Below are positions 1 to 64,000 of a stretch of DNA of 64,000 nucleotides, piece after piece; position 1 is the stretch's first letter, and every line of letters starts with the position of its first letter. Origin of the DNA: a virus. The DNA is taken from IMG/VR virus record IMGVR_UViG_3300031649_000001, positions 1 to 64,000 of that record; one strand, given 5' to 3'. Made by a program: the position numbers and the translations under genes. The notes beneath the pieces were generated by a model. That model ran no database searches and had not been told where the DNA came from. It worked only from the letters and a program-made list of their open reading frames with translations.

Positions 1-133
1 AAGGCGCCGGGTGTCTCATCCCCGTAGATGGAGCCGTCCTGCCAGCCCCGGGTGTAGTCGTGTACGGGGACGTCGAAGTCAACGGAGATCGTCATGTCGG
101 CATTGTCCCGGGCGGGCGCCCGGCCGGGTTCAC

Positions 134-364
134 CTATGCGATGAACTGCGCAGATACGGGCGGACCGCCCTCCTGTGCTTCCCGCTGAGGAGGCACGGCG
201 GAGGCCCCGGGCGCCGGGGTCGCGGTGGCGCTGCGCGACGGCGGGACGGACTCCTGGGAGCTGCTGGCGGTACACGACACGGCCAGCGCGAACAGCGGCG
301 CGCCGATGACCATCACGCAGCCCGCGCCGAACAGCGCGGATGCGACCGGGTCACGTCGTGACAT
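134..364 (-). CDS. small membrane/secreted hypothetical protein
   Basis: ATG at 364 with a GGGGGGAG RBS, directly downstream of rep; hydrophobic N-terminal stretch (LFGAGCVMVIGAPLFALAV). Confidence 0.5.
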   Translation of the reverse strand: MSRRDPVASALFGAGCVMVIGAPLFALAVSCTASSSQESVPPSRSATATPAPGASAVPPQREAQEGGPPVSAQFIA

Positions 365-381
365 CGTCAGCTCCCCCCTTC

Positions 382-1047
382 CTACGCGATGACCCGGCGC
401 ACGCCGCCGCGCGCCCCGACGGACATGATGACGATCTCCGTGCCCGGCACCGGGATGGGCGGCAGCTTGCCGTCCTTGCGCCGCGCCGTGGCGTAGCCGA
501 TGGCCTCGGACTGCTTCTCGGCCGACCCGAAGTACAGCAGGTGCGGGTGGATCTGGTACTTGCCCCGCCCGGCCTTCCACAGGAACGAGCGCTCCATGAG
601 CTGCTGCATGCCGCCGGACGCCGTCTGACGGCTGACCCCCTTGGCGCCGCAGCCCTGGGCGATGACGTCCTGGGTGATGGGCACCTCGCCCGGCCCCTGC
701 ATGTGGATGTACTGTCCGCGCGGATTCGTTTCCGCCAGCTTGCCCACGACGACCCAGAACGCGTCCTTGGCCACCGGGGTCAGGTTGTACCGGGGGAAGT
801 GGCTCAGGAAGGCTACAGACACCACCACGTGCACGGACGCGGTGTCGAACCACTCCGTCAGCTCGTCTGACAGCGTCGCCATCTGGTAACTCCCCTTCTT
901 GCGGATGGTGAGCTCGACCGAGGTCCCGGGACCCAGGGTTCGCCCAACATGCTCCGCCGCCTCTTGGGCGGCCGTAATTCGCTGGTCATCCCTTCTGTCC
1001 TCACCGCCGAGCACGATCACGTCGTGCATGCTTCGCCTCGTCGCCAC
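382..1047 (-). CDS. RepL-like plasmid replication/maintenance protein (wHTH)
   Basis: HTH-like ITQDVIAQ...VSRQTASGGMQQL followed by GRGKYQIHPHLLYFGS, typical of the RepL-family wing; adjacent to palindromic repeats. Alternative start with good RBS at 882. Confidence 0.65.
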   Translation of the reverse strand: MATRRSMHDVIVLGGEDRRDDQRITAAQEAAEHVGRTLGPGTSVELTIRKKGSYQMATLSDELTEWFDTASVHVVVSVAFLSHFPRYNLTPVAKDAFWVVVGKLAETNPRGQYIHMQGPGEVPITQDVIAQGCGAKGVSRQTASGGMQQLMERSFLWKAGRGKYQIHPHLLYFGSAEKQSEAIGYATARRKDGKLPPIPVPGTEIVIMSVGARGGVRRVIA

Positions 1048-1095
1048 TTAGTGGCCTCCAGTTCGCGCGTGCTCCACCGAAGTGATCTTACATAG

Positions 1096-1266
1096 TGTCG
1101 GGCTAACCCGACATGAGACACCCCTTGTGTCGTCCCAGGGTTTACATACGTCTCCCCTAATGTCGGGTTAACCCGACATTAGGCCCCCCTCATGTCGCAC
1201 CGGCCCGGCGTAGCGACGCGCAATGTCAGCTTAACCCGACATTGGACACCCCGTGTGTCGTCCCAC
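1096..1266. repeat. Three palindromic iteron-like units (core TGTCGGGTTAACCCGACA) about 64 bp apart; probable origin or Rep-binding sites
   Basis: Copies at 1096-1113, 1156-1183 (perfect 28-bp palindrome) and 1221-1244. Copies 1 and 3 are followed by GACACCCC..GTGTCGTCCCA. Confidence 0.75.
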
Positions 1267-1473
1267 CTGCGACAGAGGAAGGGGTTTCTGTCCGACTAAA
1301 CGCGCCGTACTCCACTCGCAGCATCAGCCGCGCCCGAAGGTCACACGGACGGAGGGAATTCACCCGCAAGGGTTGAACTCTGACAACAAACCTGGCATCG
1401 GGCTCACCACCGGCGCACACGGCGGCGCATCCGGCCCTCCCCGCAGACAGATTTCAGGTCGTGGGTTTACGCA

Positions 1474-1537
1474 TCGTTATGTAAAGCAGGGTGCGTCATA
1501 AGGGGGGTCGTTATGTAAAGCCTGGGCTTTACATAAC
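1474..1537. repeat. AT-rich GTTATGTAAAGC direct and inverted repeats in the putative origin
   Basis: TCGTTATGTAAAGC occurs twice, then inverted GCTTTACATAAC; TTACATA also occurs near 1088 and 1142. Confidence 0.6.
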
Positions 1538-1952
1538 TTTCGCGTTTCCCCTGGTCAGAGGGGCGGTCCCTTCTTAAATACGCGCGGGCGCGCGAGGGCC
1601 GCCAGCAGCGGGCTACAACCGGCCACCGCAGAGAAACCCCAGGTCAGCGTCCCCGGCCGCCGCCGTATGTCGACTTGACGTCACTACGCGGGGGCTCCGC
1701 GCCCCCACACCCCCCGCCAGCGCCTAGGGCGCGCTGGACCGCCCACCGCCAGCAACCTCAAGTGCTCGGGTCTGCGACCCTGCGCGCTTGACGTCACTGG
1801 CGCCTGTGGTCAGGGGTGCGGCCCGGCGGGCGCCTGACGCGCTCCAGGCGGCGCGTGGGCGGCCTGCGGGCCGTCGGGGCGCCCTTTCCCCCATTCGGCC
1901 GGTTCTGGGCGGCAGGATGGCCAACTACAGACGCAGCAGCAACGGAGGCACC

Positions 1953-2237
1953 GTGAGCACCGAGTCCAGCTACGGGCGCGACCTTGAGCCCGGCGAACCG
2001 AACGAACCCACGTCGTGCGTCATCGCGACCGCCGACGGCGGCCGGGTGGAGTGCGCCATCACCCGCAAAGACGCATCCACGTGGATCGCCCGGCCGCCGG
2101 AGCCCCACCACTTCCAGGAGGGCGACCGCTTCCTGATCGACCGGCTGCCCGCCGGGTGCGGCGTGGAGTTCGTGGACGTGATCGGGCCAGGGTTTGAGGA
2201 CTGGTCCGGCCGGAAGGCAACCCGCCCCGCTACGTGA
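1953..2237 (+). CDS. hypothetical protein
   Basis: GGAGG RBS with GTG at 1953; GC3-biased codons. Confidence 0.6.
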   Translation: MSTESSYGRDLEPGEPNEPTSCVIATADGGRVECAITRKDASTWIARPPEPHHFQEGDRFLIDRLPAGCGVEFVDVIGPGFEDWSGRKATRPAT

Positions 2238-2284
2238 CACGACGTTTGCACACCACACCCCACGGTGATAACGTCGTGTCTCAC
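2236..2284 (+). promoter_or_regulatory. sigma70-type promoter flanked by inverted-repeat operator
   Basis: TTGCAC-17 bp-TAACGT; GACACGACGTT / AACGTCGTGTC perfect 11-bp IR overlapping -35 and -10. Confidence 0.7.
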
Positions 2285-2292
2285 ACGGCAGT

Positions 2293-3216
2293 ATGACCGA
2301 GGGACCAGGCCACATGAAGCTCACACCAACACAGACCAAGGCGTGCAACGCGCTGCGCGCCAGCCCCACGCACAAGATCAAGTCGGGAGACGGGTGGAGC
2401 CGGGGCATCCCCCGCCCCACCGTGGAGGCCCTGGCACGCAAGGGCCTCGCGGAGGTGACGCTCACCTCGACCAAGCGCACCCGGCGCCACCGCGACGGCC
2501 GCACCTCCACCTACTTCACGATCACCTGGACCGCGGAACTCATCCCCCAGCAGCCCGGCGCCGACGAGCTGGCGGAGCTGGACCTGATCATCCGCAACCG
2601 GGAGGGCATACTGCGCCCGGCTCAGCGCGGGCACGCCGCCGCCTACGTGGCGCACACCGCGCCCGCCGTGGCGCTGGAGGGCAGCCCCGCCCGCGCCCGG
2701 GGCTACAGCGTGTGCCGCGCCTACCGCGAGGCGCTCCGGTGGCCGGTGCCCCGACTGCTGGACCAGGTGATGATGCTCCGGCACATGAGCGGCCAGGCGC
2801 CGCTCCCGCCCGGCATCCCCGCCCAGGACACCGGCGAGCGCACGGAGGTGTGGGTGCTCACCGCCAAGACCGACGGACCCCGGCCCGGCAAGGAGCTGGG
2901 CCGCGTACGCGGATCCACGCAGAACGCCGCCGCCATCGCCGGGAACAGCCTCCTCAACACGCGCGGCGGCTACCAGATGCGGCGGCTGGGCTCGCTGGAG
3001 GTGGGGCACTGGCGCGAGGACTTCCGTGCCCGTGGCATCGTGCTCCGGCTGGAGGCCGTCCCCAGCGAGGAAGGCTTCCGCGTCAGCCAGGTCACCGACG
3101 GCCAGACCCTGGTCGCCAGGCCGACCGCCGACGAGGCCAAGCGTGACGCCCTGGCCGACCTCACCGCCCTGTACGCCGCGCTCGCCCCCCAGGCGACGCC
3201 GATCCACGCAGATTGA
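2293..3216 (+). CDS. hypothetical protein
   Basis: Long GC3-biased ORF, first gene after the IR promoter (start may be 2314). Confidence 0.7.
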   Translation: MTEGPGHMKLTPTQTKACNALRASPTHKIKSGDGWSRGIPRPTVEALARKGLAEVTLTSTKRTRRHRDGRTSTYFTITWTAELIPQQPGADELAELDLIIRNREGILRPAQRGHAAAYVAHTAPAVALEGSPARARGYSVCRAYREALRWPVPRLLDQVMMLRHMSGQAPLPPGIPAQDTGERTEVWVLTAKTDGPRPGKELGRVRGSTQNAAAIAGNSLLNTRGGYQMRRLGSLEVGHWREDFRARGIVLRLEAVPSEEGFRVSQVTDGQTLVARPTADEAKRDALADLTALYAALAPQATPIHAD

Positions 3217-3227
3217 GAGAGCCCGTC

Positions 3228-4472
3228 ATGGCTGAACGAGGCCGAGACATCATCCAGGCGGCCATGGCCGCCTCCCGCCTGGGCGACGAAGCCGACCGCC
3301 TGAAGCGGGAGATCGAGGCGCAGGAGGAGCGCCCCCGCCCGCCCGCGCTCCGCTTCCCAAAGCCGATCCACGCGGAGCCGTCAGCCGCGTACATCATGGA
3401 CACGCTCCAGGCGTTCACCTCCGCCTGGGAGGACATGCTCCGCACGGGCAACGTCTCCGACCTGGCCACGGAGATCTCCGCCCGCAGCGACGAGGAGAGG
3501 GAAGACCTCCAGCGGCGGATCGCGATGATCAGGCCGGAGTACAAGCAGCGCATCCTGACCCTGGCCCAGGACGTACGGCCGGTCAACATGTGGCGCAAGT
3601 ACCGCGAGACGTACGAGCCGCACCCCGCCATGAGCCAGGCCCTGGTGAAGATGAAGTCCGACTCGGCCGTGCCCGGCGAGGTGTTCGGGCGGCTGCGCCA
3701 CCCGAACCCGACGTTCCTGCTGCCGGGCGCACCGCCGATCACCCACGCCGACGGCAACCCCGGCCGCATCCTGGCCATCTTCGTGTCCGGGGCGGTGTCC
3801 CGCAGGCTCCAGCGCGACGGCGACCCCATGCGCCTGGGCGACGCCGGGCCGGGCAACGCCTCGGTCCTGCTGGACACCCACGACCCCGCCGCGAACAGCT
3901 TCCACGCGATGGTCGTCTCCGAGGTCCACAACCCCGAAGGCACCCAGGTCATCGACATGGACTGGTGCCACCTCACCGTCCCCGTCCGGGAGGCGTTCAC
4001 CCTGGATGACCTGGTGTTCGCCATCGCCTCGGACGGCTTCAACTGGGAAGCCACCATGGGCGAACTCGCCGGAGACACCCGCTTCCAGTACCTGACGGAC
4101 GTGTCGCGGGCCACGGTGTCCCACCTGCTCTACGCGTGCTCACGGACGGCGGAGATCGACGACAAGCCGCGCGCCAGCCGACCGCCGGTCAAGCGGAAGA
4201 AGGGCGAGCCCAAGCCGCTTCCATCCGCGCGGATCCGCCGGATGGGCTGGGTGACCGGCGCCGCCATCACCGACAGCGTCCGCCGCCCGGCCGCCCACAC
4301 GGACGCCCCCGGCACCGGCAAGAGCCGCCGCCCCCACATGCGCGGCGCGCACCTGCACCTGTACCGGGTCGGCCCCGGCCGCCAGGAGATCGAACTGAAG
4401 TGGCTGGACCCCATCCCCGTGAACGCGGGCAAGGACGACGGCACCACCATCACCAACCACCCGATGCGCTGA
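3228..4472 (+). CDS. hypothetical protein with C-terminal PHxRxxH motif (AcrVA2/FinQ-like C-terminus)
   Basis: C-terminal RRPHMRGAHLHLYRVGPG...KWLDPIPVN; paralog at 44015-45223. Confidence 0.55.
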   Translation: MAERGRDIIQAAMAASRLGDEADRLKREIEAQEERPRPPALRFPKPIHAEPSAAYIMDTLQAFTSAWEDMLRTGNVSDLATEISARSDEEREDLQRRIAMIRPEYKQRILTLAQDVRPVNMWRKYRETYEPHPAMSQALVKMKSDSAVPGEVFGRLRHPNPTFLLPGAPPITHADGNPGRILAIFVSGAVSRRLQRDGDPMRLGDAGPGNASVLLDTHDPAANSFHAMVVSEVHNPEGTQVIDMDWCHLTVPVREAFTLDDLVFAIASDGFNWEATMGELAGDTRFQYLTDVSRATVSHLLYACSRTAEIDDKPRASRPPVKRKKGEPKPLPSARIRRMGWVTGAAITDSVRRPAAHTDAPGTGKSRRPHMRGAHLHLYRVGPGRQEIELKWLDPIPVNAGKDDGTTITNHPMR

Positions 4473-4482
4473 GGAGCACCCC

Positions 4483-4833
4483 GTGCCCGTCACCAACGAG
4501 GCCCAACCCGAGCCGACGCAGGACGACTTCGACCGGCTTCACTACCTGGTCACCCACCTCGTGGAGGCCGCCTTCGACGGCGAGCCCACGGTGATCACCA
4601 CCGACCGCACCGGCAAGGTCGACGCCGCCTGGGTCGCCCGTGACGGCGACCTGGAGCCGGTGGCCATGCAGCCCTGGCTCGCGGCCACCAGCGACAAGAC
4701 CCGCGAGTTCACGCTGATGAACCTGGGCGGGATGCTCCGGCTGTACGCCGAGCACCCCCGCCGCAACCCGCTCGTCAGCGTGGTCACGTACCCCGAGTGG
4801 CCCGCCATGGTCGAAGTCCACCTGTACGAGTAA
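4483..4833 (+). CDS. hypothetical protein, tandem paralog 1
   Basis: GAGGAG RBS; shares PxxITTDR.G...W, YA.HP and P.WP...E.HL with the next gene. Confidence 0.7.
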   Translation: MPVTNEAQPEPTQDDFDRLHYLVTHLVEAAFDGEPTVITTDRTGKVDAAWVARDGDLEPVAMQPWLAATSDKTREFTLMNLGGMLRLYAEHPRRNPLVSVVTYPEWPAMVEVHLYE

Positions 4834-4874
4834 CCCCCAGCCCGATCCGCGCAGATCGAGAGAGGACCAAGCCG

Positions 4875-5216
4875 ATGACCCCGACCACCGACGCACGGAT
4901 GCCGCTGGCCGCCAGCGCCGTGATGGACGACCTGACGGCCGCCGCCCGCGCCTACTTCGGGCGCGTGCCCGTCCTGATCACCACCGACCGGCTCGGCCGC
5001 TTCGAGGGCGGATGGACCCGGCCCCGGCCCGGCCGCCCGCTCCAGGGCGTGGGCCAGAAGTCCGGCCTGCCCCTGTCGGACAAGCAGCGCCTGCGCCAGC
5101 GGATGAGCACGCTGGTCCGCGAGTACGCCAAGCACCCGCAGGCGAAGGAGTCGGCCGTCCGGCGCGTGCCGGACTGGCCCGACTGCATCGAGCTGCACCT
5201 GTCCTGGGGCGAATGA
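4875..5216 (+). CDS. hypothetical protein, tandem paralog 2
   Basis: GAGAGGA RBS; similarity to 4483-4833. Confidence 0.7.
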   Translation: MTPTTDARMPLAASAVMDDLTAAARAYFGRVPVLITTDRLGRFEGGWTRPRPGRPLQGVGQKSGLPLSDKQRLRQRMSTLVREYAKHPQAKESAVRRVPDWPDCIELHLSWGE

Positions 5217-5279
5217 CCCTGCGCAGCCGGGCGGGCGCCCGCCCGCCCGGCCTCACCGATCCACGCAGATTGGAACACC

Positions 5280-5738
5280 GTGATCCTGCTCAGCCAGCGG
5301 GCCGCCCTCACCGGCGCCCTCACCATCCTCCGCGACCTCGCCGACCCCAGCCCCTGCGTCCTCACCGAGCACGGCCAGTGCGAGCCCCACCGCTGGAACC
5401 TCGGACACGAACCGTGCCCCCAGGGGCGCCTCCGCTTCCTGCTCAAGGAGCTGGACAAGCAGGGCCCCCTCCCGTCCTACAGCCAGCTCTCCCTGCTGGC
5501 GATGCTCCACGGGCTCGGCGAGCACCAGGAGGTACACGTCCGCGTCGCCGTCAACGGCCACTCCCACCGGGGCGTCCTGGGCGCCAACGAGCCCGCCAGC
5601 GGCACGACCCCGTTCCACGTGGATGTAGCCCACGGTGAGCGGGTCGAGCAGGTCGGCGCGGACGACATCCTTGAGGCCGACGTGTGCACCCGGTCGCTGC
5701 TCGGCGTCCCGCTCGACCCCACCCACGACCCGGCCTAG
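5280..5738 (+). CDS. hypothetical protein
   Basis: GC3-biased ORF. Confidence 0.6.
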   Translation: MILLSQRAALTGALTILRDLADPSPCVLTEHGQCEPHRWNLGHEPCPQGRLRFLLKELDKQGPLPSYSQLSLLAMLHGLGEHQEVHVRVAVNGHSHRGVLGANEPASGTTPFHVDVAHGERVEQVGADDILEADVCTRSLLGVPLDPTHDPA

Positions 5739-5746
5739 GAGGGCCC

Positions 5747-6070
5747 GTGCTGCTCGACTTCGCCAACCATGAGCCGGTGCTCGTGTACTTCGAGCCCGAC
5801 CGCGTCACGGTCCCGGCCGAGGTGTGCGGCACCGACTCCGACGAGGAAACCGGCGTCTGGGTACCGGTCACCCAGTGCGCCATCGCCGCCGCCAACCAGC
5901 TCCCCGACGGCGCCCTCAACGAGAACGTGATCACCCTCGACCCGCCGTGCTCCTCCTGCGGACGGCGCTCGACCATGAGCCGGTGGGGACCGGACGCCAC
6001 CGGCGCCACCGGCTGGCAGTGCCACGCCATGGACTGCCTCCAGGACACCGAGGACGGAGTGTTCGAGTGA
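5747..6070 (+). CDS. hypothetical Cys-rich (zinc-ribbon) protein
   Basis: AGGAGG RBS; CSSC...CHAMDC. Confidence 0.6.
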   Translation: MLLDFANHEPVLVYFEPDRVTVPAEVCGTDSDEETGVWVPVTQCAIAAANQLPDGALNENVITLDPPCSSCGRRSTMSRWGPDATGATGWQCHAMDCLQDTEDGVFE

Positions 6071-6072
6071 CC

Positions 6073-6321
6073 ATGGCCATCGCCGACTACGTGAGCGCCG
6101 CCGGGTGGATGCGCCTGGGCCAGCGCCGGGACGACACCCTCGTCCGCTGGCTGGAGCTCCACCCGTACAGCGAGGTGCACGAAGCCGCCGAAGCCCTGGC
6201 CCGCACCCGCTGGTCCACCCACCGGCGCCTCCTGAGGCTGGAACACGAAGGCCGCGTCCGATCCGCGCTGATGGACGGCCCGGTCTTCTACACCACCGTC
6301 TACGAGGCGACCGGCCGCTGA
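6073..6321 (+). CDS. small winged-HTH protein
   Basis: EVHEAAEALARTRWSTHRRLLRLEHEGRV fits a wHTH pattern. Confidence 0.55.
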   Translation: MAIADYVSAAGWMRLGQRRDDTLVRWLELHPYSEVHEAAEALARTRWSTHRRLLRLEHEGRVRSALMDGPVFYTTVYEATGR

Positions 6322-6407
6322 CGCTCCCCGGCGGACGCTGGAGGACCTGCCAGCGCCCGCCGGGCCCCGTCAACGCACCCGCCCACCACACGTCCGGAGA
6401 GAGCGAC

Positions 6408-7046
6408 TTGAGCGACACCACCACCCCGGAGCCGGTCACCGACCCGGCCGCCGACCCCATCGGCTACGTCCAGCGCAACATCTGGCCGCCCCTGCCCACG
6501 GTGTTCGGCGTCTGGCTGGGCGACCTGATCCACCGGGCCAAGGCCGGAGTGGATCCCGACCTGGAGCTGGCCGTCCCCGACGCCGTCCTGGAGACCGGCG
6601 TCTTCCTGCCGCTGTGCCGCAAGGACGGCGACACCATCGTCATCACCCTCGGGCGCGCGCTCACTCTGTTCGGCCTGGAGGAGCTGCTGTTCCCCGACGA
6701 CGAGGAGCACGCGGCCAGCCCGATCACCGTGTTCGAGCCGCTGGTCGCGCTGACCCTGGCCAACACCGCCGACGCCCAGACCGTGGCCGACGACTACAAC
6801 CCCCAGACCGTGAAGGAGCTGGCCGACACACTGACCGCCGGGGAGTGGCGCTTCGACATGACCGCCCGGATCCGCGTGGATCACCAAGGGCGCCTCACGT
6901 CCGGCCTCAACACCCTGCTGGCCATCGTCAAGGCGAACACCCCGGCGCCCGCCCTGGCCTTCTACGACACCGACGACACCGGAGCCGTGCCCCTCACCTG
7001 GCGCGGCCCGGCCGGATGGAACGACGGAGCACCGCATGACCACTGA
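6408..7046 (+). CDS. hypothetical protein with degenerate ParB/Srx-like C-terminal domain
   Basis: VKELADTLTAGEWRF...IRVDHQGRLTSG.NTLLAIV aligns with the ParB-like domain of 13463-14794. Confidence 0.55.
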   Translation: MSDTTTPEPVTDPAADPIGYVQRNIWPPLPTVFGVWLGDLIHRAKAGVDPDLELAVPDAVLETGVFLPLCRKDGDTIVITLGRALTLFGLEELLFPDDEEHAASPITVFEPLVALTLANTADAQTVADDYNPQTVKELADTLTAGEWRFDMTARIRVDHQGRLTSGLNTLLAIVKANTPAPALAFYDTDDTGAVPLTWRGPAGWNDGAPHDH

Positions 7047-8217
7047 ACCGCCGACCGGCGAGACGCCGCCGAAGTACTACCGCATCCACGCATCCACCGC
7101 CGTCAGCGACGTCCTGGACGGCATCAACGAAGACGACCTCGTCCACGCCCTGACGGACCTGGAGGTCGACCCGATGGACGTCGGCGAGGACTACTACGAG
7201 GAGCACGCCGCCCGCGCCACCGACGAGGAGCGCGCCACCTGGGGCAAGGCGTACGAGACCTTCACCGCCGAGATCCAGCGGGCCGACGACAACCTGTCCG
7301 CCGCCCGCGCCGCCTGGGAGACGGCCCAGGGCCTCCACTCCGCCGCCATCGAGGACGCCTGGAACGACTACGCCCCCACCGACGCCGCCGTCACCGAGCG
7401 CCGCGATGAGGTCGTGGAGATGCGGCTGGAGGCGGAGGCGGCGGAGCGCCGCGCCCAGGCCCAGGCCGCGCAGGACGCCCAGGACCGGGAAGACGCCGAA
7501 CTCGGCCCGCGCACCTGGGTCACGTACACGCCCTACCGCCGGAGCGTGAAGGTCGCCCCGGACATGATGGTGCCGGTCATCCACGTGGCTGGCTGCAAGG
7601 TCACCGGGGGCCACGAGCACCTGCCGTACGCCAACGAGTACAAGGAGGCCCGCCGCCCGCAGGTGGAGGAGGTGCTGCTGGCCGGGGCGTTCCGCTACGC
7701 GCGCGGCTCCGCCACCACCGACAAGCTGCCGACCAAACTGTGCGGCCGGTGCAAGCCACAGGAGTCCCTGCACAAGGCACTCGGCACCGTCTACGACGAC
7801 TGGCTGGAGGGCGTGGAGTCCATCCAGGACCCGATGCCCACGGAGAAGGGAATGGCCACCGCGCTCAAGCTCAAGGACGAGTGGCGCACCCGCCAGACCC
7901 CCGGCTACAGCCTCGTGAGCGACAAGTACCAGCGGGCAGAGAACCTGATCGAGCCGCACGAGGTGCTGATCGGCTGGTACGACCCGGACAGGAACTCCAT
8001 CCTGCCGAACGAGCCCGCCCTTGAGCGGCTGCTGGAGATCCTGCCGGACCGTGGCTTCGCCGCCCGCCGGATCAAGGAGCCCGCCGCATTCCGCGCGGGC
8101 GACAAGATCTCGGACACGGGCGTCGCCGTCCGCCGCCTCACCAAGGCGGAGATCCGCCGCCGCAAGGAGGGCACCGGCCCGGCCGCCGTGGTGGACCTGG
8201 AGGGCACCGATGGCTGA
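7036..8217 (+). CDS. hypothetical protein (coiled-coil N-half, H..C/C..C motif)
   Basis: 393-aa GC3-biased ORF. Confidence 0.75.
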   Translation: MTTEPPTGETPPKYYRIHASTAVSDVLDGINEDDLVHALTDLEVDPMDVGEDYYEEHAARATDEERATWGKAYETFTAEIQRADDNLSAARAAWETAQGLHSAAIEDAWNDYAPTDAAVTERRDEVVEMRLEAEAAERRAQAQAAQDAQDREDAELGPRTWVTYTPYRRSVKVAPDMMVPVIHVAGCKVTGGHEHLPYANEYKEARRPQVEEVLLAGAFRYARGSATTDKLPTKLCGRCKPQESLHKALGTVYDDWLEGVESIQDPMPTEKGMATALKLKDEWRTRQTPGYSLVSDKYQRAENLIEPHEVLIGWYDPDRNSILPNEPALERLLEILPDRGFAARRIKEPAAFRAGDKISDTGVAVRRLTKAEIRRRKEGTGPAAVVDLEGTDG

Positions 8218-8377
8218 ACAGACCGCGCCGCCGCAGACCGGCCGGTGCGTGTACTGCCGCCTGAACGTCACCCGCGAAGACGATGACGCGCTGTGGAGGA
8301 CCGCCACCGGCGCCTGGAAGTGCCTGTTCCACCCCAACGCGGGCCACTCCAAAGTGACCCCCCACAAGGTGAGTTGA
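8210..8377 (+). CDS. small Cys-containing hypothetical protein
   Basis: GGAGG RBS, overlaps upstream stop; CVYC motif. Confidence 0.5.
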   Translation: MAEQTAPPQTGRCVYCRLNVTREDDDALWRTATGAWKCLFHPNAGHSKVTPHKVS

Positions 8378-8379
8378 CC

Positions 8380-9183
8380 ATGGCCGTCATACACAGACAG
8401 GGGTACGTCTGCCGCAAGGCCGACCAGATCATCCACCCCGACCACGAGACGGAGCGTCAGGTGCTGGAGCGGCACCTGTGGCAGATGCGCGGGCTGGTGG
8501 TGGCGCACCAGATGCTGGCCGACGTCTGCCCCGAGGTGGCCGCCGGGCGCGCCCGCCTCGCGCTGGCCGTCCGCAAGTGCGAGTTCACCGTCGACCACCG
8601 GCCGCTGGATCTGCGCATCCTCCTGGCCGAGTGCTTCACCTGCCCCGACCCCGAGCCCCTGGAGCCGATCATGCCCACCGACCCCGCCGAAGCAGAGGTC
8701 GTGCACGCCGCCGCCCTGAACACCATCGGCCGCCTGCGCTACTACGCCCAGCACGATCCCCATCTGCGTGGATTGGTGGAGGAGTTCGACGCCGCCGTGG
8801 CGACCGGCCTGGTGGGCGTCCCGCCCGGCGACGTCGCCGCCCGCACCCACACCGAGGCCGCGCCCACCGAGCAGGAGCGGGAGTTCGAGGAGCTGCTGTC
8901 CCAGTCCAGCCTGGGCACCCCCGGCGCCAGGGCACTGACCGAGCGGACGCGGGAAGACCAGGACTCCCAGGACCACCTGATCGTCCGCCGCGTCTTCACC
9001 CGGGCCGTGGACGACCTGTACGCGGACCAGGGGTGGGACGGGGCGGTGGAGATGCTGGCGGCCCTGCCGGGCCACTTCCTGCGCCAGGTGCGCCTGGTCC
9101 TGGCGGACATCGCCGGGATCACCAGCGAGGCCCAGGCCGCCCGGCCGCGCCCGACCGACCCGGCCCCCGAAGCCCACTCCTGA
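8380..9183 (+). CDS. hypothetical protein
   Basis: GC3-biased ORF coupled to the upstream gene. Confidence 0.7.
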   Translation: MAVIHRQGYVCRKADQIIHPDHETERQVLERHLWQMRGLVVAHQMLADVCPEVAAGRARLALAVRKCEFTVDHRPLDLRILLAECFTCPDPEPLEPIMPTDPAEAEVVHAAALNTIGRLRYYAQHDPHLRGLVEEFDAAVATGLVGVPPGDVAARTHTEAAPTEQEREFEELLSQSSLGTPGARALTERTREDQDSQDHLIVRRVFTRAVDDLYADQGWDGAVEMLAALPGHFLRQVRLVLADIAGITSEAQAARPRPTDPAPEAHS

Positions 9184-9205
9184 TCCGCGCAGATAGGACC
9201 AAGCC

Positions 9206-9790
9206 ATGAACGACGCACCCGCCTCCGCCTGCAACCTGGCCCGCCAGTCCGCCAACCTCGCCCAGCACCTGGCCCTCACCAACGGGCAGCCCGGCCTGTC
9301 CGGCATGGACGCCGCCACCGACGTCATCAAGCACCTGGCCTACGTCGCCGAACAGCTCGGGCTGGACGCCATGCTCGTGTGCGAGTTCCTGCGCGCCGAG
9401 GTGGAGGCGGGCCGGGTGGAGCTGCACCCCGGCCTGCCACCCAGGGAGGCGGACCGCACGGACGTGACCCAGAACAAGGGGCTCATCTTCCTGGGCGGGC
9501 GGTCCGTGGCCGCCGCGCAGGACGCCTCCGCCCGCGCCCTGAACGGCATGCACGAGCTGATGCAGCAGCTCGCGACCAAGGACAACCTTCCCGAGCGGAT
9601 CGGCACGGACCCGGCGCTGCGGTCCAAGGGCTTCGCCATGAACCTGCTCCACGCGGCGGTCCTGCGCGACTGGGAGCTGGTCAACACCCTCGCCGAGCGC
9701 ATGTCCGGCGACGACGCCCGCGACCTCATTGACGTTCTCCAGTCCACCGTCAGCACCGTGAGCCAGGCCCATGGGTTCATCACTGAGTGA
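9206..9790 (+). CDS. hypothetical protein
   Basis: AGGA RBS after a 12-bp motif; GC3 bias. Confidence 0.7.
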   Translation: MNDAPASACNLARQSANLAQHLALTNGQPGLSGMDAATDVIKHLAYVAEQLGLDAMLVCEFLRAEVEAGRVELHPGLPPREADRTDVTQNKGLIFLGGRSVAAAQDASARALNGMHELMQQLATKDNLPERIGTDPALRSKGFAMNLLHAAVLRDWELVNTLAERMSGDDARDLIDVLQSTVSTVSQAHGFITE

Positions 9791-9878
9791 CGGAGCGAAC
9801 ATCCGCGTGGGTGAAGGCACGATGGCTGACGCATGACGCGCGTGCAATACTGGTGTCACATCGGACCATGGGAAGAAG

Positions 9879-10298
9879 GTGAGCAGGATGTCGGTCTACG
9901 CGCCGCAGACCCCCCAACTGGGCAAGAACGCTATCGCGCTCCGGGTCGCGGCTCTGCGCGTCATGAACGAGGCGGGCGGGCCGCAGTACAAGCGCTACGA
10001 CAGGTCCGGCGCCCGCCCGGCGTACCAGGTCGAAACGGTGAACGGTGAGATGAGGCCGCTGGACACGCGGGAGGTTCCCGCCTATGTCCTGGCCCAGGCC
10101 GACATGTACCCCGGCGTCCGCGCCCACGTGCAGGAAGCTCTGGACGCCGCGCTGGCCAACCCGGACGTGTCCGACCGGGACAGCCTGATGAGGGCGGTCC
10201 TGGAGGGCCTGGACGAGCGGTGCGGGAATCAGCTCCAGAGCGCCGCCGCGTTCTTCACCGCCGACGAGGCCGACCTTCCGGTGCCGGTCGCGGTGTAG
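9879..10298 (+). CDS. hypothetical protein
   Basis: GC3-biased ORF ending just before a hairpin terminator. Confidence 0.7.
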   Translation: MSRMSVYAPQTPQLGKNAIALRVAALRVMNEAGGPQYKRYDRSGARPAYQVETVNGEMRPLDTREVPAYVLAQADMYPGVRAHVQEALDAALANPDVSDRDSLMRAVLEGLDERCGNQLQSAAAFFTADEADLPVPVAV

Positions 10299-10316
10299 CG
10301 CCAGTCAGCCCTGACG

Positions 10317-10350
10317 GGCCCCGTCTCCCCCGTGGGAGACGGGGCCTTTC
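10317..10350 (+). terminator. intrinsic terminator
   Basis: 13-bp stem GGCCCCGTCTCCC/GGGAGACGGGGCC followed by TTTC. Confidence 0.75.
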
Positions 10351-10404
10351 TGCTGCTCAAGTCCGGTATGCCGCCCCCCTCTTGACCCATCCACGCAGAT
10401 AAAA

Positions 10405-10452
10405 GAGACACGGGGTTTGCGCACGCCGCACGGTTATGCAATATTGGTGTTA
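10405..10452 (+). promoter_or_regulatory. IR-family promoter upstream of the DUF932 gene, bracketed by two 12-bp palindromes
   Basis: GAGACACGGGGTTTGCGC left arm and -35; ATCCACGCAGAT at 10389 and ATCCGCGCGGAT at 10458. Confidence 0.55.
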
Positions 10453-10520
10453 CGCCAATCCGCGCGGATCGGTCACCGGCCCCGGCCGGAGGCCACCGCA
10501 CAGAGCAGGAGGAGCACCGC

Positions 10521-11579
10521 ATGGCTCACAAAGTCGAGAAGATGTTCTCGGTCGTCGAAGGCGGCGCGAACGCCCCGCGTCACAAGCTGCCCTGGCACTA
10601 CGACGAGACCGGCGCGGACGGCCGCACGCTGATCCTTGAGCAGAACCCGGAGACCTGGGCCGAGGTCCGCCCGCTGGCCGGTCTGGACTGGGACCCGGTC
10701 GAGGAGCCCCTCTACCGCAAGACGGCCGGTGTCGGCCCGGACGGACCGACGGAGGGCTACGAGCAGGTGGAGGGCCACAAGCTGATCGTCCGCTCGGACT
10801 CCGGCCTGGTCCTGGACACCGCCCTGGAGCAGTACGAGCTGATCACCAACACCGACATGGGCGAGATCATCGACACGTTCATGACCGGCCACAAGATCGC
10901 CTTCGAGACGGCGGGCTGCCTGGACGAGGGCCGCCAGGTGTGGGCGATGCTCCAGGTCGGCGACCTCCTGGAGATCAAGGGCGACCCCAGCCCGACCGCC
11001 CGCTACATCGCACTCCTCAACCGGCACGACGGACACGGCGCGTGCAAGGCCATCGCGACCAACATCCGCATCGTGTGCGCCAACACCTGGCACTACGCCG
11101 ACACCACCTCCGAGGCCAACGCCACCACCTTCGCCTTCCACCACCGCTCCCAGTGGCGCCAGAAGGTCAAGGAGATCCAGGACGACGTGAAGAAGGCCCT
11201 GTCCGGCGCCGAGAAGGAGGCCAAGGCGTACGCCGAGCTGGCCGAGGACATGATCATGAAGTCGGTCACGCCCGAGCAGGAGAAGGCGTTCGTCGACGAG
11301 TGGGTCTACCCGACCAAGAACGAGCACAAGCTGAAGCCGAAGGCGCACGAGAACGTCACCGTGGCCCGCCAGCAGGTCGCCACGATCCTGGCCTCGGACA
11401 CGTGCGAGGGCATCCGGGGCACCGCCTACGGCCTGATGCAGGGCGCCGGTGAGTACCTGGACCACTACCGCACCTACAAGAACACCGACACCCTCATGGG
11501 CCGCACGGTCTTCACCCAGGACAAGCTCAAGATCCGCGCCCGCAACCTGGCGGTCCTGGCCGCCGACGGCCGCCTGTAG
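10521..11579 (+). CDS. DUF932 family phage/plasmid protein
   Basis: MAH..EKMF...PWH, ETAGCLDEGRQVW, LLNRHDG.GA, IRIVCANT and RGTAYG motifs. Confidence 0.85.
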   Translation: MAHKVEKMFSVVEGGANAPRHKLPWHYDETGADGRTLILEQNPETWAEVRPLAGLDWDPVEEPLYRKTAGVGPDGPTEGYEQVEGHKLIVRSDSGLVLDTALEQYELITNTDMGEIIDTFMTGHKIAFETAGCLDEGRQVWAMLQVGDLLEIKGDPSPTARYIALLNRHDGHGACKAIATNIRIVCANTWHYADTTSEANATTFAFHHRSQWRQKVKEIQDDVKKALSGAEKEAKAYAELAEDMIMKSVTPEQEKAFVDEWVYPTKNEHKLKPKAHENVTVARQQVATILASDTCEGIRGTAYGLMQGAGEYLDHYRTYKNTDTLMGRTVFTQDKLKIRARNLAVLAADGRL

Positions 11580-11708
11580 CCCAGACGCCCCGGCCGCCGC
11601 TCCTTGCCGATCCTGTAAAGACCGGGAGGGCGGCGGCCGGGCCGGTCTACCCTTTCGGCCCATCGGCCGATCCACGCAGATACACGGCGACACAGAAGGA
11701 CCCACCGC

Positions 11709-12515
11709 ATGGCACCGCGCAGCCCCTGGCGCGCCCTCCCCATCCCGATCATGTTCGGCAGCGAGCTGCCGGTCCTGCTCCGGCACGACCCCGCACCGCG
11801 CTCCCTGGCCCGCATGAAGTGGCGCCCCATCGTCAACCACCCCGGGGACAACAAGCCCCACGGCGGCCTCTGGACCGCCCCCGCCATCCTCCCGCCGGGC
11901 AAGTGGCGGCCCGTCCCGCGCCGATCCACGTGGACGGAGTGGTGCGAGATGGAGGACATGCAGTCCTGGATCAACTACGGGTGGCAGACCCAGATCCACC
12001 CCGACCCCACGGCACCGTTCGCCGTCATCCGGTGCGCCGCTGACGCCGTCGCCCTGTACGAGGCGTTCCCGTACGACGACAACCCCGTCACCCAGCTCCT
12101 GCGGGCGGGCGGCATCACCGGCGGCATCATGGACCTGATGATCAACTGGCAGGCGCTGCTGTCCACGGGGATCGCTGGCGTCTACCTCACCGACCGGGGG
12201 ATGCGGGAGACGCGCCTGCCCGAGCAGGGCATCCCGTCCCTCTACACGTGGGACCTGGCCACGGTGTGGTTCGGCCGGAAGGCGTTCCGCGTCGGCAAGA
12301 CCTGGCGCAGCCCGCGCCTGGCCGTGGAGCCGGACGAAGACCTGCCGCCCCGCGAGCTCATGAAGCGCAACCGCGCGCGGCTGCGGGAGATGGCGGCGGA
12401 GCTCCAGGGCGAGGAGTCCACGGAGGCGGCCGTCGCCCTGGACACCGTCGAAGAACTCTTCCGTGAGCTGTTCCCGGAGGACGAGCCGGGCGACGGCGAC
12501 GACCCGTCGGAGTGA
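11709..12515 (+). CDS. hypothetical phage protein
   Basis: NKPHGGLWT...LYTWDLATVW motifs; AAGGA RBS. Confidence 0.65.
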   Translation: MAPRSPWRALPIPIMFGSELPVLLRHDPAPRSLARMKWRPIVNHPGDNKPHGGLWTAPAILPPGKWRPVPRRSTWTEWCEMEDMQSWINYGWQTQIHPDPTAPFAVIRCAADAVALYEAFPYDDNPVTQLLRAGGITGGIMDLMINWQALLSTGIAGVYLTDRGMRETRLPEQGIPSLYTWDLATVWFGRKAFRVGKTWRSPRLAVEPDEDLPPRELMKRNRARLREMAAELQGEESTEAAVALDTVEELFRELFPEDEPGDGDDPSE

Positions 12516-12516
12516 A

Positions 12517-12553
12517 CACGTGAGGGCCGGAGGTGGACTCCGGCCCTCACGTG
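12517..12553 (+). terminator. hairpin terminator
   Basis: Perfect 16-bp stem directly after the stop codon. Confidence 0.7.
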
Positions 12554-12736
12554 GATCAAGGAGGTTGCGCCCGGGAACCGTAGCGCACCGCCCGGCCGGG
12601 CGGCCGGGCGGGCGGTGGCTCCCCCGGACGGACGGCCGCCCGGCCGGGCAACACAAGCCATGCGTACAAAGATCACGTGTGATAATGTCGTGACACACGG
12701 CATCGATAAGATCGAGCGAATCGAGGATCAGGAACG

Positions 12737-12982
12737 ATGACCAGCCTGGAAGACAACATCCGGCGCCGGACCGGGAAGCCCACCGGCATCCCCAAGGACG
12801 CCGTCGAGGCCGCGACCGCCATCAACGCCGAACTCGGCCGCCGGATCAACCTGCCCGGCCCCGACCACACCGGCGTCCTGCTGGCCGGGGTCGGCTCCGG
12901 CGACGTGGACAGCGTGGCCCTGGCGTCCATCGCGGTGTCGCTGGCGGACATCGCCAAGAGCCTGCGCACCCTGGCGCAGTGA
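12737..12982 (+). CDS. hypothetical protein
   Basis: AGGA RBS; preceded by a promoter-like GATAATGTCGTGACAC at about 12681. Confidence 0.6.
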   Translation: MTSLEDNIRRRTGKPTGIPKDAVEAATAINAELGRRINLPGPDHTGVLLAGVGSGDVDSVALASIAVSLADIAKSLRTLAQ

Positions 12983-12983
12983 C

Positions 12984-13466
12984 GTGGCCCTGCACATCTA
13001 CGCCACGCGGCCCGCGCCGCCCGGCGCCCCGCAGCCCATTACGCGCGGGCGGCCGTTCACCTTCCGCCGCGACGGCGCCGACTTCTGGCTGGTAGCCGTC
13101 TACCCGGCGCAGCCCGCCCACGCCCTGGACGCGCTCCTGTTCCACGCAGAACGGCGCACGCTGTTCTGGCAGGGCCGGGGCTGGGCCGACAGCTTCCCGC
13201 CCGCCGGGCTGGGCCACGAGCTGTGGCGCTGCGACGACCGCGACGCACCCCGCGTCACCCTCGCCCGCATCAGCGCGGACGACACCTTCACCGTCGCCAG
13301 CCGCTTCATCGAGCTGCTGGCCCACCGCTCGCTGGACGCCGCCGTCACCACCTACACCGCCAACGTGAAGACTCTCACCGGCAGCGAGCCCCAGCGTGCA
13401 CCGCGACTTCACCGCATCACACAGGACGGCGAGCACCTAGTGGCCGCCAAGGGGGCAACCGCATGA
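12984..13466 (+). CDS. hypothetical protein
   Basis: ATGA overlap with the next gene. Confidence 0.6.
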   Translation: MALHIYATRPAPPGAPQPITRGRPFTFRRDGADFWLVAVYPAQPAHALDALLFHAERRTLFWQGRGWADSFPPAGLGHELWRCDDRDAPRVTLARISADDTFTVASRFIELLAHRSLDAAVTTYTANVKTLTGSEPQRAPRLHRITQDGEHLVAAKGATA

Positions 13467-14794
13467 GCAGAAACGCACAGGCAATCAAGATCATCCGCGC
13501 GGTCGGGTCCACCCCCGGCTACGCCATGGAGCCGCAGGAGCGCGGCCGGTACAAGCTGGTCCGCCTCGCCGACGAGAAGCACGACGTCCCCGAGGTCAGC
13601 ATCACCGTCAGCGCGAACGCCGCCGACCGCCAGCACCTGAACGACCTGACCCGCCTGAAGAACAAGCTGGGCTGGACGCAGGACCTGTTCGACGAGATCG
13701 AGGAGCTCACCCGATCGCACCGCATCGCGGACACCGACCCCGCCGACGACCTCACCAAGGCGCTCCTCACGGCCTGGGGCATCGACCCCGACGCCCCCAA
13801 GCCGGAGCCCGAGGACCACCAGCCGCAGCGCAAGCGCCACGGCAAGGGCGGCTCCGTCGCCGGGTCCGTGAAGGCGCACTTCTCCGCCGCGCAGCCCGCC
13901 GCCCCCTCCACCGAGGCGGCCGTGCAGCTCCTGGCGAACGTCGGCCGGATGCAGGCGGAGCTGATCACCCCGGAGCGCGCCCTTGACCTGCTGGACGACG
14001 TGGCGCCCTACCAGCGCAGGCTGGACAAGAAGAAGGTCCGCGACTACGCAGCCGCCATGCGGCGCGGCGAGTGGCGCCTGAACCCGGCCGACCCGCTGTG
14101 CATCGACACCAACGGCCAGACCGCCAACGGCATGCACCGCCTCAACGCCTGCGTGGAGGCCGAAGTCGCCTTCCAGTGCTGGGTCGCCTACGACACCGCG
14201 CCGGACACGTACACGATCATGGACCGTGGCAAGAAGCGCTCCACCGCCGACGACCTGCACAGTGCGGGCGAGGTGAACACCACCTTCCTCGCCAGCGCGG
14301 CCCGCTTCGCGTACCTGTGGTTCAACGTCGATCAGGAGAACTGGCGCACCACCCCCACCATCACCGACGCCCAGGTGTACGCCATCCTGGAGTCCCACCC
14401 CGGTCTGCGTGAATCGGTGAAGCACGGCCGCCTGACCAAGCTGAAGATGAGCCCCCAGGCAACGATGGTCGCCCACTACCTGATCTCCCGGAAGATGGGC
14501 GGCGACGGCGCCCTGGTCAGCGCCTGGTACAAAGCCATGCAGACCATGGACCTCCGGCGCGGCGAACCCGGCCACACTCTGGGCCTGTTCTACCGGGACA
14601 GCGCCACCGCCCGCCGCAAGCCCCTCAAGAGCCGCCCGCGCCGCGACCTGGACATGTACCTGCTGATGCAGGCGTGGAACAACACCTGCCTCGGCAAGAC
14701 CGTGAAGTCGATCAGCTACGACGCCACCAGCTTCACCATCGCCGACCCGATCGTTCCCCGGGGTGGCGCGCACACCTTCCCGCCGATCGACTAG
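13463..14794 (+). CDS. ParB/Srx-like domain protein with small N-terminal (possibly HicA-like) domain
   Basis: ITPERA...YQRRL...VRDYAAAMRRGEWRLN...IDTNGQTANGMHRLNAC (DGQHR-type motif); directly upstream of parA. Confidence 0.65.
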   Translation: MSRNAQAIKIIRAVGSTPGYAMEPQERGRYKLVRLADEKHDVPEVSITVSANAADRQHLNDLTRLKNKLGWTQDLFDEIEELTRSHRIADTDPADDLTKALLTAWGIDPDAPKPEPEDHQPQRKRHGKGGSVAGSVKAHFSAAQPAAPSTEAAVQLLANVGRMQAELITPERALDLLDDVAPYQRRLDKKKVRDYAAAMRRGEWRLNPADPLCIDTNGQTANGMHRLNACVEAEVAFQCWVAYDTAPDTYTIMDRGKKRSTADDLHSAGEVNTTFLASAARFAYLWFNVDQENWRTTPTITDAQVYAILESHPGLRESVKHGRLTKLKMSPQATMVAHYLISRKMGGDGALVSAWYKAMQTMDLRRGEPGHTLGLFYRDSATARRKPLKSRPRRDLDMYLLMQAWNNTCLGKTVKSISYDATSFTIADPIVPRGGAHTFPPID

Positions 14795-14868
14795 GCCATC
14801 CGTCACACTGCCCCTATGAGGCCGCCCGCCCGGCCGGGCGGGCGGCCCCCAGAGAAGAGAACCCAACC

Positions 14869-15588
14869 GTGTCTGAATCCACGCTCAACCGCACCACCAA
14901 AACGACAGCGATCAGCTACCTGCTCGGCGTCCCGCTGGCCCGGACCACCCGCGCGGTGATACTGGCCATCGGCGGCATCAAGGGCGGCATCGGCAAGTCC
15001 ACCACGGCCATCTACCTGGCCTACGTGTGGGCGGCCATGGGCCTCAAGGTGCTCATCATCGACGCCGACCCCAAGTCCGGCACCAGCCGGAAATGGAACC
15101 GGCGCGCCAACGAGCGCGTCGCTCAGGGGCGCGGCGAGAAGCTGCCCTTCACCGTCAAGACCCACCCCTCCGAGGACCTGGAGGAGCGGATCCTGGATGA
15201 GGGCTGGCACGAAGAGTTCGACCTGATCATCGTCGACACGGGCGGCGACAACGACCGCATCTTGCAGGCCGCGTACCGCATCGCGGACTACATGCTGCTC
15301 ACCGCCAGCCCCAGCCCTGTTGACCTGGACACGCTTGCCGACTCTGCGCGGACCGCGATCGGCAAGACAGAAGCACGGGACATCCCGGCGTCCATCCTCC
15401 TCACCGGCGTGAAGTCGTCGCGTATGGCGGAGGACGCCAAGACCGAGATGCGCAAGGCAGGCATCCCCGTGCTGTCCAACGTCGTGAAGCACCGCACCGC
15501 CTACCAGCTTGCGTACACGGAGTCGGTGAAGGGGTTCCACGACTACCCCGCCGTCCAGCATGAGCTGGACGCACCCCGAGAGGAATAA
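14869..15588 (+). CDS. parA: ParA family partition ATPase
   Basis: Deviant Walker A KGGIGKST, IIDADP and IIVDT. Confidence 0.9.
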   Translation: MSESTLNRTTKTTAISYLLGVPLARTTRAVILAIGGIKGGIGKSTTAIYLAYVWAAMGLKVLIIDADPKSGTSRKWNRRANERVAQGRGEKLPFTVKTHPSEDLEERILDEGWHEEFDLIIVDTGGDNDRILQAAYRIADYMLLTASPSPVDLDTLADSARTAIGKTEARDIPASILLTGVKSSRMAEDAKTEMRKAGIPVLSNVVKHRTAYQLAYTESVKGFHDYPAVQHELDAPREE

Positions 15589-15594
15589 CACCGC

Positions 15595-16008
15595 ATGAGC
15601 ACCAAGAACACGCGCGCCTCCGGCCTCGGCTCGCTGCTCACCAACCCGGCGCCGACGGCCGACGAAGACCCGGACTTCGCAGCCCACCAGGCACGCCAGG
15701 GCGGCGACACGGAGGGCGGGCCCGGACAGGAGGCGGACACCGCCCCGGCGGAGCCCGCCCGGCTGCCCGGCCGCACTCGCACCAGCCGCACCACCGGCGC
15801 CCTGGCCACCCGGGGCGGCGGGGCCGTACTGCCCCGCGAGCGCACCCGGCGCGTCGCCAAAGAGAAGCTGACCGTCCAGATCCCCGCGTCGCTGATCGAC
15901 GCGCTCACCGCCCTGGTCGAGCGCGACGACACCCGCCGCTACGACGAGGTGGAGGACGCGCTGCGTGCCCACTTCGAGAAGAAGGGGATCAAAATCGATG
16001 AGGACTGA
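15595..16008 (+). CDS. probable RHH centromere-binding protein (type Ib partner)
   Basis: Follows parA; disordered N-terminus with SGLGSLL; C-terminal KLTVQIPASLIDAL...EVEDAL strand-helix-helix. Confidence 0.6.
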   Translation: MSTKNTRASGLGSLLTNPAPTADEDPDFAAHQARQGGDTEGGPGQEADTAPAEPARLPGRTRTSRTTGALATRGGGAVLPRERTRRVAKEKLTVQIPASLIDALTALVERDDTRRYDEVEDALRAHFEKKGIKIDED

Positions 16009-16013
16009 CCCAT

Positions 16014-16649
16014 ATGTGTGAACGCTGTGAGGGCGGCATCGACCGTCGGATCGAGGTCACCGACGAGACCGCCGGTGCCATGATCCACGAGACGACGCAT
16101 GTCGCCCTCCAGGCGTCGGCCGCCTACGCCAACGGCTGGTACGACGCCGCCCGGGGGTACCTGAGCGACATGACCGACACCTGGGGCGGCCACGGCACGG
16201 TGCGCATGGTCTACGTGTGGGGAGCGGCACGGTTCTTCCTGCCGTCCCCGCCCGGCCGTACCGTCTCGCCGGGGCACCAGGAGATGGCAGACCTGGCCCG
16301 CCGGATGATGGGGGAGGAGCCCGACCCCAAGAAGGTGGCCCGGCTGGTGGCCCAGGGCGACCAGCTCGGCGCCGCCTGCAACGTCATCGCCACGGCCGCC
16401 AGCAAGGGCGACCTGGACACTCTGGCCGACACCGTCAACGAGTTCGGCGAAAGCCAGTCGGCAACGAACGCGCTGCTGCTGACGCTCATGTCGGACGCGG
16501 GCATCCGGCTGCGCCACAGCCGCGACGCCGACGACCAGATGGCGTACGACCTGTTCATGGCGCACGTGCACGCAGACCTCGCCGACGACGACGATGAAGA
16601 CGGCGGCGGGGAGCACAAGGGGGAGGGGACCGGCGGTGCCGATCTTTGA
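16014..16649 (+). CDS. hypothetical protein
   Basis: GAGGA RBS, GC3 bias. Confidence 0.7.
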   Translation: MCERCEGGIDRRIEVTDETAGAMIHETTHVALQASAAYANGWYDAARGYLSDMTDTWGGHGTVRMVYVWGAARFFLPSPPGRTVSPGHQEMADLARRMMGEEPDPKKVARLVAQGDQLGAACNVIATAASKGDLDTLADTVNEFGESQSATNALLLTLMSDAGIRLRHSRDADDQMAYDLFMAHVHADLADDDDEDGGGEHKGEGTGGADL

Positions 16650-17421
16650 GGCGCAGGACGCCGAAGAGGGGGACTTCCTCGGGCCGGAGCCGCCGCCCGT
16701 GGGCAGCGTGGGCTACCGGCGGGCGATCCTGAACATCTGCGCCACGTGGACCTCCGACGACTACGAGGCCGCCATGAAGCCGGTGTTCCAGTGGCGCGGC
16801 TGGCGGGCCTCCGTGGAGGTGATGTGCGAGCTGATCGGGGCCGCGTCCATCAACTGCCCGGCCTCGTGCGTGGACGCGTTCGGCAACGTGAAGCTGGATT
16901 CCCTCGTCATGGTGATGGACGACGAGGAGATCACCCGGGAGGCTCACGACCTGGCCCCCCGGGTGCACCCCACGCTGCCCCGGCACGAGGCCCTGGCGCT
17001 CTCCATCACCGAGGGCGAGGAGATGCGCGCGCTGATCCTTGACCTGCTCCCGGTGTGGAACCAGGCCGCCACCCTGCTCCGCAAGGCGGAGCGCGTGCAG
17101 GACATGGAGTCGGCACGGGTGCTGTTCACACGCTGGCTGAACACCTACGACAACCGGGTGCAGACGGCGGTCGTGGCCGCCGCCACCACGCACACCTACT
17201 GGCGGTGGCGGGCGCTGCCGCCGGGTGACGAGTGGGTGGAGACGATGCTGGACGACGGGCCCGACGTGTCCGGGTCCATCGCCTGGACGCGCAGCGCCGG
17301 ACTGAACGACATCCGCCGTCAGCAGCCCGGCCTGGTGGACAACTGGGTGGCCCGCTCCATAGAGGCGAGGAAGGGCAGCAAGAGGCGCAAGCGCCGGTGC
17401 ACCTGCAAAAAGGGCCACTGA
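16636..17421 (+). CDS. hypothetical protein
   Basis: GGAGG RBS with GTG start; GC3 bias. Confidence 0.7.
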   Translation: MPIFEAQDAEEGDFLGPEPPPVGSVGYRRAILNICATWTSDDYEAAMKPVFQWRGWRASVEVMCELIGAASINCPASCVDAFGNVKLDSLVMVMDDEEITREAHDLAPRVHPTLPRHEALALSITEGEEMRALILDLLPVWNQAATLLRKAERVQDMESARVLFTRWLNTYDNRVQTAVVAAATTHTYWRWRALPPGDEWVETMLDDGPDVSGSIAWTRSAGLNDIRRQQPGLVDNWVARSIEARKGSKRRKRRCTCKKGH

Positions 17422-17427
17422 GCAGGC

Positions 17428-17484
17428 ACGTGAGACACAAGGTTTGTGCACGGAGTGTGACCGTGCTAACCTTGTGTCTCACGT
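17428..17484 (+). promoter_or_regulatory. promoter enclosed by a perfect 17-bp inverted-repeat operator
   Basis: ACGTGAGACACAAGGTT / AACCTTGTGTCTCACGT; TTGTGC-17 bp-TAACCT. Confidence 0.75.
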
Positions 17485-17571
17485 ATTTGAGGGGCGGGAA
17501 GGACAGCGAACCGGCAGCACCACCGCCGGACAGCCGGAGTCCACCCGCCGACACCACGACGGAGGAGACCG

Positions 17572-17922
17572 ATGGACGCAGCCGCCCGGCCCGACTGGCT
17601 CAAGGTGACGTGCCGTTCCGTACCCACGCAGATCGAGGGCACCAGCCCCGACGGCGAACACGTCTACTTCCGCTACCGCTGGGGCCACGCCACGCTGGAC
17701 GTCGATGACGTGCAGATCTGGTGCGAGAGCTACGGCCACGACCTGTCCGGCGACATGGACCCCGACCTGGCCATCGCCCTCATCACCGCCCAGCTCGCGG
17801 CCCGCGCCGCCCACCGCGCCGCCCGCGCCGCCCTGCCCGTCGGTGACGTACCCCCGCTCGCCCCGGAAGAGCAGGCCCTGATGGACCGCTGGACCGCCAC
17901 CGTCCCCCCGACACAGGACTGA
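17572..17922 (+). CDS. hypothetical protein
   Basis: GGAGGAG RBS; PTQIEG...YFRYRWG. Confidence 0.7.
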   Translation: MDAAARPDWLKVTCRSVPTQIEGTSPDGEHVYFRYRWGHATLDVDDVQIWCESYGHDLSGDMDPDLAIALITAQLAARAAHRAARAALPVGDVPPLAPEEQALMDRWTATVPPTQD

Positions 17923-17987
17923 CCCGTGCCGCCCCGCCGCCCGCCCGCCGCTCCCGGCTGGCGGGCGGCTGCACATCAAGGAGAGAT

Positions 17988-18788
17988 ATGAGTTCCCTGG
18001 AAGAGTTCTTCGCGGACCTGTTCGGCGAGAACACCAAGGTCGTCCTCGGTGACACCGGCATCGAGGTGGGCTTCAACGAGTTCCTGGACATGGCCACCGG
18101 CGGCGCCTTCGACGACGGGCCGCCCGCGCCCCGCCGCGACAGCCAGGAGTACCGCGAGACCATCACCTACGTCGCCGGGCTGGACCGCCTGGAAGTCGTG
18201 ATCAGCTCCCTCAAGGGGCTGCTGGAGGACTACGGCTGGCGCGGCCCGGTGGACGTGATGGCGGAGTGGATCGCGCAGATCGAACGCAGCCCCATGACCC
18301 GCGACGGCCGGTTCCGCGACATGACCGGCGTGGTGGACCTGGCCACGATCATCGTCATGGACGCCGACGACGAGCAGCGGCTGCGGATCGCCGCCGACAA
18401 GAGGGAGAAGTACACGGCGGAGGAGGGCCTGCCCCCTCACCTGGCGTTCCAGAAGGCCCTGGCCGACACCGACAACGGCATCGACCTCACCCGCCGCTGG
18501 CAGCCGTACCTGCGCGCCGCCCTGTCCGCCGCCCGCACCACCGGCGACCGCCGCGCCGTCGTCGGGGAGCTGTTCCGCGCGCCCGGCCGCAAGGACCCCC
18601 AGGAGCTGATCCAGGGCGCGATGGTGCTGGGCACGGCCGCCTACGGCGTTCGCAACCACGACGCCATGGTCGCCCAGATGGACGCCGTAGCCCCCGGCCG
18701 GGAAGCCAGCCACGACCCCTCCGTAGCCCCCGGCTGGAACAACGGCGGCGGGTACATGCGGCGGACCGCCCTCCGGCGCCGGGGATAA
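17988..18788 (+). CDS. hypothetical protein
   Basis: AAGGAG RBS, GC3 bias. Confidence 0.75.
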   Translation: MSSLEEFFADLFGENTKVVLGDTGIEVGFNEFLDMATGGAFDDGPPAPRRDSQEYRETITYVAGLDRLEVVISSLKGLLEDYGWRGPVDVMAEWIAQIERSPMTRDGRFRDMTGVVDLATIIVMDADDEQRLRIAADKREKYTAEEGLPPHLAFQKALADTDNGIDLTRRWQPYLRAALSAARTTGDRRAVVGELFRAPGRKDPQELIQGAMVLGTAAYGVRNHDAMVAQMDAVAPGREASHDPSVAPGWNNGGGYMRRTALRRRG

Positions 18789-18857
18789 CACAACCGACCA
18801 CCCGGCCGGGCGGTAATGTGACATGTGACTTGCACACGGCATACGCGACCGCTAATC

Positions 18858-19487
18858 ATGGGTAACACAGATACAGAGAGTGAGGCCCTGATGACTACAC
18901 CGCCCGGCCGCACCCCTCACCACGAGGGCGACGGCTGCACCGGCCAGCCCCGCACCGTGGACCCCGACGGCGCCGAAGCCATCCGCTACCGCGCCAAGCG
19001 GCTCATCACCCGCGCCGCGACCGGCGCCTGGCCCGAGGCCGTCATCCACGGGGACTGGGCCGCCGACCACTACGGCCCGCCCGGCGAGTACTTCCTGTCC
19101 ACGCTGCTGGCCGGATACGTCCGCAAGGGCCACCAGCCCCCATCCACGGGGATGGGCGGCCTGCCCGTCCTCGCCCTCACCGTCGGTGATGGCGACCTGG
19201 AGGCCGCCGCACTGTTCGAGTACCTAATCAGCCACCGACGGCTGCACGGGTCCCCCCTCGAACAGTGCGGCGCCCTTCAGGCCGCACGCCTGCCGCTCCA
19301 GAGCTTCCTGATGTTCCTGCACATAGGAGATACGCCCGCCGCCCGGCGCCAGTGGCTGAACGTCTACGACCACGGCAGCGACGCACCCCTCATCCCGCCA
19401 GCATTCGCCACTCTGCTGACGCTGTGGGCCGCCCGCGCCGTGTTCGGTTCCCGCCCTTTGGCCGTCCAGACGGCTCCACTCAACTAG
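18858..19487 (+). CDS. hypothetical protein
   Basis: Downstream of a TTGCAC-17-TAATCA promoter at about 18830-18858; start uncertain (18858 or 18890). Confidence 0.55.
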   Translation: MGNTDTESEALMTTPPGRTPHHEGDGCTGQPRTVDPDGAEAIRYRAKRLITRAATGAWPEAVIHGDWAADHYGPPGEYFLSTLLAGYVRKGHQPPSTGMGGLPVLALTVGDGDLEAAALFEYLISHRRLHGSPLEQCGALQAARLPLQSFLMFLHIGDTPAARRQWLNVYDHGSDAPLIPPAFATLLTLWAARAVFGSRPLAVQTAPLN

Positions 19488-19576
19488 AGGACCGAGCCAT
19501 CATGACGACAGCGACACCGCACGAGGCGCCCAGACGGCCAGCCTGGGAGCCGAAGGTCAACGTCAAGGAGGAACCC

Positions 19577-20614
19577 ATGCGACGCCGCCGCTTCATCGCT
19601 GCCGTCGTCTCCGCCACCGGCGCCGGGTTAGTGCCCGCGTCGCTGGCCGACGCCGCTGTCCAGGCGCCCGACCGGCTCAACGGATCCGTCACGCTCCCCA
19701 CCGCCATAGAGGACATCGCCGCCGACATCTGGCGCACCGGCGCCCGCTACGTGGACCCCGAGTCCGCCCCGGCCCGCGCCGACCTGCTCGACGTCGGGCT
19801 GTGGCAGTGGGCCCAGGCCTGCGTCGCGGCCAACCGCACCAACAAGTCGCGCGGCCCCAACCTGCACCGGCGCGCCCTGGCCGTGGAGGCCGAGGCCGCC
19901 CGCCAGCTCGCCATGATCTACGGAGACCGGCGCAACTTCACCCAGGCCACCAAGATGTACCGGCTCGCGACCGGCGCCGCCCAGCGGGCCGAGAACCCCG
20001 AGCTCGCCGCGACCATCCTCACCGGCCGCGCCTACCTGCCGCTCTACGCAGGCAACCACGACCGCGCCATCAGCAACGCCACCGTCGCCCTGACCACCCT
20101 CCAGGAAGCCGACCGGCCGGGCGGGCGCGCGGCCGTCACCGCCTACGCCCTCCTGGCGCGCTGCTACGCGGCCATAGGCGACACGAAGAGCACCGAGGAG
20201 GCCCTGCGGTCGGCGTACGGCGCGATGGCCCGCTACACCGACGCAGGGAGCGCCAGCCTCCCCGCCGCCCACCACCCCCAGCGCTTCGCCTGGGTCAAGC
20301 TGCGCCTCGCCACGGCCGAGGCATACGCCGCCCTGGGCGACGCCCGCCGCCACGCCAAGGCGTACGACGCCGCCATGAGCGACACCAGCGTCAGCCAGAT
20401 GCACAAGCCGATGCTCGACATGGGCCTCGCCGAAGTCACCACCGACCCCGGCGCCGCCGCCGCCCACGCCCTCACCGTTCTGCGCGGATGGGAGAGGCCC
20501 CCCAACCCGATCGTCGGCCGCGCCCGCAACCTGGCCTGGCGCGCCGCCGACCGCGACCCCCGCAGCGAACCCGTCCAAGACCTCCGCGTCCACCTGCTCA
20601 CCCTCGCCCGATGA
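19577..20614 (+). CDS. helical TPR-like protein with N-terminal twin-arginine motif, paralog 1
   Basis: AAGGAGG RBS; MRRRRFIAAVV...; Ala-rich helical repeats like Streptomyces XRE-TPR regulator C-domains. Alternative start 19502. Confidence 0.6.
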   Translation: MRRRRFIAAVVSATGAGLVPASLADAAVQAPDRLNGSVTLPTAIEDIAADIWRTGARYVDPESAPARADLLDVGLWQWAQACVAANRTNKSRGPNLHRRALAVEAEAARQLAMIYGDRRNFTQATKMYRLATGAAQRAENPELAATILTGRAYLPLYAGNHDRAISNATVALTTLQEADRPGGRAAVTAYALLARCYAAIGDTKSTEEALRSAYGAMARYTDAGSASLPAAHHPQRFAWVKLRLATAEAYAALGDARRHAKAYDAAMSDTSVSQMHKPMLDMGLAEVTTDPGAAAAHALTVLRGWERPPNPIVGRARNLAWRAADRDPRSEPVQDLRVHLLTLAR

Positions 20615-20706
20615 CCGCCGACCCCGCGCCTTCCAGAGGAGAAGTCGTGTACCTCGTGCGCTCCACCACTGCCCCTGTACCCCTCACCGACAAGGACCCG
20701 ATCATC

Positions 20707-21729
20707 ATGCGACGACGCGCTCTCATCGCCGCCGCCCTGGGGCTGACCGGCGCCGCGCTGCCCGCCTGGGCCGCCAGTGCTGCCGAGACCCCCGACTCCG
20801 ACCACACCCACGGCACCGGCTCCTGGGAGGAGAGCTTCGGCCGGGCCCGCCACGAACTCGACTACCTGGCCCACCTGTACGTCACCGAGCCCGGCATGAC
20901 CAACCACGGTGACGTGCGCGACTCCGGTCTGTGGATCTACGCCCAGGCCAACGCCCTCCGCGACGGCGCCCCCACCGGCCGGGCCGCCGAAGCCCGCCGC
21001 CTCGCCGCCGAGGCCGCCGCGTTCGCCGCCGGGTGCTACGTGGACTTCGGCCACATGGGCGCCGCGACCGACCTGTACTCCCGCGCCCACCATGCCGCCG
21101 GGGAGGCCCACCCCGACCTGCGCACGTTCATCAGCGCGCAGGCCAACTGGGTCCCCATGTACTCCGGCAAGTGGCACACGGTGCTGCGCCGCTCGGAGGG
21201 CATCATCGCCGCCGCTGAACGCCACGGCGGTCCCGCTCTGCTCATGGGCTACACGCACCGGGCGAACGCCCGCGCCGTGCTCGGCGACAAGGAAGGTGCC
21301 CGCGATGACCTCGCCGCCGCCCAGGCCAACATCAAGCGCGTGCCCGGCTCCAACGCCCCCCACCACGCCCTCCACTACAGCGCGACCAAGGTCTGGTTCA
21401 GCTCGGCCAACGCCTACGCCGCCCTCGGTGACGGCTTCCGCCAGAGCGACGCCCAGCACCGGGCCCTCGAAGACCCGACGCTGGGCTGGATGGACCGGCA
21501 GCTCATGAGGATCGGCCAGGCCACGCTGGACCCGGACCCGGAGATGGCCGCGCACCGCATCCGCTTCCAGCTCATCTCCATCCCCGGGGATGGCTTCGCC
21601 TACTGCGTGAAGGCCGACGCGGAGAAGGCTCTCGCCCGCCTCAAGGCCAAGCAGCTCACCCGGCGCAACGCCACCGGCCGTGAGGTGCACGCCCTGGGGC
21701 AGTACCTGAGCACCGTCCAGGTCGCCTGA
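20707..21729 (+). CDS. helical TPR-like protein with N-terminal twin-arginine motif, paralog 2
   Basis: MRRRALIAAALG...; shares GLW..AQA, P(L/M)Y.G and A.AYAALGD..R with paralog 1. Alternative start 20611. Confidence 0.6.
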   Translation: MRRRALIAAALGLTGAALPAWAASAAETPDSDHTHGTGSWEESFGRARHELDYLAHLYVTEPGMTNHGDVRDSGLWIYAQANALRDGAPTGRAAEARRLAAEAAAFAAGCYVDFGHMGAATDLYSRAHHAAGEAHPDLRTFISAQANWVPMYSGKWHTVLRRSEGIIAAAERHGGPALLMGYTHRANARAVLGDKEGARDDLAAAQANIKRVPGSNAPHHALHYSATKVWFSSANAYAALGDGFRQSDAQHRALEDPTLGWMDRQLMRIGQATLDPDPEMAAHRIRFQLISIPGDGFAYCVKADAEKALARLKAKQLTRRNATGREVHALGQYLSTVQVA

Positions 21730-22019
21730 TGGAAGGCGCCCCGCTCTACTCCGTCGCGGTCGGTGCCGGGCTTCAGGTGGTGCTGATGCTCGTGTCCGTG
21801 TGCGCGCCCCGGCGCGTGGGGGCCGGGACGTTCTACCGGCTTTCGGCCGTCATCCAGTTCTTCGTGATGGGCGCGCTGGCCGGGGCGGGCACCTGGTGGG
21901 CGCTTATGCCCGGCGGCATCGCGGTGGCCTTCGCCGTCGCCGCCTGGACCGTCCCCGCCCGCGAGCGGCGGAACGCCCACCTGGCCTCCCTGATCCACGC
22001 AGATAGGACCGACCCCTGA
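21729..22019 (+). CDS. small membrane protein
   Basis: Hydrophobic segments; translationally coupled. Confidence 0.6.
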   Translation: MEGAPLYSVAVGAGLQVVLMLVSVCAPRRVGAGTFYRLSAVIQFFVMGALAGAGTWWALMPGGIAVAFAVAAWTVPARERRNAHLASLIHADRTDP

Positions 22020-22306
22020 TGACCCTCGACGAGAACGCGCTGGTGGCGCTGCTGGTGGCCGGAGCCGTCGTGCTCTGGCTCGCCCTGCGCGGCGGCCACG
22101 CGCACACCTTCTTCACCGTCGGCACTCTGGTGTACGGAGCGCTGACCGTGGCCGCCTGGTACACCGACTGGCCCCTCGCCTTCCAGTACTGGTCGATGCT
22201 CGCCCTGCTGGCCGTCGCCACCGGAGTGTCGGCGTGGCGCTGGTACGGCACCCGGGCCCGGCCGGGATGGTGGGGCGGAGCCCACGAGCGCATCGAGCAG
22301 ACATGA
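22019..22306 (+). CDS. small membrane protein
   Basis: About three hydrophobic segments; coupled. Confidence 0.6.
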   Translation: MTLDENALVALLVAGAVVLWLALRGGHAHTFFTVGTLVYGALTVAAWYTDWPLAFQYWSMLALLAVATGVSAWRWYGTRARPGWWGGAHERIEQT

Positions 22307-22596
22307 CAGGGGAGGTCTACGCCATGATGTGGCCCCTCTCCTTTCCGGCCGTCGCGGTGGTGGCCGTCGTCACGCTCGCTGCAAGCTCGCTGTCCGCCCT
22401 CAGGGCGTACAGGATGCGCGTCTTGACGGAGGGTGCTCTTCTGTCGGGGAACCCGGCTGCGGTGGCCGCTACGGAGCGTCGCGTCCGCCGGGCCCGCCAC
22501 CAGCACCTCACCTACGCCGTCCCGGTGGTCCTCATCGGGATTGCTCTGCTGGCCACGCAGGCTGTCGCGACCTTCGTGATGGCGCTGTCGCGTTAA
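22303..22596 (+). CDS. small membrane protein
   Basis: Two hydrophobic segments; ATGA overlap. Confidence 0.55.
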   Translation: MTGEVYAMMWPLSFPAVAVVAVVTLAASSLSALRAYRMRVLTEGALLSGNPAAVAATERRVRRARHQHLTYAVPVVLIGIALLATQAVATFVMALSR

Positions 22597-22611
22597 CACA
22601 ACCGGCAGGTG

Positions 22612-22642
22612 ACGCCCCGGTGACACGCCGTCACCGGGGCGT
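22612..22642 (+). terminator. hairpin terminator
   Basis: 13-bp perfect stem ACGCCCCGGTGAC/GTCACCGGGGCGT. Confidence 0.65.
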
Positions 22643-22695
22643 ACTTACACCGAAAACCCTGGATACTCCTGCACCGAACGGGTGACAATAAGGGC

Positions 22696-23067
22696 ATGAC
22701 CATAACGACGAACGACCCGGAGGGCATGGCGCCGCTCATCGCGGTCGCCGACCTGCGCGCGTTCGCCCTGGAGATGCGACTCAAGTTCGCGGACGGGCAG
22801 CGCATGTCCGTCCGCGACAGTGACGTGGTCCATGCGGTCGACACCGAGCGCTGGCTGATGAATGAGCTGGTGCCGCAGCCGCTGTGCCACACCCCGGTCT
22901 ACGGCTGGTCGCCCGGCTCGCTGCGGGCCGTCCGCAAGCCGGTCAACTGCCAGAAGTGCCGCCACATCCTGAAGGCGCCGGACGAGATCCTGCTCCCGTA
23001 CGGTGAGTTCCAGCCCGCCCTTTTCACGTACGTGCCGCCCAAGGAGCGGCCCGTGGACGTGACCTGA
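22696..23067 (+). CDS. hypothetical zinc-finger protein
   Basis: VHAV...PLC...VNCQKC. Confidence 0.65.
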   Translation: MTITTNDPEGMAPLIAVADLRAFALEMRLKFADGQRMSVRDSDVVHAVDTERWLMNELVPQPLCHTPVYGWSPGSLRAVRKPVNCQKCRHILKAPDEILLPYGEFQPALFTYVPPKERPVDVT

Positions 23068-23081
23068 GCCCACGGAGCCCC

Positions 23082-23456
23082 GTGACCGACCCGACCGACT
23101 ACATCCCGAACCCGTACTTCGGTGAGCCCTGGGACTCGCCGTTCTGCGACACCGCTCCCCGCACCGGCACGCCGGTGGGGGAGCGGTGCGGTTTCTGCAC
23201 CGACCCCATCCAGGACGGCGACCGGGGGATCATCACCCCGGCCATCCTGGCGGGCGGCCAGCCGGGCGCCGTGCCGTGGCATCACGAGTGCTGGATGCGG
23301 CAGGTCGCCGGGTCCCCGTTCCATCTGCGCGGACAGTGCTCGTGCCACGGCGGGGAGAACTTCGACGCCCGCAACGCAACCGAACGACGCGCCGAAGCGG
23401 GCGCCTCCTACGACCTCATCCGCCAGATGGGCGGTAGCGTGCCGGACGGCGGGTGA
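23082..23456 (+). CDS. hypothetical Cys/His-rich protein
   Basis: CGFC...HHEC. Confidence 0.65.
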   Translation: MTDPTDYIPNPYFGEPWDSPFCDTAPRTGTPVGERCGFCTDPIQDGDRGIITPAILAGGQPGAVPWHHECWMRQVAGSPFHLRGQCSCHGGENFDARNATERRAEAGASYDLIRQMGGSVPDGG

Positions 23457-23606
23457 ACCCCCCCTCGTCCGCCGATCTGCATCAGGCCCCCGGCCGTGCG
23501 GCTGTCCGTCCCCCCGGCAGCCGTCCGACCGGGGGCCTGCGCACTTTCCCGGTCCGCGCAGATCATCCGGCGGGTCGGCCGCCCGGCCGCCCGCCCGCCC
23601 GGCATC

Positions 23607-23885
23607 ATGCGCCCTATGGGAGCTGACGACCGCTTCCCGCCGCCGCGCCTGACCGACGACGACCGGGCCCGGCTGGCCCTGGAAGCCCTGGGGGACGGCA
23701 CGGCCACCCGGCTGCGGATGCTGACGGGCTGGTCGGTGGACGACATGGCCCGCGCCTGCAACGTCCCCACGTGGCGCCTGGCGCTCTGGGAGGCGGGCGC
23801 CGGGGCCCCGGCGCCCGCGACGGCTGTAAAGCTCTGGAAGGTACTCGTGCGAGCCTGCACGACCCCGCCGCCCGGCGCTCCCTGA
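23607..23885 (+). CDS. XRE-like HTH protein
   Basis: LRMLTGWSVDDMARACNV....LALWEAG. Confidence 0.65.
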   Translation: MRPMGADDRFPPPRLTDDDRARLALEALGDGTATRLRMLTGWSVDDMARACNVPTWRLALWEAGAGAPAPATAVKLWKVLVRACTTPPPGAP

Positions 23886-23983
23886 CAGGGGGCGGGGCCG
23901 CGTGTCCGTCACGGAGCGCATCGGATCAGTCACCTAGAGCTATCTTCGGGTAGAGGCGAACCCCCCTGATCCACGGAGATCCG

Positions 23984-24799
23984 ATGACCCCCAAGACGGC
24001 CGCCGCGCCCGACACGGACGCCAACCTCCACTCCCTCCTGGAGAAGCTGGAGCGCTGGCCCCTGAGCAAGCTGACCCAGTTCCCCGGCAACCCCAACGAG
24101 GGCGACGTGGACGCCATCGCGGAGTCGCTGGCGGAGAACGGCCTGTTCGAGCCGATCATCGTCCAGCGCTCCACCGGCCACATCCTCAGCCACAACCACG
24201 TCACGCAGGCCGCCGAGCGCCTGGGCTGGTCCCACCTGGACGTGATCCCCGTGGATGTGGACGACCAGCGCGCCAAAAAGATCGTCGCCGCCGCCAACCG
24301 CACCGCCGAACTCAGCACCCGCAACGACTTCCTGCTCTACGAACTCCTCGCCGACATCGAGGACCTGGAGGGCACCGGCTACGACGACGTCTTCCTTGAG
24401 GAGCTGACCGCCCGCGTGGAGCCGGAGCTGCCCGAGGTCGGCGAAGAGGACGACGACGGGGGCGTGGTGATGGAGGCCGGGCCGTCCGGCGCCCACTACG
24501 CCGAGACCCCCGAGCAGGAGAGCACCCGGGGCAACCGCGTCGCCGGGGAACAGTCCCTCGCCGCCAAGGGCCTCGCCGAGATGGTGTTCGTGATGGAGGT
24601 CGACGCCAAGTCCCAGCTCCTGCTGGACATCGAGGCCATGCGCGAGCACCTCGGCGACCGGCCCACCGGCCCCCTGGTGTGCGACGCCGTCCGTATCGCC
24701 AACGTTGTCCTTGAGGCCGCCAAGCACGACAGCCCCCCGCTGGAGTGGGGCAAGATCCTCGGGCAGGCCGCCATCCGCGTGGACGGAGACGCCGCATGA
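23984..24799 (+). CDS. ParB N-terminal-domain protein of the DNA-modification/packaging operon
   Basis: LTQFPGNPNEGDVDAIAESLAENGLFEPIIV...ILSHNH...AAERLGW...AANRTAEL. Confidence 0.8.
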   Translation: MTPKTAAAPDTDANLHSLLEKLERWPLSKLTQFPGNPNEGDVDAIAESLAENGLFEPIIVQRSTGHILSHNHVTQAAERLGWSHLDVIPVDVDDQRAKKIVAAANRTAELSTRNDFLLYELLADIEDLEGTGYDDVFLEELTARVEPELPEVGEEDDDGGVVMEAGPSGAHYAETPEQESTRGNRVAGEQSLAAKGLAEMVFVMEVDAKSQLLLDIEAMREHLGDRPTGPLVCDAVRIANVVLEAAKHDSPPLEWGKILGQAAIRVDGDAA

Positions 24800-25362
24800 G
24801 CGCCGTCACCCTGGACCGCGTCTTCTACGACTTCGAGTTCCTGGAGGACGGCGAGCGCATCGGCCCCGTCAGCTTCGGCGGCATCACCCAGCACGGCGAC
24901 ACCCTGTACGTGGTCAACGCCGACCTGGACGAACGCGCCGTCGCCACCCACGACTGGCTCGGGGAGCACGTGTGGCCGTTCCTGCCCACCGTGGAGTGCA
25001 AGACCGGCTGCCGGTGCATGCAGAACGGGCGCGGCCACCTGGACCGCGACCACCCCGACGTCCGCCCGCTCTCCCAGTTCCGGCGCACCGTGGACGCCTT
25101 CATGCTCAAGGCCGGACCGGCGGAGCTGTGGGCCGACTACGGCGCCTACGACCACGTAGCCCTCAGCCAGCTCTACGGCTCCATGATCCTGCTCCCGCCG
25201 TACATGCCCCGCTTCACCCACGACATCCAGCAGGAAGCCGCCCGCCTGGGCTTCACGGATGCCGAGCTGCCGCAGCCCGGCCCCGAAGGCGAACACCACG
25301 CCCTCAACGACGCGCGGCTGGTCCGTGCCCGCTGGCACTTCCTCAAGGGCATCCCGTCATGA
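24796..25362 (+). CDS. DEDD 3'-5' exonuclease (Rv2179c-like)
   Basis: FYDFEF, WADYGAYDHV and HHALNDAR motifs. Confidence 0.8.
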   Translation: MSAVTLDRVFYDFEFLEDGERIGPVSFGGITQHGDTLYVVNADLDERAVATHDWLGEHVWPFLPTVECKTGCRCMQNGRGHLDRDHPDVRPLSQFRRTVDAFMLKAGPAELWADYGAYDHVALSQLYGSMILLPPYMPRFTHDIQQEAARLGFTDAELPQPGPEGEHHALNDARLVRARWHFLKGIPS

Positions 25363-25658
25363 CGCCCGGCCGCCCGGCCGCCCGCCCGGCCGGGCTCTAC
25401 ATCCATCGGCCCACCAAGGTCCGCGCCATGGTGTGGACCGGCGACAACCTGCCGGAGCTGTGCTCGTTCTTCGGGCGCGTCCTCATGCTCGGCGTCCTGC
25501 CCGGCGTGGGCCCGTGCATCCCGCTGGCCACCCGCTGCGGCACCGTCTACGCCGCCCCCGGCGACGTCCTGGTCATGGACGAGCACGGCCGCCTGTACCC
25601 CGTCCCCGACGACGAGTTCGCCGTCACCCACCGCCTCAAGGAGGAGCAGCCCGCATGA
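25359..25658 (+). CDS. conserved small phage protein
   Basis: VRAMVWTGDN...PGDVLV...LYPVPDDEF pattern common in phages. Confidence 0.65.
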   Translation: MTPGRPAARPAGLYIHRPTKVRAMVWTGDNLPELCSFFGRVLMLGVLPGVGPCIPLATRCGTVYAAPGDVLVMDEHGRLYPVPDDEFAVTHRLKEEQPA

Positions 25659-25945
25659 TGACCAGCCCGCCCGGCCGCCCGCCCGCCCGGCCTCCCGTCG
25701 TACGGATGCCGAAGTTCACCCCCGAGCAGCGCGAACGCATCGGCGCCGCCATCGACGCCCTGCTCAAGCGGATCCGGGAGGCGCTGCGCCCCCTTGTCCA
25801 GCTCGTACGCCAGACCGGCGAGGCCATCGCCGACGCTGCCGCCGCCGTCCGCCAGTACGCCGACACGGTCAACCGGCGCCGCCCCGACCGCCCCGCCTGG
25901 GCCAGCCCCTACGGCCCGGCCCCCCGCCCCCACAGGAGCCGCTGA
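25655..25945 (+). CDS. hypothetical protein
   Basis: Coupled ORF ending RPAWASPYGP. Confidence 0.55.
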   Translation: MMTSPPGRPPARPPVVRMPKFTPEQRERIGAAIDALLKRIREALRPLVQLVRQTGEAIADAAAAVRQYADTVNRRRPDRPAWASPYGPAPRPHRSR

Positions 25946-26718
25946 TGACCAACCTCCGCGCCACCGACGACGGCCGCCGCTACGGCGTGTACTGCATCAG
26001 CGCCGGACGCCCCGCCAACGTCCCCGCCATGCAGGCCCTGTTCGCCCCCGACCCCATCACCTGGGTCGTGCCGTACCCCGAGCACCACGACTACACCGCC
26101 GCCGGAGCGGACTTCACCCTCGCCGTCATCGACCCGCCCCCCGGCGAGTTCGCCCTGTCCGCCGCCCGCAACGCCGCCCTGCTCCACGCCACCCAGCAGG
26201 GGGCCGTCTGCATCCAGACCGACGACGACTGCAAGGGCTTCAAGCACGTCAGCGACGCCCACCCCAAGGGGCGCCCCGCCCCCTGGGTCCAGCTCCGCGC
26301 CGCCCTCCTCAACGTCCTGGACGGCACCGTCCACCTGGCGGGCGTCCCGCCCACCGACAACGCCTACTTCGCGCGCGGCCGGGTCCTGGACTACGGCTTC
26401 GTCATCGGCTCCCTGTGCGCCGCCGACACCTACGAGCCCCGCTGGGACCAGGGCCTGCCCTTCAAGGAGGACTACGACTACACCTGCGCCCACCTGGACG
26501 CCTACGGCAAGGTTGCCCGGCTGGACATGTACATCGCCAGCTACCAGCACTACAGCAACCGGGGCGGTGCCGTGGCCAACCGGACCCCCGGCGCGGAGAT
26601 GGGCCTCGTCAACACGCTCACCGAGCGCTGGCCCCAGTACCTCAAGCCGCACCCCAAGCGCATCGGCGAGCTGTCCTTCATCCCGCGCCCCCAGCGCCAC
26701 CGCACCCCTACCGCCTGA
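25945..26718 (+). CDS. GT-A glycosyltransferase, TET/JBP-associated (TAGT/GREB1-like)
   Basis: ISAGRP, SAARNAAL, QTDDD (DxD), KEDYDYT and GG motifs; near the oxygenase. Confidence 0.8.
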   Translation: MTNLRATDDGRRYGVYCISAGRPANVPAMQALFAPDPITWVVPYPEHHDYTAAGADFTLAVIDPPPGEFALSAARNAALLHATQQGAVCIQTDDDCKGFKHVSDAHPKGRPAPWVQLRAALLNVLDGTVHLAGVPPTDNAYFARGRVLDYGFVIGSLCAADTYEPRWDQGLPFKEDYDYTCAHLDAYGKVARLDMYIASYQHYSNRGGAVANRTPGAEMGLVNTLTERWPQYLKPHPKRIGELSFIPRPQRHRTPTA

Positions 26719-26731
26719 AAGAAGACCCCGC

Positions 26732-27115
26732 ATGATCGAGTGGACCGGCGTTCTCGCCCTCCTGGACAAGCCCACCGGCGACGGCCGCGCGCTTGCCACC
26801 CCCGAACGCCTGCTCTCCCGGCCGCTCCCCCTGCCGCTGTTCACCCTTGACGGCCCCGTCGGCTCCATCAACCAACTGTCCATCCACGGGGATCAGCTCC
26901 GGGCGGAGGGCACCGCCCGCGACGGCATCCTCACCCCGGAGCGCCCCGAACTCCCGGTCGGCCTGGACGCCGACCAGACCGAGTACGAAGCCTTCGGCCA
27001 GGGCGTCATCTTCACCCGCTGGCGCATCGTCGGCGCCACGCTCCTCACCGACGCCACGGCGTCGGGGCCGTGGCCGGAGGCCGTGATCCGCCTGAAGGAG
27101 GACGGCCGTGATTGA
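26732..27115 (+). CDS. small protein homologous to the prohead-protease-like domain
   Basis: WTGVL...PTGDGRALATP...RPLPLPL...WRIVGATLL matches the 39231-39740 region of the head polyprotein. Confidence 0.6.
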   Translation: MIEWTGVLALLDKPTGDGRALATPERLLSRPLPLPLFTLDGPVGSINQLSIHGDQLRAEGTARDGILTPERPELPVGLDADQTEYEAFGQGVIFTRWRIVGATLLTDATASGPWPEAVIRLKEDGRD

Positions 27116-28049
27116 GGCCCGCCTGCGCACCCGCATCCCCTCAGCCGAGCTGGAGGCCAAGGTCGGCAAGATCCTCGGGCCCGAGGACTTCAACATGCTG
27201 ATCACCGGCCCGGCCAAGCTCCTCAAGCCCAACGGCCAGCCGCTGGTCATCTACCTGCCCGGCGCCCTCAGCGAGGAGGCCGACCTTCCCGGTGTGTACG
27301 AGACCCTCCACTCCCTGAAGTCCACGAAGACCGAGAACCGCGGAACGGCCTCCGGCTCACGCCGCGTCAAGTCCGGCTCCGGCAACAAGAGCCGCGCCCT
27401 CCCGGTCCCGTCCGCCATCATCGGCGCGTTCGACTCCGCCGGACACCAGAAGTACTGCCGCCTCACCGCCTGGACCGGCGCCAACCTGCCCCAGTGGGAG
27501 ATGCTGCGCCCGTTCCTCCAGGGCGTGGCCCGCCACTTCGAGGCCCGGCTGCCCGACCGGTACGCCGTGCAGATGCGTGAGGTCGCCGCCACCTACCCGG
27601 AGTGGGTGGTGCCCGGCACCCCGTTCACCACGGTCACCGTCAACAACACCTACCCCACCGGCGTCCACCAGGACGCGGGCGACCTGGAGTCCGGCTTCTC
27701 CACCCTGGCCTGCCTGCGGCGCGGCTCCTACACCGGCGGCCAGCTCGTCTTCCCCAAGTACCGGGTCGCCCTCGACATGCGCCACGGCGACCTGGCCCTG
27801 ATCGACGCCCACGAGCACCACGGGAACACGGCGATCTTCTGCGAGTGCGGCCAGCGCCGCAACGGCATGTGCGAGACCTGCGGAGCCGAGCGGATCAGCG
27901 TCGTCAGCTACTTCCGCGCCAACATGATCAAGTGCGGCAGCTACCCGGAGGAGACCGGCAAGGCCGTCAGCAGCGTGGAGGCCCGCAACCGCAAGCGGCT
28001 CGCTGCCGAGATCGACGCCGCCGACACCCCCGCCGAGGTGACCACATGA
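27108..28049 (+). CDS. TET/JBP-like 2OG-Fe(II) dioxygenase
   Basis: TPFTTVTVNN, HQD (HxD), GGQLVFP, HGN (distal His) and ERISVVSYFR (2OG-binding Arg). Confidence 0.85.
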   Translation: MIEARLRTRIPSAELEAKVGKILGPEDFNMLITGPAKLLKPNGQPLVIYLPGALSEEADLPGVYETLHSLKSTKTENRGTASGSRRVKSGSGNKSRALPVPSAIIGAFDSAGHQKYCRLTAWTGANLPQWEMLRPFLQGVARHFEARLPDRYAVQMREVAATYPEWVVPGTPFTTVTVNNTYPTGVHQDAGDLESGFSTLACLRRGSYTGGQLVFPKYRVALDMRHGDLALIDAHEHHGNTAIFCECGQRRNGMCETCGAERISVVSYFRANMIKCGSYPEETGKAVSSVEARNRKRLAAEIDAADTPAEVTT

Positions 28050-28222
28050 ACGAGGCCCTGCCCGCGCTGCCGCCCGCCCGCACCGGCATCCTGGACGACC
28101 TCTGCGACCGGCTCACCACCGAGTACCTGCGCCCCGCCCTGCGCGAGGCAGGCATCCCCGACGCCGACCAGTACCGGTTCTTCATCCCCGCAGACGACAC
28201 CCCGGCGGAGGCGACCTCATGA
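28046..28222 (+). CDS. hypothetical protein
   Basis: ATGA-coupled small ORF. Confidence 0.45.
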   Translation: MNEALPALPPARTGILDDLCDRLTTEYLRPALREAGIPDADQYRFFIPADDTPAEATS

Positions 28223-28334
28223 TCCGCTACGACGTCCAGTCCATGATCCGCACGCTCCTGGCGGCGGTCGCCCGCGCCCGGGGCGCCCGCCAGGAGGACT
28301 ACGTCCTCGTCAACGGCCCGGCCGGGGGAGACGC

Positions 28335-29027
28335 ATGAGCACCGACCAGCACAGCTACCTGTCCACCGGATGCCTCCACGGCAACTCCCTGCTCCCCGAC
28401 GGGCGCACCGGTCACGAGTACTGCCAGTCCGAGACCGGCGTCACCGGCGCCAAGAAGGCCGCCCACTGCAAGGTGTGCGAGGAGCCGTGCTACTGCCCGT
28501 GCCACTCCGGCGCCGTGAACCCGCCCGCCCCGCTCCCGCCCCACCTGGCCGACCTCGTCGAGGCCCGGCGCGCCCTGGACATCGCCCTGGCCACCCTCAT
28601 CCACGTGGGCGACTACATCGGGCTCCAGGCCCAGGCCTCCCACCTCCTCAACGGGAACCTGGACGGCCGCCCGCCGCCGATGCCGCCGCTCCACGACGCC
28701 GTCACCCGCGCCGTCAAGCTGGCCCACAACGCCCTGGACGCCACCGACCCCGCCGTCCCCGCCCACCCCACCGCCCGGTGCGTCCAGTGCGGCTCCGCCA
28801 AGGTCACCTACTCCAACCACGCGGATCAGCCCTTCTGCACGGTGTGCGCCGACGGACGCGGACCCGCCCCCCAGGTGATGCCCCACAGCCCGCCCGGCGC
28901 GGCCAACGCCAGCCCTCACCCCCGGTGCGAGCGCTGCCACATGCCCCACGACCCCGACCCCAGCGGGCTCCCGGCCCAGGTGTGCGGCCGGTTCTTCGCC
29001 GACCCGGCCACCCCCGTCCACCCCTGA
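28335..29027 (+). CDS. Cys/His-rich hypothetical protein
   Basis: YLSTGCLHG...CKVC..C.CPCH plus further CxxC pairs. Confidence 0.7.
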   Translation: MSTDQHSYLSTGCLHGNSLLPDGRTGHEYCQSETGVTGAKKAAHCKVCEEPCYCPCHSGAVNPPAPLPPHLADLVEARRALDIALATLIHVGDYIGLQAQASHLLNGNLDGRPPPMPPLHDAVTRAVKLAHNALDATDPAVPAHPTARCVQCGSAKVTYSNHADQPFCTVCADGRGPAPQVMPHSPPGAANASPHPRCERCHMPHDPDPSGLPAQVCGRFFADPATPVHP

Positions 29028-29057
29028 GCCCATCCACGCAGATGAAGGGAGGCGCCG

Positions 29058-29666
29058 ATGCCCACCCCGCGCGAGCCCATCACGCTCGCCGAAGACGGCC
29101 GCGACCTCTGGGACCGCCAGACCGGAGAGAGCGCCAAACGCTGGGGCCAGTTCACCGTCTACCGGGACCTCGGCCGCACCCGCACGTTGAAGCGGGTCGC
29201 GGAAAGGTTGAACATCACCCACCGGACCGCACAGCAGTACAGCCACACCTTCCGGTGGGGTACGCGGGCCGAGGCGTTCGACCGGCACATGGACGAGCAG
29301 TGGGTCGCGGCGATCAAGGAACGCCAGCGGCGGATGGTCCAGGACCACCTGAAGCTGGCCGCGACGTTCCACGAGAAGGCCACCGAGGCGATCACCGCGC
29401 TGGTGGGCCAGAACCTGAACGCGACGGAGACCGTGCGGGTGGCCGACGCCTACAGCAAGCTGATCCGCTTCGCCCTGGGGGAGCCGGACCAGAACGTGGG
29501 CATCGTCGGGCGCGCCGGTGGGCCGGTCCGCTTCAGCCACGTCCCCGCCGACGAGAACGCGCTCCGCGCGGAGCTCGACGAGGCGATCATGCACCTGGCC
29601 CGCAAGCACGCCACCAGCGGGCAGGTGGACCCCTACGACGTACTCGACCTCCCGGAGCAGTCATGA
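29058..29666 (+). CDS. probable terminase small subunit
   Basis: WDRQTGES...F..YRDLG..RTL..VA...W..RAEAFD HTH family; upstream of terL. Confidence 0.7.
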   Translation: MPTPREPITLAEDGRDLWDRQTGESAKRWGQFTVYRDLGRTRTLKRVAERLNITHRTAQQYSHTFRWGTRAEAFDRHMDEQWVAAIKERQRRMVQDHLKLAATFHEKATEAITALVGQNLNATETVRVADAYSKLIRFALGEPDQNVGIVGRAGGPVRFSHVPADENALRAELDEAIMHLARKHATSGQVDPYDVLDLPEQS

Positions 29667-29699
29667 GCGCTCCGGCCACACCAGAAGAGGAGACCCCCC

Positions 29700-29939
29700 A
29701 TGTGGGAGCTGACCGTCAACCTGCGCGACTCCGCCGACGCCACGGCGTTCATGACCGGGATCGACGACCGCCCCGAGGCCGAGACCCCCGGCGTCCGCAT
29801 CACCAAGTACCCGGACGACCGCCAGGCCGTGGCACGGTCGGCGGACCGTACGCCGCTGGCCGCCCTGGCCACGTGGGCGATCACCTTCCCGTCCGCGCGG
29901 CTGGCCCTCTCCGACGACAGCGCCTCCCAGGAGGGCTGA
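29700..29939 (+). CDS. hypothetical protein
   Basis: GAGGAG RBS; weakly similar to the next gene (W.L.V...LAALA). Confidence 0.55.
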   Translation: MWELTVNLRDSADATAFMTGIDDRPEAETPGVRITKYPDDRQAVARSADRTPLAALATWAITFPSARLALSDDSASQEG

Positions 29940-30029
29940 CCGGCCGCCCGGCCGCCCGCCCGCCCGGACGGCCGGGCGCACGCGGCGTGCGTGCGCTAAT
30001 CTCGTGTCTCCCCGACCCGAAGGAGACGC

Positions 30030-30338
30030 ATGACCTGGCAACTGCACGTCCGCTTCCAGGAGATGGAGCTTCGCGACGCCTACTGGGATCAGGTGACCGC
30101 CATGCCCCAGCTCGCCCCGCTGCTGGAGTCCGTCAACCTGCGCACCCGCCTGTACCTGGCGCGGCCGGTGGCCGTGCTGGAGTGCGAAGCCCGCGACACG
30201 CTGGCGGCCCTGGCCCGGTACACGCTGGACTTCTGGTCATCCGCGCAGATCAGCCTCCACCAGGGCGGCCGGGGCATCGCGAGCCTGGACGAGGGCGCGG
30301 AGGTCTACCTGGAGACGGCCCCGGGCCCGGAGGGCTGA
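30030..30338 (+). CDS. hypothetical protein
   Basis: AAGGAG RBS; preceded by TAATCTCGTGTCTC, a -10/operator arm. Confidence 0.65.
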   Translation: MTWQLHVRFQEMELRDAYWDQVTAMPQLAPLLESVNLRTRLYLARPVAVLECEARDTLAALARYTLDFWSSAQISLHQGGRGIASLDEGAEVYLETAPGPEG

Positions 30339-30356
30339 GCCAGCCTCCTGCGCAGT

Positions 30357-30389
30357 GGCGGGTCCGCCGCACCTCAGGGCGGACCCGCC
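30357..30389. terminator. bidirectional hairpin between convergent genes
   Basis: 12-bp stem GGCGGGTCCGCC/GGCGGACCCGCC. Confidence 0.6.
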
Positions 30390-30403
30390 GGTCTGACGGG
30401 CTG

Positions 30404-30601
30404 CTACTCGTCCTCGTCGGGGATGGGCAGGGCCGTGCCCACCGCCTCGCCCGGGTCGCGGCCCTCGCTGACTGCCTTCTCCGTGAGGCCCATCGAGACC
30501 ATCTGCTGCTTCTCGGCGGGCGTCACCGCCCCGTTCGCCGCCGAGTCGCGTTCCTGCCTGCCGACGGCCGCCTGGACGGTGGGCTTGCTGTTGCGCCCCA
30601 T
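30404..30601 (-). CDS. small hypothetical protein
   Basis: GAGGGG RBS with ATG; GC3 bias. Confidence 0.55.
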   Translation of the reverse strand: MGRNSKPTVQAAVGRQERDSAANGAVTPAEKQQMVSMGLTEKAVSEGRDPGEAVGTALPIPDEDE

Positions 30602-30722
30602 GTGCGCCCCCTCTGTGTGAGTGATGCGGTCGGCACGCACCGTAGCCGGACGGGCATGTGCGGGTCAAGACACGAGATTTGCGCACGCGCCACACGTGCG
30701 CACTGCGTGTGTGGGGTGATCC

Positions 30723-32300
30723 GTGTCCACAACGTTCGCTGACCTCACCTCGGCGGACACCCGCGCCGAGGCGCGCCGCCTGGCCGCCCTGAGCAACCCG
30801 GCCACCATGGGCCGCTACCTGGACCCGCCCGGCTTCCAGGCCCGCACCCACACCCGCCTCATCGGCGGGGAACTCACCCACCTCGGCAAGGACTACGACC
30901 GGCTGCTCCTCACCACACCCCCCCAGGTGGGCAAGAGCACGCTGGTATCCGAGCTGTTGCCGTTCTGGTGGCTCACCCGCCACCCCACCAGCCGCAACGC
31001 CATCGCCTCCTACGCCGCCTCCCTCGCGATCAAGAAGTCCCGCGCGGTCCGCCGTCACGTGGTGGAGCGCGGCGCCCAGTACGGGCTCCAGCTCCAGCGC
31101 GGTGAGTCCAACGTCTACGACTGGTCCGTCACCGGCGGCGGAGGCGTCCGCGCGACCGGCGTCGGCGGCTCCCTGACGGGCTTCCCCATCACCGGCGTCG
31201 GCATCGTGGACGACCCGCACAAGGACCGCCGCGACGCCGACAGCCTGCGGATGCGCAACCACGTCTGGGAGTGGTGGAGCAGCGTCTTCCTGTCGCGTCT
31301 GCGGCCGGGCGTGCCCGTGGTCCTGGTGATGACCCGCTGGCACGAAGACGACCTGGCCGGGCGCGTGCTCAAGCACGAAGGCACCACCGACAAGGGCGGC
31401 CGGTGGCGCGTGATCCACCTCCCGGCCATCGCCGCCCACGCGGATGACCCCCTCGGGCGCCAGCCGGGCGAACCCCTCACCCACCCCGCCCTCCTGGACG
31501 ACGACCTCACCGCCCTGTCCGCACACTGGGCCGACAAGCGCTCCACGTCCACGCCGCGCGACTGGGGAGCCCTCTACCAGGGCGACCCCCAGCCGTCCGA
31601 GGGCGCGCTCATCAGCCGCGAACAGCTCGCCGCCCAGCGCCGCCTCCACGACCCTCGCGTGCCCGCCCGCGAGCGGACCGCCGTCGCGGTCGACCCGTCC
31701 GGCGGCGGCCGGGACGTCGCCGGGATCATCGGCGGGTTCCGGGGCACCGACCAGCGGCTCTACATCACCCACGACCGCTCCCGCCCGTGCTCGTCGGCGC
31801 AGTGGTCGCGCCGCGCGTGCCTCCTCGCCTTCGAGATCGGCGCGACGGTCATCTACGTGGAGAAGAACTACGGCGGCGACATGGTCAACCTGGCCATCGC
31901 CACCGCGTGGGACGCCCTCAAGCGGGAGGGCGCCATCCCCAAGGACGCCCTCAAGCCGTACATCCAGCTCGTCAACGCCAAGACCGGCAAGTACCTGCGG
32001 GCGGAGCCGATCGCCCAGCAGTGGATCGAGGACTGGATCCGCACCACGGCGTACCTGCCGGAGATGGAGGAGGAGTGGGCGACCTGGCAGCCGGACCACA
32101 CCGACTCCCCGGGCCGCATCGACGCCTCCACCTACCTGGCGTACGGGCTGCTCAAGGTGCCCGGCGCCAGCCAGCACATCGGCAACGCGAGCCAGGTCAG
32201 CATCGCCCAGGCCGCGCAGCAGGCCGGACAGGGCGGCGGGTTCGGGTCGATTCCGCTGGGACGGTCGGGGCCGGGGCTCCCGCCGGGGGGCGGCCGGTGA
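30723..32300 (+). CDS. terL: terminase large subunit
   Basis: Walker A PPQVGKST, Walker B IVDDP, MTRWHEDDLAG, nuclease VAVDPS...EKNYGG...SPGRIDA. Confidence 0.92.
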   Translation: MSTTFADLTSADTRAEARRLAALSNPATMGRYLDPPGFQARTHTRLIGGELTHLGKDYDRLLLTTPPQVGKSTLVSELLPFWWLTRHPTSRNAIASYAASLAIKKSRAVRRHVVERGAQYGLQLQRGESNVYDWSVTGGGGVRATGVGGSLTGFPITGVGIVDDPHKDRRDADSLRMRNHVWEWWSSVFLSRLRPGVPVVLVMTRWHEDDLAGRVLKHEGTTDKGGRWRVIHLPAIAAHADDPLGRQPGEPLTHPALLDDDLTALSAHWADKRSTSTPRDWGALYQGDPQPSEGALISREQLAAQRRLHDPRVPARERTAVAVDPSGGGRDVAGIIGGFRGTDQRLYITHDRSRPCSSAQWSRRACLLAFEIGATVIYVEKNYGGDMVNLAIATAWDALKREGAIPKDALKPYIQLVNAKTGKYLRAEPIAQQWIEDWIRTTAYLPEMEEEWATWQPDHTDSPGRIDASTYLAYGLLKVPGASQHIGNASQVSIAQAAQQAGQGGGFGSIPLGRSGPGLPPGGGR

Positions 32301-32873
32301 ACTTACGGCAATGGGTAATCACACGCCGTGCACGTGTGCTAACTTCGTGTCTGCGGTGCACGGGACGGGCACGCTACCTCCCCAAGGACAGCCGACCCCC
32401 GCCCCGCGCACCGGCTCCGCCTTCCCTTTCTTCGACGAGCGGGGGACAGGCGGGGCGCGCGGTTCCCCTGCTGTCCCGACGGCCAGAGCGGGTGGGGTAC
32501 GGCGTCGGAGTTGGTGTCGATCAGGTGAGACGGGCCGCCCCCTCGCGGGGGTGGCCCCACCGCCCCCCTCCGGATTCAGGCCGGGGAGGGGCGGCGGTCA
32601 GCACCCTGGCCCGCGCTGGGCGATCAGCCGAGCGTCCGCAACGCGCACGCCAGGATGGGCGCCCTAGGCGTCAGGACCCGCCCCGCCACGTGCCGGGCGG
32701 GTCCGCCCCTTTCCGGGTGCGTTGATCCGCGCAGATGGACACGCGTGAGCGGCCGGAAGCGGAGCGTGATCATCCAATGCCGGTGGCACGTGCACGCTTC
32801 ACGCAGGAAACCCACACAGGTGATTGCGACAAACGGGTGCGCTCCGTGTGCAGTCGGTAGCTAATGTGACTGG

Positions 32874-33116
32874 ATGGACAGCGACTTCTTGCCAACGTTG
32901 ACCCCTGTTCAAGCGCGCGAATCCCTGCTCTGCCGGGAGGCTGAGCTGCGCACCCTCGCCAAGGATCTCCATCCCGGCGGCCACTTCGAGGCGCGGTGCC
33001 TCGTCCGGGAAGCGGCGGACAAGCTCCTGGAGGCCGGACGGACTCTGGCCGCTGAACCGGCCGCCCGCCCGGCCGCCCGGCCAGCCTCCCCGCCTGCACT
33101 GCGCATCGCGAACTAG
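32874..33116 (+). CDS. hypothetical protein
   Basis: Short ORF; weak support. Confidence 0.4.
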   Translation: MDSDFLPTLTPVQARESLLCREAELRTLAKDLHPGGHFEARCLVREAADKLLEAGRTLAAEPAARPAARPASPPALRIAN

Positions 33117-33126
33117 CCTCACGCGC

Positions 33127-33381
33127 ATGACCCAACCCCCCACCCCGGGGGCCGCCGCCAGCCGGGCGGCGGAACCCGACCGCTACCTCTGTCCCGAGCG
33201 GGCATGCAAGAGGTGGCCCGCCGAGCACATGCGTACCGGCCTGCTCGCCCGCCACCGGGCGCCCGGCGGCGATGCGTTCACGCTGTGCCCCGGCTCGCTC
33301 CACCCCGTCAAGGGACTCCAGAGACAGGCCGCCCGCCCCGCCGTCACCAGCCCGTACACCCAGCCCACGCTGTTCGGTTAA
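33127..33381 (+). CDS. small zinc-binding hypothetical protein
   Basis: CPERAC...RH...CPGS. Confidence 0.5.
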   Translation: MTQPPTPGAAASRAAEPDRYLCPERACKRWPAEHMRTGLLARHRAPGGDAFTLCPGSLHPVKGLQRQAARPAVTSPYTQPTLFG

Positions 33382-33422
33382 GGGCTCAACTCTCCATCCA
33401 GAAGCGCAGGTACGCTCCGCAT

Positions 33423-34088
33423 ATGACCGAGCCAACGACACCCACCGACACCCCGGTCCAGGTCTCCATCAGCGACGAGGTGATGCGTCAGATCCGGCAC
33501 ATGCCGGAGTCCGCTATCGACGGTCTGGCCTCTGCGATCGGCCAGCTCCTCGAAGACCCCACCGGCCCCGGCACGCTGCCCCTGGTCCCGGTCCCCGTGG
33601 ATCACACCCACGGCCGCACCCGGACCTACGTCCCCGCCACCCGCGCCGCCAGCTACCTGCGGGCCGCCGTGGCGGAGATCAGTCCGGAGACCGTGACGCA
33701 CTTCGACGCCGAGCTCCAGCAGATGACCCGCTTCACCGAGGAGCACGGCCGCGACGGGCAGATCCGGGGCCTGCGCATGTTCACCACCCGCTGGGTGGAG
33801 TACATCGCCATCCAGGGCAACCACGCCCTGGCCCGCCACATCAACTCCTCCACCAGCGGCGAGGAGCTGGCGGAGCGCTTCGGCCTGGCGATGGCCGAGG
33901 CGCACGCCGTGCACTTCCCCGACGCCGGGCGTGAGCCGGGCACCGAGCTGGGCGTGCAGACGCACGAGCGGCCGGGCCGGGGGTACATGGCGGTCTGCCC
34001 CGTGACCATGCTCAGGGCCGAGGGCCGCACCGAGGAGGAAGCCCAGGCGCGCCTGCGCGGGCAGCTCCTGGAGTGGATCACCGGCTAG
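33423..34088 (+). CDS. composite protein with RelE-like fragment, DUF6247-like and HicB-like parts
   Basis: VSISDEVMRQIRHMP...LLEDP; LRAAVAEISP...FDAE...F..RW; GYMAVCP...AEGRTEEEA. Confidence 0.55.
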   Translation: MTEPTTPTDTPVQVSISDEVMRQIRHMPESAIDGLASAIGQLLEDPTGPGTLPLVPVPVDHTHGRTRTYVPATRAASYLRAAVAEISPETVTHFDAELQQMTRFTEEHGRDGQIRGLRMFTTRWVEYIAIQGNHALARHINSSTSGEELAERFGLAMAEAHAVHFPDAGREPGTELGVQTHERPGRGYMAVCPVTMLRAEGRTEEEAQARLRGQLLEWITG

Positions 34089-34309
34089 CAACCTGTCCGG
34101 GCCGCCGCGTCTCCTCGCGCCTTCTTGCCAGCCTGACCGGCCCGCCCGCTCCGCCCCGTCCCCGTGGCTGCCCCCGACCCCACCGGCCGCCAGCCCCGCC
34201 GGACGGCGCTCCACCGCTACGGTGCTGTGATGGAGACCAAGCCACTCATGACCTCCCATACAGAACGATCCACGCAGATCAGCCCGTGTCGGCCGGGGAG
34301 GTGTCTCCG

Positions 34310-34948
34310 GTGACCCTCATCCACGCGGATCAGGACGACGACATCGACATCGTCCACCGCCAGATGCCCGTGAACGCCGACGGCCAGGCCACCGGCGCCA
34401 CCATCGTCACCCACGCCTCCGGCCTCCACGAACTCTGGGCGTACTACGCTTCCTGCTGCTGCTGCACCACCCGCGAGCCCTTCTTCAGCCCCGCCGACCG
34501 GGACGCCTGGGCCGAGGTGCACCGCGCCGACCATCCCACCCACGCCATGCAGCTGACGACCGAGCCCTGGGACTTCCGCACGCCGCCCTGGGTCGCCGCC
34601 GACGGACTGCCCCTGACCCCGCCCCGGAGCCTGATCACCATGACCTCAGCCCCCCCGCCGGACCCCTTCAAGGACTTCCCGCCCGGCTTCCCCCGCCCCG
34701 ACTGGGACGACGACACCCTGCTGAGGGTGATGGAGCGCCGCACCCAGCTCCGGGACGGCTGCCCCAAGCACTACGGCAACGCCAACACCCAGCTCACCTT
34801 CTACAAGGAGCTGTTCGTCAACGACCCGGACACCGGCACCCACGCGCCGACCATGGCCGTCTACGCGGACGGCTGCATGGTCAACTGGCGGATCGACGTG
34901 AAGGACGAGGAGCCCCGCTACGAGCAGGCCCCCCAGGGCTCCTACTGA
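34310..34948 (+). CDS. hypothetical protein
   Basis: GGGGAGG RBS with GTG; GC3 bias; CCCC run. Confidence 0.65.
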   Translation: MTLIHADQDDDIDIVHRQMPVNADGQATGATIVTHASGLHELWAYYASCCCCTTREPFFSPADRDAWAEVHRADHPTHAMQLTTEPWDFRTPPWVAADGLPLTPPRSLITMTSAPPPDPFKDFPPGFPRPDWDDDTLLRVMERRTQLRDGCPKHYGNANTQLTFYKELFVNDPDTGTHAPTMAVYADGCMVNWRIDVKDEEPRYEQAPQGSY

Positions 34949-35188
34949 CGAGGGCGGCCCGCCCCGGTGTGAGCGCCAGCAGCATGGATGACGTTGGCCG
35001 GGGCGGGCCGACACCGGACACGATAAACGCCCCCACCGACACCGTCCGCTAGCCTGGCCGGGCGGGATCAATCCTGGCGGTGCAGTTCCCGCCGTCAGCG
35101 GGTCGCGTTGTGCGGTCCCCCCTGACGGCCGGTTCATCACCGCAGGGGGGCCGGAACACTGCCCGGTGTCCTGCCCCAGGGCTGAGGC

Positions 35189-35662
35189 CTACACGGTTCC
35201 CTGGAGGCGCCACACGGCCATGCCCTGGGGCTCGCGCCCGGCGGGGGTGGCGTGCCGGAAGTAGACCCAGGCCCGCGCCCCCGAGTGCGCGTGGACGGTC
35301 AGCCCGTGGAGGATGCCGTGGCGGCCGGGCGGCCGGTTCTGGAACAGCCTCACCGACTCGATCCACGGGGACTGGTGGCCGGTGAGGCACCAGCCCAGCC
35401 ACCGCTCCACGGCCGCCAGTTCCGTCGGCCCCTGTGCGGGCAGCTCCACCGGCGCCATGGGGGGTACGGCCGGGCCGTCGGGCGGCCGGTGGGCGGCGGA
35501 GGGGTCCGTCACCGTCTGGAGGTAGATGCGCGCGCCGGTGGGCAGCGTCAGCTCCACCCCGGCGGGCAGCGGGTAGCCGCTCTCGGCGAAGGTCCGCGCG
35601 CGGCCCTGGCCGTACACGCGGATCACCCGCAGCAGCTCATCGGCCCACTCGGTGGCGATCAC
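35189..35662 (-). CDS. hypothetical protein
   Basis: GC3-biased ORF on the minus strand. Confidence 0.55.
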   Translation of the reverse strand: MIATEWADELLRVIRVYGQGRARTFAESGYPLPAGVELTLPTGARIYLQTVTDPSAAHRPPDGPAVPPMAPVELPAQGPTELAAVERWLGWCLTGHQSPWIESVRLFQNRPPGRHGILHGLTVHAHSGARAWVYFRHATPAGREPQGMAVWRLQGTV

Positions 35663-35806
35663 TTACGGAAAGTTACGACCCGCCACTGACAGGCCGCCCG
35701 CCCGGCCGGGCGGCCGGATGTTGTCTGCGCAGGTCAGTGCACCCATTCCGGAGGGCGATCACCCGCTTACGCGACAGTCCGTGAGCGCATCGTTACTCTG
35801 TGGAGC

Positions 35807-36310
35807 GTGGTATGGCTCTCCGTGTTCATCTCCTTCCTCACGCTCCTCGCTACATGCCGGGTCACCCGGCTCGTCACCGAGGACACCATCAGCAAGCCGT
35901 TCAGGGACTGGCTCCATATGAAGGCGCAACCCCGACATGCCCGCCCGCCCGGCCGGGCGGGCGGCCGGGCGGCCGGTAAGCGCATGTACGGCTACCAGCC
36001 CCCCGACCCCGACGCCCCCCAGCCCCTGCGCCCGGCCCCCCGCCTGTGGCGCTACGCCTCAAAGCTCGTCACCTGCCCGTGGTGCGCCGGGTTCTGGGTC
36101 AGCCTCGCCCTCACCACCGCCTACTTCCGCCTCTGGCTCGGCCTCTGGCCCTCCACCGCCCCCCACGCCTTCGCCTTCTTCGTCTCCGTGTTCGCCCTCT
36201 CCTGGGTGTCCGCCCTCCTCGCCGACTGGCTCGACGCCCCCGCCCCGCCCAAGGAACAGGTCCACTCCGGCCACGTGCACGTGAACGTCACGCAGTCGCC
36301 CACCCCCTGA
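35807..36310 (+). CDS. DUF1360-like membrane protein
   Basis: R.TRLVTEDTI..PFR...LVTCPWCAGFWVS; precedes the portal. Confidence 0.7.
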   Translation: MVWLSVFISFLTLLATCRVTRLVTEDTISKPFRDWLHMKAQPRHARPPGRAGGRAAGKRMYGYQPPDPDAPQPLRPAPRLWRYASKLVTCPWCAGFWVSLALTTAYFRLWLGLWPSTAPHAFAFFVSVFALSWVSALLADWLDAPAPPKEQVHSGHVHVNVTQSPTP

Positions 36311-36332
36311 CCGAAGAGGAGGACCGCCGCCC

Positions 36333-38450
36333 ATGCCGCTCTGGAGCATCCACCGCCGCCCCAAGCACCTCATCCGCCGCAACCGCGCGGGCAAGGTCAC
36401 CGACTACCAGGTGGTCGGCTCCACCGTCATGGCGTCGGCCGCTCTCGTCAGCAAGGCCCAGGTCCGTACCGTCGTCGGCCGCAAGCAGGACTGGCAGCGC
36501 GACGCCTGGGACCTCTACGACACCGTCACCGAGCTGCGCTTCGGCGTCTCGTGGATCGCCAACGCCTGTAGCCGGGCGCGCCTGTACGTCGGGCAGATCG
36601 ACCCGGACGGCTCCAGCGAACCCGTCCCCCTGGACCTCGCCGAGGACGAGGAGACCGGCGCCGTAGACCTGGACGCCCAGCAGGCGGTCGCCGTCCTGGA
36701 TGAGCTGGGCGGCGGCCAGCTCGGGCAGGCGGAGATGCTGCGGCGCCTGTCCATCCACCTCAACGTCCCCGGCGAGAGCTACCTGATCGGCTTCGACGAC
36801 CCCGAGGACGAGGGCGCCGGGTTCGGGCAGGACGTCACCAACGTCGTGGTCGGCGACGACGGCGACCAGGGCCGCCGGTGGCTGGTGTGCTCGGCGGACG
36901 AGATCCAGTCCACCGGCTCCGGCATCAAGATCGTCAGCCCGGACATGCCCAACGAGTTCATCGAGGTGGACCCCGAGCAGTCCACCATCCTCCGCATCTG
37001 GCGCCCGCACCCCCGCCTCGGCTACAACGCCGACTCCCCCCTCCTCGCCCTGCGCCAGCCGCTCCGCGAACTCGTGGACCTGTCCGCCCACATCACCGCC
37101 AGCGCGGAGTCCCGCCTGGCGGGCGCCGGTGTCCTGTTCGTGCCGGACGAGCTGACGACCCCCAGCCCGGAGCAGTCCGAGGGCGCCAACCCGCTGCACC
37201 CGGATCCCTTCACGGCCTCCCTGATCGAGGCCATGGCCGCGCCGCTGAAGAACCGCGACAGTGCCAGCGCGGTGGTGCCGCTGGTGGTGCGGGGCCCGGC
37301 CGACAAGGGCAAGGAGCTCAAGCACCTCAGCTTCAGCACCAAGCTGGACGAGAACGTCCAGACCCTCCGTGACTCCGCCATCCGCCGCGTCGCTACTGGC
37401 ATGGACATGCCACCGGAGGTTTTGACCGGTCTGGGCGATACGAACCATTGGTCGGCCTGGCAAGTGGAGGAATCGGCCATCAAGCTACATATCGAGCCAT
37501 TGCTCGGCTTGATCTGCGACTCCCTCACCACCAACCTCCTGCGCCCGGCGCTCAAGGCGCTGGGGATCAAGGGCTGGCAGAAGTACGCCATCTGGTACGA
37601 CACCAGCGACCTCACCATGCGCCCCAACCGGGCACCCGAGGCCGACACCGCGTTCGCCAACCAGGTCATCTCCGACGCCGCCTACCTGCGGGAGCTGGGC
37701 TTCTCCGAGGAGGACGCCCCCGACGACGACGAGCGCGCCCGCCGCCTGATGGAACGCGTCTGCCTCACCAACGCCAACCTCGCCCCCTACCTGCTGCCGC
37801 GCCTGGGCATCCCGCTGCCGCCGGAGGCCATCGCCGCCGCCACCCCCCAAGGGACATCGGCGCCGCTCGGCAACCCGACCAACGTGAGCCGGATCGGCGG
37901 CTACCCGGGCACCCCCGGCCCGACCCCGGCCGGTGCGCCCGGCCGCCCGGCCGCCCGCCCGGCCGGGCTCCCGTCGGCCGGGGGACGCAACGGCCCGCCC
38001 CAGGCAGGCGCCTCCCGCCAGGGAGCCGTGACCCGCGACAGCCTGGAACGCGCCATGACCGCCAGCGCCCGGCCGCGCCTGGCCCTGGACAAGGCAGGCG
38101 ACTGGCGTACCCGCTGCCTGGACATGGCCGTCCGCCGCGCCCTGTCCCGGGCCGGACAGTTCCTCATCCGCGCCACCCCCCGCAACCAGCGCACATCCCT
38201 CCAGCAGCTCCCCCCCGAGGCCGTCCACCTCACCCTCCACGCCGACCCGGGCCAGCTCGACCAGATGCTCCAGAACGCCTACGTCGAGTTCCACGAGTCC
38301 ACCCCCGACGAGGCCTGCCTGCACCAGGCGGTCGACCACTACGTCCGCGCCCTCATCCTCGCCCGCGAGGAACACCAGACCGACTACCTGGACCGGGCCA
38401 TCGCCCAGTTCCAGTGCGACGGAGAGGGGGCCGTCCTTGCCCACGCCTGA
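36333..38450 (+). CDS. portal protein (cluster-B actinophage-like)
   Basis: WQRDAWDLYD.V.ELRF, L.VPGE.Y, SRL.GAGVLFVP and NHWSAWQ motifs; position between terL and MuF. Confidence 0.85.
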   Translation: MPLWSIHRRPKHLIRRNRAGKVTDYQVVGSTVMASAALVSKAQVRTVVGRKQDWQRDAWDLYDTVTELRFGVSWIANACSRARLYVGQIDPDGSSEPVPLDLAEDEETGAVDLDAQQAVAVLDELGGGQLGQAEMLRRLSIHLNVPGESYLIGFDDPEDEGAGFGQDVTNVVVGDDGDQGRRWLVCSADEIQSTGSGIKIVSPDMPNEFIEVDPEQSTILRIWRPHPRLGYNADSPLLALRQPLRELVDLSAHITASAESRLAGAGVLFVPDELTTPSPEQSEGANPLHPDPFTASLIEAMAAPLKNRDSASAVVPLVVRGPADKGKELKHLSFSTKLDENVQTLRDSAIRRVATGMDMPPEVLTGLGDTNHWSAWQVEESAIKLHIEPLLGLICDSLTTNLLRPALKALGIKGWQKYAIWYDTSDLTMRPNRAPEADTAFANQVISDAAYLRELGFSEEDAPDDDERARRLMERVCLTNANLAPYLLPRLGIPLPPEAIAAATPQGTSAPLGNPTNVSRIGGYPGTPGPTPAGAPGRPAARPAGLPSAGGRNGPPQAGASRQGAVTRDSLERAMTASARPRLALDKAGDWRTRCLDMAVRRALSRAGQFLIRATPRNQRTSLQQLPPEAVHLTLHADPGQLDQMLQNAYVEFHESTPDEACLHQAVDHYVRALILAREEHQTDYLDRAIAQFQCDGEGAVLAHA

Positions 38451-41400
38451 CCCGTGGCTCTCGGAACGCATGCGGGAGTACACGCACATCCGCCGGGCCG
38501 AAGCCACCCTGTACCCGGCCATCCGCGACGCCGTGGAGGCGTTCCTCACCGAGGCCCGCCAGGGTCCGCTGGCTGCGCTGACGGCCGCCGCCGGAGACGA
38601 CGACACCAACCCGGCAGGCATCCCCTCCGAGGCCACCTGGCGGCGCATCCTGGACCGCTTCGTCCTGGGGCCCACCCGCTCCCTGTGGCGCGGCTCCTTC
38701 GGCCGCGTCACCAACCGCGCAGATGACACGCCCGACGACGACGACGGCCACGGCGCCGGACTCGGCGACCGCCTCGCCGGGTTCCGGCGCGTCTTCGCCG
38801 ACCGGCTGCTCCGCGCCCTCCTGCACCGGCCGCGCGGCGAAACCCCCCAGCAGCTCCAGGCCCGCCTGGCCGCCCTGATGACGCTGGAGGAGTGGGACGG
38901 CCAGGTCATGACCATGACCCGCACCGAGACCATGACCGCCCTCAACGCCGGAGCGGCACACGGCGCGCTCGCCGAACAGGAGCGCACCGGCCAGCCGTGG
39001 GAGAAGCGCTGGCAGTCCACCCCCGACCAGCGCGTACGCGAGACCCACCGCCACGCCGACGGCCAGATCCGCCCGCTGGCGGACCCGTTCGAGATCGGCG
39101 GCCACCGCCTCCAGTTCCCCGGCGACCCGCTCGGCCCCGCAGGCGAGGTCATCAACTGCCGCTGTAGCGCCCGCTACGGGCCCGCCGGAGAACCCGCCCT
39201 CACCGCCGCCTCAGCACCACTGGAGGAGCCCATGACCACGCCCACCGTCACCGAGACAGGACCCGTGACCGTGGAGCCCAGCGGCCGGTGGCGCGGCGTG
39301 CTCGGCTTCATGGACGAGTGGTCCGCGGACCAGCGAATGCTGGCCACCCCCGAGGAAGGCGTACGCGCCCGCCCGCTCCCGCTGCCGCTCCTGGTCCAGG
39401 GCACCCTGGCCAAGGGCCACGACGGCTCCGAACTCGGCGTCGGCGTCGTCGACCGCATCTGGACCGAGGGCACCGCCGTATGGGGCGAAGGCCGCTTCGA
39501 CATGGAGGACCCCATCGGCCGGGCACTGGCCCGCAAGGTCGGCCTCGGGTTCATCCGCTTCGTGTCGCTGGACGTGGACGACGCCACCGCCCACCAGGTC
39601 CTCCTCAAGGAGGACGGCACGATCGTGCAGGACGGCAACCCCAACGACCCCACCCTCATGATCGGCGACGTGTACGACGGCTGGCGCGTCATGGGCGCCA
39701 CCCTCCTCGCTCACCCCGCGTTCCCCAACGCCGCCATCGCCCTCGCTGACGAGAACGGCCAGGCCCTCACCGCCTCCGCGCTCGGCGCGGAGTTCGAGGA
39801 GATCGTGGGCTACAACCCCGAGTGGGGGTGTGTGAAGCAGGACGAGACCGGCGCCTGGACGGAGGCCGACTGCCAGGACCCGGACGCCGTCCCCGCCAAC
39901 CCCACCGGCGACGGCCCGTTCGACCCCGAGCAGGGCCAGGGCGAGATCCCGGCCGCCCCGGAAGAGGTGGCCGTCGCCACTGACGACTCCCAGGAGCCCA
40001 CTGAGGACGACGCCACCGACCCGGCGGACGATGTCCCCGAGGACATCGCGGCGGACGACGAGCAGGCCGCTGAGGAGCTTGACCCCGACGCCGACGCCCC
40101 GGCCGGAGAAGTCCCCGACGAGGGCGCCCCCCTGGACGAGGTCCCGTGCGTGGTGCCGACCGAAGACGGCACGGGGTGGGTGGCCGCGCCGTGTGACGCC
40201 CCCGGCGCCGTACCCGCCAACGCCACCGGCGACGGCCCCGCCGAACAGGGCGACGGCCTGGAGCTGGCCGTCACCCTCGCCGAAGAAGACGCCGCCAGCC
40301 CGGCAGCCCAGTCGGGCCCCACGCACGCCGGGCTGGCGGTCACCGCGCAGGACACCGGCCGGGTGCTGCTGCTCCAGCGCGCCCTGTCCGACGAGGACCC
40401 CGCCGCCGGGATGTGGGAGTTCCCCGGCGGCGGCATTGAGGAGGGCGAGACCCCCGAGGACGCCGCGTACCGGGAGTTCGCCGAGGAGACCGGCTTCGAT
40501 CTGCGCGGATCGGGCGAGGTGGTCGACTCGTGGACGTCGGAGAACGGCGTCTACCAGTGCTTCGTGATCCTGGTGCCCACCGAGGCCGAGGTCGGCATCA
40601 ACATGGACGCCGAAGACCGCCACGTTCTCAACCCCGACGACCCCGACAGCGACAGCATCGAGGTCGTGGCGTGGTGGACGCCGGAGAACCTGGCCGACAT
40701 GGGCGCCCTGCGCGAGGAGGTCAAGGAGACCCCCTGGGAGAAGATCACCGGCGCCCGTCAGGCCCCCGCCGCCGCCCCGGAAGAGGTGGCCGCCGCCGTG
40801 GTGGAAGCGGCCGAGGCCATCGCCCAGGAGGCCAGTGAGCCCCCGGCCGGGTGCGAGCCGTGCCAGGCCGTCGCCATCACCGCCTCCGCCACGGACACCT
40901 TCGCCCCCGGCTGGATGCCGCCCGCCGAATGGTTCGAGCCCCCCCAGGGGGGCGGCGGCGCCTGGTCCGTCCGCGTGGATGTGGAGACCGGCCAGGTGGC
41001 GGGCTACCTGGCCCCGTGGGGCGGCTGCCACGTCGGCTTCAAGGACCGCTGCGTGCCGCCGCCCCGCTCCGCCTCCGGCTACGGCTACTACAACATCCGC
41101 CCCGTCCGCACCAGCGGCGGCACCGTGTACTGCGGCCTGATCACCATGAACACCGGGCACGCCAAGCCGCACGACACCGCGACCACCGCCATGGCCCACT
41201 ACGACCACACCGGCACCCAGGCCGCCGTGATCCGCGTCGGCGAAGACGCCCACGGCATCTGGGTGGCCGGGGCGGTCCTGCCCTTCGTCAGCCAGGAAGA
41301 CCGCCTCCGCCTCTCCCTGTCCTCCCTCTCCGGCGACTGGCGCGAGGTACGCGGCGGCGCCGAGCTGATCGCCGCGCTCGCCGTCAACTCGCCGGGCTTC

Positions 41401-42072
41401 CCCCTCGCCGTCAAGAAGACCGGCACCGACGGCCAGTTCTACTCGCTGACGGCCGCCGGGTTCTTCCCCGAGGAGAAGGAGCCGGAGCTGACCGTGGCCG
41501 CCACGGACGACAGCGCGTTCGTGGCGTCCGGCAGCGCGCAGTCCTTCGAGCTGCGCACGGCGGAGCCTCTCGACCTGGCCTCCGCCGTCGCCGACGAGCT
41601 GGAAGGCCGCGCCGCCCGCCGCCAGCGCGCCGCCTCCCTGGGCGACCGCATGACCGCCTTCCGCGAGACCGCCAGCCAGCGCCGCGCGGTCGAGCTGGCC
41701 CGCCGCACCGAGCTGGCCAAGGGGAAGATCCGGGGCCTCAAGCCCCAGCCCAAGACCGAAGTCCCCATGCCCCTGGCCGGGTTCGGCGGGCTCCCGGTCC
41801 CCTCCAACCAGGACATCGCCCTCGCGAAGAACTGGGTCGACGAACAGGGCGGCCTCCCGTCCTACATCAAGCGCATCACCGACCACCTCACCGCCAAGGG
41901 CATGGACACCAGCCGGGCCATCGCCACGGCGGTGAACGCCGCGAAGAAGATGTGCGCCTCCGGCGATCTCAACTGGCCCGGCATCCAGTCCGTGAACCCC
42001 GGCAGCAAGGCCGAGGCGTGCGCGGCGGTCCAGAAGTGGGAGGCCATGAAGGCCGCCGCGAGGGCCAGCTGA
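38437..42072 (+). CDS. MuF minor head / capsid maturation protease / NUDIX polyprotein
   Basis: MuF motifs KRWQS..DQRVRETH..ADGQ and FPGDP...EVINCRC; protease-like LPLPL...GATL; Nudix box GGGIEEGETPEDAAYREFAEETG; SLSGDWR domain. Confidence 0.85.
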   Translation: MPTPDPWLSERMREYTHIRRAEATLYPAIRDAVEAFLTEARQGPLAALTAAAGDDDTNPAGIPSEATWRRILDRFVLGPTRSLWRGSFGRVTNRADDTPDDDDGHGAGLGDRLAGFRRVFADRLLRALLHRPRGETPQQLQARLAALMTLEEWDGQVMTMTRTETMTALNAGAAHGALAEQERTGQPWEKRWQSTPDQRVRETHRHADGQIRPLADPFEIGGHRLQFPGDPLGPAGEVINCRCSARYGPAGEPALTAASAPLEEPMTTPTVTETGPVTVEPSGRWRGVLGFMDEWSADQRMLATPEEGVRARPLPLPLLVQGTLAKGHDGSELGVGVVDRIWTEGTAVWGEGRFDMEDPIGRALARKVGLGFIRFVSLDVDDATAHQVLLKEDGTIVQDGNPNDPTLMIGDVYDGWRVMGATLLAHPAFPNAAIALADENGQALTASALGAEFEEIVGYNPEWGCVKQDETGAWTEADCQDPDAVPANPTGDGPFDPEQGQGEIPAAPEEVAVATDDSQEPTEDDATDPADDVPEDIAADDEQAAEELDPDADAPAGEVPDEGAPLDEVPCVVPTEDGTGWVAAPCDAPGAVPANATGDGPAEQGDGLELAVTLAEEDAASPAAQSGPTHAGLAVTAQDTGRVLLLQRALSDEDPAAGMWEFPGGGIEEGETPEDAAYREFAEETGFDLRGSGEVVDSWTSENGVYQCFVILVPTEAEVGINMDAEDRHVLNPDDPDSDSIEVVAWWTPENLADMGALREEVKETPWEKITGARQAPAAAPEEVAAAVVEAAEAIAQEASEPPAGCEPCQAVAITASATDTFAPGWMPPAEWFEPPQGGGGAWSVRVDVETGQVAGYLAPWGGCHVGFKDRCVPPPRSASGYGYYNIRPVRTSGGTVYCGLITMNTGHAKPHDTATTAMAHYDHTGTQAAVIRVGEDAHGIWVAGAVLPFVSQEDRLRLSLSSLSGDWREVRGGAELIAALAVNSPGFPLAVKKTGTDGQFYSLTAAGFFPEEKEPELTVAATDDSAFVASGSAQSFELRTAEPLDLASAVADELEGRAARRQRAASLGDRMTAFRETASQRRAVELARRTELAKGKIRGLKPQPKTEVPMPLAGFGGLPVPSNQDIALAKNWVDEQGGLPSYIKRITDHLTAKGMDTSRAIATAVNAAKKMCASGDLNWPGIQSVNPGSKAEACAAVQKWEAMKAAARAS

Positions 42073-42278
42073 TGGCCATGAGCAAGAAGGACTACTGGGC
42101 CATCGCCAACGCGGTGGCCGACACGAAGCGCTGGCTGGGTGACGACGACGAAGCCGGGCACGCCGCCCTGTCGTCCGTCACCCGGCAGCTCGCGAGCGCC
42201 TGCGCCCGCCAGTACCGGGGCGGCTACGGCTTCAACCGCTCCTTGTTCCTTGAGGCCTGCGGATACCCGCAGGACTGA
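42072..42278 (+). CDS. small hypothetical phage protein
   Basis: MS.KDY.AIA...FNRSLFLEACG. Confidence 0.6.
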   Translation: MAMSKKDYWAIANAVADTKRWLGDDDEAGHAALSSVTRQLASACARQYRGGYGFNRSLFLEACGYPQD

Positions 42279-42301
42279 CCGCACCACCGTGGGAGAGACG
42301 A

Positions 42302-42799
42302 ATGCCGACCAGCACCGACGATGAGGTCATCCCCGCAGAGCTCAACAAGGGGCACCTCATCCCCGCCACGTACGAGGGCACCCTGCGTACGTTCCTCATG
42401 CTCAACCGCGACCAGGTCCCCGTCGCCTCCGGCGCCATGTTCACCGACGGCCGCATCGTCGTCATGTCGCAGACCGGCCGCACCTGCCACCGGTACGCCA
42501 ACACCGGCGCCCTGATGGAGGACTGGTGGGGCAAGGGGATGCTGCTGTGGTGTCTGGAGCGCGGCGGCCTCGACTACGACGTGGCGCCGCGCCGGTTCAT
42601 CTACGAGCGGACCGAGGACGAGACCGGCACCAGCGGTGAGGGCATCGCCGTGGAGGGCGTGGTCTTCCCCCACGGGGGCGTGGTGCTCATGTGGCTGGGC
42701 GAGGTCCGCTCGATCGTGGAGTGGTCGTCGATCGAAGAGGCCCTGGGCATCAGCGGCCACGAGGGGCGGACCCGGGTGAAGTGGCTCGACCCTGCCTGA
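42302..42799 (+). CDS. hypothetical actinophage protein
   Basis: SG.G.AVEGVVF..G.V...W; a degenerate copy of the motif lies in the N-half. Confidence 0.65.
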   Translation: MPTSTDDEVIPAELNKGHLIPATYEGTLRTFLMLNRDQVPVASGAMFTDGRIVVMSQTGRTCHRYANTGALMEDWWGKGMLLWCLERGGLDYDVAPRRFIYERTEDETGTSGEGIAVEGVVFPHGGVVLMWLGEVRSIVEWSSIEEALGISGHEGRTRVKWLDPA

Positions 42800-42967
42800 T
42801 CCACGCGGATCAGACGGCCCCCCAGCCTCCCAACAGGTTGTGACTCCGATACGACGCCGGGGGGCCACCCGACAGACCCGCACACAGGGCGCCTTCTTGC
42901 CGTCCCGCTCTGTGCCCGGTTGCACACCGAACGTTAGCGGCCCGGCGCGGCCGGTGAAGGAGGAACC

Positions 42968-43171
42968 ATGGGTTGCAATTGCGGAGGCCGCCGGGGAGCG
43001 GTCGCCTCCACGGTGATGGCCGGAGGCACGGCGAAGGTGTTCCGGCTGACCCACCCCAACGGGGCCACGGTCGACTACTGGACCGAGCTCGCCGCCGAGA
43101 AGGCACAGGAGGCCACCCCCGGCTCCTCCTACCAGGCCGTCGACCACCGCACCGGGCAGCCGATCACGTGA
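42968..43171 (+). CDS. small MGCNCGG-type protein
   Basis: AAGGAGG RBS; MGCNCGG N-terminus typical of actinophage structural regions. Confidence 0.65.
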   Translation: MGCNCGGRRGAVASTVMAGGTAKVFRLTHPNGATVDYWTELAAEKAQEATPGSSYQAVDHRTGQPIT

Positions 43172-43374
43172 TGAACCTGTTCTGGTTCTGGTTCTGCGGC
43201 GCCGTGGCGATGGCGGCGCTCGGGCCGTCGCCCGCGTGGCTGGCCTCCGGCTTCCAGGAGACCGGCGGCAAGGACCTGCCCCCGGCCAAGCGCTGGACAC
43301 TGTGGGGAGTCATGGTCGTGGGCTGGCCCGCAGCCCTGGTGTGGTTTGCCCGCGACGCCATGTACGGCCGCTAG
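43171..43374 (+). CDS. small membrane protein
   Basis: Two hydrophobic segments. Confidence 0.5.
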   Translation: MNLFWFWFCGAVAMAALGPSPAWLASGFQETGGKDLPPAKRWTLWGVMVVGWPAALVWFARDAMYGR

Positions 43375-44018
43375 ACTGGCGGCGCGTACTCCGGTCGTGC
43401 GGACGACGCTCCACCGGCCGCCCCCGGCCCACCGCCGGGGGCGTTCGCACGTCCCCGCAGCGTCGGGTGCTCCTGCCACTCGCCGATCAGCCCCTCGAAC
43501 TCCGGATGACCCGCGCCCCACTTCGCGCGCATCGAATCACCCAGGCTTCCATCCGCGCGGATCGGCCGGAACCACACCTCGCCCAGGCTCACCCGCGTCA
43601 CCTGGCACAGCATCGGCTCCCCGTCCCAGCCCGTCAGCCGCGCATGCCGGAACCGCGCCCGCACATACGGCACCGCCGACACCCCGTTACGGTCCGTGGG
43701 CCGCTCCAGCGCACGCCACTCCCGCTCCTTCACCGGCTCCGGCGCAGGCTCCGCCTCCTCGGCAATGTCCTCCGGCGCGGCCAGCGGCCACAGCCCCAGC
43801 GCCCGGTTCAGCGACCCGCCCGGCAGCGGACGCCCGGCCTGAGCCGTGACGCGCTGCGTCCCGTACCGCCAGCCGTACGCGGACGGCCGCGCCCGACGGT
43901 GTCCCCGCCGGGCGCGCTCCACCTGGGAGGCCGCCCCCTGAGCGCTGGCGTACGGACCCAGCAGCAGCACCGGCCCCCCGCCGGGCGGCTCCCCGACCAC
44001 GTAGTGCCCCTCGCTCAC
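43371..44018 (-). CDS. hypothetical protein
   Basis: Last gene of a coupled minus-strand operon. Confidence 0.6.
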   Translation of the reverse strand: MSEGHYVVGEPPGGGPVLLLGPYASAQGAASQVERARRGHRRARPSAYGWRYGTQRVTAQAGRPLPGGSLNRALGLWPLAAPEDIAEEAEPAPEPVKEREWRALERPTDRNGVSAVPYVRARFRHARLTGWDGEPMLCQVTRVSLGEVWFRPIRADGSLGDSMRAKWGAGHPEFEGLIGEWQEHPTLRGRANAPGGGPGAAGGASSARPEYAPPV

Positions 44019-45223
44019 CAGTCCATCGTCTCCTCACGTACCCGCTGCGCCTCGCGCTCGCGGATCTCCTTCTCCTTCGCCCGGCCCAGGTTCGCGAGCT
44101 TCACGTCCCGGTGGCCGGACGGGTCGCTCCGCTGCGGGTTCACGGGGATGATGCCGGTGCCCGGCTCCTGGCCCTCCTCCAGCAGCTCCCGCTTCGTCCA
44201 GTACGGGTCAATCCAACGGACCGACCGCAGCGACCGCTTGGGCCCGTGGGGAACGCTCTTGTAGTGACCGGCGCGGTGCTGCGGCCCGTACTCCACACCG
44301 GTCGGCTCGGACACCCCGCCCCGGTCCCGCGTCTGCTCCTGCTGCGCGCGCATCCGGTTGGCGTGCAGCGCCGGACCCACATGCCAGCCCACGCGGACAT
44401 AGAACGGGTCACGCGGCGGCGCCTGCGGCTTCCGGCCCTTGGGCGTCGGCGGCGGCGCGGGCTCCTCCATGTCCCGGTTGTCACAGCACAGGTACGTCAT
44501 GATCGACATGAACCCCGGCAGGATCTGCCGGACCATCTTCATCTCGTCGCCGTCGCTGTGCGTGTTGTGCCAGGTGTTCGTGTGGTCGATGACGTCGTCC
44601 ATGGTGAACGGGTCGTCGGTGGACGGCAGCACGAACAGCGGGGTGGCTACGTCCTCGTACCACTCCGGGCCCCGGGAGTCCTCCCACTCCACCCACGGCA
44701 TGACCGACAGCCCCTCCGACCGCCGGTCCGTGGTCGGGCAGAACGCCTCCCGCCCCACCCGGCCGGTGAGGAAGTACGCCCGGATCAGGCCGGTGGTCCC
44801 GTTGTTGGAGCGGAACGGCCACGGCCGGGGCAGCGGCACCATCGGGCTGATGTGGGGCAACCGGGAGAACAGCCCGCCGGGCAGCTTGCCCTTCAGGTCG
44901 GCCCGGTAGAGCTGGGCCGCCATCTCCGGGTTGATGTCGTAGGCGATCCGCCCCTGCTGCCGCCAGATGTCCACGATGGCGTTCCGCGAGACGTGGTCAT
45001 TGACCGCGATCACGTCTTCCACGCCGATCTTCTCGATGAGCGACCGGCCCCACTGTGCCGGTTCGCCCCGGCGCAGCCTGCGTACGTTCTCGCTGGCCTG
45101 CGGGATGCCCCCCAGGTCGGACGACAGCCGGTTCGTGGACGCGAGGATGCGCTCCACCGCGTCGTTGGTCTCCGCCGCCCGGCGCATCCGCACCGACGCC
45201 CTACCCGCGCTCTTCTTCCCCAT
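44015..45223 (-). CDS. hypothetical protein, paralog of 3228-4472 (AcrVA2-like C-terminus)
   Basis: LF.RL.H..P, YLCC...E, GW.VG.A and PQHRAGHYK...RWIDPYW. Confidence 0.6.
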   Translation of the reverse strand: MGKKSAGRASVRMRRAAETNDAVERILASTNRLSSDLGGIPQASENVRRLRRGEPAQWGRSLIEKIGVEDVIAVNDHVSRNAIVDIWRQQGRIAYDINPEMAAQLYRADLKGKLPGGLFSRLPHISPMVPLPRPWPFRSNNGTTGLIRAYFLTGRVGREAFCPTTDRRSEGLSVMPWVEWEDSRGPEWYEDVATPLFVLPSTDDPFTMDDVIDHTNTWHNTHSDGDEMKMVRQILPGFMSIMTYLCCDNRDMEEPAPPPTPKGRKPQAPPRDPFYVRVGWHVGPALHANRMRAQQEQTRDRGGVSEPTGVEYGPQHRAGHYKSVPHGPKRSLRSVRWIDPYWTKRELLEEGQEPGTGIIPVNPQRSDPSGHRDVKLANLGRAKEKEIREREAQRVREETMDW

Positions 45224-45644
45224 GACCCCCCTCTTCCATCTGCGCGGATCGGGCCGCGTCCTCCCGTTCCCAGCGCTCCACCTCGGACGGGAGCGCGTAC
45301 AGGATGTCGGCCATCCGGGTCGGGCGCTCCCGGCCGACGGCCGCCCACTCCGTACGCGGGCGCCCCACCACGGAGCCGTCCGCCACCATCTCCGCCAGCA
45401 GCTCCCGCAGCCGGTTGCGCTTGAGCGCCCGGCCCACGTGCCCCAGCGGCAGCGACAGCCCACGCAACTCGGCGATGCGTTCGGCGACTTCGAAGTCCGT
45501 CCACGGCGTCTCGTTCACGCCGAACGGGTCCGGGTTGTCCGGAGGAGCGTACGGGTTGGGCGGCTGGGGGCCGACGGCCGCCAGCACATCCTCCCGGGTG
45601 GCCTCGTACCGCTGGTCGGAATGCTCACTACGCGGCACCGGCAC
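45201..45644 (-). CDS. hypothetical protein
   Basis: Coupled ORF. Confidence 0.55.
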   Translation of the reverse strand: MPVPRSEHSDQRYEATREDVLAAVGPQPPNPYAPPDNPDPFGVNETPWTDFEVAERIAELRGLSLPLGHVGRALKRNRLRELLAEMVADGSVVGRPRTEWAAVGRERPTRMADILYALPSEVERWEREDAARSAQMEEGGHGEEERG

Positions 45645-45843
45645 TCACCTCCGCCGCGTGCTGCTCCACCAGGTCGCGCGCCATGGTCTCGCTCCAGCCC
45701 TCCCACCCGGCCACCAGCGACACCAGCGCGTCGGCCGCCGACCGGGCCTCCCCGCAGTAACGGCACCGCGTGGGGTTGGCCGGGGCGTACGCGTGCCACG
45801 GGCTGTGCGCACACATCCATCCCTCGGGCTTGCCGATCGCCAT
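45628..45843 (-). CDS. small Cys/His hypothetical protein
   Basis: CAH..WH...CRYC. Confidence 0.5.
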   Translation of the reverse strand: MAIGKPEGWMCAHSPWHAYAPANPTRCRYCGEARSAADALVSLVAGWEGWSETMARDLVEQHAAEVSAGAA

Positions 45844-46544
45844 CAGTGCGTCGCCTCGTCTGCGGCCTGCGGCGCCGGGGCGGCCTCCCTGGCCTGCTGC
45901 GGGCTCTCGCTGTCCGTCTTGATCTCCTTCCACTCCCCGCCGTCCAGCGGGCGCGCCAGCAGGTCATACAGCCACCACTGCCACGTCGGGGAGGTGTGGG
46001 GGTCGTAGTCCGGGTTGCGGCGCCCGCGCTGGATCTTCCAGTGCCGTCCGTGGCCCCGAGCGTTCCACTTGCCGTCACCGTGATGCACCCAGATCATCTC
46101 CGGTGCTTCCTCGGCGAGCAGCGCGCGCCCCTCCGCCGTGCCCACGCCCTCGGCGAGCAGGGCCCCGTCGGCGCGGTAGACGTCCCACGCGCGCAGGTTG
46201 CCGCCCGGCCGCGCGTCCATGTGCCCGCCCGCCAGGGTGAGCCGCGAGTCGTTGTGGGCGTAGGTCTCCGCGCCCGTGTCACCGAGCGGCTTCATCTCCA
46301 CCACCGCGACGACATCGTCCGGGCCGTAGGAGTGCTTTACCTTCGCGTACCGCCCGTTCTTCTCGTTCCATTCACGCGTGGTGATCGTGACCCAGCCGTC
46401 GGCGTCGAACGTGACGGCCTCGGCCTTGAGGAAGCTGGCGCCGCTCGGCGTGCTGTCGTCCGGCCAGTACCGGCGCACCAGGTGCGCGCCCTCGGTGATG
46501 CGGTCACGCAGGCGGGTGACGGTGTCCTCGGTGAAGTGCGGCAT
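45843..46544 (-). CDS. hypothetical protein
   Basis: AGGAG RBS, GC3 bias. Confidence 0.7.
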   Translation of the reverse strand: MPHFTEDTVTRLRDRITEGAHLVRRYWPDDSTPSGASFLKAEAVTFDADGWVTITTREWNEKNGRYAKVKHSYGPDDVVAVVEMKPLGDTGAETYAHNDSRLTLAGGHMDARPGGNLRAWDVYRADGALLAEGVGTAEGRALLAEEAPEMIWVHHGDGKWNARGHGRHWKIQRGRRNPDYDPHTSPTWQWWLYDLLARPLDGGEWKEIKTDSESPQQAREAAPAPQAADEATH

Positions 46545-46613
46545 GGCGGGTCTCCTGTGTTCTATCTGCGGGGATGGGGGAGGGGCGGCCGGTCGGCCGC
46601 CCCTGGGAGTGGA

Positions 46614-47018
46614 TCAGACGTAGTACTCGTGGCCGCCCGTGCCGTAGTCGTAGCCACCGAAGGCGGCGGCGCGGCGCTCATCCTCGTCGACCTCCCAGCG
46701 GTACTGGTCGTTGGTCTCAAGGTGGCGCTCGTACGCCGTCTCGGCGTCGTACTCGGCCTGGTAGGCGGCGCGCTCCTCTGCGGCTTCGCGCTGGGCGTAC
46801 TGGTCCTTGTAGTCGGCCCAGTCGGCGTTCCAGTCGCGCTCCGGCTCGGGGGCGAACAGGTCGGCTCCGGCCTGACGGCGGGCGCGCATCTCGCGGGCCG
46901 CCTTGTGGGTGCGCTCCACGTGGATCTTGACCTCGTAGCCCGACTCGTAGCACGGCTCGTTCGGCGCGGACTGGCAGGTGGGGCAGTAGAACAGCATCGC
47001 GGCGACGACGGCGGCCAT
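46614..47018 (-). CDS. zinc-finger protein with acidic/aromatic tail
   Basis: CPTCQSAPNEPC...H.ER; AGGAG RBS; first gene after the IR promoter. Confidence 0.65.
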   Translation of the reverse strand: MAAVVAAMLFYCPTCQSAPNEPCYESGYEVKIHVERTHKAAREMRARRQAGADLFAPEPERDWNADWADYKDQYAQREAAEERAAYQAEYDAETAYERHLETNDQYRWEVDEDERRAAAFGGYDYGTGGHEYYV

Positions 47019-47063
47019 CTTGGGGCTCCTCGGCTCGGTGGTGGTGGGGGCGTCTGCCCCCTT

Positions 47064-47115
47064 GCGAGACACGAAGTTATCACGACGGGGTGGCGCGCGC
47101 AAACTCTGTGTCACA
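47064..47115 (-). promoter_or_regulatory. IR-family promoter driving the leftward operon
   Basis: On the minus strand: GTGACACAGAGT-TTGCGC-17 bp-TAACTT-CGTGTCTCGC. Confidence 0.7.
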
Positions 47116-47246
47116 TCTGGCACCTGATCCACGCGGATAAGAGCCCGCTTGAGCACGAAGCGTGAGCGGTCGGCTACTCTACGTAGAACGCTCTGCTGGT
47201 TGATGGGCCGAGGGCACGGTAACGAGATCCCGAGAGGGCCCATGCC

Positions 47247-49094
47247 GTGAGCTTCATCAATGATCTTCTCAACCGGCTCGCAGATGTCCCGGCAGAGGAC
47301 CAGCCCGCAGTCATCCAGCAGCACCTCACGGAGCACCCCGAGGTCACGGCCGCAGAACTCAGCCAGGCCGTACTGGAGCTGTACGACGAGCTGTCCCCCG
47401 AGGACGCCGGACCCGCCAGCGAAGACGTCCTGGCCAAGCTGGAGACCCTGGCCCGGGTCGCCGACGGCATCGGGGTCGTCACCCAGCAGCAGGACGAGCG
47501 CTCCGCGCGCGCCGCCGAGATCGGCGAACGCCTGCGCGGCCTGCGCGAGCCCACCGCCGACACCACCGAAGACGGTGAAGGCGACGCCGACCCGGCTCCC
47601 GAAGCGGAGCTGACCCCCGAAGACGCAACCGCCGAGGACACCCCCGAGGAGCAGCCGGGGGACACCCCGGACGAGACCGAGGAGGGAGCCGGAGCCCAGG
47701 CACGAGAACTGGTGGCAGCCAACGTGAAGAACACCGCCCGCGTCCCGCTCGGCACCCGCCGGGGCGCCGTCCCCGCCACGCAGGAGGGCGACGGCCCGTC
47801 CCCCTTCGCGACGTACAACCTCATCGCCGCCGCCGACGTCCCCGAGTTCGCCACCGGCCAGGAGATGGAACACGGTCTGTCCGACGTGGCCCGCGCCTGG
47901 GAGAACCGGATGGGCCCGATGATCACGGGCAACGTCAACTCCGGCCGTGACGGCGAGCGCACCCGCGTGGGCCTGGCCCGGATCAAGCGCAAGGTGGACG
48001 ACGCCTTCGTCATCCGGGAGGACGGCCGCCAGGCCGAGGAGGTCATCGCCCACGCCACCGACGAGTCCCGCCTGCCCGGCGGCTCCCTCGTGGCGGCGGC
48101 CGGATGGTGCGCCCCCAGCGAGCAGCTGTACGACCTCTGCCCCATCCGCATGACCGAAGAGGGCATGATCGACCTCCCGGCCGTGACGGCCAGGCGTGGG
48201 GGTATCCGCTACCCGGCCGACTTCGACTGGTCCGCGATCTGGGGCTCCACCGGCTTCTACCTCACCGAGGCCGAGGCCATCGCCGGGGTCGAGAAGTCCT
48301 GCGTCGAGGTCCCGTGCCCGCCGGAGTTCGAAGAGTGCCGCATGGACGTGAGCGGGCTCTGCATCCGGACGCCGATCCTGATGGAGCGCGGCTGGCCGGA
48401 GCGCGTGGAGCAGTTCATCCAGGGCTCGCTCCTGATCCACGCCCACAAGATGAACGCCCGCAAGCTGGCCAAGATGGAGGCCATGAGCACGGCGGTCACC
48501 TTCCCGGCCGTCGCCGACCCGGACCCCGCCGCCGCCATCGTCGACCCTCACGGCCCCGGTGCGGTGGAGTCGCTGCTGTCCATCCTGGAACTCCAGGTCC
48601 AGTACCAGCGCTACCACTGGCGCCTGTCGCAGAACGCCACGCTGGAGATGGTGGCGCCGTACTGGATGCGCGGCATCCTCAAGTCCGACCTGCGCAAGAA
48701 GCTCGGGATCGACAACCGGTGGAACGTCTCCGACTCCATGGTGGACGGCTACCTGCGCGCGGTCGGCGTCTCCCCCCAGTACGTCTACGACTGGCAGGAC
48801 GCCCTCAGCTCCGGCACGGCGAGCGACTTCGGCGGTGACGTGCCCACCGAGTGGCCCGACAGCGTCAAGTTCCTCCTGTACCCGGCGGGCACGTTCTTCC
48901 AGCTCCAGGCGGACGTCATCAACCTGGACGGCGTCTACGACCACGCCTCGCTGATCGAGAACATCTACACCGCCATCTTCACCGAGGAGGGCTGGCAGGT
49001 GTGCTCCCGCTGCCTCCAGTCGTACGTCGTCACGGTGCCGCTGTGCGCCAACGGCATCTCCGGCAGCCAGCAGCTCACCACCTGCTCGGCCTAG
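47247..49094 (+). CDS. major capsid protein (hexamer type) with N-terminal scaffold-like region
   Basis: SLVAAAGWCAPSE..YD, RGGIRYP and FTEEG motifs of cluster-B-like capsids; acidic helical N-terminus. Confidence 0.85.
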   Translation: MSFINDLLNRLADVPAEDQPAVIQQHLTEHPEVTAAELSQAVLELYDELSPEDAGPASEDVLAKLETLARVADGIGVVTQQQDERSARAAEIGERLRGLREPTADTTEDGEGDADPAPEAELTPEDATAEDTPEEQPGDTPDETEEGAGAQARELVAANVKNTARVPLGTRRGAVPATQEGDGPSPFATYNLIAAADVPEFATGQEMEHGLSDVARAWENRMGPMITGNVNSGRDGERTRVGLARIKRKVDDAFVIREDGRQAEEVIAHATDESRLPGGSLVAAAGWCAPSEQLYDLCPIRMTEEGMIDLPAVTARRGGIRYPADFDWSAIWGSTGFYLTEAEAIAGVEKSCVEVPCPPEFEECRMDVSGLCIRTPILMERGWPERVEQFIQGSLLIHAHKMNARKLAKMEAMSTAVTFPAVADPDPAAAIVDPHGPGAVESLLSILELQVQYQRYHWRLSQNATLEMVAPYWMRGILKSDLRKKLGIDNRWNVSDSMVDGYLRAVGVSPQYVYDWQDALSSGTASDFGGDVPTEWPDSVKFLLYPAGTFFQLQADVINLDGVYDHASLIENIYTAIFTEEGWQVCSRCLQSYVVTVPLCANGISGSQQLTTCSA

Positions 49095-49215
49095 CAGCAG
49101 ACCCGGCCGCCCGCCCGCCCGGCCGGGCGGCCGACTGGTGTGGCCGGGGTCCCCAGTCCCCGTTCTGGAGGCCCCGGCCGCTTCGCTCGCAGGCCCCTGA
49201 CGCAACGGAGACCCC

Positions 49216-50064
49216 GTGTCTACACCCACACCAGGCAAGACCTGGGTGGACTCGCCCCCACCCCTGGAGCCGTACCGATTCGGGCTGTTCTCCGTCGCGA
49301 GCATCACCGACGGCGAGGGGCCGTGGCAGCGCGCCGGAGTCGAGTACTTCACCGACCACTGCGCCCAGGGCGGCTACATCCTCGGGATGTGTCCGGCCCC
49401 GCTGGACCCCGGCCCCGGCACCACCCACGACAAGACCGTCTTCAGCGGCCCCGAACTCACCGAGGGCTCCAGCCCGTTCACCATCTACAGCCGTGCCGAG
49501 TGCAACGCCGTCGGGTTCGAGGACCCGCGCGGCATGGCCCTCACCCGGCTGGGCCTCATCGAGGAGCGCGAGGCGGAGAAGGCTTTCGCGGCGCTCCTGC
49601 TCGGCCTGGAGGACCCGCGCTACCCGCTGGGTGAGGCGGCCGAGGCCGTGGACCTCAAGGCCGCCCTGGGAGCGCTGGAGAAGGACGCCGCGCTCTTCTA
49701 CACCGGCGCGCCCACCCTCCACGCACCCCGCTGGACGCAGCCCTACTGGGACAGCCTCAACCTGCTCCAGCCCAACAGCGACACCGGCACCGTCCGCCGC
49801 ACCCACCTGGACTCCCGGGTCGCGTTCGGCGGCGGCTACCCGGACAACCCCTTCGACCCCGACGACCCCCCGGCCGCCGACACCTTCTGGCTCGTCGCGA
49901 CGGGCACGGTGCGCGGCTTCCGTGGCGCGGCCTTCGCGAACGAGACCTTCACGCAGACCGACAACACACGGATGGCCCTGGCCGAGCGCACGTACGCGAT
50001 GGACGCGGACTGCTACCGGGCGGCGGCGCTGGTGACCGTGGGAACCGTGGGAGGTGGGGCCTGA
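49216..50064 (+). CDS. second capsid protein (probable pentamer protein)
   Basis: GLFSVA, PFTIY...C, GGGY and ALAERTY; position right after the major capsid as in cluster-B phages. Confidence 0.65.
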   Translation: MSTPTPGKTWVDSPPPLEPYRFGLFSVASITDGEGPWQRAGVEYFTDHCAQGGYILGMCPAPLDPGPGTTHDKTVFSGPELTEGSSPFTIYSRAECNAVGFEDPRGMALTRLGLIEEREAEKAFAALLLGLEDPRYPLGEAAEAVDLKAALGALEKDAALFYTGAPTLHAPRWTQPYWDSLNLLQPNSDTGTVRRTHLDSRVAFGGGYPDNPFDPDDPPAADTFWLVATGTVRGFRGAAFANETFTQTDNTRMALAERTYAMDADCYRAAALVTVGTVGGGA

Positions 50065-50513
50065 TGGCCACCGGCGACTACACGCTGATCTACCCCACCC
50101 CGAAGGTGGGGCTGCCCCGGCTCACCCGCGCCGCGCTGGCGCTGGCCGGTTCGGCGTACGTGAGCGTCGTGTCCGGCGCGGGAAGCCAGGCGCTCCGGGT
50201 CCCCGCAGACCGGGCCGAGGCCATCTACGACCACGCCGGACTGACCGCCGACGGCGAGGACATCCACGACCCGCCGACCGATGCCGAGGTGGCCGCCCGG
50301 CCGCCGGAGAAGACCCCCGATCCCGCGTCGGGCCCGGTCGCGGAGAGCACCGGCCCCGACGCGCCCAAGCTGACCGCCGCCCCCACGCCCAAGGCAGCCC
50401 CGCCCGCCGCTACACCCGGCCGCCCGGCCGGGCGGGCGGGCGGCCGGACGGCCCGCAAGGCGGCCAAGAAGACCACCCCGCGCTCCACCGGCGCGCCCAA
50501 GAAGGAGGGATGA
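50064..50513 (+). CDS. hypothetical virion-region protein
   Basis: Coupled between the capsid and tail genes. Confidence 0.65.
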   Translation: MATGDYTLIYPTPKVGLPRLTRAALALAGSAYVSVVSGAGSQALRVPADRAEAIYDHAGLTADGEDIHDPPTDAEVAARPPEKTPDPASGPVAESTGPDAPKLTAAPTPKAAPPAATPGRPAGRAGGRTARKAAKKTTPRSTGAPKKEG

Positions 50514-50516
50514 CCA

Positions 50517-51983
50517 GTGGCGACAAGCTGCCCGAGCTTCCTGCGCGGCACGGCGATGCGCGTGACGCGGCTGGATGCCTGCGGCCGACCCGTCTACGGG
50601 GACGGGAACATGGTGGTCAGTGACGGGTTCGTCACGGCCACCCTGTCGGCCGAGGTGCAGGAGGGTGACGCCATCACCGTCACCAAGGCCAACGGCCAGA
50701 CCTGCATCAACGAGCCCGGCGAAGACCAGCTCCAGTGGTACACGACGGAGATCGAGTTCTGCCAGGTCGACCCCGACCTGATCCAGATCATGAACCAGTC
50801 GTGGGACAAGGTCCTGGACGCCCAGGGCAACGTGATCGGCTACAACGCCAACGGCACCCTCTCCGGCGACGGCTTCGCGCTGGAGATCTGGATGGACACC
50901 TACGGCACCGGCGACGCCTGCTCCGGCGACACCGCCCAGGGCTCGTGGGGCTACATCCTGCTGCCGTGGGTCAAGGGCGGCGCGCCCGGTGATATCGAGA
51001 TCGGCAACGACGCGATCTCCTTCACCTTCAACGGCAAGACCAAGGTCGGCTCCGCCTGGCGGCGCGGCCCCTACGCCGTGCAGCTCCAGGCCAACGGCGC
51101 ACCCGGCCCGCTCCTCCAGCCCATCGGCGACAACACCCACTACCGGCTCTTCGAGACCACGCTCCGCCCGCCGGAGCCGGAGTGCGGAGCTCAGCCGGTG
51201 GACCGCCCGACTCCGGAGGTGGCCGAGCTGACCATCACCGGCGTGGCCGGGGAGAGCCCCCGCCGTACCGTCCGCCTGCGCGCGGACAACCACGGCTTCG
51301 GCCCGGTGACCATCGACTGGGGCGACGCCTCCACGGACACCATCGCCAGCGACGGCGCCTGGGTGACGCACACCTACGCCGCCGACGGCGAGTACACCAT
51401 CACCGTCCGGGACCAGCAGACCCCGGCCGTCACGGTGACCAAGGACATCACCGTCCCGCTCCCCGCCGACGACCCGATCCTCACGCTGACCGCCGACGAC
51501 CCCGAGGACCGGTACACCGTGACCGCCACGGTGACGCTGCCGGAGCAGTCCTCCGGCGTGGCGAACATCGACTGGGGCGACGGCACCGACCCCGAAGAGG
51601 TCACCGTCGGCGTGGACGGCACCGTCGACGTCACCCACACCTACACGGCGGCCGGGGTCTACACGGTCACCGTGCGCCGGGCGGACGTGGAGACCTACCG
51701 CGCCCGCGAAGCCGTCGCGGTCCCGGTCCAGGACGACCCGACCGTGACCTTCGCCGAGGACACCGCCGACGCCACCGCCCACACGGTCGAGCTGACCTGG
51801 GACAACGCCCCCAACGGCCCCGTGAGCATCAACTGGGGCGACGGCACGGTGGTGGACCAGACCGAGGACGGCACCGACGTGACGCACCTGTACGCCACCA
51901 ACGGCAGCAAGACGGTGACCGTGACCAGCAAGGCGAACGCTGCGGCGTCCACCAGCGTCACCTTCACCATCCCGTTCCCGTAG
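50517..51983 (+). CDS. major tail protein with three C-terminal PKD-like domains
   Basis: RVTRLDACG, FCQVDP and FALEIW; three I(D/N)WGD...TH.YA repeats. Confidence 0.8.
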   Translation: MATSCPSFLRGTAMRVTRLDACGRPVYGDGNMVVSDGFVTATLSAEVQEGDAITVTKANGQTCINEPGEDQLQWYTTEIEFCQVDPDLIQIMNQSWDKVLDAQGNVIGYNANGTLSGDGFALEIWMDTYGTGDACSGDTAQGSWGYILLPWVKGGAPGDIEIGNDAISFTFNGKTKVGSAWRRGPYAVQLQANGAPGPLLQPIGDNTHYRLFETTLRPPEPECGAQPVDRPTPEVAELTITGVAGESPRRTVRLRADNHGFGPVTIDWGDASTDTIASDGAWVTHTYAADGEYTITVRDQQTPAVTVTKDITVPLPADDPILTLTADDPEDRYTVTATVTLPEQSSGVANIDWGDGTDPEEVTVGVDGTVDVTHTYTAAGVYTVTVRRADVETYRAREAVAVPVQDDPTVTFAEDTADATAHTVELTWDNAPNGPVSINWGDGTVVDQTEDGTDVTHLYATNGSKTVTVTSKANAAASTSVTFTIPFP

Positions 51984-52113
51984 GCCCACCAGCCCCCGCC
52001 CGGCCGCCCGGCCGGGCGGGCGGCCGACCCCCTGTCCGCCCACGACCCAGACCCCCGGCGCCGCCTTCTATCCCACGGGCGGCGGCGCCGGGCCCCACTC
52101 CCAGGAGGCAGCC

Positions 52114-52686
52114 ATGGCTGGCGTCAAGATCATCGCCACTCAGGAGACCATGCAGCAGATCGCCCAGCAGCTCGTCTGCTGGGACAACGGCACCGGCTCC
52201 AAGCAGAACATCATCTACCGCACCGACGGCAACCTGCCGTACTTCGAGATCCCGGCGGGAGTCTGCGACGGCGCGCCCGCGCTCACGCTGACCCCCGGCG
52301 GCGCGACCATCACCTGCCCGGACGAGGGCGCGACCACCATCGTGCAGCCGACGGACGCCGAGGTGAGCGGCGTGAACCCCAACAGCTGCACGCTCATCGG
52401 GCCCCCGACCACCCTCGCGGTGGAGGGCACCCCCACCACCACCGCCATCACCGTGGACTGGGTCGCCCCGGCCGGTGCGGCACCCACCGGCTACCGGCTG
52501 GCCTACCGCGCCGACGGCTCCAGCGGCGCGTGGACCTACATCACGGTGGGGGCGGGGGTCCTCACGGCCACCGCGACCGGCCTGACCATCGACACGGACT
52601 ACGACTTCAAGGTGCAGGCCCTCCACGGCACCTACAGCTCCGCGTTCACCTCGCCCGACGTCACCATCTCCACCGCCGCCGCCTGA
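52114..52686 (+). CDS. fibronectin type III domain protein
   Basis: P..L...T..AITVDW.AP...TGYRL...TGL...TDYDFKVQA. Confidence 0.75.
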   Translation: MAGVKIIATQETMQQIAQQLVCWDNGTGSKQNIIYRTDGNLPYFEIPAGVCDGAPALTLTPGGATITCPDEGATTIVQPTDAEVSGVNPNSCTLIGPPTTLAVEGTPTTTAITVDWVAPAGAAPTGYRLAYRADGSSGAWTYITVGAGVLTATATGLTIDTDYDFKVQALHGTYSSAFTSPDVTISTAAA

Positions 52687-52761
52687 TCCCATCCACGCAG
52701 ATCGACCCTCCGGGCGGGCGGCTGACCGGCCGCCCGCCCGGCCGTACGTCCTGGAGGCGCC

Positions 52762-55700
52762 GTGGCTCTGGCCGAGTACGACGACGTGTACTGGTTTCCG
52801 GACGGGACGCTCGCCCGGAACATTCCCGCGCGCGTCTTCCCGGAGCACTCCAACGAGTTCGCGACCCTCTACACCGACGCCACCGGCGACACCGAACTCC
52901 CCAATCCCCTCAACACCGACAACGACGGCCGCCTCACCTTCTGGGCCGAAGCGGGGATCTACTGGATCCACATCGACAGCGAGTCCATCCGCGTCGGCGT
53001 CGGCACCAGCGAAGAGGGCGTGACCCCGGCGCAGGTCGCGGCGGCCATCGCCGCACACAACGCCGACCACACCGACGTCCACGGCATCGTGGAGACGGCG
53101 GACCTGGCCACGGATGCGGAGCTGGCCGCACACGCGGCCGACACCACGAGCGTGCACGGCATCGCCAACACGGCGCTGCTGGAGACGCAGGCCGGGGCAC
53201 AGGCGAAGGCGGACGCGGCTCAGGCGGCGGCCGAGGCGAACGCCAGCGCCGACGCCGCCGGGCAGATCTCCGAGGCGCGCGGCGAGCTGGAGGAGGACAT
53301 CGCCGCCGGGGACGCCGCGCAGGCTGCGGCGCTGGCCGCGCACGCCGCCGACACGACCAACGTCCACGGCATCCCCGACACGGCCAACATCCCCACGAAC
53401 GCCGAGTTCGAGCAGGTCCAGGCGGACCTCGCCGCGCACGAGGCCGACACCACGGCGGTGCACGGCATCGCGAACACGGCCGACCTGGCCACCGACGCGG
53501 ATGTGGCTGCGGTGGCGTCGGGCCTGGCCGATCACGTCGCCGACACGACCGGCGTCCACGGCATCGCCAACACCGCCGACCTGCTCACGACCGCGGACCT
53601 TGAGCAGTACGCCACCGACGCGGAGCTGGCCGCTCACGTCGCCGACACCACGGCGGTCCACGGCATCACGGACACGGCCGACCTGGTCACGAGCGCGGAT
53701 CTGGCCGGGCTGGCGACGGACGCCGAGGTGGCCGCCGTCCAGGGCAACCTGGACGCGCACGCCGCCGACACCACGGCGGTGCACGGCATCGCGAACACGG
53801 CCGACCTGGTGACGGATGCGGATCTGGCCGGGCTGGCGACTGAGGCCGCCCTGGAAGCCCACGCCAGCGCCACCACCGACGTCCACGGCATCACCGACAC
53901 CGGCGACCTGCTGACCCAGGCCGACCTGGACGAGTACGCCACGGACGCGGAGCTGGCCGCGCACGCGGCCGACACCACGGCGGTCCACGGCATCGCGAAC
54001 ACCGCCGACCTGGAGACGGCCACCGGCGCCCAGACCAAGGCCGACGCCGCCCGTGACGCGGCCATCGCCGACGCCGCCACCAAGTACCTCAACCGGCTCA
54101 CCGGCGGCACCGTGACCGGCGACGTGATCATTGAGGGGGCGAACCTCACCGTCCAGAAGCCGGACGACGCGGGCGGCTACCGGCTGCGCACCACCGGCTC
54201 CTCCAACGACCTGGACGTCTCCCTCGAAACGTTCGTGTCGTTCTTCGCGAACCCGGACTTCTCGGGGACGCAGACGCCGCTCATGCGGTGGGAGGCCGCC
54301 GGGCCTCACCTCATCGGGCACGTGCAGATCGGCTCCAACCCCTACGACTCCGTCTTCGACTTCGACGCTGCTGCCGCCGCCGCCACCTTCAACGGGGACC
54401 TCACCGTCACCGGCGCCCTGAACGCCAACGGGGTGACGGACTGGATCAACGCCAGGACCCACGGCGCCACCGGCGATGACGTCACCGACGACATCGACGC
54501 CCTGGAAGACGCCGTGCAGGCGTGCCCGCTGGGCGGTGTGGTCTACCTGCCCAACGGCCGCTACCGCACCTCGCGGACGCTGTACGTGCCGCCCGGGGTG
54601 ACGGTGATGATGCCCCACGCCAACCTGATGGCGGTGCCGGGCATCACCGACCCGCCGTGCTCCATCAAGCCGCTCGATGAGTTCACCGGCCCGGCCGCCA
54701 TCGGGTTCCTCAACCAGACGGCAGGCGGCTACCCGGCCATCCCCGCAGAACACCGCCTGGTCAACGTGATGATCGACGGCTCCGCCTACACGGCCGCCGC
54801 GCTCGACGGCATCCAGGCGAAGGGGAACATCCAGAACATCTGCATGTACGGCTGCACCATCCGCTACATGTCCGGCAATGGCATCTACACCGACATCGGC
54901 GCCGACAGCGTGTTCCCGTACTCGTGGCGCCTCTACAGGGTCATGATCGACAACTGCGACGGGCACGGCTTCGCGTTCAACGTGATGACCGACATCACCC
55001 TTTTCGACTGCCAGTCCATCGGCAACGGGGCGAACGGCTTCTACCTGCGCAACCTGGCCAACTCGCAGATGTCGCTGTGCCGGGCGGAGTGGAACGGCAA
55101 CCACGGCTACGCCTTCACCGGCGACTGGGGCGAAGGCGCCGGTGCGGGGGCGCTGGTGGCGTCGGGCTGTTCCACGGACCGCAACGGCTGGGACGGCATC
55201 CACGTGGATGCGACCGGCACCACACCCATCGTGTTCAACGGGCTCATGCTGAGGCGCGACGGCCGCAACAACGGCGCCGGGGGCGGCGGGTACGCGGCCC
55301 TGGCCACCTACGCGGCCACCATCCCCATCGTGGTGGACGGACTGACCGTCTACCCGGGCACCGACGACAACGGCACCGGCACCTCATCCCCGGAGATGGG
55401 CGTCAACCTCCAGGCCGTCACCGAGGCGTTCACCCTCGACAATGCATATATCCACGTAGCCACGACCCCGCTCAACGACGACGGCACCAACCTCCGCGTC
55501 CAGCTCGGCCCGAACATCATCCGCGCCACCGGCCCCACCACCGCCCCCGTAGTGGCGCCGGTGTCGGCGTGGAACTGGGCCGGGACGGCGACCGCCCAGC
55601 AGGAGGCCGCCGCCGACAACGTCCTGGAGACGCTGATCGCGGGCGAGGACTTCCCCCGCTCGGTCATCCGCGCGGATGGAATGGTGGTGTTCGGCGGCGG

Positions 55701-56100
55701 CACCGTCGCGCCGGACACACCGGGCTGGTACCGCGAGATCGGGGGCAACCTCAAGACCGACTCCTACGTGAACATGAACTCCGGCGGCCAGTCCGGCGGC
55801 CCCTTCACCTCCTGGGCGGCCGACCCCAAGGCGCTGCGGGCGGGCGCCGGAGGCGGCGGACTGTCCGTCGCCGAGGGCGCCAACGGCCGCCTGGGGGTTG
55901 CCACGCTGGTGGCCGGGACCGTGACCGTGGCCAACACCAGCATCACCGCCACCAGCCGGATCTTCATCACGCGGTCCGCCGCCGGGGGCACCCTCGGCCA
56001 CCTCACCGTCACCAAGAACGCGGGCGTGGGCTTCACCGTCACCAGCTCCAGCCCGACCGAGACATCCACCGTGGAGTGGTTCGCGGTGGAGCCGTCGTAG
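52762..56100 (+). CDS. fibre/spike protein: His-repeat shaft plus right-handed beta-helix (pectate-lyase-like) domain
   Basis: Nine HxADTTxVHGI repeats; HGATGDDVTDD...VYLPNGRY; GN/G-rich coils. Confidence 0.8.
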   Translation: MALAEYDDVYWFPDGTLARNIPARVFPEHSNEFATLYTDATGDTELPNPLNTDNDGRLTFWAEAGIYWIHIDSESIRVGVGTSEEGVTPAQVAAAIAAHNADHTDVHGIVETADLATDAELAAHAADTTSVHGIANTALLETQAGAQAKADAAQAAAEANASADAAGQISEARGELEEDIAAGDAAQAAALAAHAADTTNVHGIPDTANIPTNAEFEQVQADLAAHEADTTAVHGIANTADLATDADVAAVASGLADHVADTTGVHGIANTADLLTTADLEQYATDAELAAHVADTTAVHGITDTADLVTSADLAGLATDAEVAAVQGNLDAHAADTTAVHGIANTADLVTDADLAGLATEAALEAHASATTDVHGITDTGDLLTQADLDEYATDAELAAHAADTTAVHGIANTADLETATGAQTKADAARDAAIADAATKYLNRLTGGTVTGDVIIEGANLTVQKPDDAGGYRLRTTGSSNDLDVSLETFVSFFANPDFSGTQTPLMRWEAAGPHLIGHVQIGSNPYDSVFDFDAAAAAATFNGDLTVTGALNANGVTDWINARTHGATGDDVTDDIDALEDAVQACPLGGVVYLPNGRYRTSRTLYVPPGVTVMMPHANLMAVPGITDPPCSIKPLDEFTGPAAIGFLNQTAGGYPAIPAEHRLVNVMIDGSAYTAAALDGIQAKGNIQNICMYGCTIRYMSGNGIYTDIGADSVFPYSWRLYRVMIDNCDGHGFAFNVMTDITLFDCQSIGNGANGFYLRNLANSQMSLCRAEWNGNHGYAFTGDWGEGAGAGALVASGCSTDRNGWDGIHVDATGTTPIVFNGLMLRRDGRNNGAGGGGYAALATYAATIPIVVDGLTVYPGTDDNGTGTSSPEMGVNLQAVTEAFTLDNAYIHVATTPLNDDGTNLRVQLGPNIIRATGPTTAPVVAPVSAWNWAGTATAQQEAAADNVLETLIAGEDFPRSVIRADGMVVFGGGTVAPDTPGWYREIGGNLKTDSYVNMNSGGQSGGPFTSWAADPKALRAGAGGGGLSVAEGANGRLGVATLVAGTVTVANTSITATSRIFITRSAAGGTLGHLTVTKNAGVGFTVTSSSPTETSTVEWFAVEPS
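53050..54012 (+). repeat. nine intragenic AAHAADTTAVHGIANTADL repeats
   Basis: Direct reading of the protein and DNA (gccgacaccacggcggtccacggcatc variants). Confidence 0.9.
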
Positions 56101-56141
56101 CCTGACCGGACCAACCTGAACCGCCGACCGGGGGAGGCCCA

Positions 56142-57020
56142 ATGCCCGTCATCAACCCCACCGTCCCCGGCCCCATCACACCGGACGGCTCGGGACCGTG
56201 CGCGTGGCCGCTGGACACCGCGTGCGCCCCGGAGTTCCCGCCGCTCGTGGCCGACTGGACCCCTCAGCACGTCCTTGCCGTGGAGATCGCCACGGAGCTG
56301 CTGTGGGCGCGTACCGCCGGGCGGTACGGGCTGTGCCCGGAGCTGATCCGGCCGTGCCGCCGGGCGTGCTCCCCCGACCGCCACGGGACCGGCTGGCTCT
56401 GGGACCCCCAGCAGACCGCCCCCCTCAACCCCTACCTGGACGAGCGCGGCAAGTGGTTCAACTTCGGGTGCGGGTGCTCCCGGGAGAACTGCGGCTGCAA
56501 GCCCCTGTGCACCATCCGCCTGCCCGGCCCGGTCAACGCGGTGGTGGAGGTCCGCGTGGACGGGGAGGTGCTCCCGCCCGACGAATACGTGCTCCACCGG
56601 CGCTCCGGCTACGGCGACCTGATCCGCAAGGGCGGCCTGGAGGGCGAGTGCTGGCCGACCTGTCAAGACCTGGAGAAGGACGTCACCGAACCCGGAACGT
56701 TCTCCGTGCTGTACCTGCGCGGGAAGGCCGTCCCCGCCGCCGGGATGCGCGCGCTCGGCTCCCTCGCCAACGAGATCTACAAGCAGTGCACCGGCGCCCG
56801 GGGCTGCCGCCTGCCGGAGCGGGTCCAGACCGTCACGAGGGAGGGCGTCACGTACGAGATGTTCGACCCCGGGGAGTGGCTGGACAAGGGCTACACCGGC
56901 CTGCGCGACGTGGACACGTGGATCGCCACGGTGAACCCCAACAGCCTGCGCCAGCCCAGCGCCGTGTTCAGCCTCGACCTTGACCCGGCGCCGTGGGCGC
57001 AGCGAGGAGACCAGCCGTGA
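56142..57020 (+). CDS. head-to-tail adaptor
   Basis: LW..T..RYG.C...RPC, L.R.....WP.CQD and VTREGVT...TGL..VD.WI..VNP. Confidence 0.7.
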   Translation: MPVINPTVPGPITPDGSGPCAWPLDTACAPEFPPLVADWTPQHVLAVEIATELLWARTAGRYGLCPELIRPCRRACSPDRHGTGWLWDPQQTAPLNPYLDERGKWFNFGCGCSRENCGCKPLCTIRLPGPVNAVVEVRVDGEVLPPDEYVLHRRSGYGDLIRKGGLEGECWPTCQDLEKDVTEPGTFSVLYLRGKAVPAAGMRALGSLANEIYKQCTGARGCRLPERVQTVTREGVTYEMFDPGEWLDKGYTGLRDVDTWIATVNPNSLRQPSAVFSLDLDPAPWAQRGDQP

Positions 57021-57532
57021 CCACCCCCGTCCTCACCCCCGAGCAGGCCGACCCGGTCCTGGGCCCCAAGCTCCAGAGCTTTCTGGCGTGCGTGTGTGCG
57101 GAGCTGGCCGACGCCGGGCGGCCGGTGTGTCACTGCTGCCTGGTATGGGGAGCGACCCGGCCCCCGGCCGACTACTGCGACTGCGACTGTGCGGACGGCC
57201 ACGGCCAGGCGTACGTGCGGGTGGTCCGGCTGGACCCCCAGTCCACCGGCAACCGGACCACGATGATGAAGTGCCAGCCGGTACGGGTGCGCGCCTGGGT
57301 GGAGGCCGGTGTGTACCGGTGCGTGCCGACCGGCGACGGCGGCGAGCCCGTCACCTGCGACGAGCGGACCGAGTCCGCCTGGGGGTTCATCCGCGACGCC
57401 CGCGCCCTGCGGGCGGCGGTCGCCTGCTGCGACGCCCTCAAGAAGGACCGCATCGAGTTCATGTCCCAGGACCCCGCCGACGTCTCCGGCGGCTGTTCCG
57501 GCGTCTCCGTCCAGTTCACCCTGGATCTCTGA
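57017..57532 (+). CDS. Cys-rich neck/tail-terminator-like protein
   Basis: Follows the adaptor; G.YRC.P and A..CC...GGC.G. Confidence 0.55.
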   Translation: MTTPVLTPEQADPVLGPKLQSFLACVCAELADAGRPVCHCCLVWGATRPPADYCDCDCADGHGQAYVRVVRLDPQSTGNRTTMMKCQPVRVRAWVEAGVYRCVPTGDGGEPVTCDERTESAWGFIRDARALRAAVACCDALKKDRIEFMSQDPADVSGGCSGVSVQFTLDL

Positions 57533-57582
57533 TGTACTGACCCCCGTGTCTGAGCCCTTGGCGGGTCCGGACCCTGTGCGTC

Positions 57583-57612
57583 GAGGCCCCGAGGGTGGTT
57601 CCCCGGGGCCTC
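57583..57612 (+). terminator. hairpin ending the structural operon
   Basis: GAGGCCCCG/CGGGGCCTC stem. Confidence 0.45.
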
Positions 57613-57656
57613 CGCCGTTCCCCCCTCCTCCGTGACCGCCCTCCTACGCACTGTGA

Positions 57657-57700
57657 TGAGACACGGGGTTTGCGCACGGGGATGCGGGCCTATAACGTTG
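57657..57700 (+). promoter_or_regulatory. IR-family promoter (left arm only)
   Basis: TGAGACACGGGGT-TTGCGC-17 bp-TAACGT. Confidence 0.65.
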
Positions 57701-57742
57701 CGCCCCGTCACAACCTGCACACATCACCCTGGGGGGACCCAA

Positions 57743-58195
57743 ATGATTCACAACCGGCTCAAGCATGCCGCCGTCACCGCCGTCGCCGCCCTGGCGCTGG
57801 CCGCCTTCGCCACCGCCTGCGAGGACACCACCGCCGACACCGGCTCGTCCTCCAGCTCCGAGGCCAAGAAGGACACCGAGACCAAGGCACCGTCCAAGTC
57901 CGTCGCCGACCAGTTCGCCGCGTACGTCGCCAAGAGCGGCACCGCGAACGAGAAGGCCGCCGCCAAGCACGTCGTCAAGATCCAGGGCGGCGACGACAAC
58001 AACGACATCGCCGACACGGCCGACATCCACACGGACCTCAAGGGCGACCTGATGGACCAGGGCGTCACCGGCTCCGCCAAGCTGCTCTCCTCCGCCTTCG
58101 CCGACTTCCAGGAGAGCCGGGGCAAGGACAGCAAGAACGGCCTGGTCACGGTCTACAACGCGTCCGGCGACATCATCGGGAACGGACAGTACTGA
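57743..58195 (+). CDS. lipoprotein
   Basis: Signal peptide with lipobox-like FATAC. Confidence 0.7.
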   Translation: MIHNRLKHAAVTAVAALALAAFATACEDTTADTGSSSSSEAKKDTETKAPSKSVADQFAAYVAKSGTANEKAAAKHVVKIQGGDDNNDIADTADIHTDLKGDLMDQGVTGSAKLLSSAFADFQESRGKDSKNGLVTVYNASGDIIGNGQY

Positions 58196-58197
58196 CC

Positions 58198-58776
58198 ATG
58201 ACGACACCGCCCGCAGCCTTCCCGCCGCCGCCCCCGATACCCCCGCACCAGCCCCAGGCTCAGCCGTCGCGTCGGCGCGTGCTGGTGGCCGTGGCCCTCG
58301 CCGGGGTGGTGCTGGTCGCGGCGACCGCCGGGATCACCACGGCCATCGTGTCCGGCTCCGAAGACCCGAAGCCGGGCGAGCCCCGCCCCGCCGCCACCGC
58401 CTCCACGGCTGCCGAACCGCTGCTCACGGAGGAGCCGGAGGAGGAGCCCCAGGCGGCGTACAACACGGAGCCCGACGCGAGCGACTTCACGCTGACGCTG
58501 AAGAAGAAGCGCCAGCAGTGCTTCGGGTCGGCCGGGTGCAACGTGACCGTGGAGCCCGACCTCTCGTACACGGCCGTGCTGCCGCTGGACCCCGAGGTCG
58601 CCTACTCCATCACCTATGAGATCAAGGGCGGCGACGACGGCCCGGTGATCGAGACGCTGGAGCTCACCGACGGCGACCAGCTCTCCTACTCGGAGGTCAG
58701 TGTGAGCACCCCGGGCAGCGGCACCAAGCTGACTGCGGAGGTGACGGACGTCGAGAGCGACGGGTCCGCGTACTGA
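58198..58776 (+). CDS. membrane-anchored extracellular protein
   Basis: Pro-rich N-terminus, TM helix, QCFGSAGCNVT domain. Confidence 0.7.
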   Translation: MTTPPAAFPPPPPIPPHQPQAQPSRRRVLVAVALAGVVLVAATAGITTAIVSGSEDPKPGEPRPAATASTAAEPLLTEEPEEEPQAAYNTEPDASDFTLTLKKKRQQCFGSAGCNVTVEPDLSYTAVLPLDPEVAYSITYEIKGGDDGPVIETLELTDGDQLSYSEVSVSTPGSGTKLTAEVTDVESDGSAY

Positions 58777-58787
58777 TCCACGCTGAT

Positions 58788-58816
58788 GAGGGCCGCCCGC
58801 TGCCGGGGCGGCCCTC
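58788..58816 (+). terminator. hairpin terminator
   Basis: 11-bp stem GAGGGCCGCCC/GGGCGGCCCTC. Confidence 0.65.
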
Positions 58817-58830
58817 TTCGCGTCGACAGG

Positions 58831-58883
58831 GTGAGACATGAGGTTTGCGCGCACAGGACTGTGATGCTAACGTCGTGTCTCAC
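58831..58883 (+). promoter_or_regulatory. IR-family promoter
   Basis: GTGAGACATGAGGT-TTGCGC-17 bp-TAACGT-CGTGTCTCAC. Confidence 0.75.
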
Positions 58884-58929
58884 GACACCGGGGGCGCCGC
58901 CCCCACCACGACCAGCCGAGGAGCCCGCC

Positions 58930-60171
58930 ATGGCCGCCAAGACCACCGCCACCGTCGAGACCACCATCACCACCCTGACCGGCGAGGCCTTCGCGACCGT
59001 CGGCTGGTCCACCAGCCGCACCAAGGTAGACGAGGTCCGCGAGTACAAGTGGACCGCCCCCCACGCCCTCAAGGTGTGGCGCTTCGCCCGCATGGACGAC
59101 CAGTGGTTCGGCTTCTGCTGGAAGTGCGACGGCGCCGGGAACATCGGCTACGGCCCCGACAACGGCGTCTGCTGGGAGTGCTCCGGCCACGGCCTCCGCG
59201 ACTACTGGACGGTCGGCGAGGAGTTCGACACCAAGCTCCGCAACATCGAGCGCTCCGTGAAGGCCGAGTCCACCAAGCAGGCCAAGGCTATCGCCGCCCG
59301 CCACGCCGAGATCGCCGAGTGGCGCGCCGCCAACCCCGAGCTGATCACCTGGGCCGAGGCCAAGACCCCCACCGGCACCGAGCCCCACGAGGTCCTGACC
59401 GGAGAGACCCAGGACGTGTACGACGGCTACACCCCCAACGTCCAGTACGCCATCCGCTGCGTCCGCTACGGCACCGCCCTGGACCGCAAGCTCACCGGCC
59501 TGCTCCGCAAGGTGATCGCCGACGAGGCCAACGCCCCGGCCGTCAAGCCCAGCCGCCACGCCGGTGCGGAGGGCGACCGCCCGACCATCACCGGCAAGGT
59601 CGTCATGTGGCGCAACAACGAGGAGGACGGCTACCTCACCGTCAAGGTGGAGGGCGAGGGCGCCGACACCGGCATCACCTTCTTCACCAACACCAGTTCC
59701 GCCTCCGCCTACGAGCTGGAGGAGGGCGACCTGGTGATGGTCAAGGCGACCATTAAGCGCAACGAGGTGTACCGGGTGACCGGCCAGAAGTCGGACCGCG
59801 TCGGCCGCGCCGTCTTCACCAAGGTCGACGAGATCCCCGCCCCCGCCGCGCCGGTCGCCACGGTCGCTGAGACGGCCCCGCAGGCGCCGGTTGAGACCCC
59901 GGCCCCGGCCGCCCCCGCCAGCGAGCCCACGACCCCGCAGAGCGACGCCACGCCCGTCCGCAAGACCGGCCGCCGCGCAGCCCAGGGCGCGTCCTCCGTG
60001 GACGGCTGGGAGCTGCTCTACGACAAGCCCAAGGCGGGCGCCGAGGTGGTCCGCAAGGACGGCCGCTACGCCCTCGCCTGCAAGACCCACCGCACCCTCC
60101 ACCACCTGGACCGCCTCTCCGACGAGGGCAAGGTCCGCAAGGCGGGCGGCTGGTGCACCGAGTGCCACTGA
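58930..60171 (+). CDS. zinc-finger plus OB-fold-like phage protein
   Basis: CWKCDGAG...CWECSGHG; beta-rich GDR.TITGKV...GD.V.VKATIK; C-terminal C..H/C..C. Confidence 0.65.
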   Translation: MAAKTTATVETTITTLTGEAFATVGWSTSRTKVDEVREYKWTAPHALKVWRFARMDDQWFGFCWKCDGAGNIGYGPDNGVCWECSGHGLRDYWTVGEEFDTKLRNIERSVKAESTKQAKAIAARHAEIAEWRAANPELITWAEAKTPTGTEPHEVLTGETQDVYDGYTPNVQYAIRCVRYGTALDRKLTGLLRKVIADEANAPAVKPSRHAGAEGDRPTITGKVVMWRNNEEDGYLTVKVEGEGADTGITFFTNTSSASAYELEEGDLVMVKATIKRNEVYRVTGQKSDRVGRAVFTKVDEIPAPAAPVATVAETAPQAPVETPAPAAPASEPTTPQSDATPVRKTGRRAAQGASSVDGWELLYDKPKAGAEVVRKDGRYALACKTHRTLHHLDRLSDEGKVRKAGGWCTECH

Positions 60172-60227
60172 CCGCCCCGCCCCCCGGCCGCCCGGCCGGG
60201 GGGCCGATCCACGCAGATAGAGAGCGC

Positions 60228-60707
60228 ATGTTCACCAAGGAGTGGTACGCCGACCCCGCCGACCTGATGCGCGGCTGGGTGACGCTGACCGAGCACACCC
60301 AGTGGTCCCCGACCCGGGGCTGGGAGATCACCGGCTACACCGTCCACGCCACCCACTGGAGCCTGCCCGAGGGCGAGCCCGGGTTCCTCCCCCACAGCAC
60401 CGGCCAGCCCATCGCCGAGTGGGCCGACGCGCTGGCCGCGTACGTGGACCGGCTGTCGGAGCTGGACGCCGCCAACCGGCAGAAGCCCGCGCCGCTCCCG
60501 CCGCAGGTGCAGACCCTGACCGGGCTGGCCGACATCCGGTGGGTGCGCCTGTCGGAACTCAAGGACGGCGACCACATCAAGGACTCCCACGGCTGGCAGG
60601 TGATCCAGGACGTGGAGCACGCCGACGGCCGTACCCGCTGGAGCCTGGTCGGCGACGACCACCGCGCCGTGTGGCCTTCCAGCCAGGCCATCCAGCGCAC
60701 CACCTGA
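60228..60707 (+). CDS. hypothetical protein
   Basis: Bounded by 12-bp motifs; GC3 bias. Confidence 0.65.
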   Translation: MFTKEWYADPADLMRGWVTLTEHTQWSPTRGWEITGYTVHATHWSLPEGEPGFLPHSTGQPIAEWADALAAYVDRLSELDAANRQKPAPLPPQVQTLTGLADIRWVRLSELKDGDHIKDSHGWQVIQDVEHADGRTRWSLVGDDHRAVWPSSQAIQRTT

Positions 60708-60739
60708 TCCACGCAGACAGAGAGAGGACCAAGCCAGCC

Positions 60740-60985
60740 ATGATCCTGCGCCAGTACCGCCTGACCCTGACCCACTACCGCGACAGCAAGGTGATCGGGG
60801 AGCCGGTCATCGTGCCCGCCCCCCACCACGCCGGTGACCTCCTGGTCCACGACGGCGACGTGTGGGAGGTGATCCGCTGCGAGACCCAGCTCCCCGACCC
60901 GCGCGAGACGGCCGAGGAGGCCCGCGAGCCCATCGAGGTGAACGTCGTGGTCGGCGAGGTCGCGGACCACCTGACCGACCGCTGA
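60740..60985 (+). CDS. hypothetical protein
   Basis: GAGAGGA RBS; bounded by 12-bp motifs. Confidence 0.6.
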   Translation: MILRQYRLTLTHYRDSKVIGEPVIVPAPHHAGDLLVHDGDVWEVIRCETQLPDPRETAEEAREPIEVNVVVGEVADHLTDR

Positions 60986-61016
60986 TCCACGCAGACCGAG
61001 AAAGAGGACGCACCGC

Positions 61017-61628
61017 ATGACGCACACCTGGGGCCCGGACCACATCATCCACGTGGACCTGGAAGATGACCGCGACCGCGCCAGCGACGACTACAGCCGG
61101 TACGGCTCCTACGTCGGCGCCCGCGAACTCAGCTTCCAAGACACCTGGGCCAAGCCCGAGCTGAAGCCCGCTGAGCCCATCGCGTTCGCGGCGACCGCCT
61201 GGACGGTGGCCTGCCCGCCCATCATGTCGCCCGGCCTGGTGGACTGGCGCCCCGACATCCACAAGATCGAGATCGGCTACGACGAAGACGGCCACGACCT
61301 GATGGCCACCGTGGAACTCCCCCTTGAGCACCACCAGTTGGCCGCCAAGATCCCCTACCAGTACCAGGACTGGGCCCGGCACAACCACTGGCGCGGCGAC
61401 GACTACGTCTACCTGATGCACGGCGGCGTCCGCAGGGGCAAGCCCACCGTCACCGCCCTGGTCACCGTCCAGCACATCCTCACCTCGGTCACGCTGGTCA
61501 CCCCGCCCGCCCACCCCACCGGCCGCGCCCTGGTGGACGCGGCCCTCCAGTCCGTGGAACTGACGGCCGCCGCCCTCAACGCGGAGCTTCCGGAGATCAT
61601 CAACCGGGTGCAGGGGCGGGACCGATGA
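61017..61628 (+). CDS. hypothetical protein
   Basis: GAGGA RBS; SRYG.Y...FAA.AW..A.PP.MSPG. Confidence 0.7.
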   Translation: MTHTWGPDHIIHVDLEDDRDRASDDYSRYGSYVGARELSFQDTWAKPELKPAEPIAFAATAWTVACPPIMSPGLVDWRPDIHKIEIGYDEDGHDLMATVELPLEHHQLAAKIPYQYQDWARHNHWRGDDYVYLMHGGVRRGKPTVTALVTVQHILTSVTLVTPPAHPTGRALVDAALQSVELTAAALNAELPEIINRVQGRDR

Positions 61629-62173
61629 GCCGCGCCCGCCGGTACCCGGTCGGCGGCGACCCCGGCCCCATCCCCGCAGATAAGCCGGTGCCGACCAAGA
61701 ACCAGATCCTGGTCATCGTGGACTCGGCCCGCGACCCCATGACCCGGCCCGCCATCCTGCTGGCGGCAGCCCGCCTGTTCGACGTGCAGCCGCCCGGCCA
61801 GCGCGCAGAAGAGGCCACCCGGTGGGCCCGCCGGGTGATGAACTACCCGGCCGCCGAACGCCTCCTGGACCGGATGGAGATCGACGAGCTGATCACCGGC
61901 TCGGAGGCGTGGGAGTGGGCCCAGGTGGGCCACCCCATCGGCGGCGCCCAGGCGCGGACCACATACTTCTTCACCGCCCGCCAGGCCCTCGCGCTCCGGG
62001 GGCGTAACGAACACCACCGGGACGACGTCCTATGGGGGCAGGCGGAGCGCGCCGCCGACTCGCTGATGAGGAAGCTCCACAGCGGCGAGTGGGAGCGCGC
62101 CAGGGACACGGCGTACGCCGCCCTCCTGAAAGGGCTGCCCGCTCCATACACAGACGCACAGGAGCCCTCATGA
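61625..62173 (+). CDS. hypothetical protein
   Basis: ATGA-coupled. Confidence 0.65.
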   Translation: MSRARRYPVGGDPGPIPADKPVPTKNQILVIVDSARDPMTRPAILLAAARLFDVQPPGQRAEEATRWARRVMNYPAAERLLDRMEIDELITGSEAWEWAQVGHPIGGAQARTTYFFTARQALALRGRNEHHRDDVLWGQAERAADSLMRKLHSGEWERARDTAYAALLKGLPAPYTDAQEPS

Positions 62174-62661
62174 CCGAGCCCGCCACCCCGCCGGAGTTCC
62201 GGCGGCCCGAGCGCCTGACCCAGGTCCCCGAGTACCTGATCAAGCAGGCCGTCACCAACATCACCGCCCTGGTCGACCACGACACGGAGAAGTGCGACGA
62301 GGTAGTACGCCGGGTGCTGGCGGCGCTGCTTCTGGCCGCGCCGGACATGCCCGACGCGCTGACCTACCGCTACCCCGACGGCTACGCCACGGACGAACCG
62401 ATGCACACGGCGGCGGTCCACGTCTGCAAGTGGGGGATGCTCCGCCGCAACGGCGACGTGGTCATGTGCGCCCTGGACGAGCCCTACGAGGACGGCGACC
62501 CCGGCCCCGGCCACGACACCCCCGGCGAGCACGGCTGGCGCGACGCCGACGCCGACGACGACCACACGCCGTTCCGCGAGAGCGACCCGCGCGCCTTCCA
62601 CGCGCCCACCTGGGAGGGCGCCGTCCGCCCGCCCGTAGAGATCTCCACCCACCACCTGTAG
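62170..62661 (+). CDS. hypothetical protein
   Basis: AGGAG RBS, ATGA-coupled. Confidence 0.6.
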   Translation: MTEPATPPEFRRPERLTQVPEYLIKQAVTNITALVDHDTEKCDEVVRRVLAALLLAAPDMPDALTYRYPDGYATDEPMHTAAVHVCKWGMLRRNGDVVMCALDEPYEDGDPGPGHDTPGEHGWRDADADDDHTPFRESDPRAFHAPTWEGAVRPPVEISTHHL

Positions 62662-62672
62662 GGAGCCACCGC

Positions 62673-63197
62673 ATGCCCGAGCCCGCCCGGCCCGCCTGCC
62701 CGACCGGCGGCGAGCACCCGCCGCCGCCCCACCTGACCGCCACGTTCCCGCCGGTGGCCGACCGGCCCAACCTGGGCAAGGTGCTGACCGCCGCCTGGCA
62801 CGACTGCAAGCCGTGCATGGACCGGCACCGGGGCCTCGCCGTGGAGCACCCCGAACTCATCGAGGCCCTGTTCGGGATCTGGCTGATGTGGATGGCGATC
62901 ACCGCCGACGCCCTGGAGCGGCCGACCGTGGAGACGGCCGCCGAGCTGGCGGACAGCTTCCTGCCGCCCGGCTCGCCCCAGCCCACCGATGACACCCGCG
63001 CCATCCTCATCTCCACCACCCTGAAGGTGACGCCCGGCCCTCTGGGCAAGCCGGTCAACACCTGGGGCCACGCCGAGGTCACCAGCCTGATCGGCGCCAT
63101 GTTCCACGACGGGCGCTCGCTGGTCTGGACCGACTCGCTGTCCTTCCTCACGGGCGTCCTGCGGGGCGAGGCCCGTGCCATCGCCGAGAGCAACTAG
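62673..63197 (+). CDS. hypothetical protein
   Basis: GGGAG RBS; CKPC. Confidence 0.6.
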   Translation: MPEPARPACPTGGEHPPPPHLTATFPPVADRPNLGKVLTAAWHDCKPCMDRHRGLAVEHPELIEALFGIWLMWMAITADALERPTVETAAELADSFLPPGSPQPTDDTRAILISTTLKVTPGPLGKPVNTWGHAEVTSLIGAMFHDGRSLVWTDSLSFLTGVLRGEARAIAESN

Positions 63198-63206
63198 GAG
63201 CAGAGC

Positions 63207-63740
63207 ATGACCATCTACGCCACTCACCGGCACAGCACCAACACCAAGACCACCGGCCCGCTGGAGGCGTTCCCGTCCGTGGAGCGGGCCAGCGTCGCGC
63301 TCCAGCTCCGCGCCCGCAAGCAGGAGTCCGGCACCTACTACCTGGACGAAGACACCGACGTCACGCCCCGGCCCCCGGTGCAGTTCCCGGAGGCCGACCT
63401 GACCGGCTACCTGCTGGTCTGGCGGCGCAAGGGCGGCGAGGCCCGGCCCGAGCCCGGCGAGGAGCCGGAGGAGCGGTGGCGCCTGACGGCGGGGGGCGCC
63501 GTCATCAAGGAGCCGTACGCCGACCGCGACCCGGCCTACGAGCTGCCCCAGCTCACCCCGAAGGAGCGCCGCACCAAGGCGCTCCACGCCCTTCGCGAGG
63601 TACCCCCGCTCACCGATGAGTTCCGCGCCGGACTGGACCCCATGTGGAAGCGGGTGCTGCGGGACCTGGTCCAGGACACCGAGGCCGAGGACGCCATCCT
63701 CCGCGTGATGCAGACCGCATGGAAGACCGACCAGAAGTGA
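63207..63740 (+). CDS. hypothetical protein
   Basis: AGGAG RBS, GC3 bias. Confidence 0.65.
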   Translation: MTIYATHRHSTNTKTTGPLEAFPSVERASVALQLRARKQESGTYYLDEDTDVTPRPPVQFPEADLTGYLLVWRRKGGEARPEPGEEPEERWRLTAGGAVIKEPYADRDPAYELPQLTPKERRTKALHALREVPPLTDEFRAGLDPMWKRVLRDLVQDTEAEDAILRVMQTAWKTDQK

Positions 63741-64000
63741 GCGAGCCCGAGCTGAAGCTGCTGGTGGTGGACTGGGACTTCTTCTTCCCCAACCCGGCCT
63801 GGTCGGCGGACCCGACGGAGGAGTCCCTGCTGTACCTGTGGGACCACAAGGAGGCCCCGTTCTACCTGGGCCCGGTGGTCTGGGGGGCGCGGGCGTCGTC
63901 GTTCATCCGCAACGGGATGGAGCTGCCCCAGGTGGCGGGCTGGGAGGGGTTCTGGAACCGCTTCAAGTTCAACGAGGACGGCGTCTCGGTGATCTACGGG
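63737..64000 (+). CDS. partial CDS running off the window (LVVDWDFF motif)
   Basis: GTGA overlap; open to the window end. Confidence 0.5.
   Translation, partial: MSEPELKLLVVDWDFFFPNPAWSADPTEESLLYLWDHKEAPFYLGPVVWGARASSFIRNGMELPQVAGWEGFWNRFKFNEDGVSVIYG

Follow-up and report, generated by a model that had tools for sequence, protein, structure and literature searches.

The window, i.e., the whole stretch of 64,000 nucleotides analysed here, belongs to a replicon of 111,261 bp in which the head of the contig repeats its tail. The element is a Streptomyces virus of approximately 111 kb that looks like a phage-plasmid, since it encodes a small ParA with a ParG-like ribbon-helix-helix (RHH) adaptor and an Xer-like tyrosine recombinase, and its lineage is found as genome-sized stand-alone contigs in Streptomyces assemblies: a 106-kb contig that is phage throughout in S. 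andamanensis and, on size alone, contigs in two further assemblies. No DNA methyltransferase is encoded on the element. Two relatives (G001 and G005; 65–88% identity) were compared with this genome (G000), and the three genomes are collinear. The genes and promoters that bear on the interpretation are as follows.

14947..15588, plus strand: small ParA-type partition ATPase, 213 aa (Pfam AAA_31, 40.8 bits, over cut-off; full-length NCBIfam ParA_partition match, 96.8 bits, under that model's cut-off)
15595..16008, plus strand: ParG-like adaptor, 137 aa, candidate binder, directly downstream of the small ParA; N-terminal RxxGLGSLL peptide and C-terminal RHH pattern (KLTVQIP, helix, helix)
23607..23885, plus strand: Xre-type HTH protein, 92 aa, candidate binder (HTH_3, 19.9–21 bits, under cut-off)
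23984..24799, plus strand: ParB-N domain protein, 271 aa, candidate binder, first gene of the TET/JBP operon (PHROG ParB-like, 1.9e-35)
71121-71849, minus strand: triple-HTH protein, further candidate binder
110342-110587, minus strand: stand-alone GntR winged helix, further candidate binder
10405..10460, plus strand: dyad-symmetric, SigA-like promoter cassette, one of 20; others in the window lie at 2234, 17432, 30667, 47114 (minus strand), 57658 and 58833

The adaptor is assigned to the RHH class from pattern and context only; its predicted model has a strand-helix-helix layout (pLDDT about 70), and both the N-terminal peptide and the C-terminal pattern are conserved across the lineage alignment. 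The preliminary description had named it as a possible binder, a candidacy strengthened by the ParA gene directly upstream; the PHROG match confirms the ParB-N nature of another protein that it had named, whereas no ParB signal was found in its third choice, at 13463. The ParB-N model is of low confidence (pLDDT 60), with fold matches to ParB/Noc/KorB N-domains, KorB structures among them, and a DNA-binding part that is not defined; AANR stands where the GERR box is expected, and the C-terminal part is conserved. The operon that it heads (23984-28049) starts 3 nt past a copy of the dyad described below and continues with glycosyltransferase-like, DEDD-type exonuclease and TET/JBP dioxygenase (66 bits) genes. 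The Xre-type protein is 85% identical in G001 and 64% in G005; a near-site at 23552 lies approximately 45 nt upstream of its gene, and G005 has an exact site at the equivalent place. Three HTH candidates compared with the solved stoperator repressor have no sequence likeness to it. That several conserved small DNA-binding candidates are encoded is counted in support of the regulatory network proposed below.

Scattered over the window are 26 exact copies of ATCYRCGYRGAT, against 0.01 expected from dinucleotide shuffles, none of 100 of which reached this count. All 26 coordinates in the preliminary description match this sequence, and the six one-mismatch copies that it listed are present. The whole replicon holds 41 exact copies, and 98 with at most one mismatch (reversed-pattern control, 0). 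ATC-N6-GAT occurs 67 times on the replicon, 59 occurrences fitting ATC-Y-V-CG-B-R-GAT, while ATC/GAT at other spacings gives counts of 1–29. Because the 12-mer is enclosed by symmetric flanks, the full element spans 18 bp as the dyad YYN-ATCYVCGBRGAT-NRR. It matches 59 times, at 58 unique sites, the matches at 18 and 110911 being one site counted twice through the overlapping contig ends. The wider family takes in four one-mismatch copies (23969, 46564, 61670, and 55386, the last of which had not been listed previously). Only 3 of the 59 sites have a CACGTG core, so the resemblance to parS that had been drawn from it is weak. The symmetry extends into the flanks in each class of site, the half-sites abut with no spacer, and four thymines per site are fixed by the invariant outer triplets, ATC and GAT. 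Positions 4/9 and 5/8 show no complementary co-variation (32 and 17 observed, 36.3 and 21.4 expected); half-sites that vary independently suggest that the dyad is read by a two-fold symmetric, dimeric DNA-binding protein and is not a hairpin. Sites in the window, with one at the contig end, are listed here.

18..29: dyad ATCCCCGTAGAT, identical in G001; the same site as 110911
3202..3213, plus: boundary site supplying the closing codons (IHAD-stop) of gene 2314-3216, next ATG 17 nt on; kept in G001 and G005
4845..4856, plus: boundary site, stop codon 11 nt before and start 4875 18 nt after; kept in G001
5259..5270, plus: boundary site preceded by a GC-rich hairpin and followed by RBS and GTG 5280; relatives have a near-site in ...GAC
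9183..9194, plus: boundary site, TGA-fused, ATG 9206 11 nt on; kept in G005
10389..10400, plus: site preceding promoter cassette 10405 by 4 bp; kept in G001
10458..10469, plus: site just 3' of the -10 box of cassette 10405, 69 bp from 10389; kept in G001 and G005
11670..11681, plus: boundary site, ATG 11709 27 nt downstream
21993..22004, plus: boundary site within the closing codons of gene 21729-22019, ATG 22019 14 nt on; kept in G001
23969..23980, plus: boundary site ATCCACGGAGAT, ParB-N start 3 nt on, its GGAG serving also as RBS; kept in G001
26882..26893, plus: site between the glycosyltransferase-like and TET/JBP genes; also in G005
29032..29043, plus: boundary site 4 nt past a stop, ATG 29058 14 nt on; kept in G001 despite flanks only 50% identical
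32725..32736, plus: intergenic site 3' of the large terminase gene
34268..34279, plus: boundary site, GTG 34310 30 nt on; kept in G001 with CAC to CGC
34319..34330, plus: site in codons 4-7 of gene 34310-34948; kept in G005
42799..42810, plus: site fused to TGA where the rightward head-assembly operon ends; kept in G001
45238..45249, minus: flipped boundary site in the leftward operon, 14 nt ahead of the start of gene 44015-45223
46564..46575, minus: boundary site of the leftward operon, preceded by stop and hairpin and followed by RBS and ATG 46544
47127..47138, minus: site in the divergent region ahead of the capsid gene, 12 bp upstream of leftward cassette 47114; kept in G001 and G006 with CAC to TGC
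52691..52702, plus: site 4 nt past a stop codon, with a terminator-like hairpin next; kept in G001 and G005
60207..60218, plus: boundary site with a hairpin before it and RBS and ATG after it; kept in G001
61670..61681, plus: site 41 nt past the stop of gene 61017-61628
2075, 4223, 6870, 8762, 19142, 21580, 24245, 30239, 40499, 43551, 55198, 55386, 55666: deep intragenic sites, no orientation bias
58776 (...CTGAT), 60707 and 60985 (...AGAC), plus: one-mismatch junction copies

Dyads are 4.4 times as dense outside genes as inside, a placement that could in part reflect freedom from coding constraint and not function. They lie in the gaps between stop codon and RBS, beside terminator hairpins, in convergent intergenic regions and a short way upstream of promoter cassettes. 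The fusion to stop codons noted earlier recurs in the relatives, TG directly preceding 12/38 boundary sites in G000, 12/30 in G001 and 9/26 in G005; many start-proximal copies lie 3–30 nt ahead of the start codon, with the RBS in between. Orientation had been said to follow transcription, with a flip at 45238 and 46564 in the leftward operon. The flip is confirmed and the bias is real, but it is confined to boundary sites, specifically to the degenerate positions of those just upstream of an RBS: the sense-strand form ...GCAGAT is found at 26/33 sites within 35 nt of a start codon versus 24/61 other boundary sites. Since it is concentrated there, the bias may stem from the setting of translation initiation instead of a polar protein-DNA complex; it can be explained if GTG or GG is avoided immediately before the true RBS.

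Seven dyads lie exactly 4 bp upstream of one of the 20 promoter cassettes, one lies 12 bp upstream and one just downstream, and 12 cassettes are without a site. No dyad overlaps a -35 or -10 box of the 20, so the dyads cannot be the primary promoter operators; the inverted arms of the cassettes themselves may bind the main repressor.

The dyad belongs to the phage and not to the host. The S. andamanensis assembly contains 48 matches, 39 of them on the 106-kb phage contig and 9 in the other ~8.8 Mb, the latter being close to the chance level (roughly 10, estimated from base composition); more distant capsid relatives have no dyad sites. Boundary sites are retained in the relatives (25/31 in G001, null 0.23; 11/20 in G005, null 0.12), changes among the retained sites are confined to degenerate positions, and the change rate at invariant positions is about half that at degenerate ones (0.117 versus 0.211). 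The boundary dyads are thus under purifying selection. Intragenic sites number 28, against a mean of 1.0 (maximum 4) in synonymous-codon shuffles; the rare-codon usage reported for them is borne out by GAT, which makes up 6.5% of Asp codons, and by GCA, at 3.5% of Ala codons, whereas ATC accounts for 98% of Ile codons. Despite this strong excess the deep intragenic dyads are mostly not conserved, and several toggle GAT/GAC among relatives; any model must account for sites that are over-represented yet unconserved. In all three genomes the 10-kb block with the partition cassette is poor in sites (2, 1 and 1 versus 5.3, 3.8 and 3.6 expected; P about 0.1 in each, not significant alone), an observation also listed in support of a regulatory network.

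The distribution on phage alone, the retention in relatives and the independent halves bear out the earlier proposal of an element-wide, element-specific set of protein-readable sites, and the interpretation in which that proposal was placed is partly supported. From these features we infer that the dyad is most likely the docking site of a viral regulator. The preferred reading, to which we assign a probability of roughly 0.45, is that the dyads form an operator or stoperator-like network by which transcription units are silenced or insulated. One phage-encoded, two-fold symmetric protein would bind all of the 18-bp dyads, which would mark the borders of expression units, and the bound protein would block or insulate transcription running from one unit into the next. 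Life as a circular plasmid-prophage, the most likely state of the element, would create a need for silencing, and such a network could keep lytic genes quiet during plasmid maintenance. It would resemble the networks of Cluster A mycobacteriophages, R4-like Streptomyces phages and P1 C1 except that its site is symmetric. A symmetric dimer offers no obvious polar block; this, the tie of the orientation bias to RBS-proximal sites and the absence of dyads from -35 and -10 boxes count against silencing.

The main rival, which we consider unlikely, is that the partition cassette at 14947-16008 uses the dyads as a dispersed centromere, and perhaps also as a global operator set, with its RHH adaptor binding them as a dimer of dimers in the manner of the scattered N15 centromeres or of an omega/KorB-like segregator-repressor. 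It draws on the evidence for a plasmid lifestyle, on a small ParA followed by a 137-aa protein with an N-terminal peptide of the ParA-stimulating type and an RHH-pattern C-terminus, on a putative DNA-reading strand (KLT.Q.P) that is almost invariant in 12 lineage members, and on the absence from 12500-17700 of any visible local repeat array fit for a dedicated centromere. The omega repressor of pSM19035 reads ATCAC heptads, an inverted pair of which we take to resemble ATCCAC-GTGGAT. Type Ib adaptors, however, normally autoregulate at their own centromere, and the ~3 kb upstream of parA contain no dyad, even when one mismatch is permitted; 58 sites far exceed the number in known centromeres, and neither stop-codon fusion nor start-proximal placement has a role in segregation. 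The adaptor, moreover, has no match in Pfam, PHROG or PDB and is overall only 45–67% identical between genomes with the same motif. It is quite improbable that the dyads instead direct the operon at 23984-28049 to modify bases at gene boundaries, with ParB-N as the reader. ParB-N, the exonuclease and the dioxygenase do share an operon that begins beside a dyad, the C-terminal part of ParB-N is conserved, and with no methyltransferase encoded a JBP-like action on the four fixed thymines is conceivable; against this stand the poor ParB-N model with its altered GERR box and, in an insensitive test, the lack of dispersed exact dyads at 40 viral loci with ParB-N homologues. The known phage TET systems act on short, frequent contexts, not on 18-bp sites.

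Stop fusion, the RBS-preceding position and the ...GCAGAT bias would also suit a start-associated mRNA signal, at least for the start-proximal copies, that acts in translation initiation or coupling and not in DNA binding, like the SAS of Cluster K. We give this little credence: the dyad symmetry extends into the flanks in each class, sites occur also ahead of promoters and terminators, in the gaps of convergent gene pairs and, in either orientation, within genes, GTG/GG avoidance can account for the bias, and the distance to the start varies from 3 to 30 nt, whereas SAS contain the SD and lie 3–7 bp from the start (PMC3203893). Least probable of all is that the dyads are recombination or cassette-border sequences for module exchange, or scars of small mobile elements. 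Several ends of G000/G001 homology blocks fall within a few bases of a site, some genes absent from G001 are bracketed by sites, and the Cluster O 17-bp repeat flanks one gene (PMC4351075). Yet 7 block ends fall no more than 20 nt from a site versus 5.7 ± 1.9 for random gene ends, no excess beyond that expected from both features being at gene ends, and this count largely refutes the proposal; 58 targets for an Xer-like recombinase would scramble a genome that is collinear in three phages, and tyrosine-recombinase cores, unlike the dyad, have a spacer between half-sites.

A layout of dispersed sites is already known from other phages (PMC9283540, PMC10276819, PMC4351075), and the stoperators, KorB operators and N15 centromeres invoked previously were the right set for comparison. 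Stoperators, compared here in the Cluster A mycobacteriophages L5 (gp71) and TipsytheTRex (PMC9283540) and the Streptomyces phages R4 and phiJoe (PMC10276819), are likewise phage-specific, with dozens of copies of one short site throughout a temperate genome, concentrated in short intergenic gaps and associated with the direction of transcription. Each is an asymmetric 13-mer recognized by a monomer that has two DNA-binding domains, and the early promoter is overlapped by one of them (PMC9283540, PMC10276819); the dyad, in contrast, is an 18-bp symmetric site without -35/-10 overlap, its orientation bias lying in degenerate RBS-proximal positions. Cluster A also includes extrachromosomal phages with par systems.

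The 17-bp Cluster O repeat (TGTTCGG-N3-CCGAACA) has invariant arms, a 3-bp spacer and no orientation, in phages that are not evidently temperate (PMC4351075). Like the dyads, these repeats are symmetric and present in >30 copies genome-wide, mostly intergenic or near gene starts and about a third intragenic, in genomes that encode a ParB-domain protein; the dyads differ in sequence, host, degenerate inner positions, lack of a spacer and association with plasmid-maintenance genes. The SAS, asymmetric and in one orientation, occupy only the non-structural half of the genome (PMC3203893). They resemble the dyads as short repeats just upstream of start codons that sometimes overlap the upstream stop and are absent from the host genome, whereas the dyad lies upstream of the RBS, is symmetric and occurs genome-wide.

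In KorB-OB of RK2, the omega heptads of pSM19035 and the dispersed SopB sites of N15, a partition protein reads palindromic or paired sites at several points of the replicon and also represses genes; these systems comprise 4–12 sites or promoter arrays and include a site in the operon itself, whereas here no site is near parA and sites are five times more numerous. P1 C1 is a single plasmid-prophage repressor with 17 or more operators dispersed over a genome of ~90–110 kb, and on the network reading the present element would be alike in setting one repressor at many scattered operators. The P1 operators are asymmetric, number under 25 and lie at promoters, unlike the approximately 58 symmetric sites found here mostly at gene junctions.

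The 12-bp palindrome reported in the preliminary description is present at all 26 of the coordinates listed there as exact matches, compared with an expectation of 0.01 from shuffled sequence. The whole record, a single contig of 111,261 bp and 71% G+C of which the window is the first 64 kb, contains 41 exact matches; allowing one mismatch gives 98, versus 0 for a reversed-pattern control. The matches are real, but the pattern had been drawn too narrowly: 59 of 67 ATC-N6-GAT sequences fit ATC-Y-V-CG-B-R-GAT, so the half-site ATCCCC is used as well. When these 59 sites are aligned, pyrimidines occupy upstream positions -3 (50/59) and -2 (54/59), and purines occupy downstream positions +2 (54/59) and +3 (50/59). 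This flank symmetry is present in boundary sites, which lie at gene junctions, and in intragenic sites alike, which makes the element an 18-bp dyad, YYN-ATCYVCGBRGAT-NRR; CTG-ATCCACGCAGAT-AGG is a sequence carrying it. Because the site at 18 is the same as the site at 110911, there are 58 unique copies.

The enrichment withstands codon-preserving shuffling; synonymous shuffles of every called gene yield 1.0 intragenic sites (maximum 4), versus 28 observed. Site density is 0.32 per kb in coding and 1.38 per kb in non-coding DNA. In the 8.9-Mb assembly of Streptomyces andamanensis PCU 347, which carries a related phage (contig G005), the phage contig accounts for 39 of 48 matches, and the 9 in the remaining 8.8 Mb approximate the number predicted from base composition. 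The host chromosome has no similar density, and the motif thus belongs to the phage; with chromosomal matches at chance level, a host factor or host regulon is rejected. Viral contigs scanned with a 14-mer showed no more than isolated chance matches, except in G001, an IMG/VR relative, and the motif strings occur in the searched literature only as unrelated oligonucleotides, with no relevant context.

Complementary bases pair positions 4 and 9 in 32/59 sites (36.3 expected under independence) and positions 5 and 8 in 17/59 (21.4 expected). Complementarity does not exceed independence, which indicates no selection for self-complementarity, and a hairpin or cruciform is rejected because the halves lack complementary co-variation. 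This pattern argues for two half-sites that would be read separately by a two-fold symmetric protein, as opposed to an RNA or DNA hairpin.

Conservation separates the two classes of site. G001 (108,671 bp) is collinear with the present genome at ~70-88% nucleotide identity and has 39 sites; G005 has 39 sites at 65-84% identity, and a related fragment in Streptomyces sp. NPDC051907 has 13. No sites occur in relatives whose capsids are 64% or 49% identical. Retention was scored as keeping all eight invariant positions at the homologous position, with matched random 12-mers as the null. Boundary sites are retained in 25/31 cases in G001 (null 23%) and 11/20 in G005 (null 12%); deep intragenic sites, well inside genes, are retained in 4/14 in G001 (null 26%) and 4/14 in G005 (null 16%). 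Substitutions inside retained sites run at 0.211 at degenerate versus 0.117 at invariant positions, so that changes concentrate on degenerate positions (CAC to CGC or TGC, for example), and some sites are retained despite flanks just 50% identical. Several intragenic sites differ among relatives by a synonymous GAT/GAC change alone; GAT accounts for 6.5% of Asp codons in this genome. Judged from these alignments, boundary sites are under purifying selection and intragenic sites are many but short-lived. The phyletic pattern against three motif-less capsid relatives (G002-G004) does not discriminate because only structural genes are common to them.

Several arrangements recur among the boundary sites:

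9183, 89406 and 90662, among others: TGA-TCC...GAT-RBS-start
52691, 86218 and 93779: stop codon, site, then terminator hairpin
5259, 46564 and 60207: hairpin, site, RBS, start codon
84137: TGA-TCCGCGCGGA-TCA, spanning two convergent stop codons
A further arrangement: hairpin, site, then promoter

The preliminary description also held that the asymmetric form mostly follows transcription. This is borne out at boundaries: sites with the ATCTGC half on the downstream side outnumber the reverse by 18:1 in this genome (P = 3e-4 when its A>T sense-strand skew is taken as the background) and by 53:11 across four genomes, the effect being confined to degenerate positions; it does not extend to deep intragenic sites (3:5 here, 15:13 over four genomes). 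The bias is concentrated in sites no more than 35 nt from a start codon (26/33 versus 24/61 for other boundary sites; Fisher P = 4e-4), and GCGGAT or GTGGAT endings predominate in sites ahead of terminators or promoters. A simple explanation would be that GTG or GG is disfavoured just upstream of a true RBS; the asymmetry need not stem from a polar protein-DNA complex.

The genome also contains 20 copies of a promoter cassette, a dyad-symmetric, SigA-like unit distinct from the dyad site, with the order GAGACAC..GTTTGC, 17-18 nt, a TGn-extended -10 box, and GTGTCAC:

2234, 10405, 17432, 30667, 47114 (minus), 57658 and 58833: promoter cassettes in the window
91062 (minus), 93701 (minus), 95666, 97646, 103136 (minus), 103534 (minus) and 104353 (minus): promoter cassettes beyond the window
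105823 (minus), 106627 (minus), 106702, 107448, 108097 and 109109: promoter cassettes beyond the window, continued

A dyad site lies exactly 4 bp upstream of seven cassettes and 12 bp upstream of one, and the remaining 12 have none; one cassette has a second dyad site just downstream. None of the -35/-10 boxes of the 20 cassettes is covered by a dyad site. Since many cassettes lack a site and none is covered, site and promoter are separate modules. The inverted arms of the cassettes may constitute a second operator family. Most cassettes have a GC-rich 5' stem-loop downstream and a start codon ~90 nt downstream, and many of the small genes that they drive are absent from G001. A near-identical GC-rich hairpin family (the CCGCCCGGCCGGGCGG type) follows many genes (14811-14847, 20098, 35683, 35930, 49096, 50405, 51989 and others); these hairpins are probably terminators, and several are paired with a dyad site.

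The window encodes a phage structural module:

30807-32300: large terminase
36333-38450: portal protein
38437-42072: MuF-NUDIX head protein
47247-49094: major capsid protein
50517-51983: major tail protein
52762-56100: beta-helix tail fibre

The capsid protein is at most 37% identical to that of the closest cultured phage in the collection, and in megablast searches of phage and plasmid collections the window had no relatives, one 55-bp match aside. The stretch matched (1693-1747) shares 93-95% identity with unannotated DNA of the conjugative Streptomyces plasmids NZ_CP108495.1 and NZ_CP109316.1 and does not correspond to a tRNA gene. A search for tRNA genes across the window was negative. The tail fibre gene (1112 aa) includes a run of diverged ~102-nt repeats at 53014-54075 and a K1-lyase C-terminal domain at its end, and relatives align to just half of the protein. 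A leftward six-gene module (43371-47018, minus; promoter cassette at 47114) separates the capsid gene from the genes for head assembly; it is largely replaced in G001 and G005 and includes a phage Zn-finger DNA-binding protein (46614-47018).

The lifestyle evidence points to a circular, P1-like phage-plasmid. The first 243 nt of the contig (1-243) repeat the last 368 nt (110894-111261) except for a 107-bp GC-rich indel, extra in the tail copy; the genome is therefore essentially complete, and circular or terminally redundant. The repeat represents either a circular or terminally redundant genome assembled with a length variant or a short terminal repeat. Maintenance and recombination functions are suggested by two genes:

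14947-15588: small ParA ATPase, 213 aa (AAA_31, 40.8 bits; NCBIfam ParA_partition matched full-length)
~67281-68237: tyrosine recombinase, with best scores against Xer-type models

The ParA lacks an N-terminal HTH, and the gene for a 137-aa adaptor begins 7 nt 3' of it. Searching bacterial genomes with the capsid protein located the phage in two strains, S. andamanensis PCU 347 (106,095-bp contig) and Streptomyces sp. NPDC051907 (27.7-kb contig); the former contig is phage DNA end to end, stand-alone and collinear with the present genome. Relatives of the ParB N-domain protein considered below (ParB-N), at 57-81% identity, lie on contigs of 103-115 kb, known by size alone; S. longwoodensis has one of 109,842 bp and Streptomyces sp. 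NPDC059278 one of 103,011 bp, and the others are JGI and Logan contigs. Among public sequencing runs the whole phage is listed only for a root metagenome, which may be where this DNA came from, and no RNA run is listed as containing it.

Two further loci are of kinds associated with plasmids. Three 42-nt direct repeats at 1096-1265, each with the 18-bp palindrome TGTCGGGYTAACCCGACA, adjoin a leftward gene (382-1047, minus) with a weak match to RepL (plasmid replication), which is present in G005 at 73% identity and absent from G001; together they look like an iteron-type plasmid origin. A DUF932 protein (10521-11579; 136 bits) is of a kind typical of plasmids and integrative elements, and its gene's promoter cassette is the only one with dyad sites on both sides.

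The best-supported reading is that a single dimeric DNA-binding protein encoded by the phage docks at the dyads, which would form a network along the borders between expression units, and that, once bound, it would impede or insulate transcription for as long as the element persists as a plasmid. In its favour are the positions of the conserved sites, the plasmid-prophage lifestyle and, by analogy, published precedents (PMC9283540, PMC10276819, PMC4351075). Also in its favour, the 10-kb block with the par cassette, whose expression maintenance requires, is short of sites in all three genomes, a depletion that is consistent though weak. Counted against such a network are the promoter cores, which sites never overlap, and the cassettes' own inverted arms, which could bind the main repressor.

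Candidate readers conserved in all three full genomes (the present one, G001 and G005) are as follows:

15595-16008: ParG-like adaptor, encoded next to ParA
23607-23885: Xre-type HTH protein, 92 aa, below the Pfam cut-off
23984-24799: ParB-N protein, at the head of an operon
71121-71849, minus: triple-HTH protein
110342-110587, minus: GntR winged helix, 81 aa, above the cut-off, recognition helix nearly invariant

The adaptor had been described as an RHH protein. An RHH-like pattern and the predicted layout fit that description: 12 lineage members share a conserved N-terminal RxxGLGSLL and a conserved C-terminal KLTVQIP-helix-helix, with a variable region in between, and the predicted model has an extended segment followed by two helices. 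Family and structure searches returned no match, so that the protein is ParG-like by inference only. A ParB-like protein proposed at 13463 showed no ParB signal. In a weak model (pLDDT 60) ParB-N has the N-domain fold of ParB/Noc/KorB; the protein carries AANR instead of GERR and scores below the Pfam cut-off; its C-terminal part (24570-24740) has a conserved ..LAEMVFVMEV, helix, helix in a strand-helix-helix pattern and might, on a model of low confidence there, be a ribbon-helix-helix DNA-binding module fused to the ParB N-domain. The Xre-HTH start has a near-site ~45 nt upstream, and G005 has an exact site at the same place. Its recognition-helix region is identical in G001 and changed in G005, where half-site preference is TGC>CGC>CCC>CAC versus CAC>CGC>TGC>CCC; this co-shift makes the Xre-HTH a possible reader, as a lead and not as a test. 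The Zn-finger and RepL-like proteins are excluded as binders because each is missing from one motif-bearing genome. As a check for an L5 gp71-like immunity repressor, three HTH candidates were compared with the solved Cluster A repressor (PDB 7R6R/7TZ1), and none matched it. When viral contigs were scanned for co-occurrence with the Xre-HTH, ParB-N and triple-HTH proteins, G001 alone was returned, and a search of 401 Streptomyces genomes returned G005 alone. ParB-N alignment to viral and metagenome contigs gave only N-domain homologues and one 1.4-kb fragment; no dispersed dyads were found in 40 ParB-N-homologue loci by an insensitive test. Atlas look-ups of two conserved proteins without assigned function gave no DNA-binding lead.

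The main rival to the docking network is that the dyads are the dispersed centromere of the ParA/RHH partition system, perhaps a silencer too, in the manner of N15, omega or KorB. A ParA with a ParG-like adaptor whose DNA-reading strand is nearly invariant would suit this role, but the par cassette has no adjoining dyad site or repeat family and the block around it is the site-poor one; no dyad site lies within ~3 kb of parA, and no local centromere-like repeat was found either. A minor alternative, in which the dyads direct base modification by the ParB-N/TET-JBP operon, draws on that operon (23984-29666), which encodes ParB-N, an Rv2179c-like 3'-5' exonuclease (DEDD), a 257-aa protein and a TET/JBP dioxygenase (66 bits) and runs into the terminase genes. 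The phage encodes no methyltransferase, which is counted for this alternative: no C5 or N6/N4 DNA methyltransferase was found anywhere in the genome, so that the candidate substrates of the dioxygenase are thymine and host-methylated cytosine. A start-associated signal acting in the mRNA is another minor alternative. Recombination or mosaic borders are rejected; 7 homology-block ends lie near sites, versus 5.7 +/- 1.9 for random gene ends.

At the speculative end, it is conceivable, though very improbable, that a methyltransferase-free ParB-N/glycosyltransferase-like/TET-JBP operon puts a hypermodified base at the dyads and so chemically punctuates transcription units. In kinetoplastids base J lies at transcription-unit ends, and the dyad marks would then be its bacterial-virus counterpart. 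In a less exotic version the ParG-like adaptor would read all 58 dyads and couple phage-plasmid segregation to genome-wide silencing.

Dispersed single-motif networks are a recurring trait of actinophage, phage-plasmid and plasmid genomes, and to our knowledge a mechanism is established for Cluster A stoperators only. The present lineage is convenient for study: its site is symmetric and clearly under selection at unit borders, the candidate readers are few, and natural carriers such as S. andamanensis PCU 347 make binding, transcription and plasmid stability testable. It also documents a little-known group of ~105-111-kb Streptomyces phage-plasmids with a ParA/RHH partition system, an Xer-like recombinase and a TET/JBP operon. 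Should the reader prove to be the partition adaptor or ParB-N, segregation or DNA modification would be linked to gene silencing.

Among known systems, the stoperator networks of Cluster A and R4 are the nearest in mode of working, with many dispersed copies enriched in short intergenic DNA. Stoperators are asymmetric ~13-bp sites, oriented in correlation with transcription and bound by a monomeric two-domain repressor, with one operator overlapping the early lytic promoter (PMC9283540); the present dyad, in contrast, is a symmetric 18 bp, has no promoter-overlapping site, and does not require a polar complex to account for its asymmetry. Closest in form are the Cluster O repeats, a 17-bp dyad TGTTCGG-N3-CCGAACA (PMC4351075), which are dyad-symmetric, number more than 30 genome-wide and are part intergenic, part intragenic; they differ in repeat sequence, and no relatedness links those phages to this one, given the capsid divergence from every cultured phage in the collection. 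The 12-bp core within an 18-bp dyad agrees with the 13-16-bp palindromes of ParB-parS and KorB-OB systems. In those systems, however, a ParB with an HTH and a CTP-binding GERR box is partnered with ParA and sites lie at or near the par locus, whereas here ParB-N has AANR and resides in a TET/JBP operon, ParA is paired with another protein, and the par block is poor in sites. Type Ib partition (ParG, omega) shares the order of a small ParA followed by a small adaptor gene, but its ribbon-helix-helix adaptor binds autoregulatory centromere repeats by the operon, and none lies beside the cassette here. The Cluster K SAS are asymmetric 13-mers that contain the SD, lie 3-7 bp from the start in one orientation and are found in the non-structural half only (PMC3203893); the present dyads differ in being symmetric, upstream of the RBS at 3-30 nt, and genome-wide. 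Set beside these systems, the dyad network is a well-controlled variant of a general kind of system already known and introduces no new principle.

Follow-up and report, generated by a model that had tools for sequence, protein, structure and literature searches.

The prohead proteases of phages T4, SPN3US and phiKZ cleave after Glu, within L/I-x-E or S/A/G-x-E. In each of these systems one protease (T4 gp21, acting on Alt and IPI-III, or SPN3US/phiKZ gp245) processes many head proteins that carry a short common motif, and enzymes left in the head are ejected into the host (PMC10052503, PMC9026906), such cargo being made as separate proteins with N-terminal propeptides. Herpesvirus assemblin (pUL26/pUL80a) carries a linker and a scaffold region after the protease and is cut at R and M sites; those of PrV are YLQA-T and VQA-S (PMC4498786), and an HCMV substrate contains ..N-A-S-S.. 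(PMC13486704). In HK97 the N-terminal scaffold (delta) domain of the major capsid protein (MCP) gp5 is removed by the phage serine protease gp4. For the Rosebush type of MCP, a fusion of scaffold and capsid protein that is cleaved post-assembly has been suggested (10.1101/2020.01.21.914465). The available parts of two accounts of polyvalent proteins and MuF-effector fusions (PMC5512222, PMC9503650) present a MuF domain, an enzymatic effector and a C-terminal assemblin-like peptidase in one chain, and the second of these (Iyer 2022, section 3.5.2) already predicted that Nudix domains fused to MuF, portal or capsid-processing serine peptidase are packaged in the head and injected; within the same parts, neither a cleavage motif nor a second protease-fold domain is described.

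The locus presented here lies in a window of 64,000 nucleotides (positions 1 to 64,000 of IMG/VR record IMGVR_UViG_3300031649_000001), which belongs to the 111-kb, 72% GC genome of a Streptomyces-type phage, and encodes a portal protein, a head polyprotein and an MCP (Table 1). A first-pass annotation had proposed that one 1211-aa ORF joins a MuF domain, a protease-like domain, an acidic linker, an intact Nudix box, a further domain and a C-terminal domain. The ORF proved to be real (its GC3 of 0.94 is of the coding type), MuF and NUDIX are both recovered by Pfam, and the Nudix box (G-x5-E-x7-R-E-F-x-E-E-x-G-F, aa 665-687, nt 40429-40497) is intact where it had been placed. Along this single ORF the order is MuF, a first protease-fold domain (D2), a linker of acidic and Cys-module sequence, NUDIX, a second protease-fold domain (D4) and a coiled-coil plus helical C-terminus. 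The protease-like domain was retained as D2, whereas the “further domain” had to be reidentified as D4, the more widespread of the two, and the “C-terminal domain” consists in the AF2 model of a 55-residue helix and a helical bundle, which has a scaffold-like look, is kept across homologues and may serve as scaffold. No phage record covered at least 80% of the polyprotein query.

Table 1. Coordinates of the head genes, polyprotein domains and motif copies in the window.
Feature	Coordinates	Strand	Basis or remark
Portal protein, 705 aa	36333..38450	+	phrog_776 E 2.5e-159, Pfam portal
Portal VMASA, after variable N-terminus	36426-36440	+	motif scan
Portal AMTASA, between variable Pro/Gly-rich linker and conserved C-terminal domain	38052-38069	+	motif scan
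Head polyprotein ORF (P0001), 1211 aa	38437..42072	+	TTG start
Site 1 ALTAAA, aa 47-52, end of first long helix of MuF region	38575..38592	+	conservation, pLDDT
MuF domain, aa 133-245	38833..39171	+	PF04233, 53.1 bits vs cut-off 29.6
Site 2 ALTAAS, aa 254-259, immediately 3' of MuF	39196..39213	+	conservation, pLDDT
D2, first assemblin/prohead-protease-fold domain, aa 278-448	39268..39780	+	structural alignment; invariant His328, Ser377, Asp379
Site 3 ALTASA, aa 443-448, end of D2	39763..39780	+	kept in 11/14 full-length homologues
Two C-x(13-14)-C-x(3)-AVPAN modules, aa 465-488 and 571-595, around variable acidic stretch	39829..40221	+	no Pfam match
NUDIX domain, aa 635-753	40339..40695	+	PF00293, 73.4 bits vs cut-off 21.1
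Site 4 AITASA, aa 813-818, 4 residues ahead of D4	40873..40890	+	CEPC (aa 806-809) precedes
D4, second assemblin/prohead-protease-fold domain, aa 843-986	40963..41394	+	fold and profile matches; invariant His865, His908, Ser965
Site 5 SLTAAG, aa 1003-1008, short strand just past D4	41443..41460	+	position of assemblin release (R) site
Scaffold-like C-terminus: 55-residue helix aa 1044-1099, conserved helical domain aa 1124-1210	41566..42069	+	AF2 model
Major capsid protein (MCP), 615 aa	47247..49094	+	phrog_777 E 2.4e-154
MCP ELVAAN	47706-47723	+	motif island 1
MCP LIAAA	47820-47834	+	motif island 2
MCP SLVAAAG	48084-48104	+	motif island 3

According to the structural models, both D2 and D4 share the fold of assemblin and T4 gp21 with topologically matched invariant His and Ser, the catalytic equivalence of these residues being assigned by topology and not by residue-level superposition. 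The D2 model aligns with T4 gp21 (5jbl) at Z 9.8 and rmsd 2.8 over 125 aligned residues and with herpesvirus proteases at Z 8-9.6 (VIA-align); its H328 and S377 are unchanged across 38 sequences, and their spacing of 49 residues presumably equals that of His65/Ser114 in HK97 gp4. For D4, the match to 5jbl is moderate and weaker than that of D2 (Z 6.8, 121 aligned; VIA-align), Foldseek retrieves the HSV-2 protease (E 8.7e-3, prob 0.95), the profile of phrog_18402 “head maturation protease” is matched at E 1e-38, and H865, H908 and S965 are unchanged across 46 sequences. D4 is the domain called “capsid maturation protease” in actinophage annotations, and its family comprises 3,857 representative clusters at E<=1e-3. 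Since Pfam gives no match for either domain, the S77, S78 and S80 peptidase families included (S77 was matched in one of 46 relatives, at E 0.08), D2 and D4 are considered fold-level relatives outside the Pfam peptidase families. In contrast to assemblin, with which no sequence similarity is detectable, this polyprotein holds a pair of protease-fold domains and carries MuF and NUDIX as upstream fusions. Its MuF and D4 are homologous, at 37-47% identity across these domains, to the actinophage “capsid maturation protease and MuF-like fusion protein” (e.g. Gordonia phage Clawz gp42 and Mycobacterium phage Athena gp13), from phages whose MCP family and motif positions are common with the present one; no NUDIX annotation was found in the homologous genes of the matched annotated actinophage records.

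The recurring motif [LIVM][TV]A[AS], a pattern that was fixed post hoc, occurs five times in the polyprotein against 0.83 expected from composition-preserving shuffles (P=0.0015), and ten times in portal, polyprotein and MCP together against 1.57 expected (Poisson 6e-6), with no enrichment in the remaining 106 predicted proteins (15 observed, 17 expected). Considering that the pattern was post hoc, its conservation in independent homologues represents the stronger test. All five polyprotein sites are kept in most of 14 full-length homologues, in which the flanks vary, and selection acts on the motif peptide since the codons vary synonymously. In a set of 139 D4 representatives sharing <=50% identity, 105 (76%) have the motif in the 35 aa that precede the D4 core and 116 (83%, consensus [SA]-L-V-A-[AS]-G) have it 5-45 aa after the core, against an expectation of about 9-10% derived from the motif frequency elsewhere in the same proteins. 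These data make it very improbable that the motifs simply reflect the composition of Ala/Thr-rich, high-GC linkers or DNA recombination junctions and lack any protein-level function: such an origin would suit the Ala-rich, high-GC genome, the repetition of motif-coding DNA (families D3 and D14) and a 27-nt in-frame repeat on both sides of the NUDIX segment, but it is disfavoured by the excess over the composition-matched expectation that the other 106 proteins lack, by the retention of the peptide through synonymous codon changes and in phages at lower GC and 31% identity, and by the bracketing of D4.

The position of the motifs relative to structure-predicted boundaries, proposed as a check by the first-pass annotation, was assessed on AlphaFold models. 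Each of sites 1-3 borders a low-pLDDT linker on its N-terminal side (pLDDT <50 at aa 51-55, 258-274 and 448-459, respectively), site 4 lies inside such a linker (aa 808-819), and site 5 falls between low-confidence stretches. At site 1 the motif columns are conserved at 0.84 versus 0.50 for the flanks, and Athena gp13 possesses a counterpart, ALTAAG, at aa 42. Site 2 is kept in close full-length homologues and shifted in position in three distant ones (P0028, P0036 and P0037), and relatives without MuF start approximately there; site 4 is kept in 11 of the 14 full-length homologues and reads L/M-A/V-A-S in the distant three. Both portal motifs are kept in closer relatives, and in the most distant one (L003) the first reads T-V-A-S and the second is absent; the portals of Athena and Gordonia phage Clown display ALTAAS / AITASA near their N-termini. 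The MCP, much larger than that of HK97 and further distinguished by its acidic linker and by having several sites as candidates, is composed of a conserved N-terminal region predicted to be scaffold/delta-like, the variable acidic linker (aa ~101-150) and three conserved motif islands. Among 120 homologues, island 1 (aa 154-158), an E-x-V-A-A directly after the acidic linker, has E in 91, V/I in 110, and A in 98 and 105; island 2 has A at aa 194 in 119 and A/S at aa 195 in 120; and island 3 has L at aa 281 and A at aa 283 in all 120. Pro occupies the first position of the motif in 27% of the MCP homologues. This capsid junction motif recurs after acidic linkers at 31% identity, as DPALVAAGK in Athena gp15 and EPVLASAKR in Clown gp23. 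Every motif copy reported by the first-pass annotation in polyprotein, portal and capsid was found at its given position, and the suggestion that these motifs are putative protease sites at domain borders gains strong comparative and structural-prediction support from their conservation between variable flanks, the linkers, the D4 bracketing and the delta-domain junction.

The assemblin sites follow the same Φ-x-A↓S/T logic, including the release site between protease and scaffold; here as well, a motif of the cleavage type Φ-x-A↓S/T stands right after the protease, as at the R site (PMC4498786), and is followed by linker and scaffold-like sequence, and the cut is, by analogy with assemblin, probably made after the motif Ala. 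Unlike in assemblin, the sites are predicted ones, and copies also occur in MCP and portal. A motif of this kind might instead be a docking or structural element that is not scissile, for instance a pseudosubstrate or an assembly tag with affinity for the protease cleft, the scaffold or the portal, which head proteins would share because they are recruited to the procapsid core. It is indeed not only a junction-release signal, since it also persists at the very N-terminal end of D4 or D2 proteins that stand alone (residues 5-12 of Clown gp20; near residue 9 in P0025 and P0039-44), where there is nothing to release, and it could have another role because a cut would remove few residues there. 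Short pro-peptides nevertheless have a precedent in T4 gp21. Moreover, the post-D4 copy is a short strand in a conserved hydrophobic context ([SA]-L-V-A-[AS]-G-Φ-Φ), the third MCP copy (L-V-A-A-G-W-C) is located inside an invariant core block, and these two may be structural. Docking is decidedly unlikely, however, in view of the upstream copies, which occupy disordered and variable linkers in proteins unrelated to one another, the fit to the P3-P1' pattern of assemblins of homologous fold, and the presence of the motif exactly at the junction where this MCP family is expected to shed its N-terminal scaffold part.

The interval between D2 and D4 varies among relatives and may contain NUDIX, be empty, or carry uncharacterized inserts of 250-500 aa; in one relative (P0053) a 2H phosphoesterase lies just upstream of D4, with no D2 detected, and another (P0057) has an ADP-ribosyltransferase and RMF between MuF and D2. 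As judged from these sequences, the interval is a swappable slot. Fusions of NUDIX with MuF, with portal and with protease proteins have arisen independently, and in the present polyprotein the cargo is flanked by motifs at aa 444 and 814 of the type shared with MCP and portal. The nearest sequence matches of this NUDIX domain are MutT/house-cleaning and RppH-type enzymes, its PDB matches are mixed neighbours (down to E 5.5e-11), and all its matches to NCBIfam equivalogs fall far below cut-off; the sequence thus points to no single substrate subfamily among the ADP-ribose, MutT, RppH and NudC types. The nearest matches would be in keeping with a NUDIX that is not an ejected effector, whether or not the junction motifs are cleaved, and that acts late in infection or in the assembling head (e.g. 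in nucleotide sanitation) or is digested and lost like scaffold. The N4 virion RNA polymerase, cited in the available part of PMC5512222, is a large head protein packaged uncut, and ejection through a siphovirus-type tail is a prediction; yet the independent fusions, together with the occurrence of typical host-directed effectors, in alternation with NUDIX, at the same slot and in the same polyproteins, argue for selection on delivery, and a folded piece of ~40 kDa would be unable to exit a closed procapsid shell, so that this role appears unlikely. Packaging of NUDIX, as the first-pass annotation proposed, would fit both the independent fusions and the published prediction (PMC9503650).

We therefore favour, as reasonably probable overall, a scheme in which the polyprotein is processed at the motif by the capsid maturation protease and NUDIX is packaged. 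Φ-[T/V]-A-[A/S] (Φ = L/I/V/M) would be the sequence recognized by the capsid maturation protease that the phage itself encodes. This protease would chiefly be D4, given that the motif persists in phages without D2 (in Clown, in portal, MCP and D4 flanks). MuF and the scaffold-like tail would bring the polyprotein into the procapsid, where it would be cut to MuF, D2, a NUDIX piece of ~370 residues, D4 and a scaffold part, with predicted new N-termini at residues 51, 258, 447, 817 and 1007; since the acidic linker leads into the NUDIX domain with no motif in between, the predicted NUDIX fragment (aa 447-816) includes the linker. The same protease would trim the N-terminal scaffold/delta region of the MCP (new N-terminus at 158, 195 or 284) and the portal (35 or 578). 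We infer that the folded NUDIX piece remains in the head, is probably ejected with the DNA and then hydrolyses a host nucleotide-type molecule (for instance ADP-ribose, NAD-derived signals or RNA 5' ends). In contrast to T4/phiKZ-type cargo, this one is embedded within the protease polyprotein itself, and here the motif ends in Ala. The architecture agrees with that of the polyvalent proteins in uniting MuF, an effector domain and a processing peptidase, but compared with them, as far as the available parts of their descriptions go, a scaffold-like region of ~200 aa follows the peptidase. Neither the motif nor tandem protease folds were found described earlier in the literature searched.

More tentatively, and as a possibility we do not regard as probable, the actinophage prohead-protease family of >3,800 clusters may share the assemblin Φ-x-A↓S/A specificity as an ancient trait of the HK97/herpes lineage, the protease having been duplicated in this Streptomyces phage group such that two active domains enclose an exchangeable slot for effectors (NUDIX, 2H phosphoesterase, other inserts), a self-processing delivery cassette for anti-defence enzymes. 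The site of delta-domain cleavage has been called unpredictable by the authors of a cryo-EM study (10.1101/2022.09.09.507160). If the motif is a true cut site, the mature N-termini of capsid, portal, MuF and protease proteins would become predictable, in a family that reaches roughly 900 sequenced actinophages, including cluster B mycobacteriophages and many Gordonia, Microbacterium and Streptomyces phages. It would also set the boundaries of the enzyme fragments that phages bring into the cell and flag an internal cargo slot in which new anti-defence or host-takeover enzymes may be found, and an Ala-directed specificity, if shared, would connect phage prohead proteases with herpesvirus assemblins in function as well as in fold.

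The contig that carries the window is single and 111,261 bp long, the window (approximately 72% GC, nearly every gene on the + strand) being its first 64 kb, and because terminase, portal, capsid and tail-fibre modules are present, its source is a phage genome of the Streptomyces type. Relatives were retrieved as contigs of ~100-109 kb in Streptomyces assemblies and IMG/VR, and the head module had no Megablast match among phage records. Within Streptomyces assemblies each relative forms a contig of its own, 98-109 kb in length (106,095 bp in S. andamanensis, 98,887-109,048 bp elsewhere), which suggests that they are extrachromosomal prophages or co-sequenced phages, not integrated elements.

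The head module encodes a polyprotein comprising MuF, a first domain of the assemblin/T4 gp21 fold (D2), an acidic, Cys-containing linker, NUDIX, a second domain of that fold (D4) and a scaffold-like C-terminus. Translation and Pfam bore out the first-pass annotation of one ORF joining MuF to NUDIX with an intact Nudix box (aa 665-687), and each copy of the motif Φ-[T/V]-A-[A/S] (Φ = L/I/V/M) was found where that annotation had placed it. The five polyprotein copies (sites 1 to 5) are ALTAAA, ALTAAS, ALTASA, AITASA and SLTAAG, site 3 being at the end of D2 and sites 4 and 5 flanking D4. A minus-strand block of four genes (215, 482, ~147 and 233 aa) lies between the polyprotein and capsid genes; none had a Pfam match, nor did the 482-aa ORF, the sole one compared with PDB, match there. 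The gap between the polyprotein and the major capsid protein (MCP) measures 5.2 kb in the window phage versus 1.7-3.6 kb in relatives, and owing to this difference in size it is regarded as a variable insertion site.

Features of the polyprotein and its surroundings
Feature	Window position	Strand	Polyprotein residues	Remark
Polyprotein ORF	38437-42072	+		1211 aa
MuF			133-245	Pfam
D2	39268-39780		278-448	
First Cys module	39829-39900			
27-nt repeat, first copy	39952-39978			
Second Cys module	40147-40221			
NUDIX			635-753	Pfam
27-nt repeat, second copy	40771-40797			
CEPC	40852-40863			
D4	40963-41394		843-986	
C-terminal helical domain	41806-42066		1124-1210	
Minus-strand gene block	43371-46544	-		

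The motif, written as [LIVM][TV]A[AS], was observed 5 times in the polyprotein versus 0.83 in shuffles (P=0.0015) and 10 times in portal, polyprotein and capsid protein together versus 1.57 expected, with 15 copies versus 17 expected in the genome's 106 other predicted proteins. Since the pattern was picked post hoc from these same data, independent homologues served as the main test. A total of 354 copies was counted over 75 homologues versus 58 expected. Among 14 homologues of full length, with identities of 37-84%, most retain the five sites as [A/S/G]-[L/I/V]-T-A-[A/S] next to linker residues that vary; the three most distant of these lack site 3 and have sites 2 and 4 in a shifted or altered form. 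The motif codons differ synonymously among homologues, and selection therefore acts on the peptide.

A search with D4 by itself yielded 3,857 clusters (one representative each, 50% identity), and flanks were analyzed for the strict motif in 139 of the best 150 of these representatives. In 76% of them the D4 core is preceded by the motif at a distance of no more than 35 residues (consensus A-[LVI]-[VT]-A-[SA]-[AG]), and in 83% the motif lies 5-45 residues downstream ([SA]-L-V-A-[AS]-G), versus an expectation of ~10% based on how often it occurs in the rest of these proteins; D2 and MuF have a flanking motif in 33-47% of homologues. Such bracketing, together with the counts against expectation and the synonymous codons, rules out chance or composition as the origin of the motif. 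Host signal-peptidase-like cleavage at A-x-A was dropped as well, the proteins being cytoplasmic and without a hydrophobic leader. The D4 family, with its 3,857 clusters and with protein lengths of 249-1979 aa among the best 150 matches, is very large and has no Pfam model, as is also the case for D2, making both candidates for new family definitions.

The two AlphaFold models generated (aa 1-470 and aa 775-1211) lose confidence sharply at aa 51-55, 258-274, 448-459 and 808-819, i.e. directly past sites 1-3 and around site 4. The earlier view that the motifs lie at domain borders thus agrees with the models for sites 1-4, while site 5 forms a short strand directly beyond D4, followed by a helix of 55 residues and then a C-terminal domain that is also helical, so that D4 and the C-terminal helices, as modeled, look like a protease-scaffold arrangement. 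The protease-like character that had been ascribed to D2 agrees with its structural match to T4 gp21 (5jbl, Z 9.8) and to the proteases of herpesviruses (Z 8-9.6); D4 matches the same structures more weakly (gp21 Z 6.8; HSV-2 protease, Foldseek probability 0.95), and it is the homologue of D4 that actinophage annotators call ‘capsid maturation protease’. Invariant His and Ser residues occupy equivalent secondary-structure positions (H328/S377 in D2; H908/S965, plus H865, in D4). Neither domain belongs to any Pfam peptidase family, and D2, D4 and the C-terminus gave no match in Pfam, NCBIfam or PDB sequences beyond a weak one to a spore-surface family. As D2 and D4 share no similarity by BLASTP, their duplication, if any, would be ancient. 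Because Gordonia phage Clown (L007) lacks D2, D4 would likely be the motif-specific enzyme. The C-terminal helical domain (NWVDxQGGLPxYIKRI...AIATAVNxAKKxC, with a conserved MKAAA-x-A-S end) is one of the family's most strongly conserved regions, is also present in relatives without D2 by BLASTP, some of which lack MuF too, and may be the capsid-binding end of a scaffold.

In the 615-aa MCP, which matched no PDB sequence, a conserved N-terminal region is followed by a variable acidic linker and then by an E-[L/P]-V-A-A island conserved across 120 homologues; two more islands, L-V-A-A-A-D and L-V-A-A-G-W-C, lie further on. The corresponding junction reads ..DPALVAAGK.. in Mycobacterium phage Athena and ..EPVLASAKR.. 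in Clown (31% MCP identity to both). Close to their N-termini, the portals of these two phages have ALTAAS and AITASA; in the window portal, VMASA (aa 32) and AMTASA (aa 574) each follow a variable stretch. VTAA at MCP aa 33 was not counted as a site, being unconserved in relatives. As caveats to the cut-site reading, a quarter of MCPs have Pro at the motif's first position, stand-alone proteases contain the motif inside their first dozen residues, and some copies, in strongly conserved contexts, are possibly structural.

The interval between D2 and D4 contains NUDIX, nothing, or unidentified inserts of 250-500 aa in different homologues. In the relative P0053, where no D2 was detected, a 2H/LigT phosphoesterase directly precedes D4, and in P0057 an ADP-ribosyltransferase and RMF lie between MuF and D2. 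In Clown, a 2H phosphoesterase (‘RNA ligase’) gene that starts M-T-A-A-G (7135-7692) is located directly 3’ of the stand-alone protease, and the two genes look as if split at the motif that joins cargo to protease in fused forms. No motif occurs between the acidic linker and NUDIX of the polyprotein. For this NUDIX domain, all NCBIfam equivalog matches fell far below their cut-offs and the PDB neighbours were mixed, pointing to no single subfamily. Two in-frame copies of a 27-nt direct repeat, spaced by 819 nt and identical at 26 of 27 positions with an exact stretch of 22 nt, each encoding AAPEEVA, bracket the acidic linker, second Cys module and NUDIX, and recombination across them would remove NUDIX in frame; the deletion in the NUDIX-less homologue P0013 affects another interval, so the repeat does not account for it. 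The conserved Cys module, C-x(13-14)-C-x3-AVPAN-x-TGDGP, matched no known family; its two copies, together with CEPC directly before site 4, provide six Cys, and in distant homologues it directly precedes D4 as ..C..C..DAVTAN. It may serve metal binding or disulfides, or be a degenerate cut-site motif.

For T4 and SPN3US, experiments have proven that a single prohead protease processes numerous head proteins and ejection proteins through one motif that they have in common (PMC10052503). Assemblin cleavage falls at Φ-x-A↓S/T, and one of the sites cut is the release site that separates protease from scaffold (PMC4498786; substrate PMC13486704). Because the motif (Φ-x-A-[S/A]) resembles the site of assemblins, which share the fold, cleavage is proposed to take place after the motif Ala. 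The polyprotein would then yield five products, MuF, D2, a NUDIX piece of ~370 aa (aa 447-816), D4 and the scaffold part, with MCP and portal being trimmed in parallel. Experimental cleavage sites for this protease/MCP family were not found in the literature (the Rosebush mass-spectrometry supplement gives percent coverage only), and the MCP delta junction site had been declared unpredictable (10.1101/2022.09.09.507160); in the papers searched, we found no description of the Ala-ended motif, of the way it brackets the protease across the family, of its occurrence at the delta junction or of the tandem protease-fold arrangement. Polyvalent proteins are reported to carry assemblin-like peptidases C-terminally (PMC5512222, Iyer et al. 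2017), and phage Nudix domains fused to MuF, portal and capsid-processing serine peptidase are considered probably packaged and injected (PMC9503650, section 3.5.2, Iyer et al. 2022).

The first-pass interpretation, a protease-processed polyprotein releasing a packaged NUDIX hydrolase, is partly supported: the case for the motif as a protease cut site is strong, and NUDIX as a delivered effector is plausible and was already proposed by others. NUDIX was also found fused to portal proteins, and its repeated fusion to different head-internal proteins argues for selection on its packaging.
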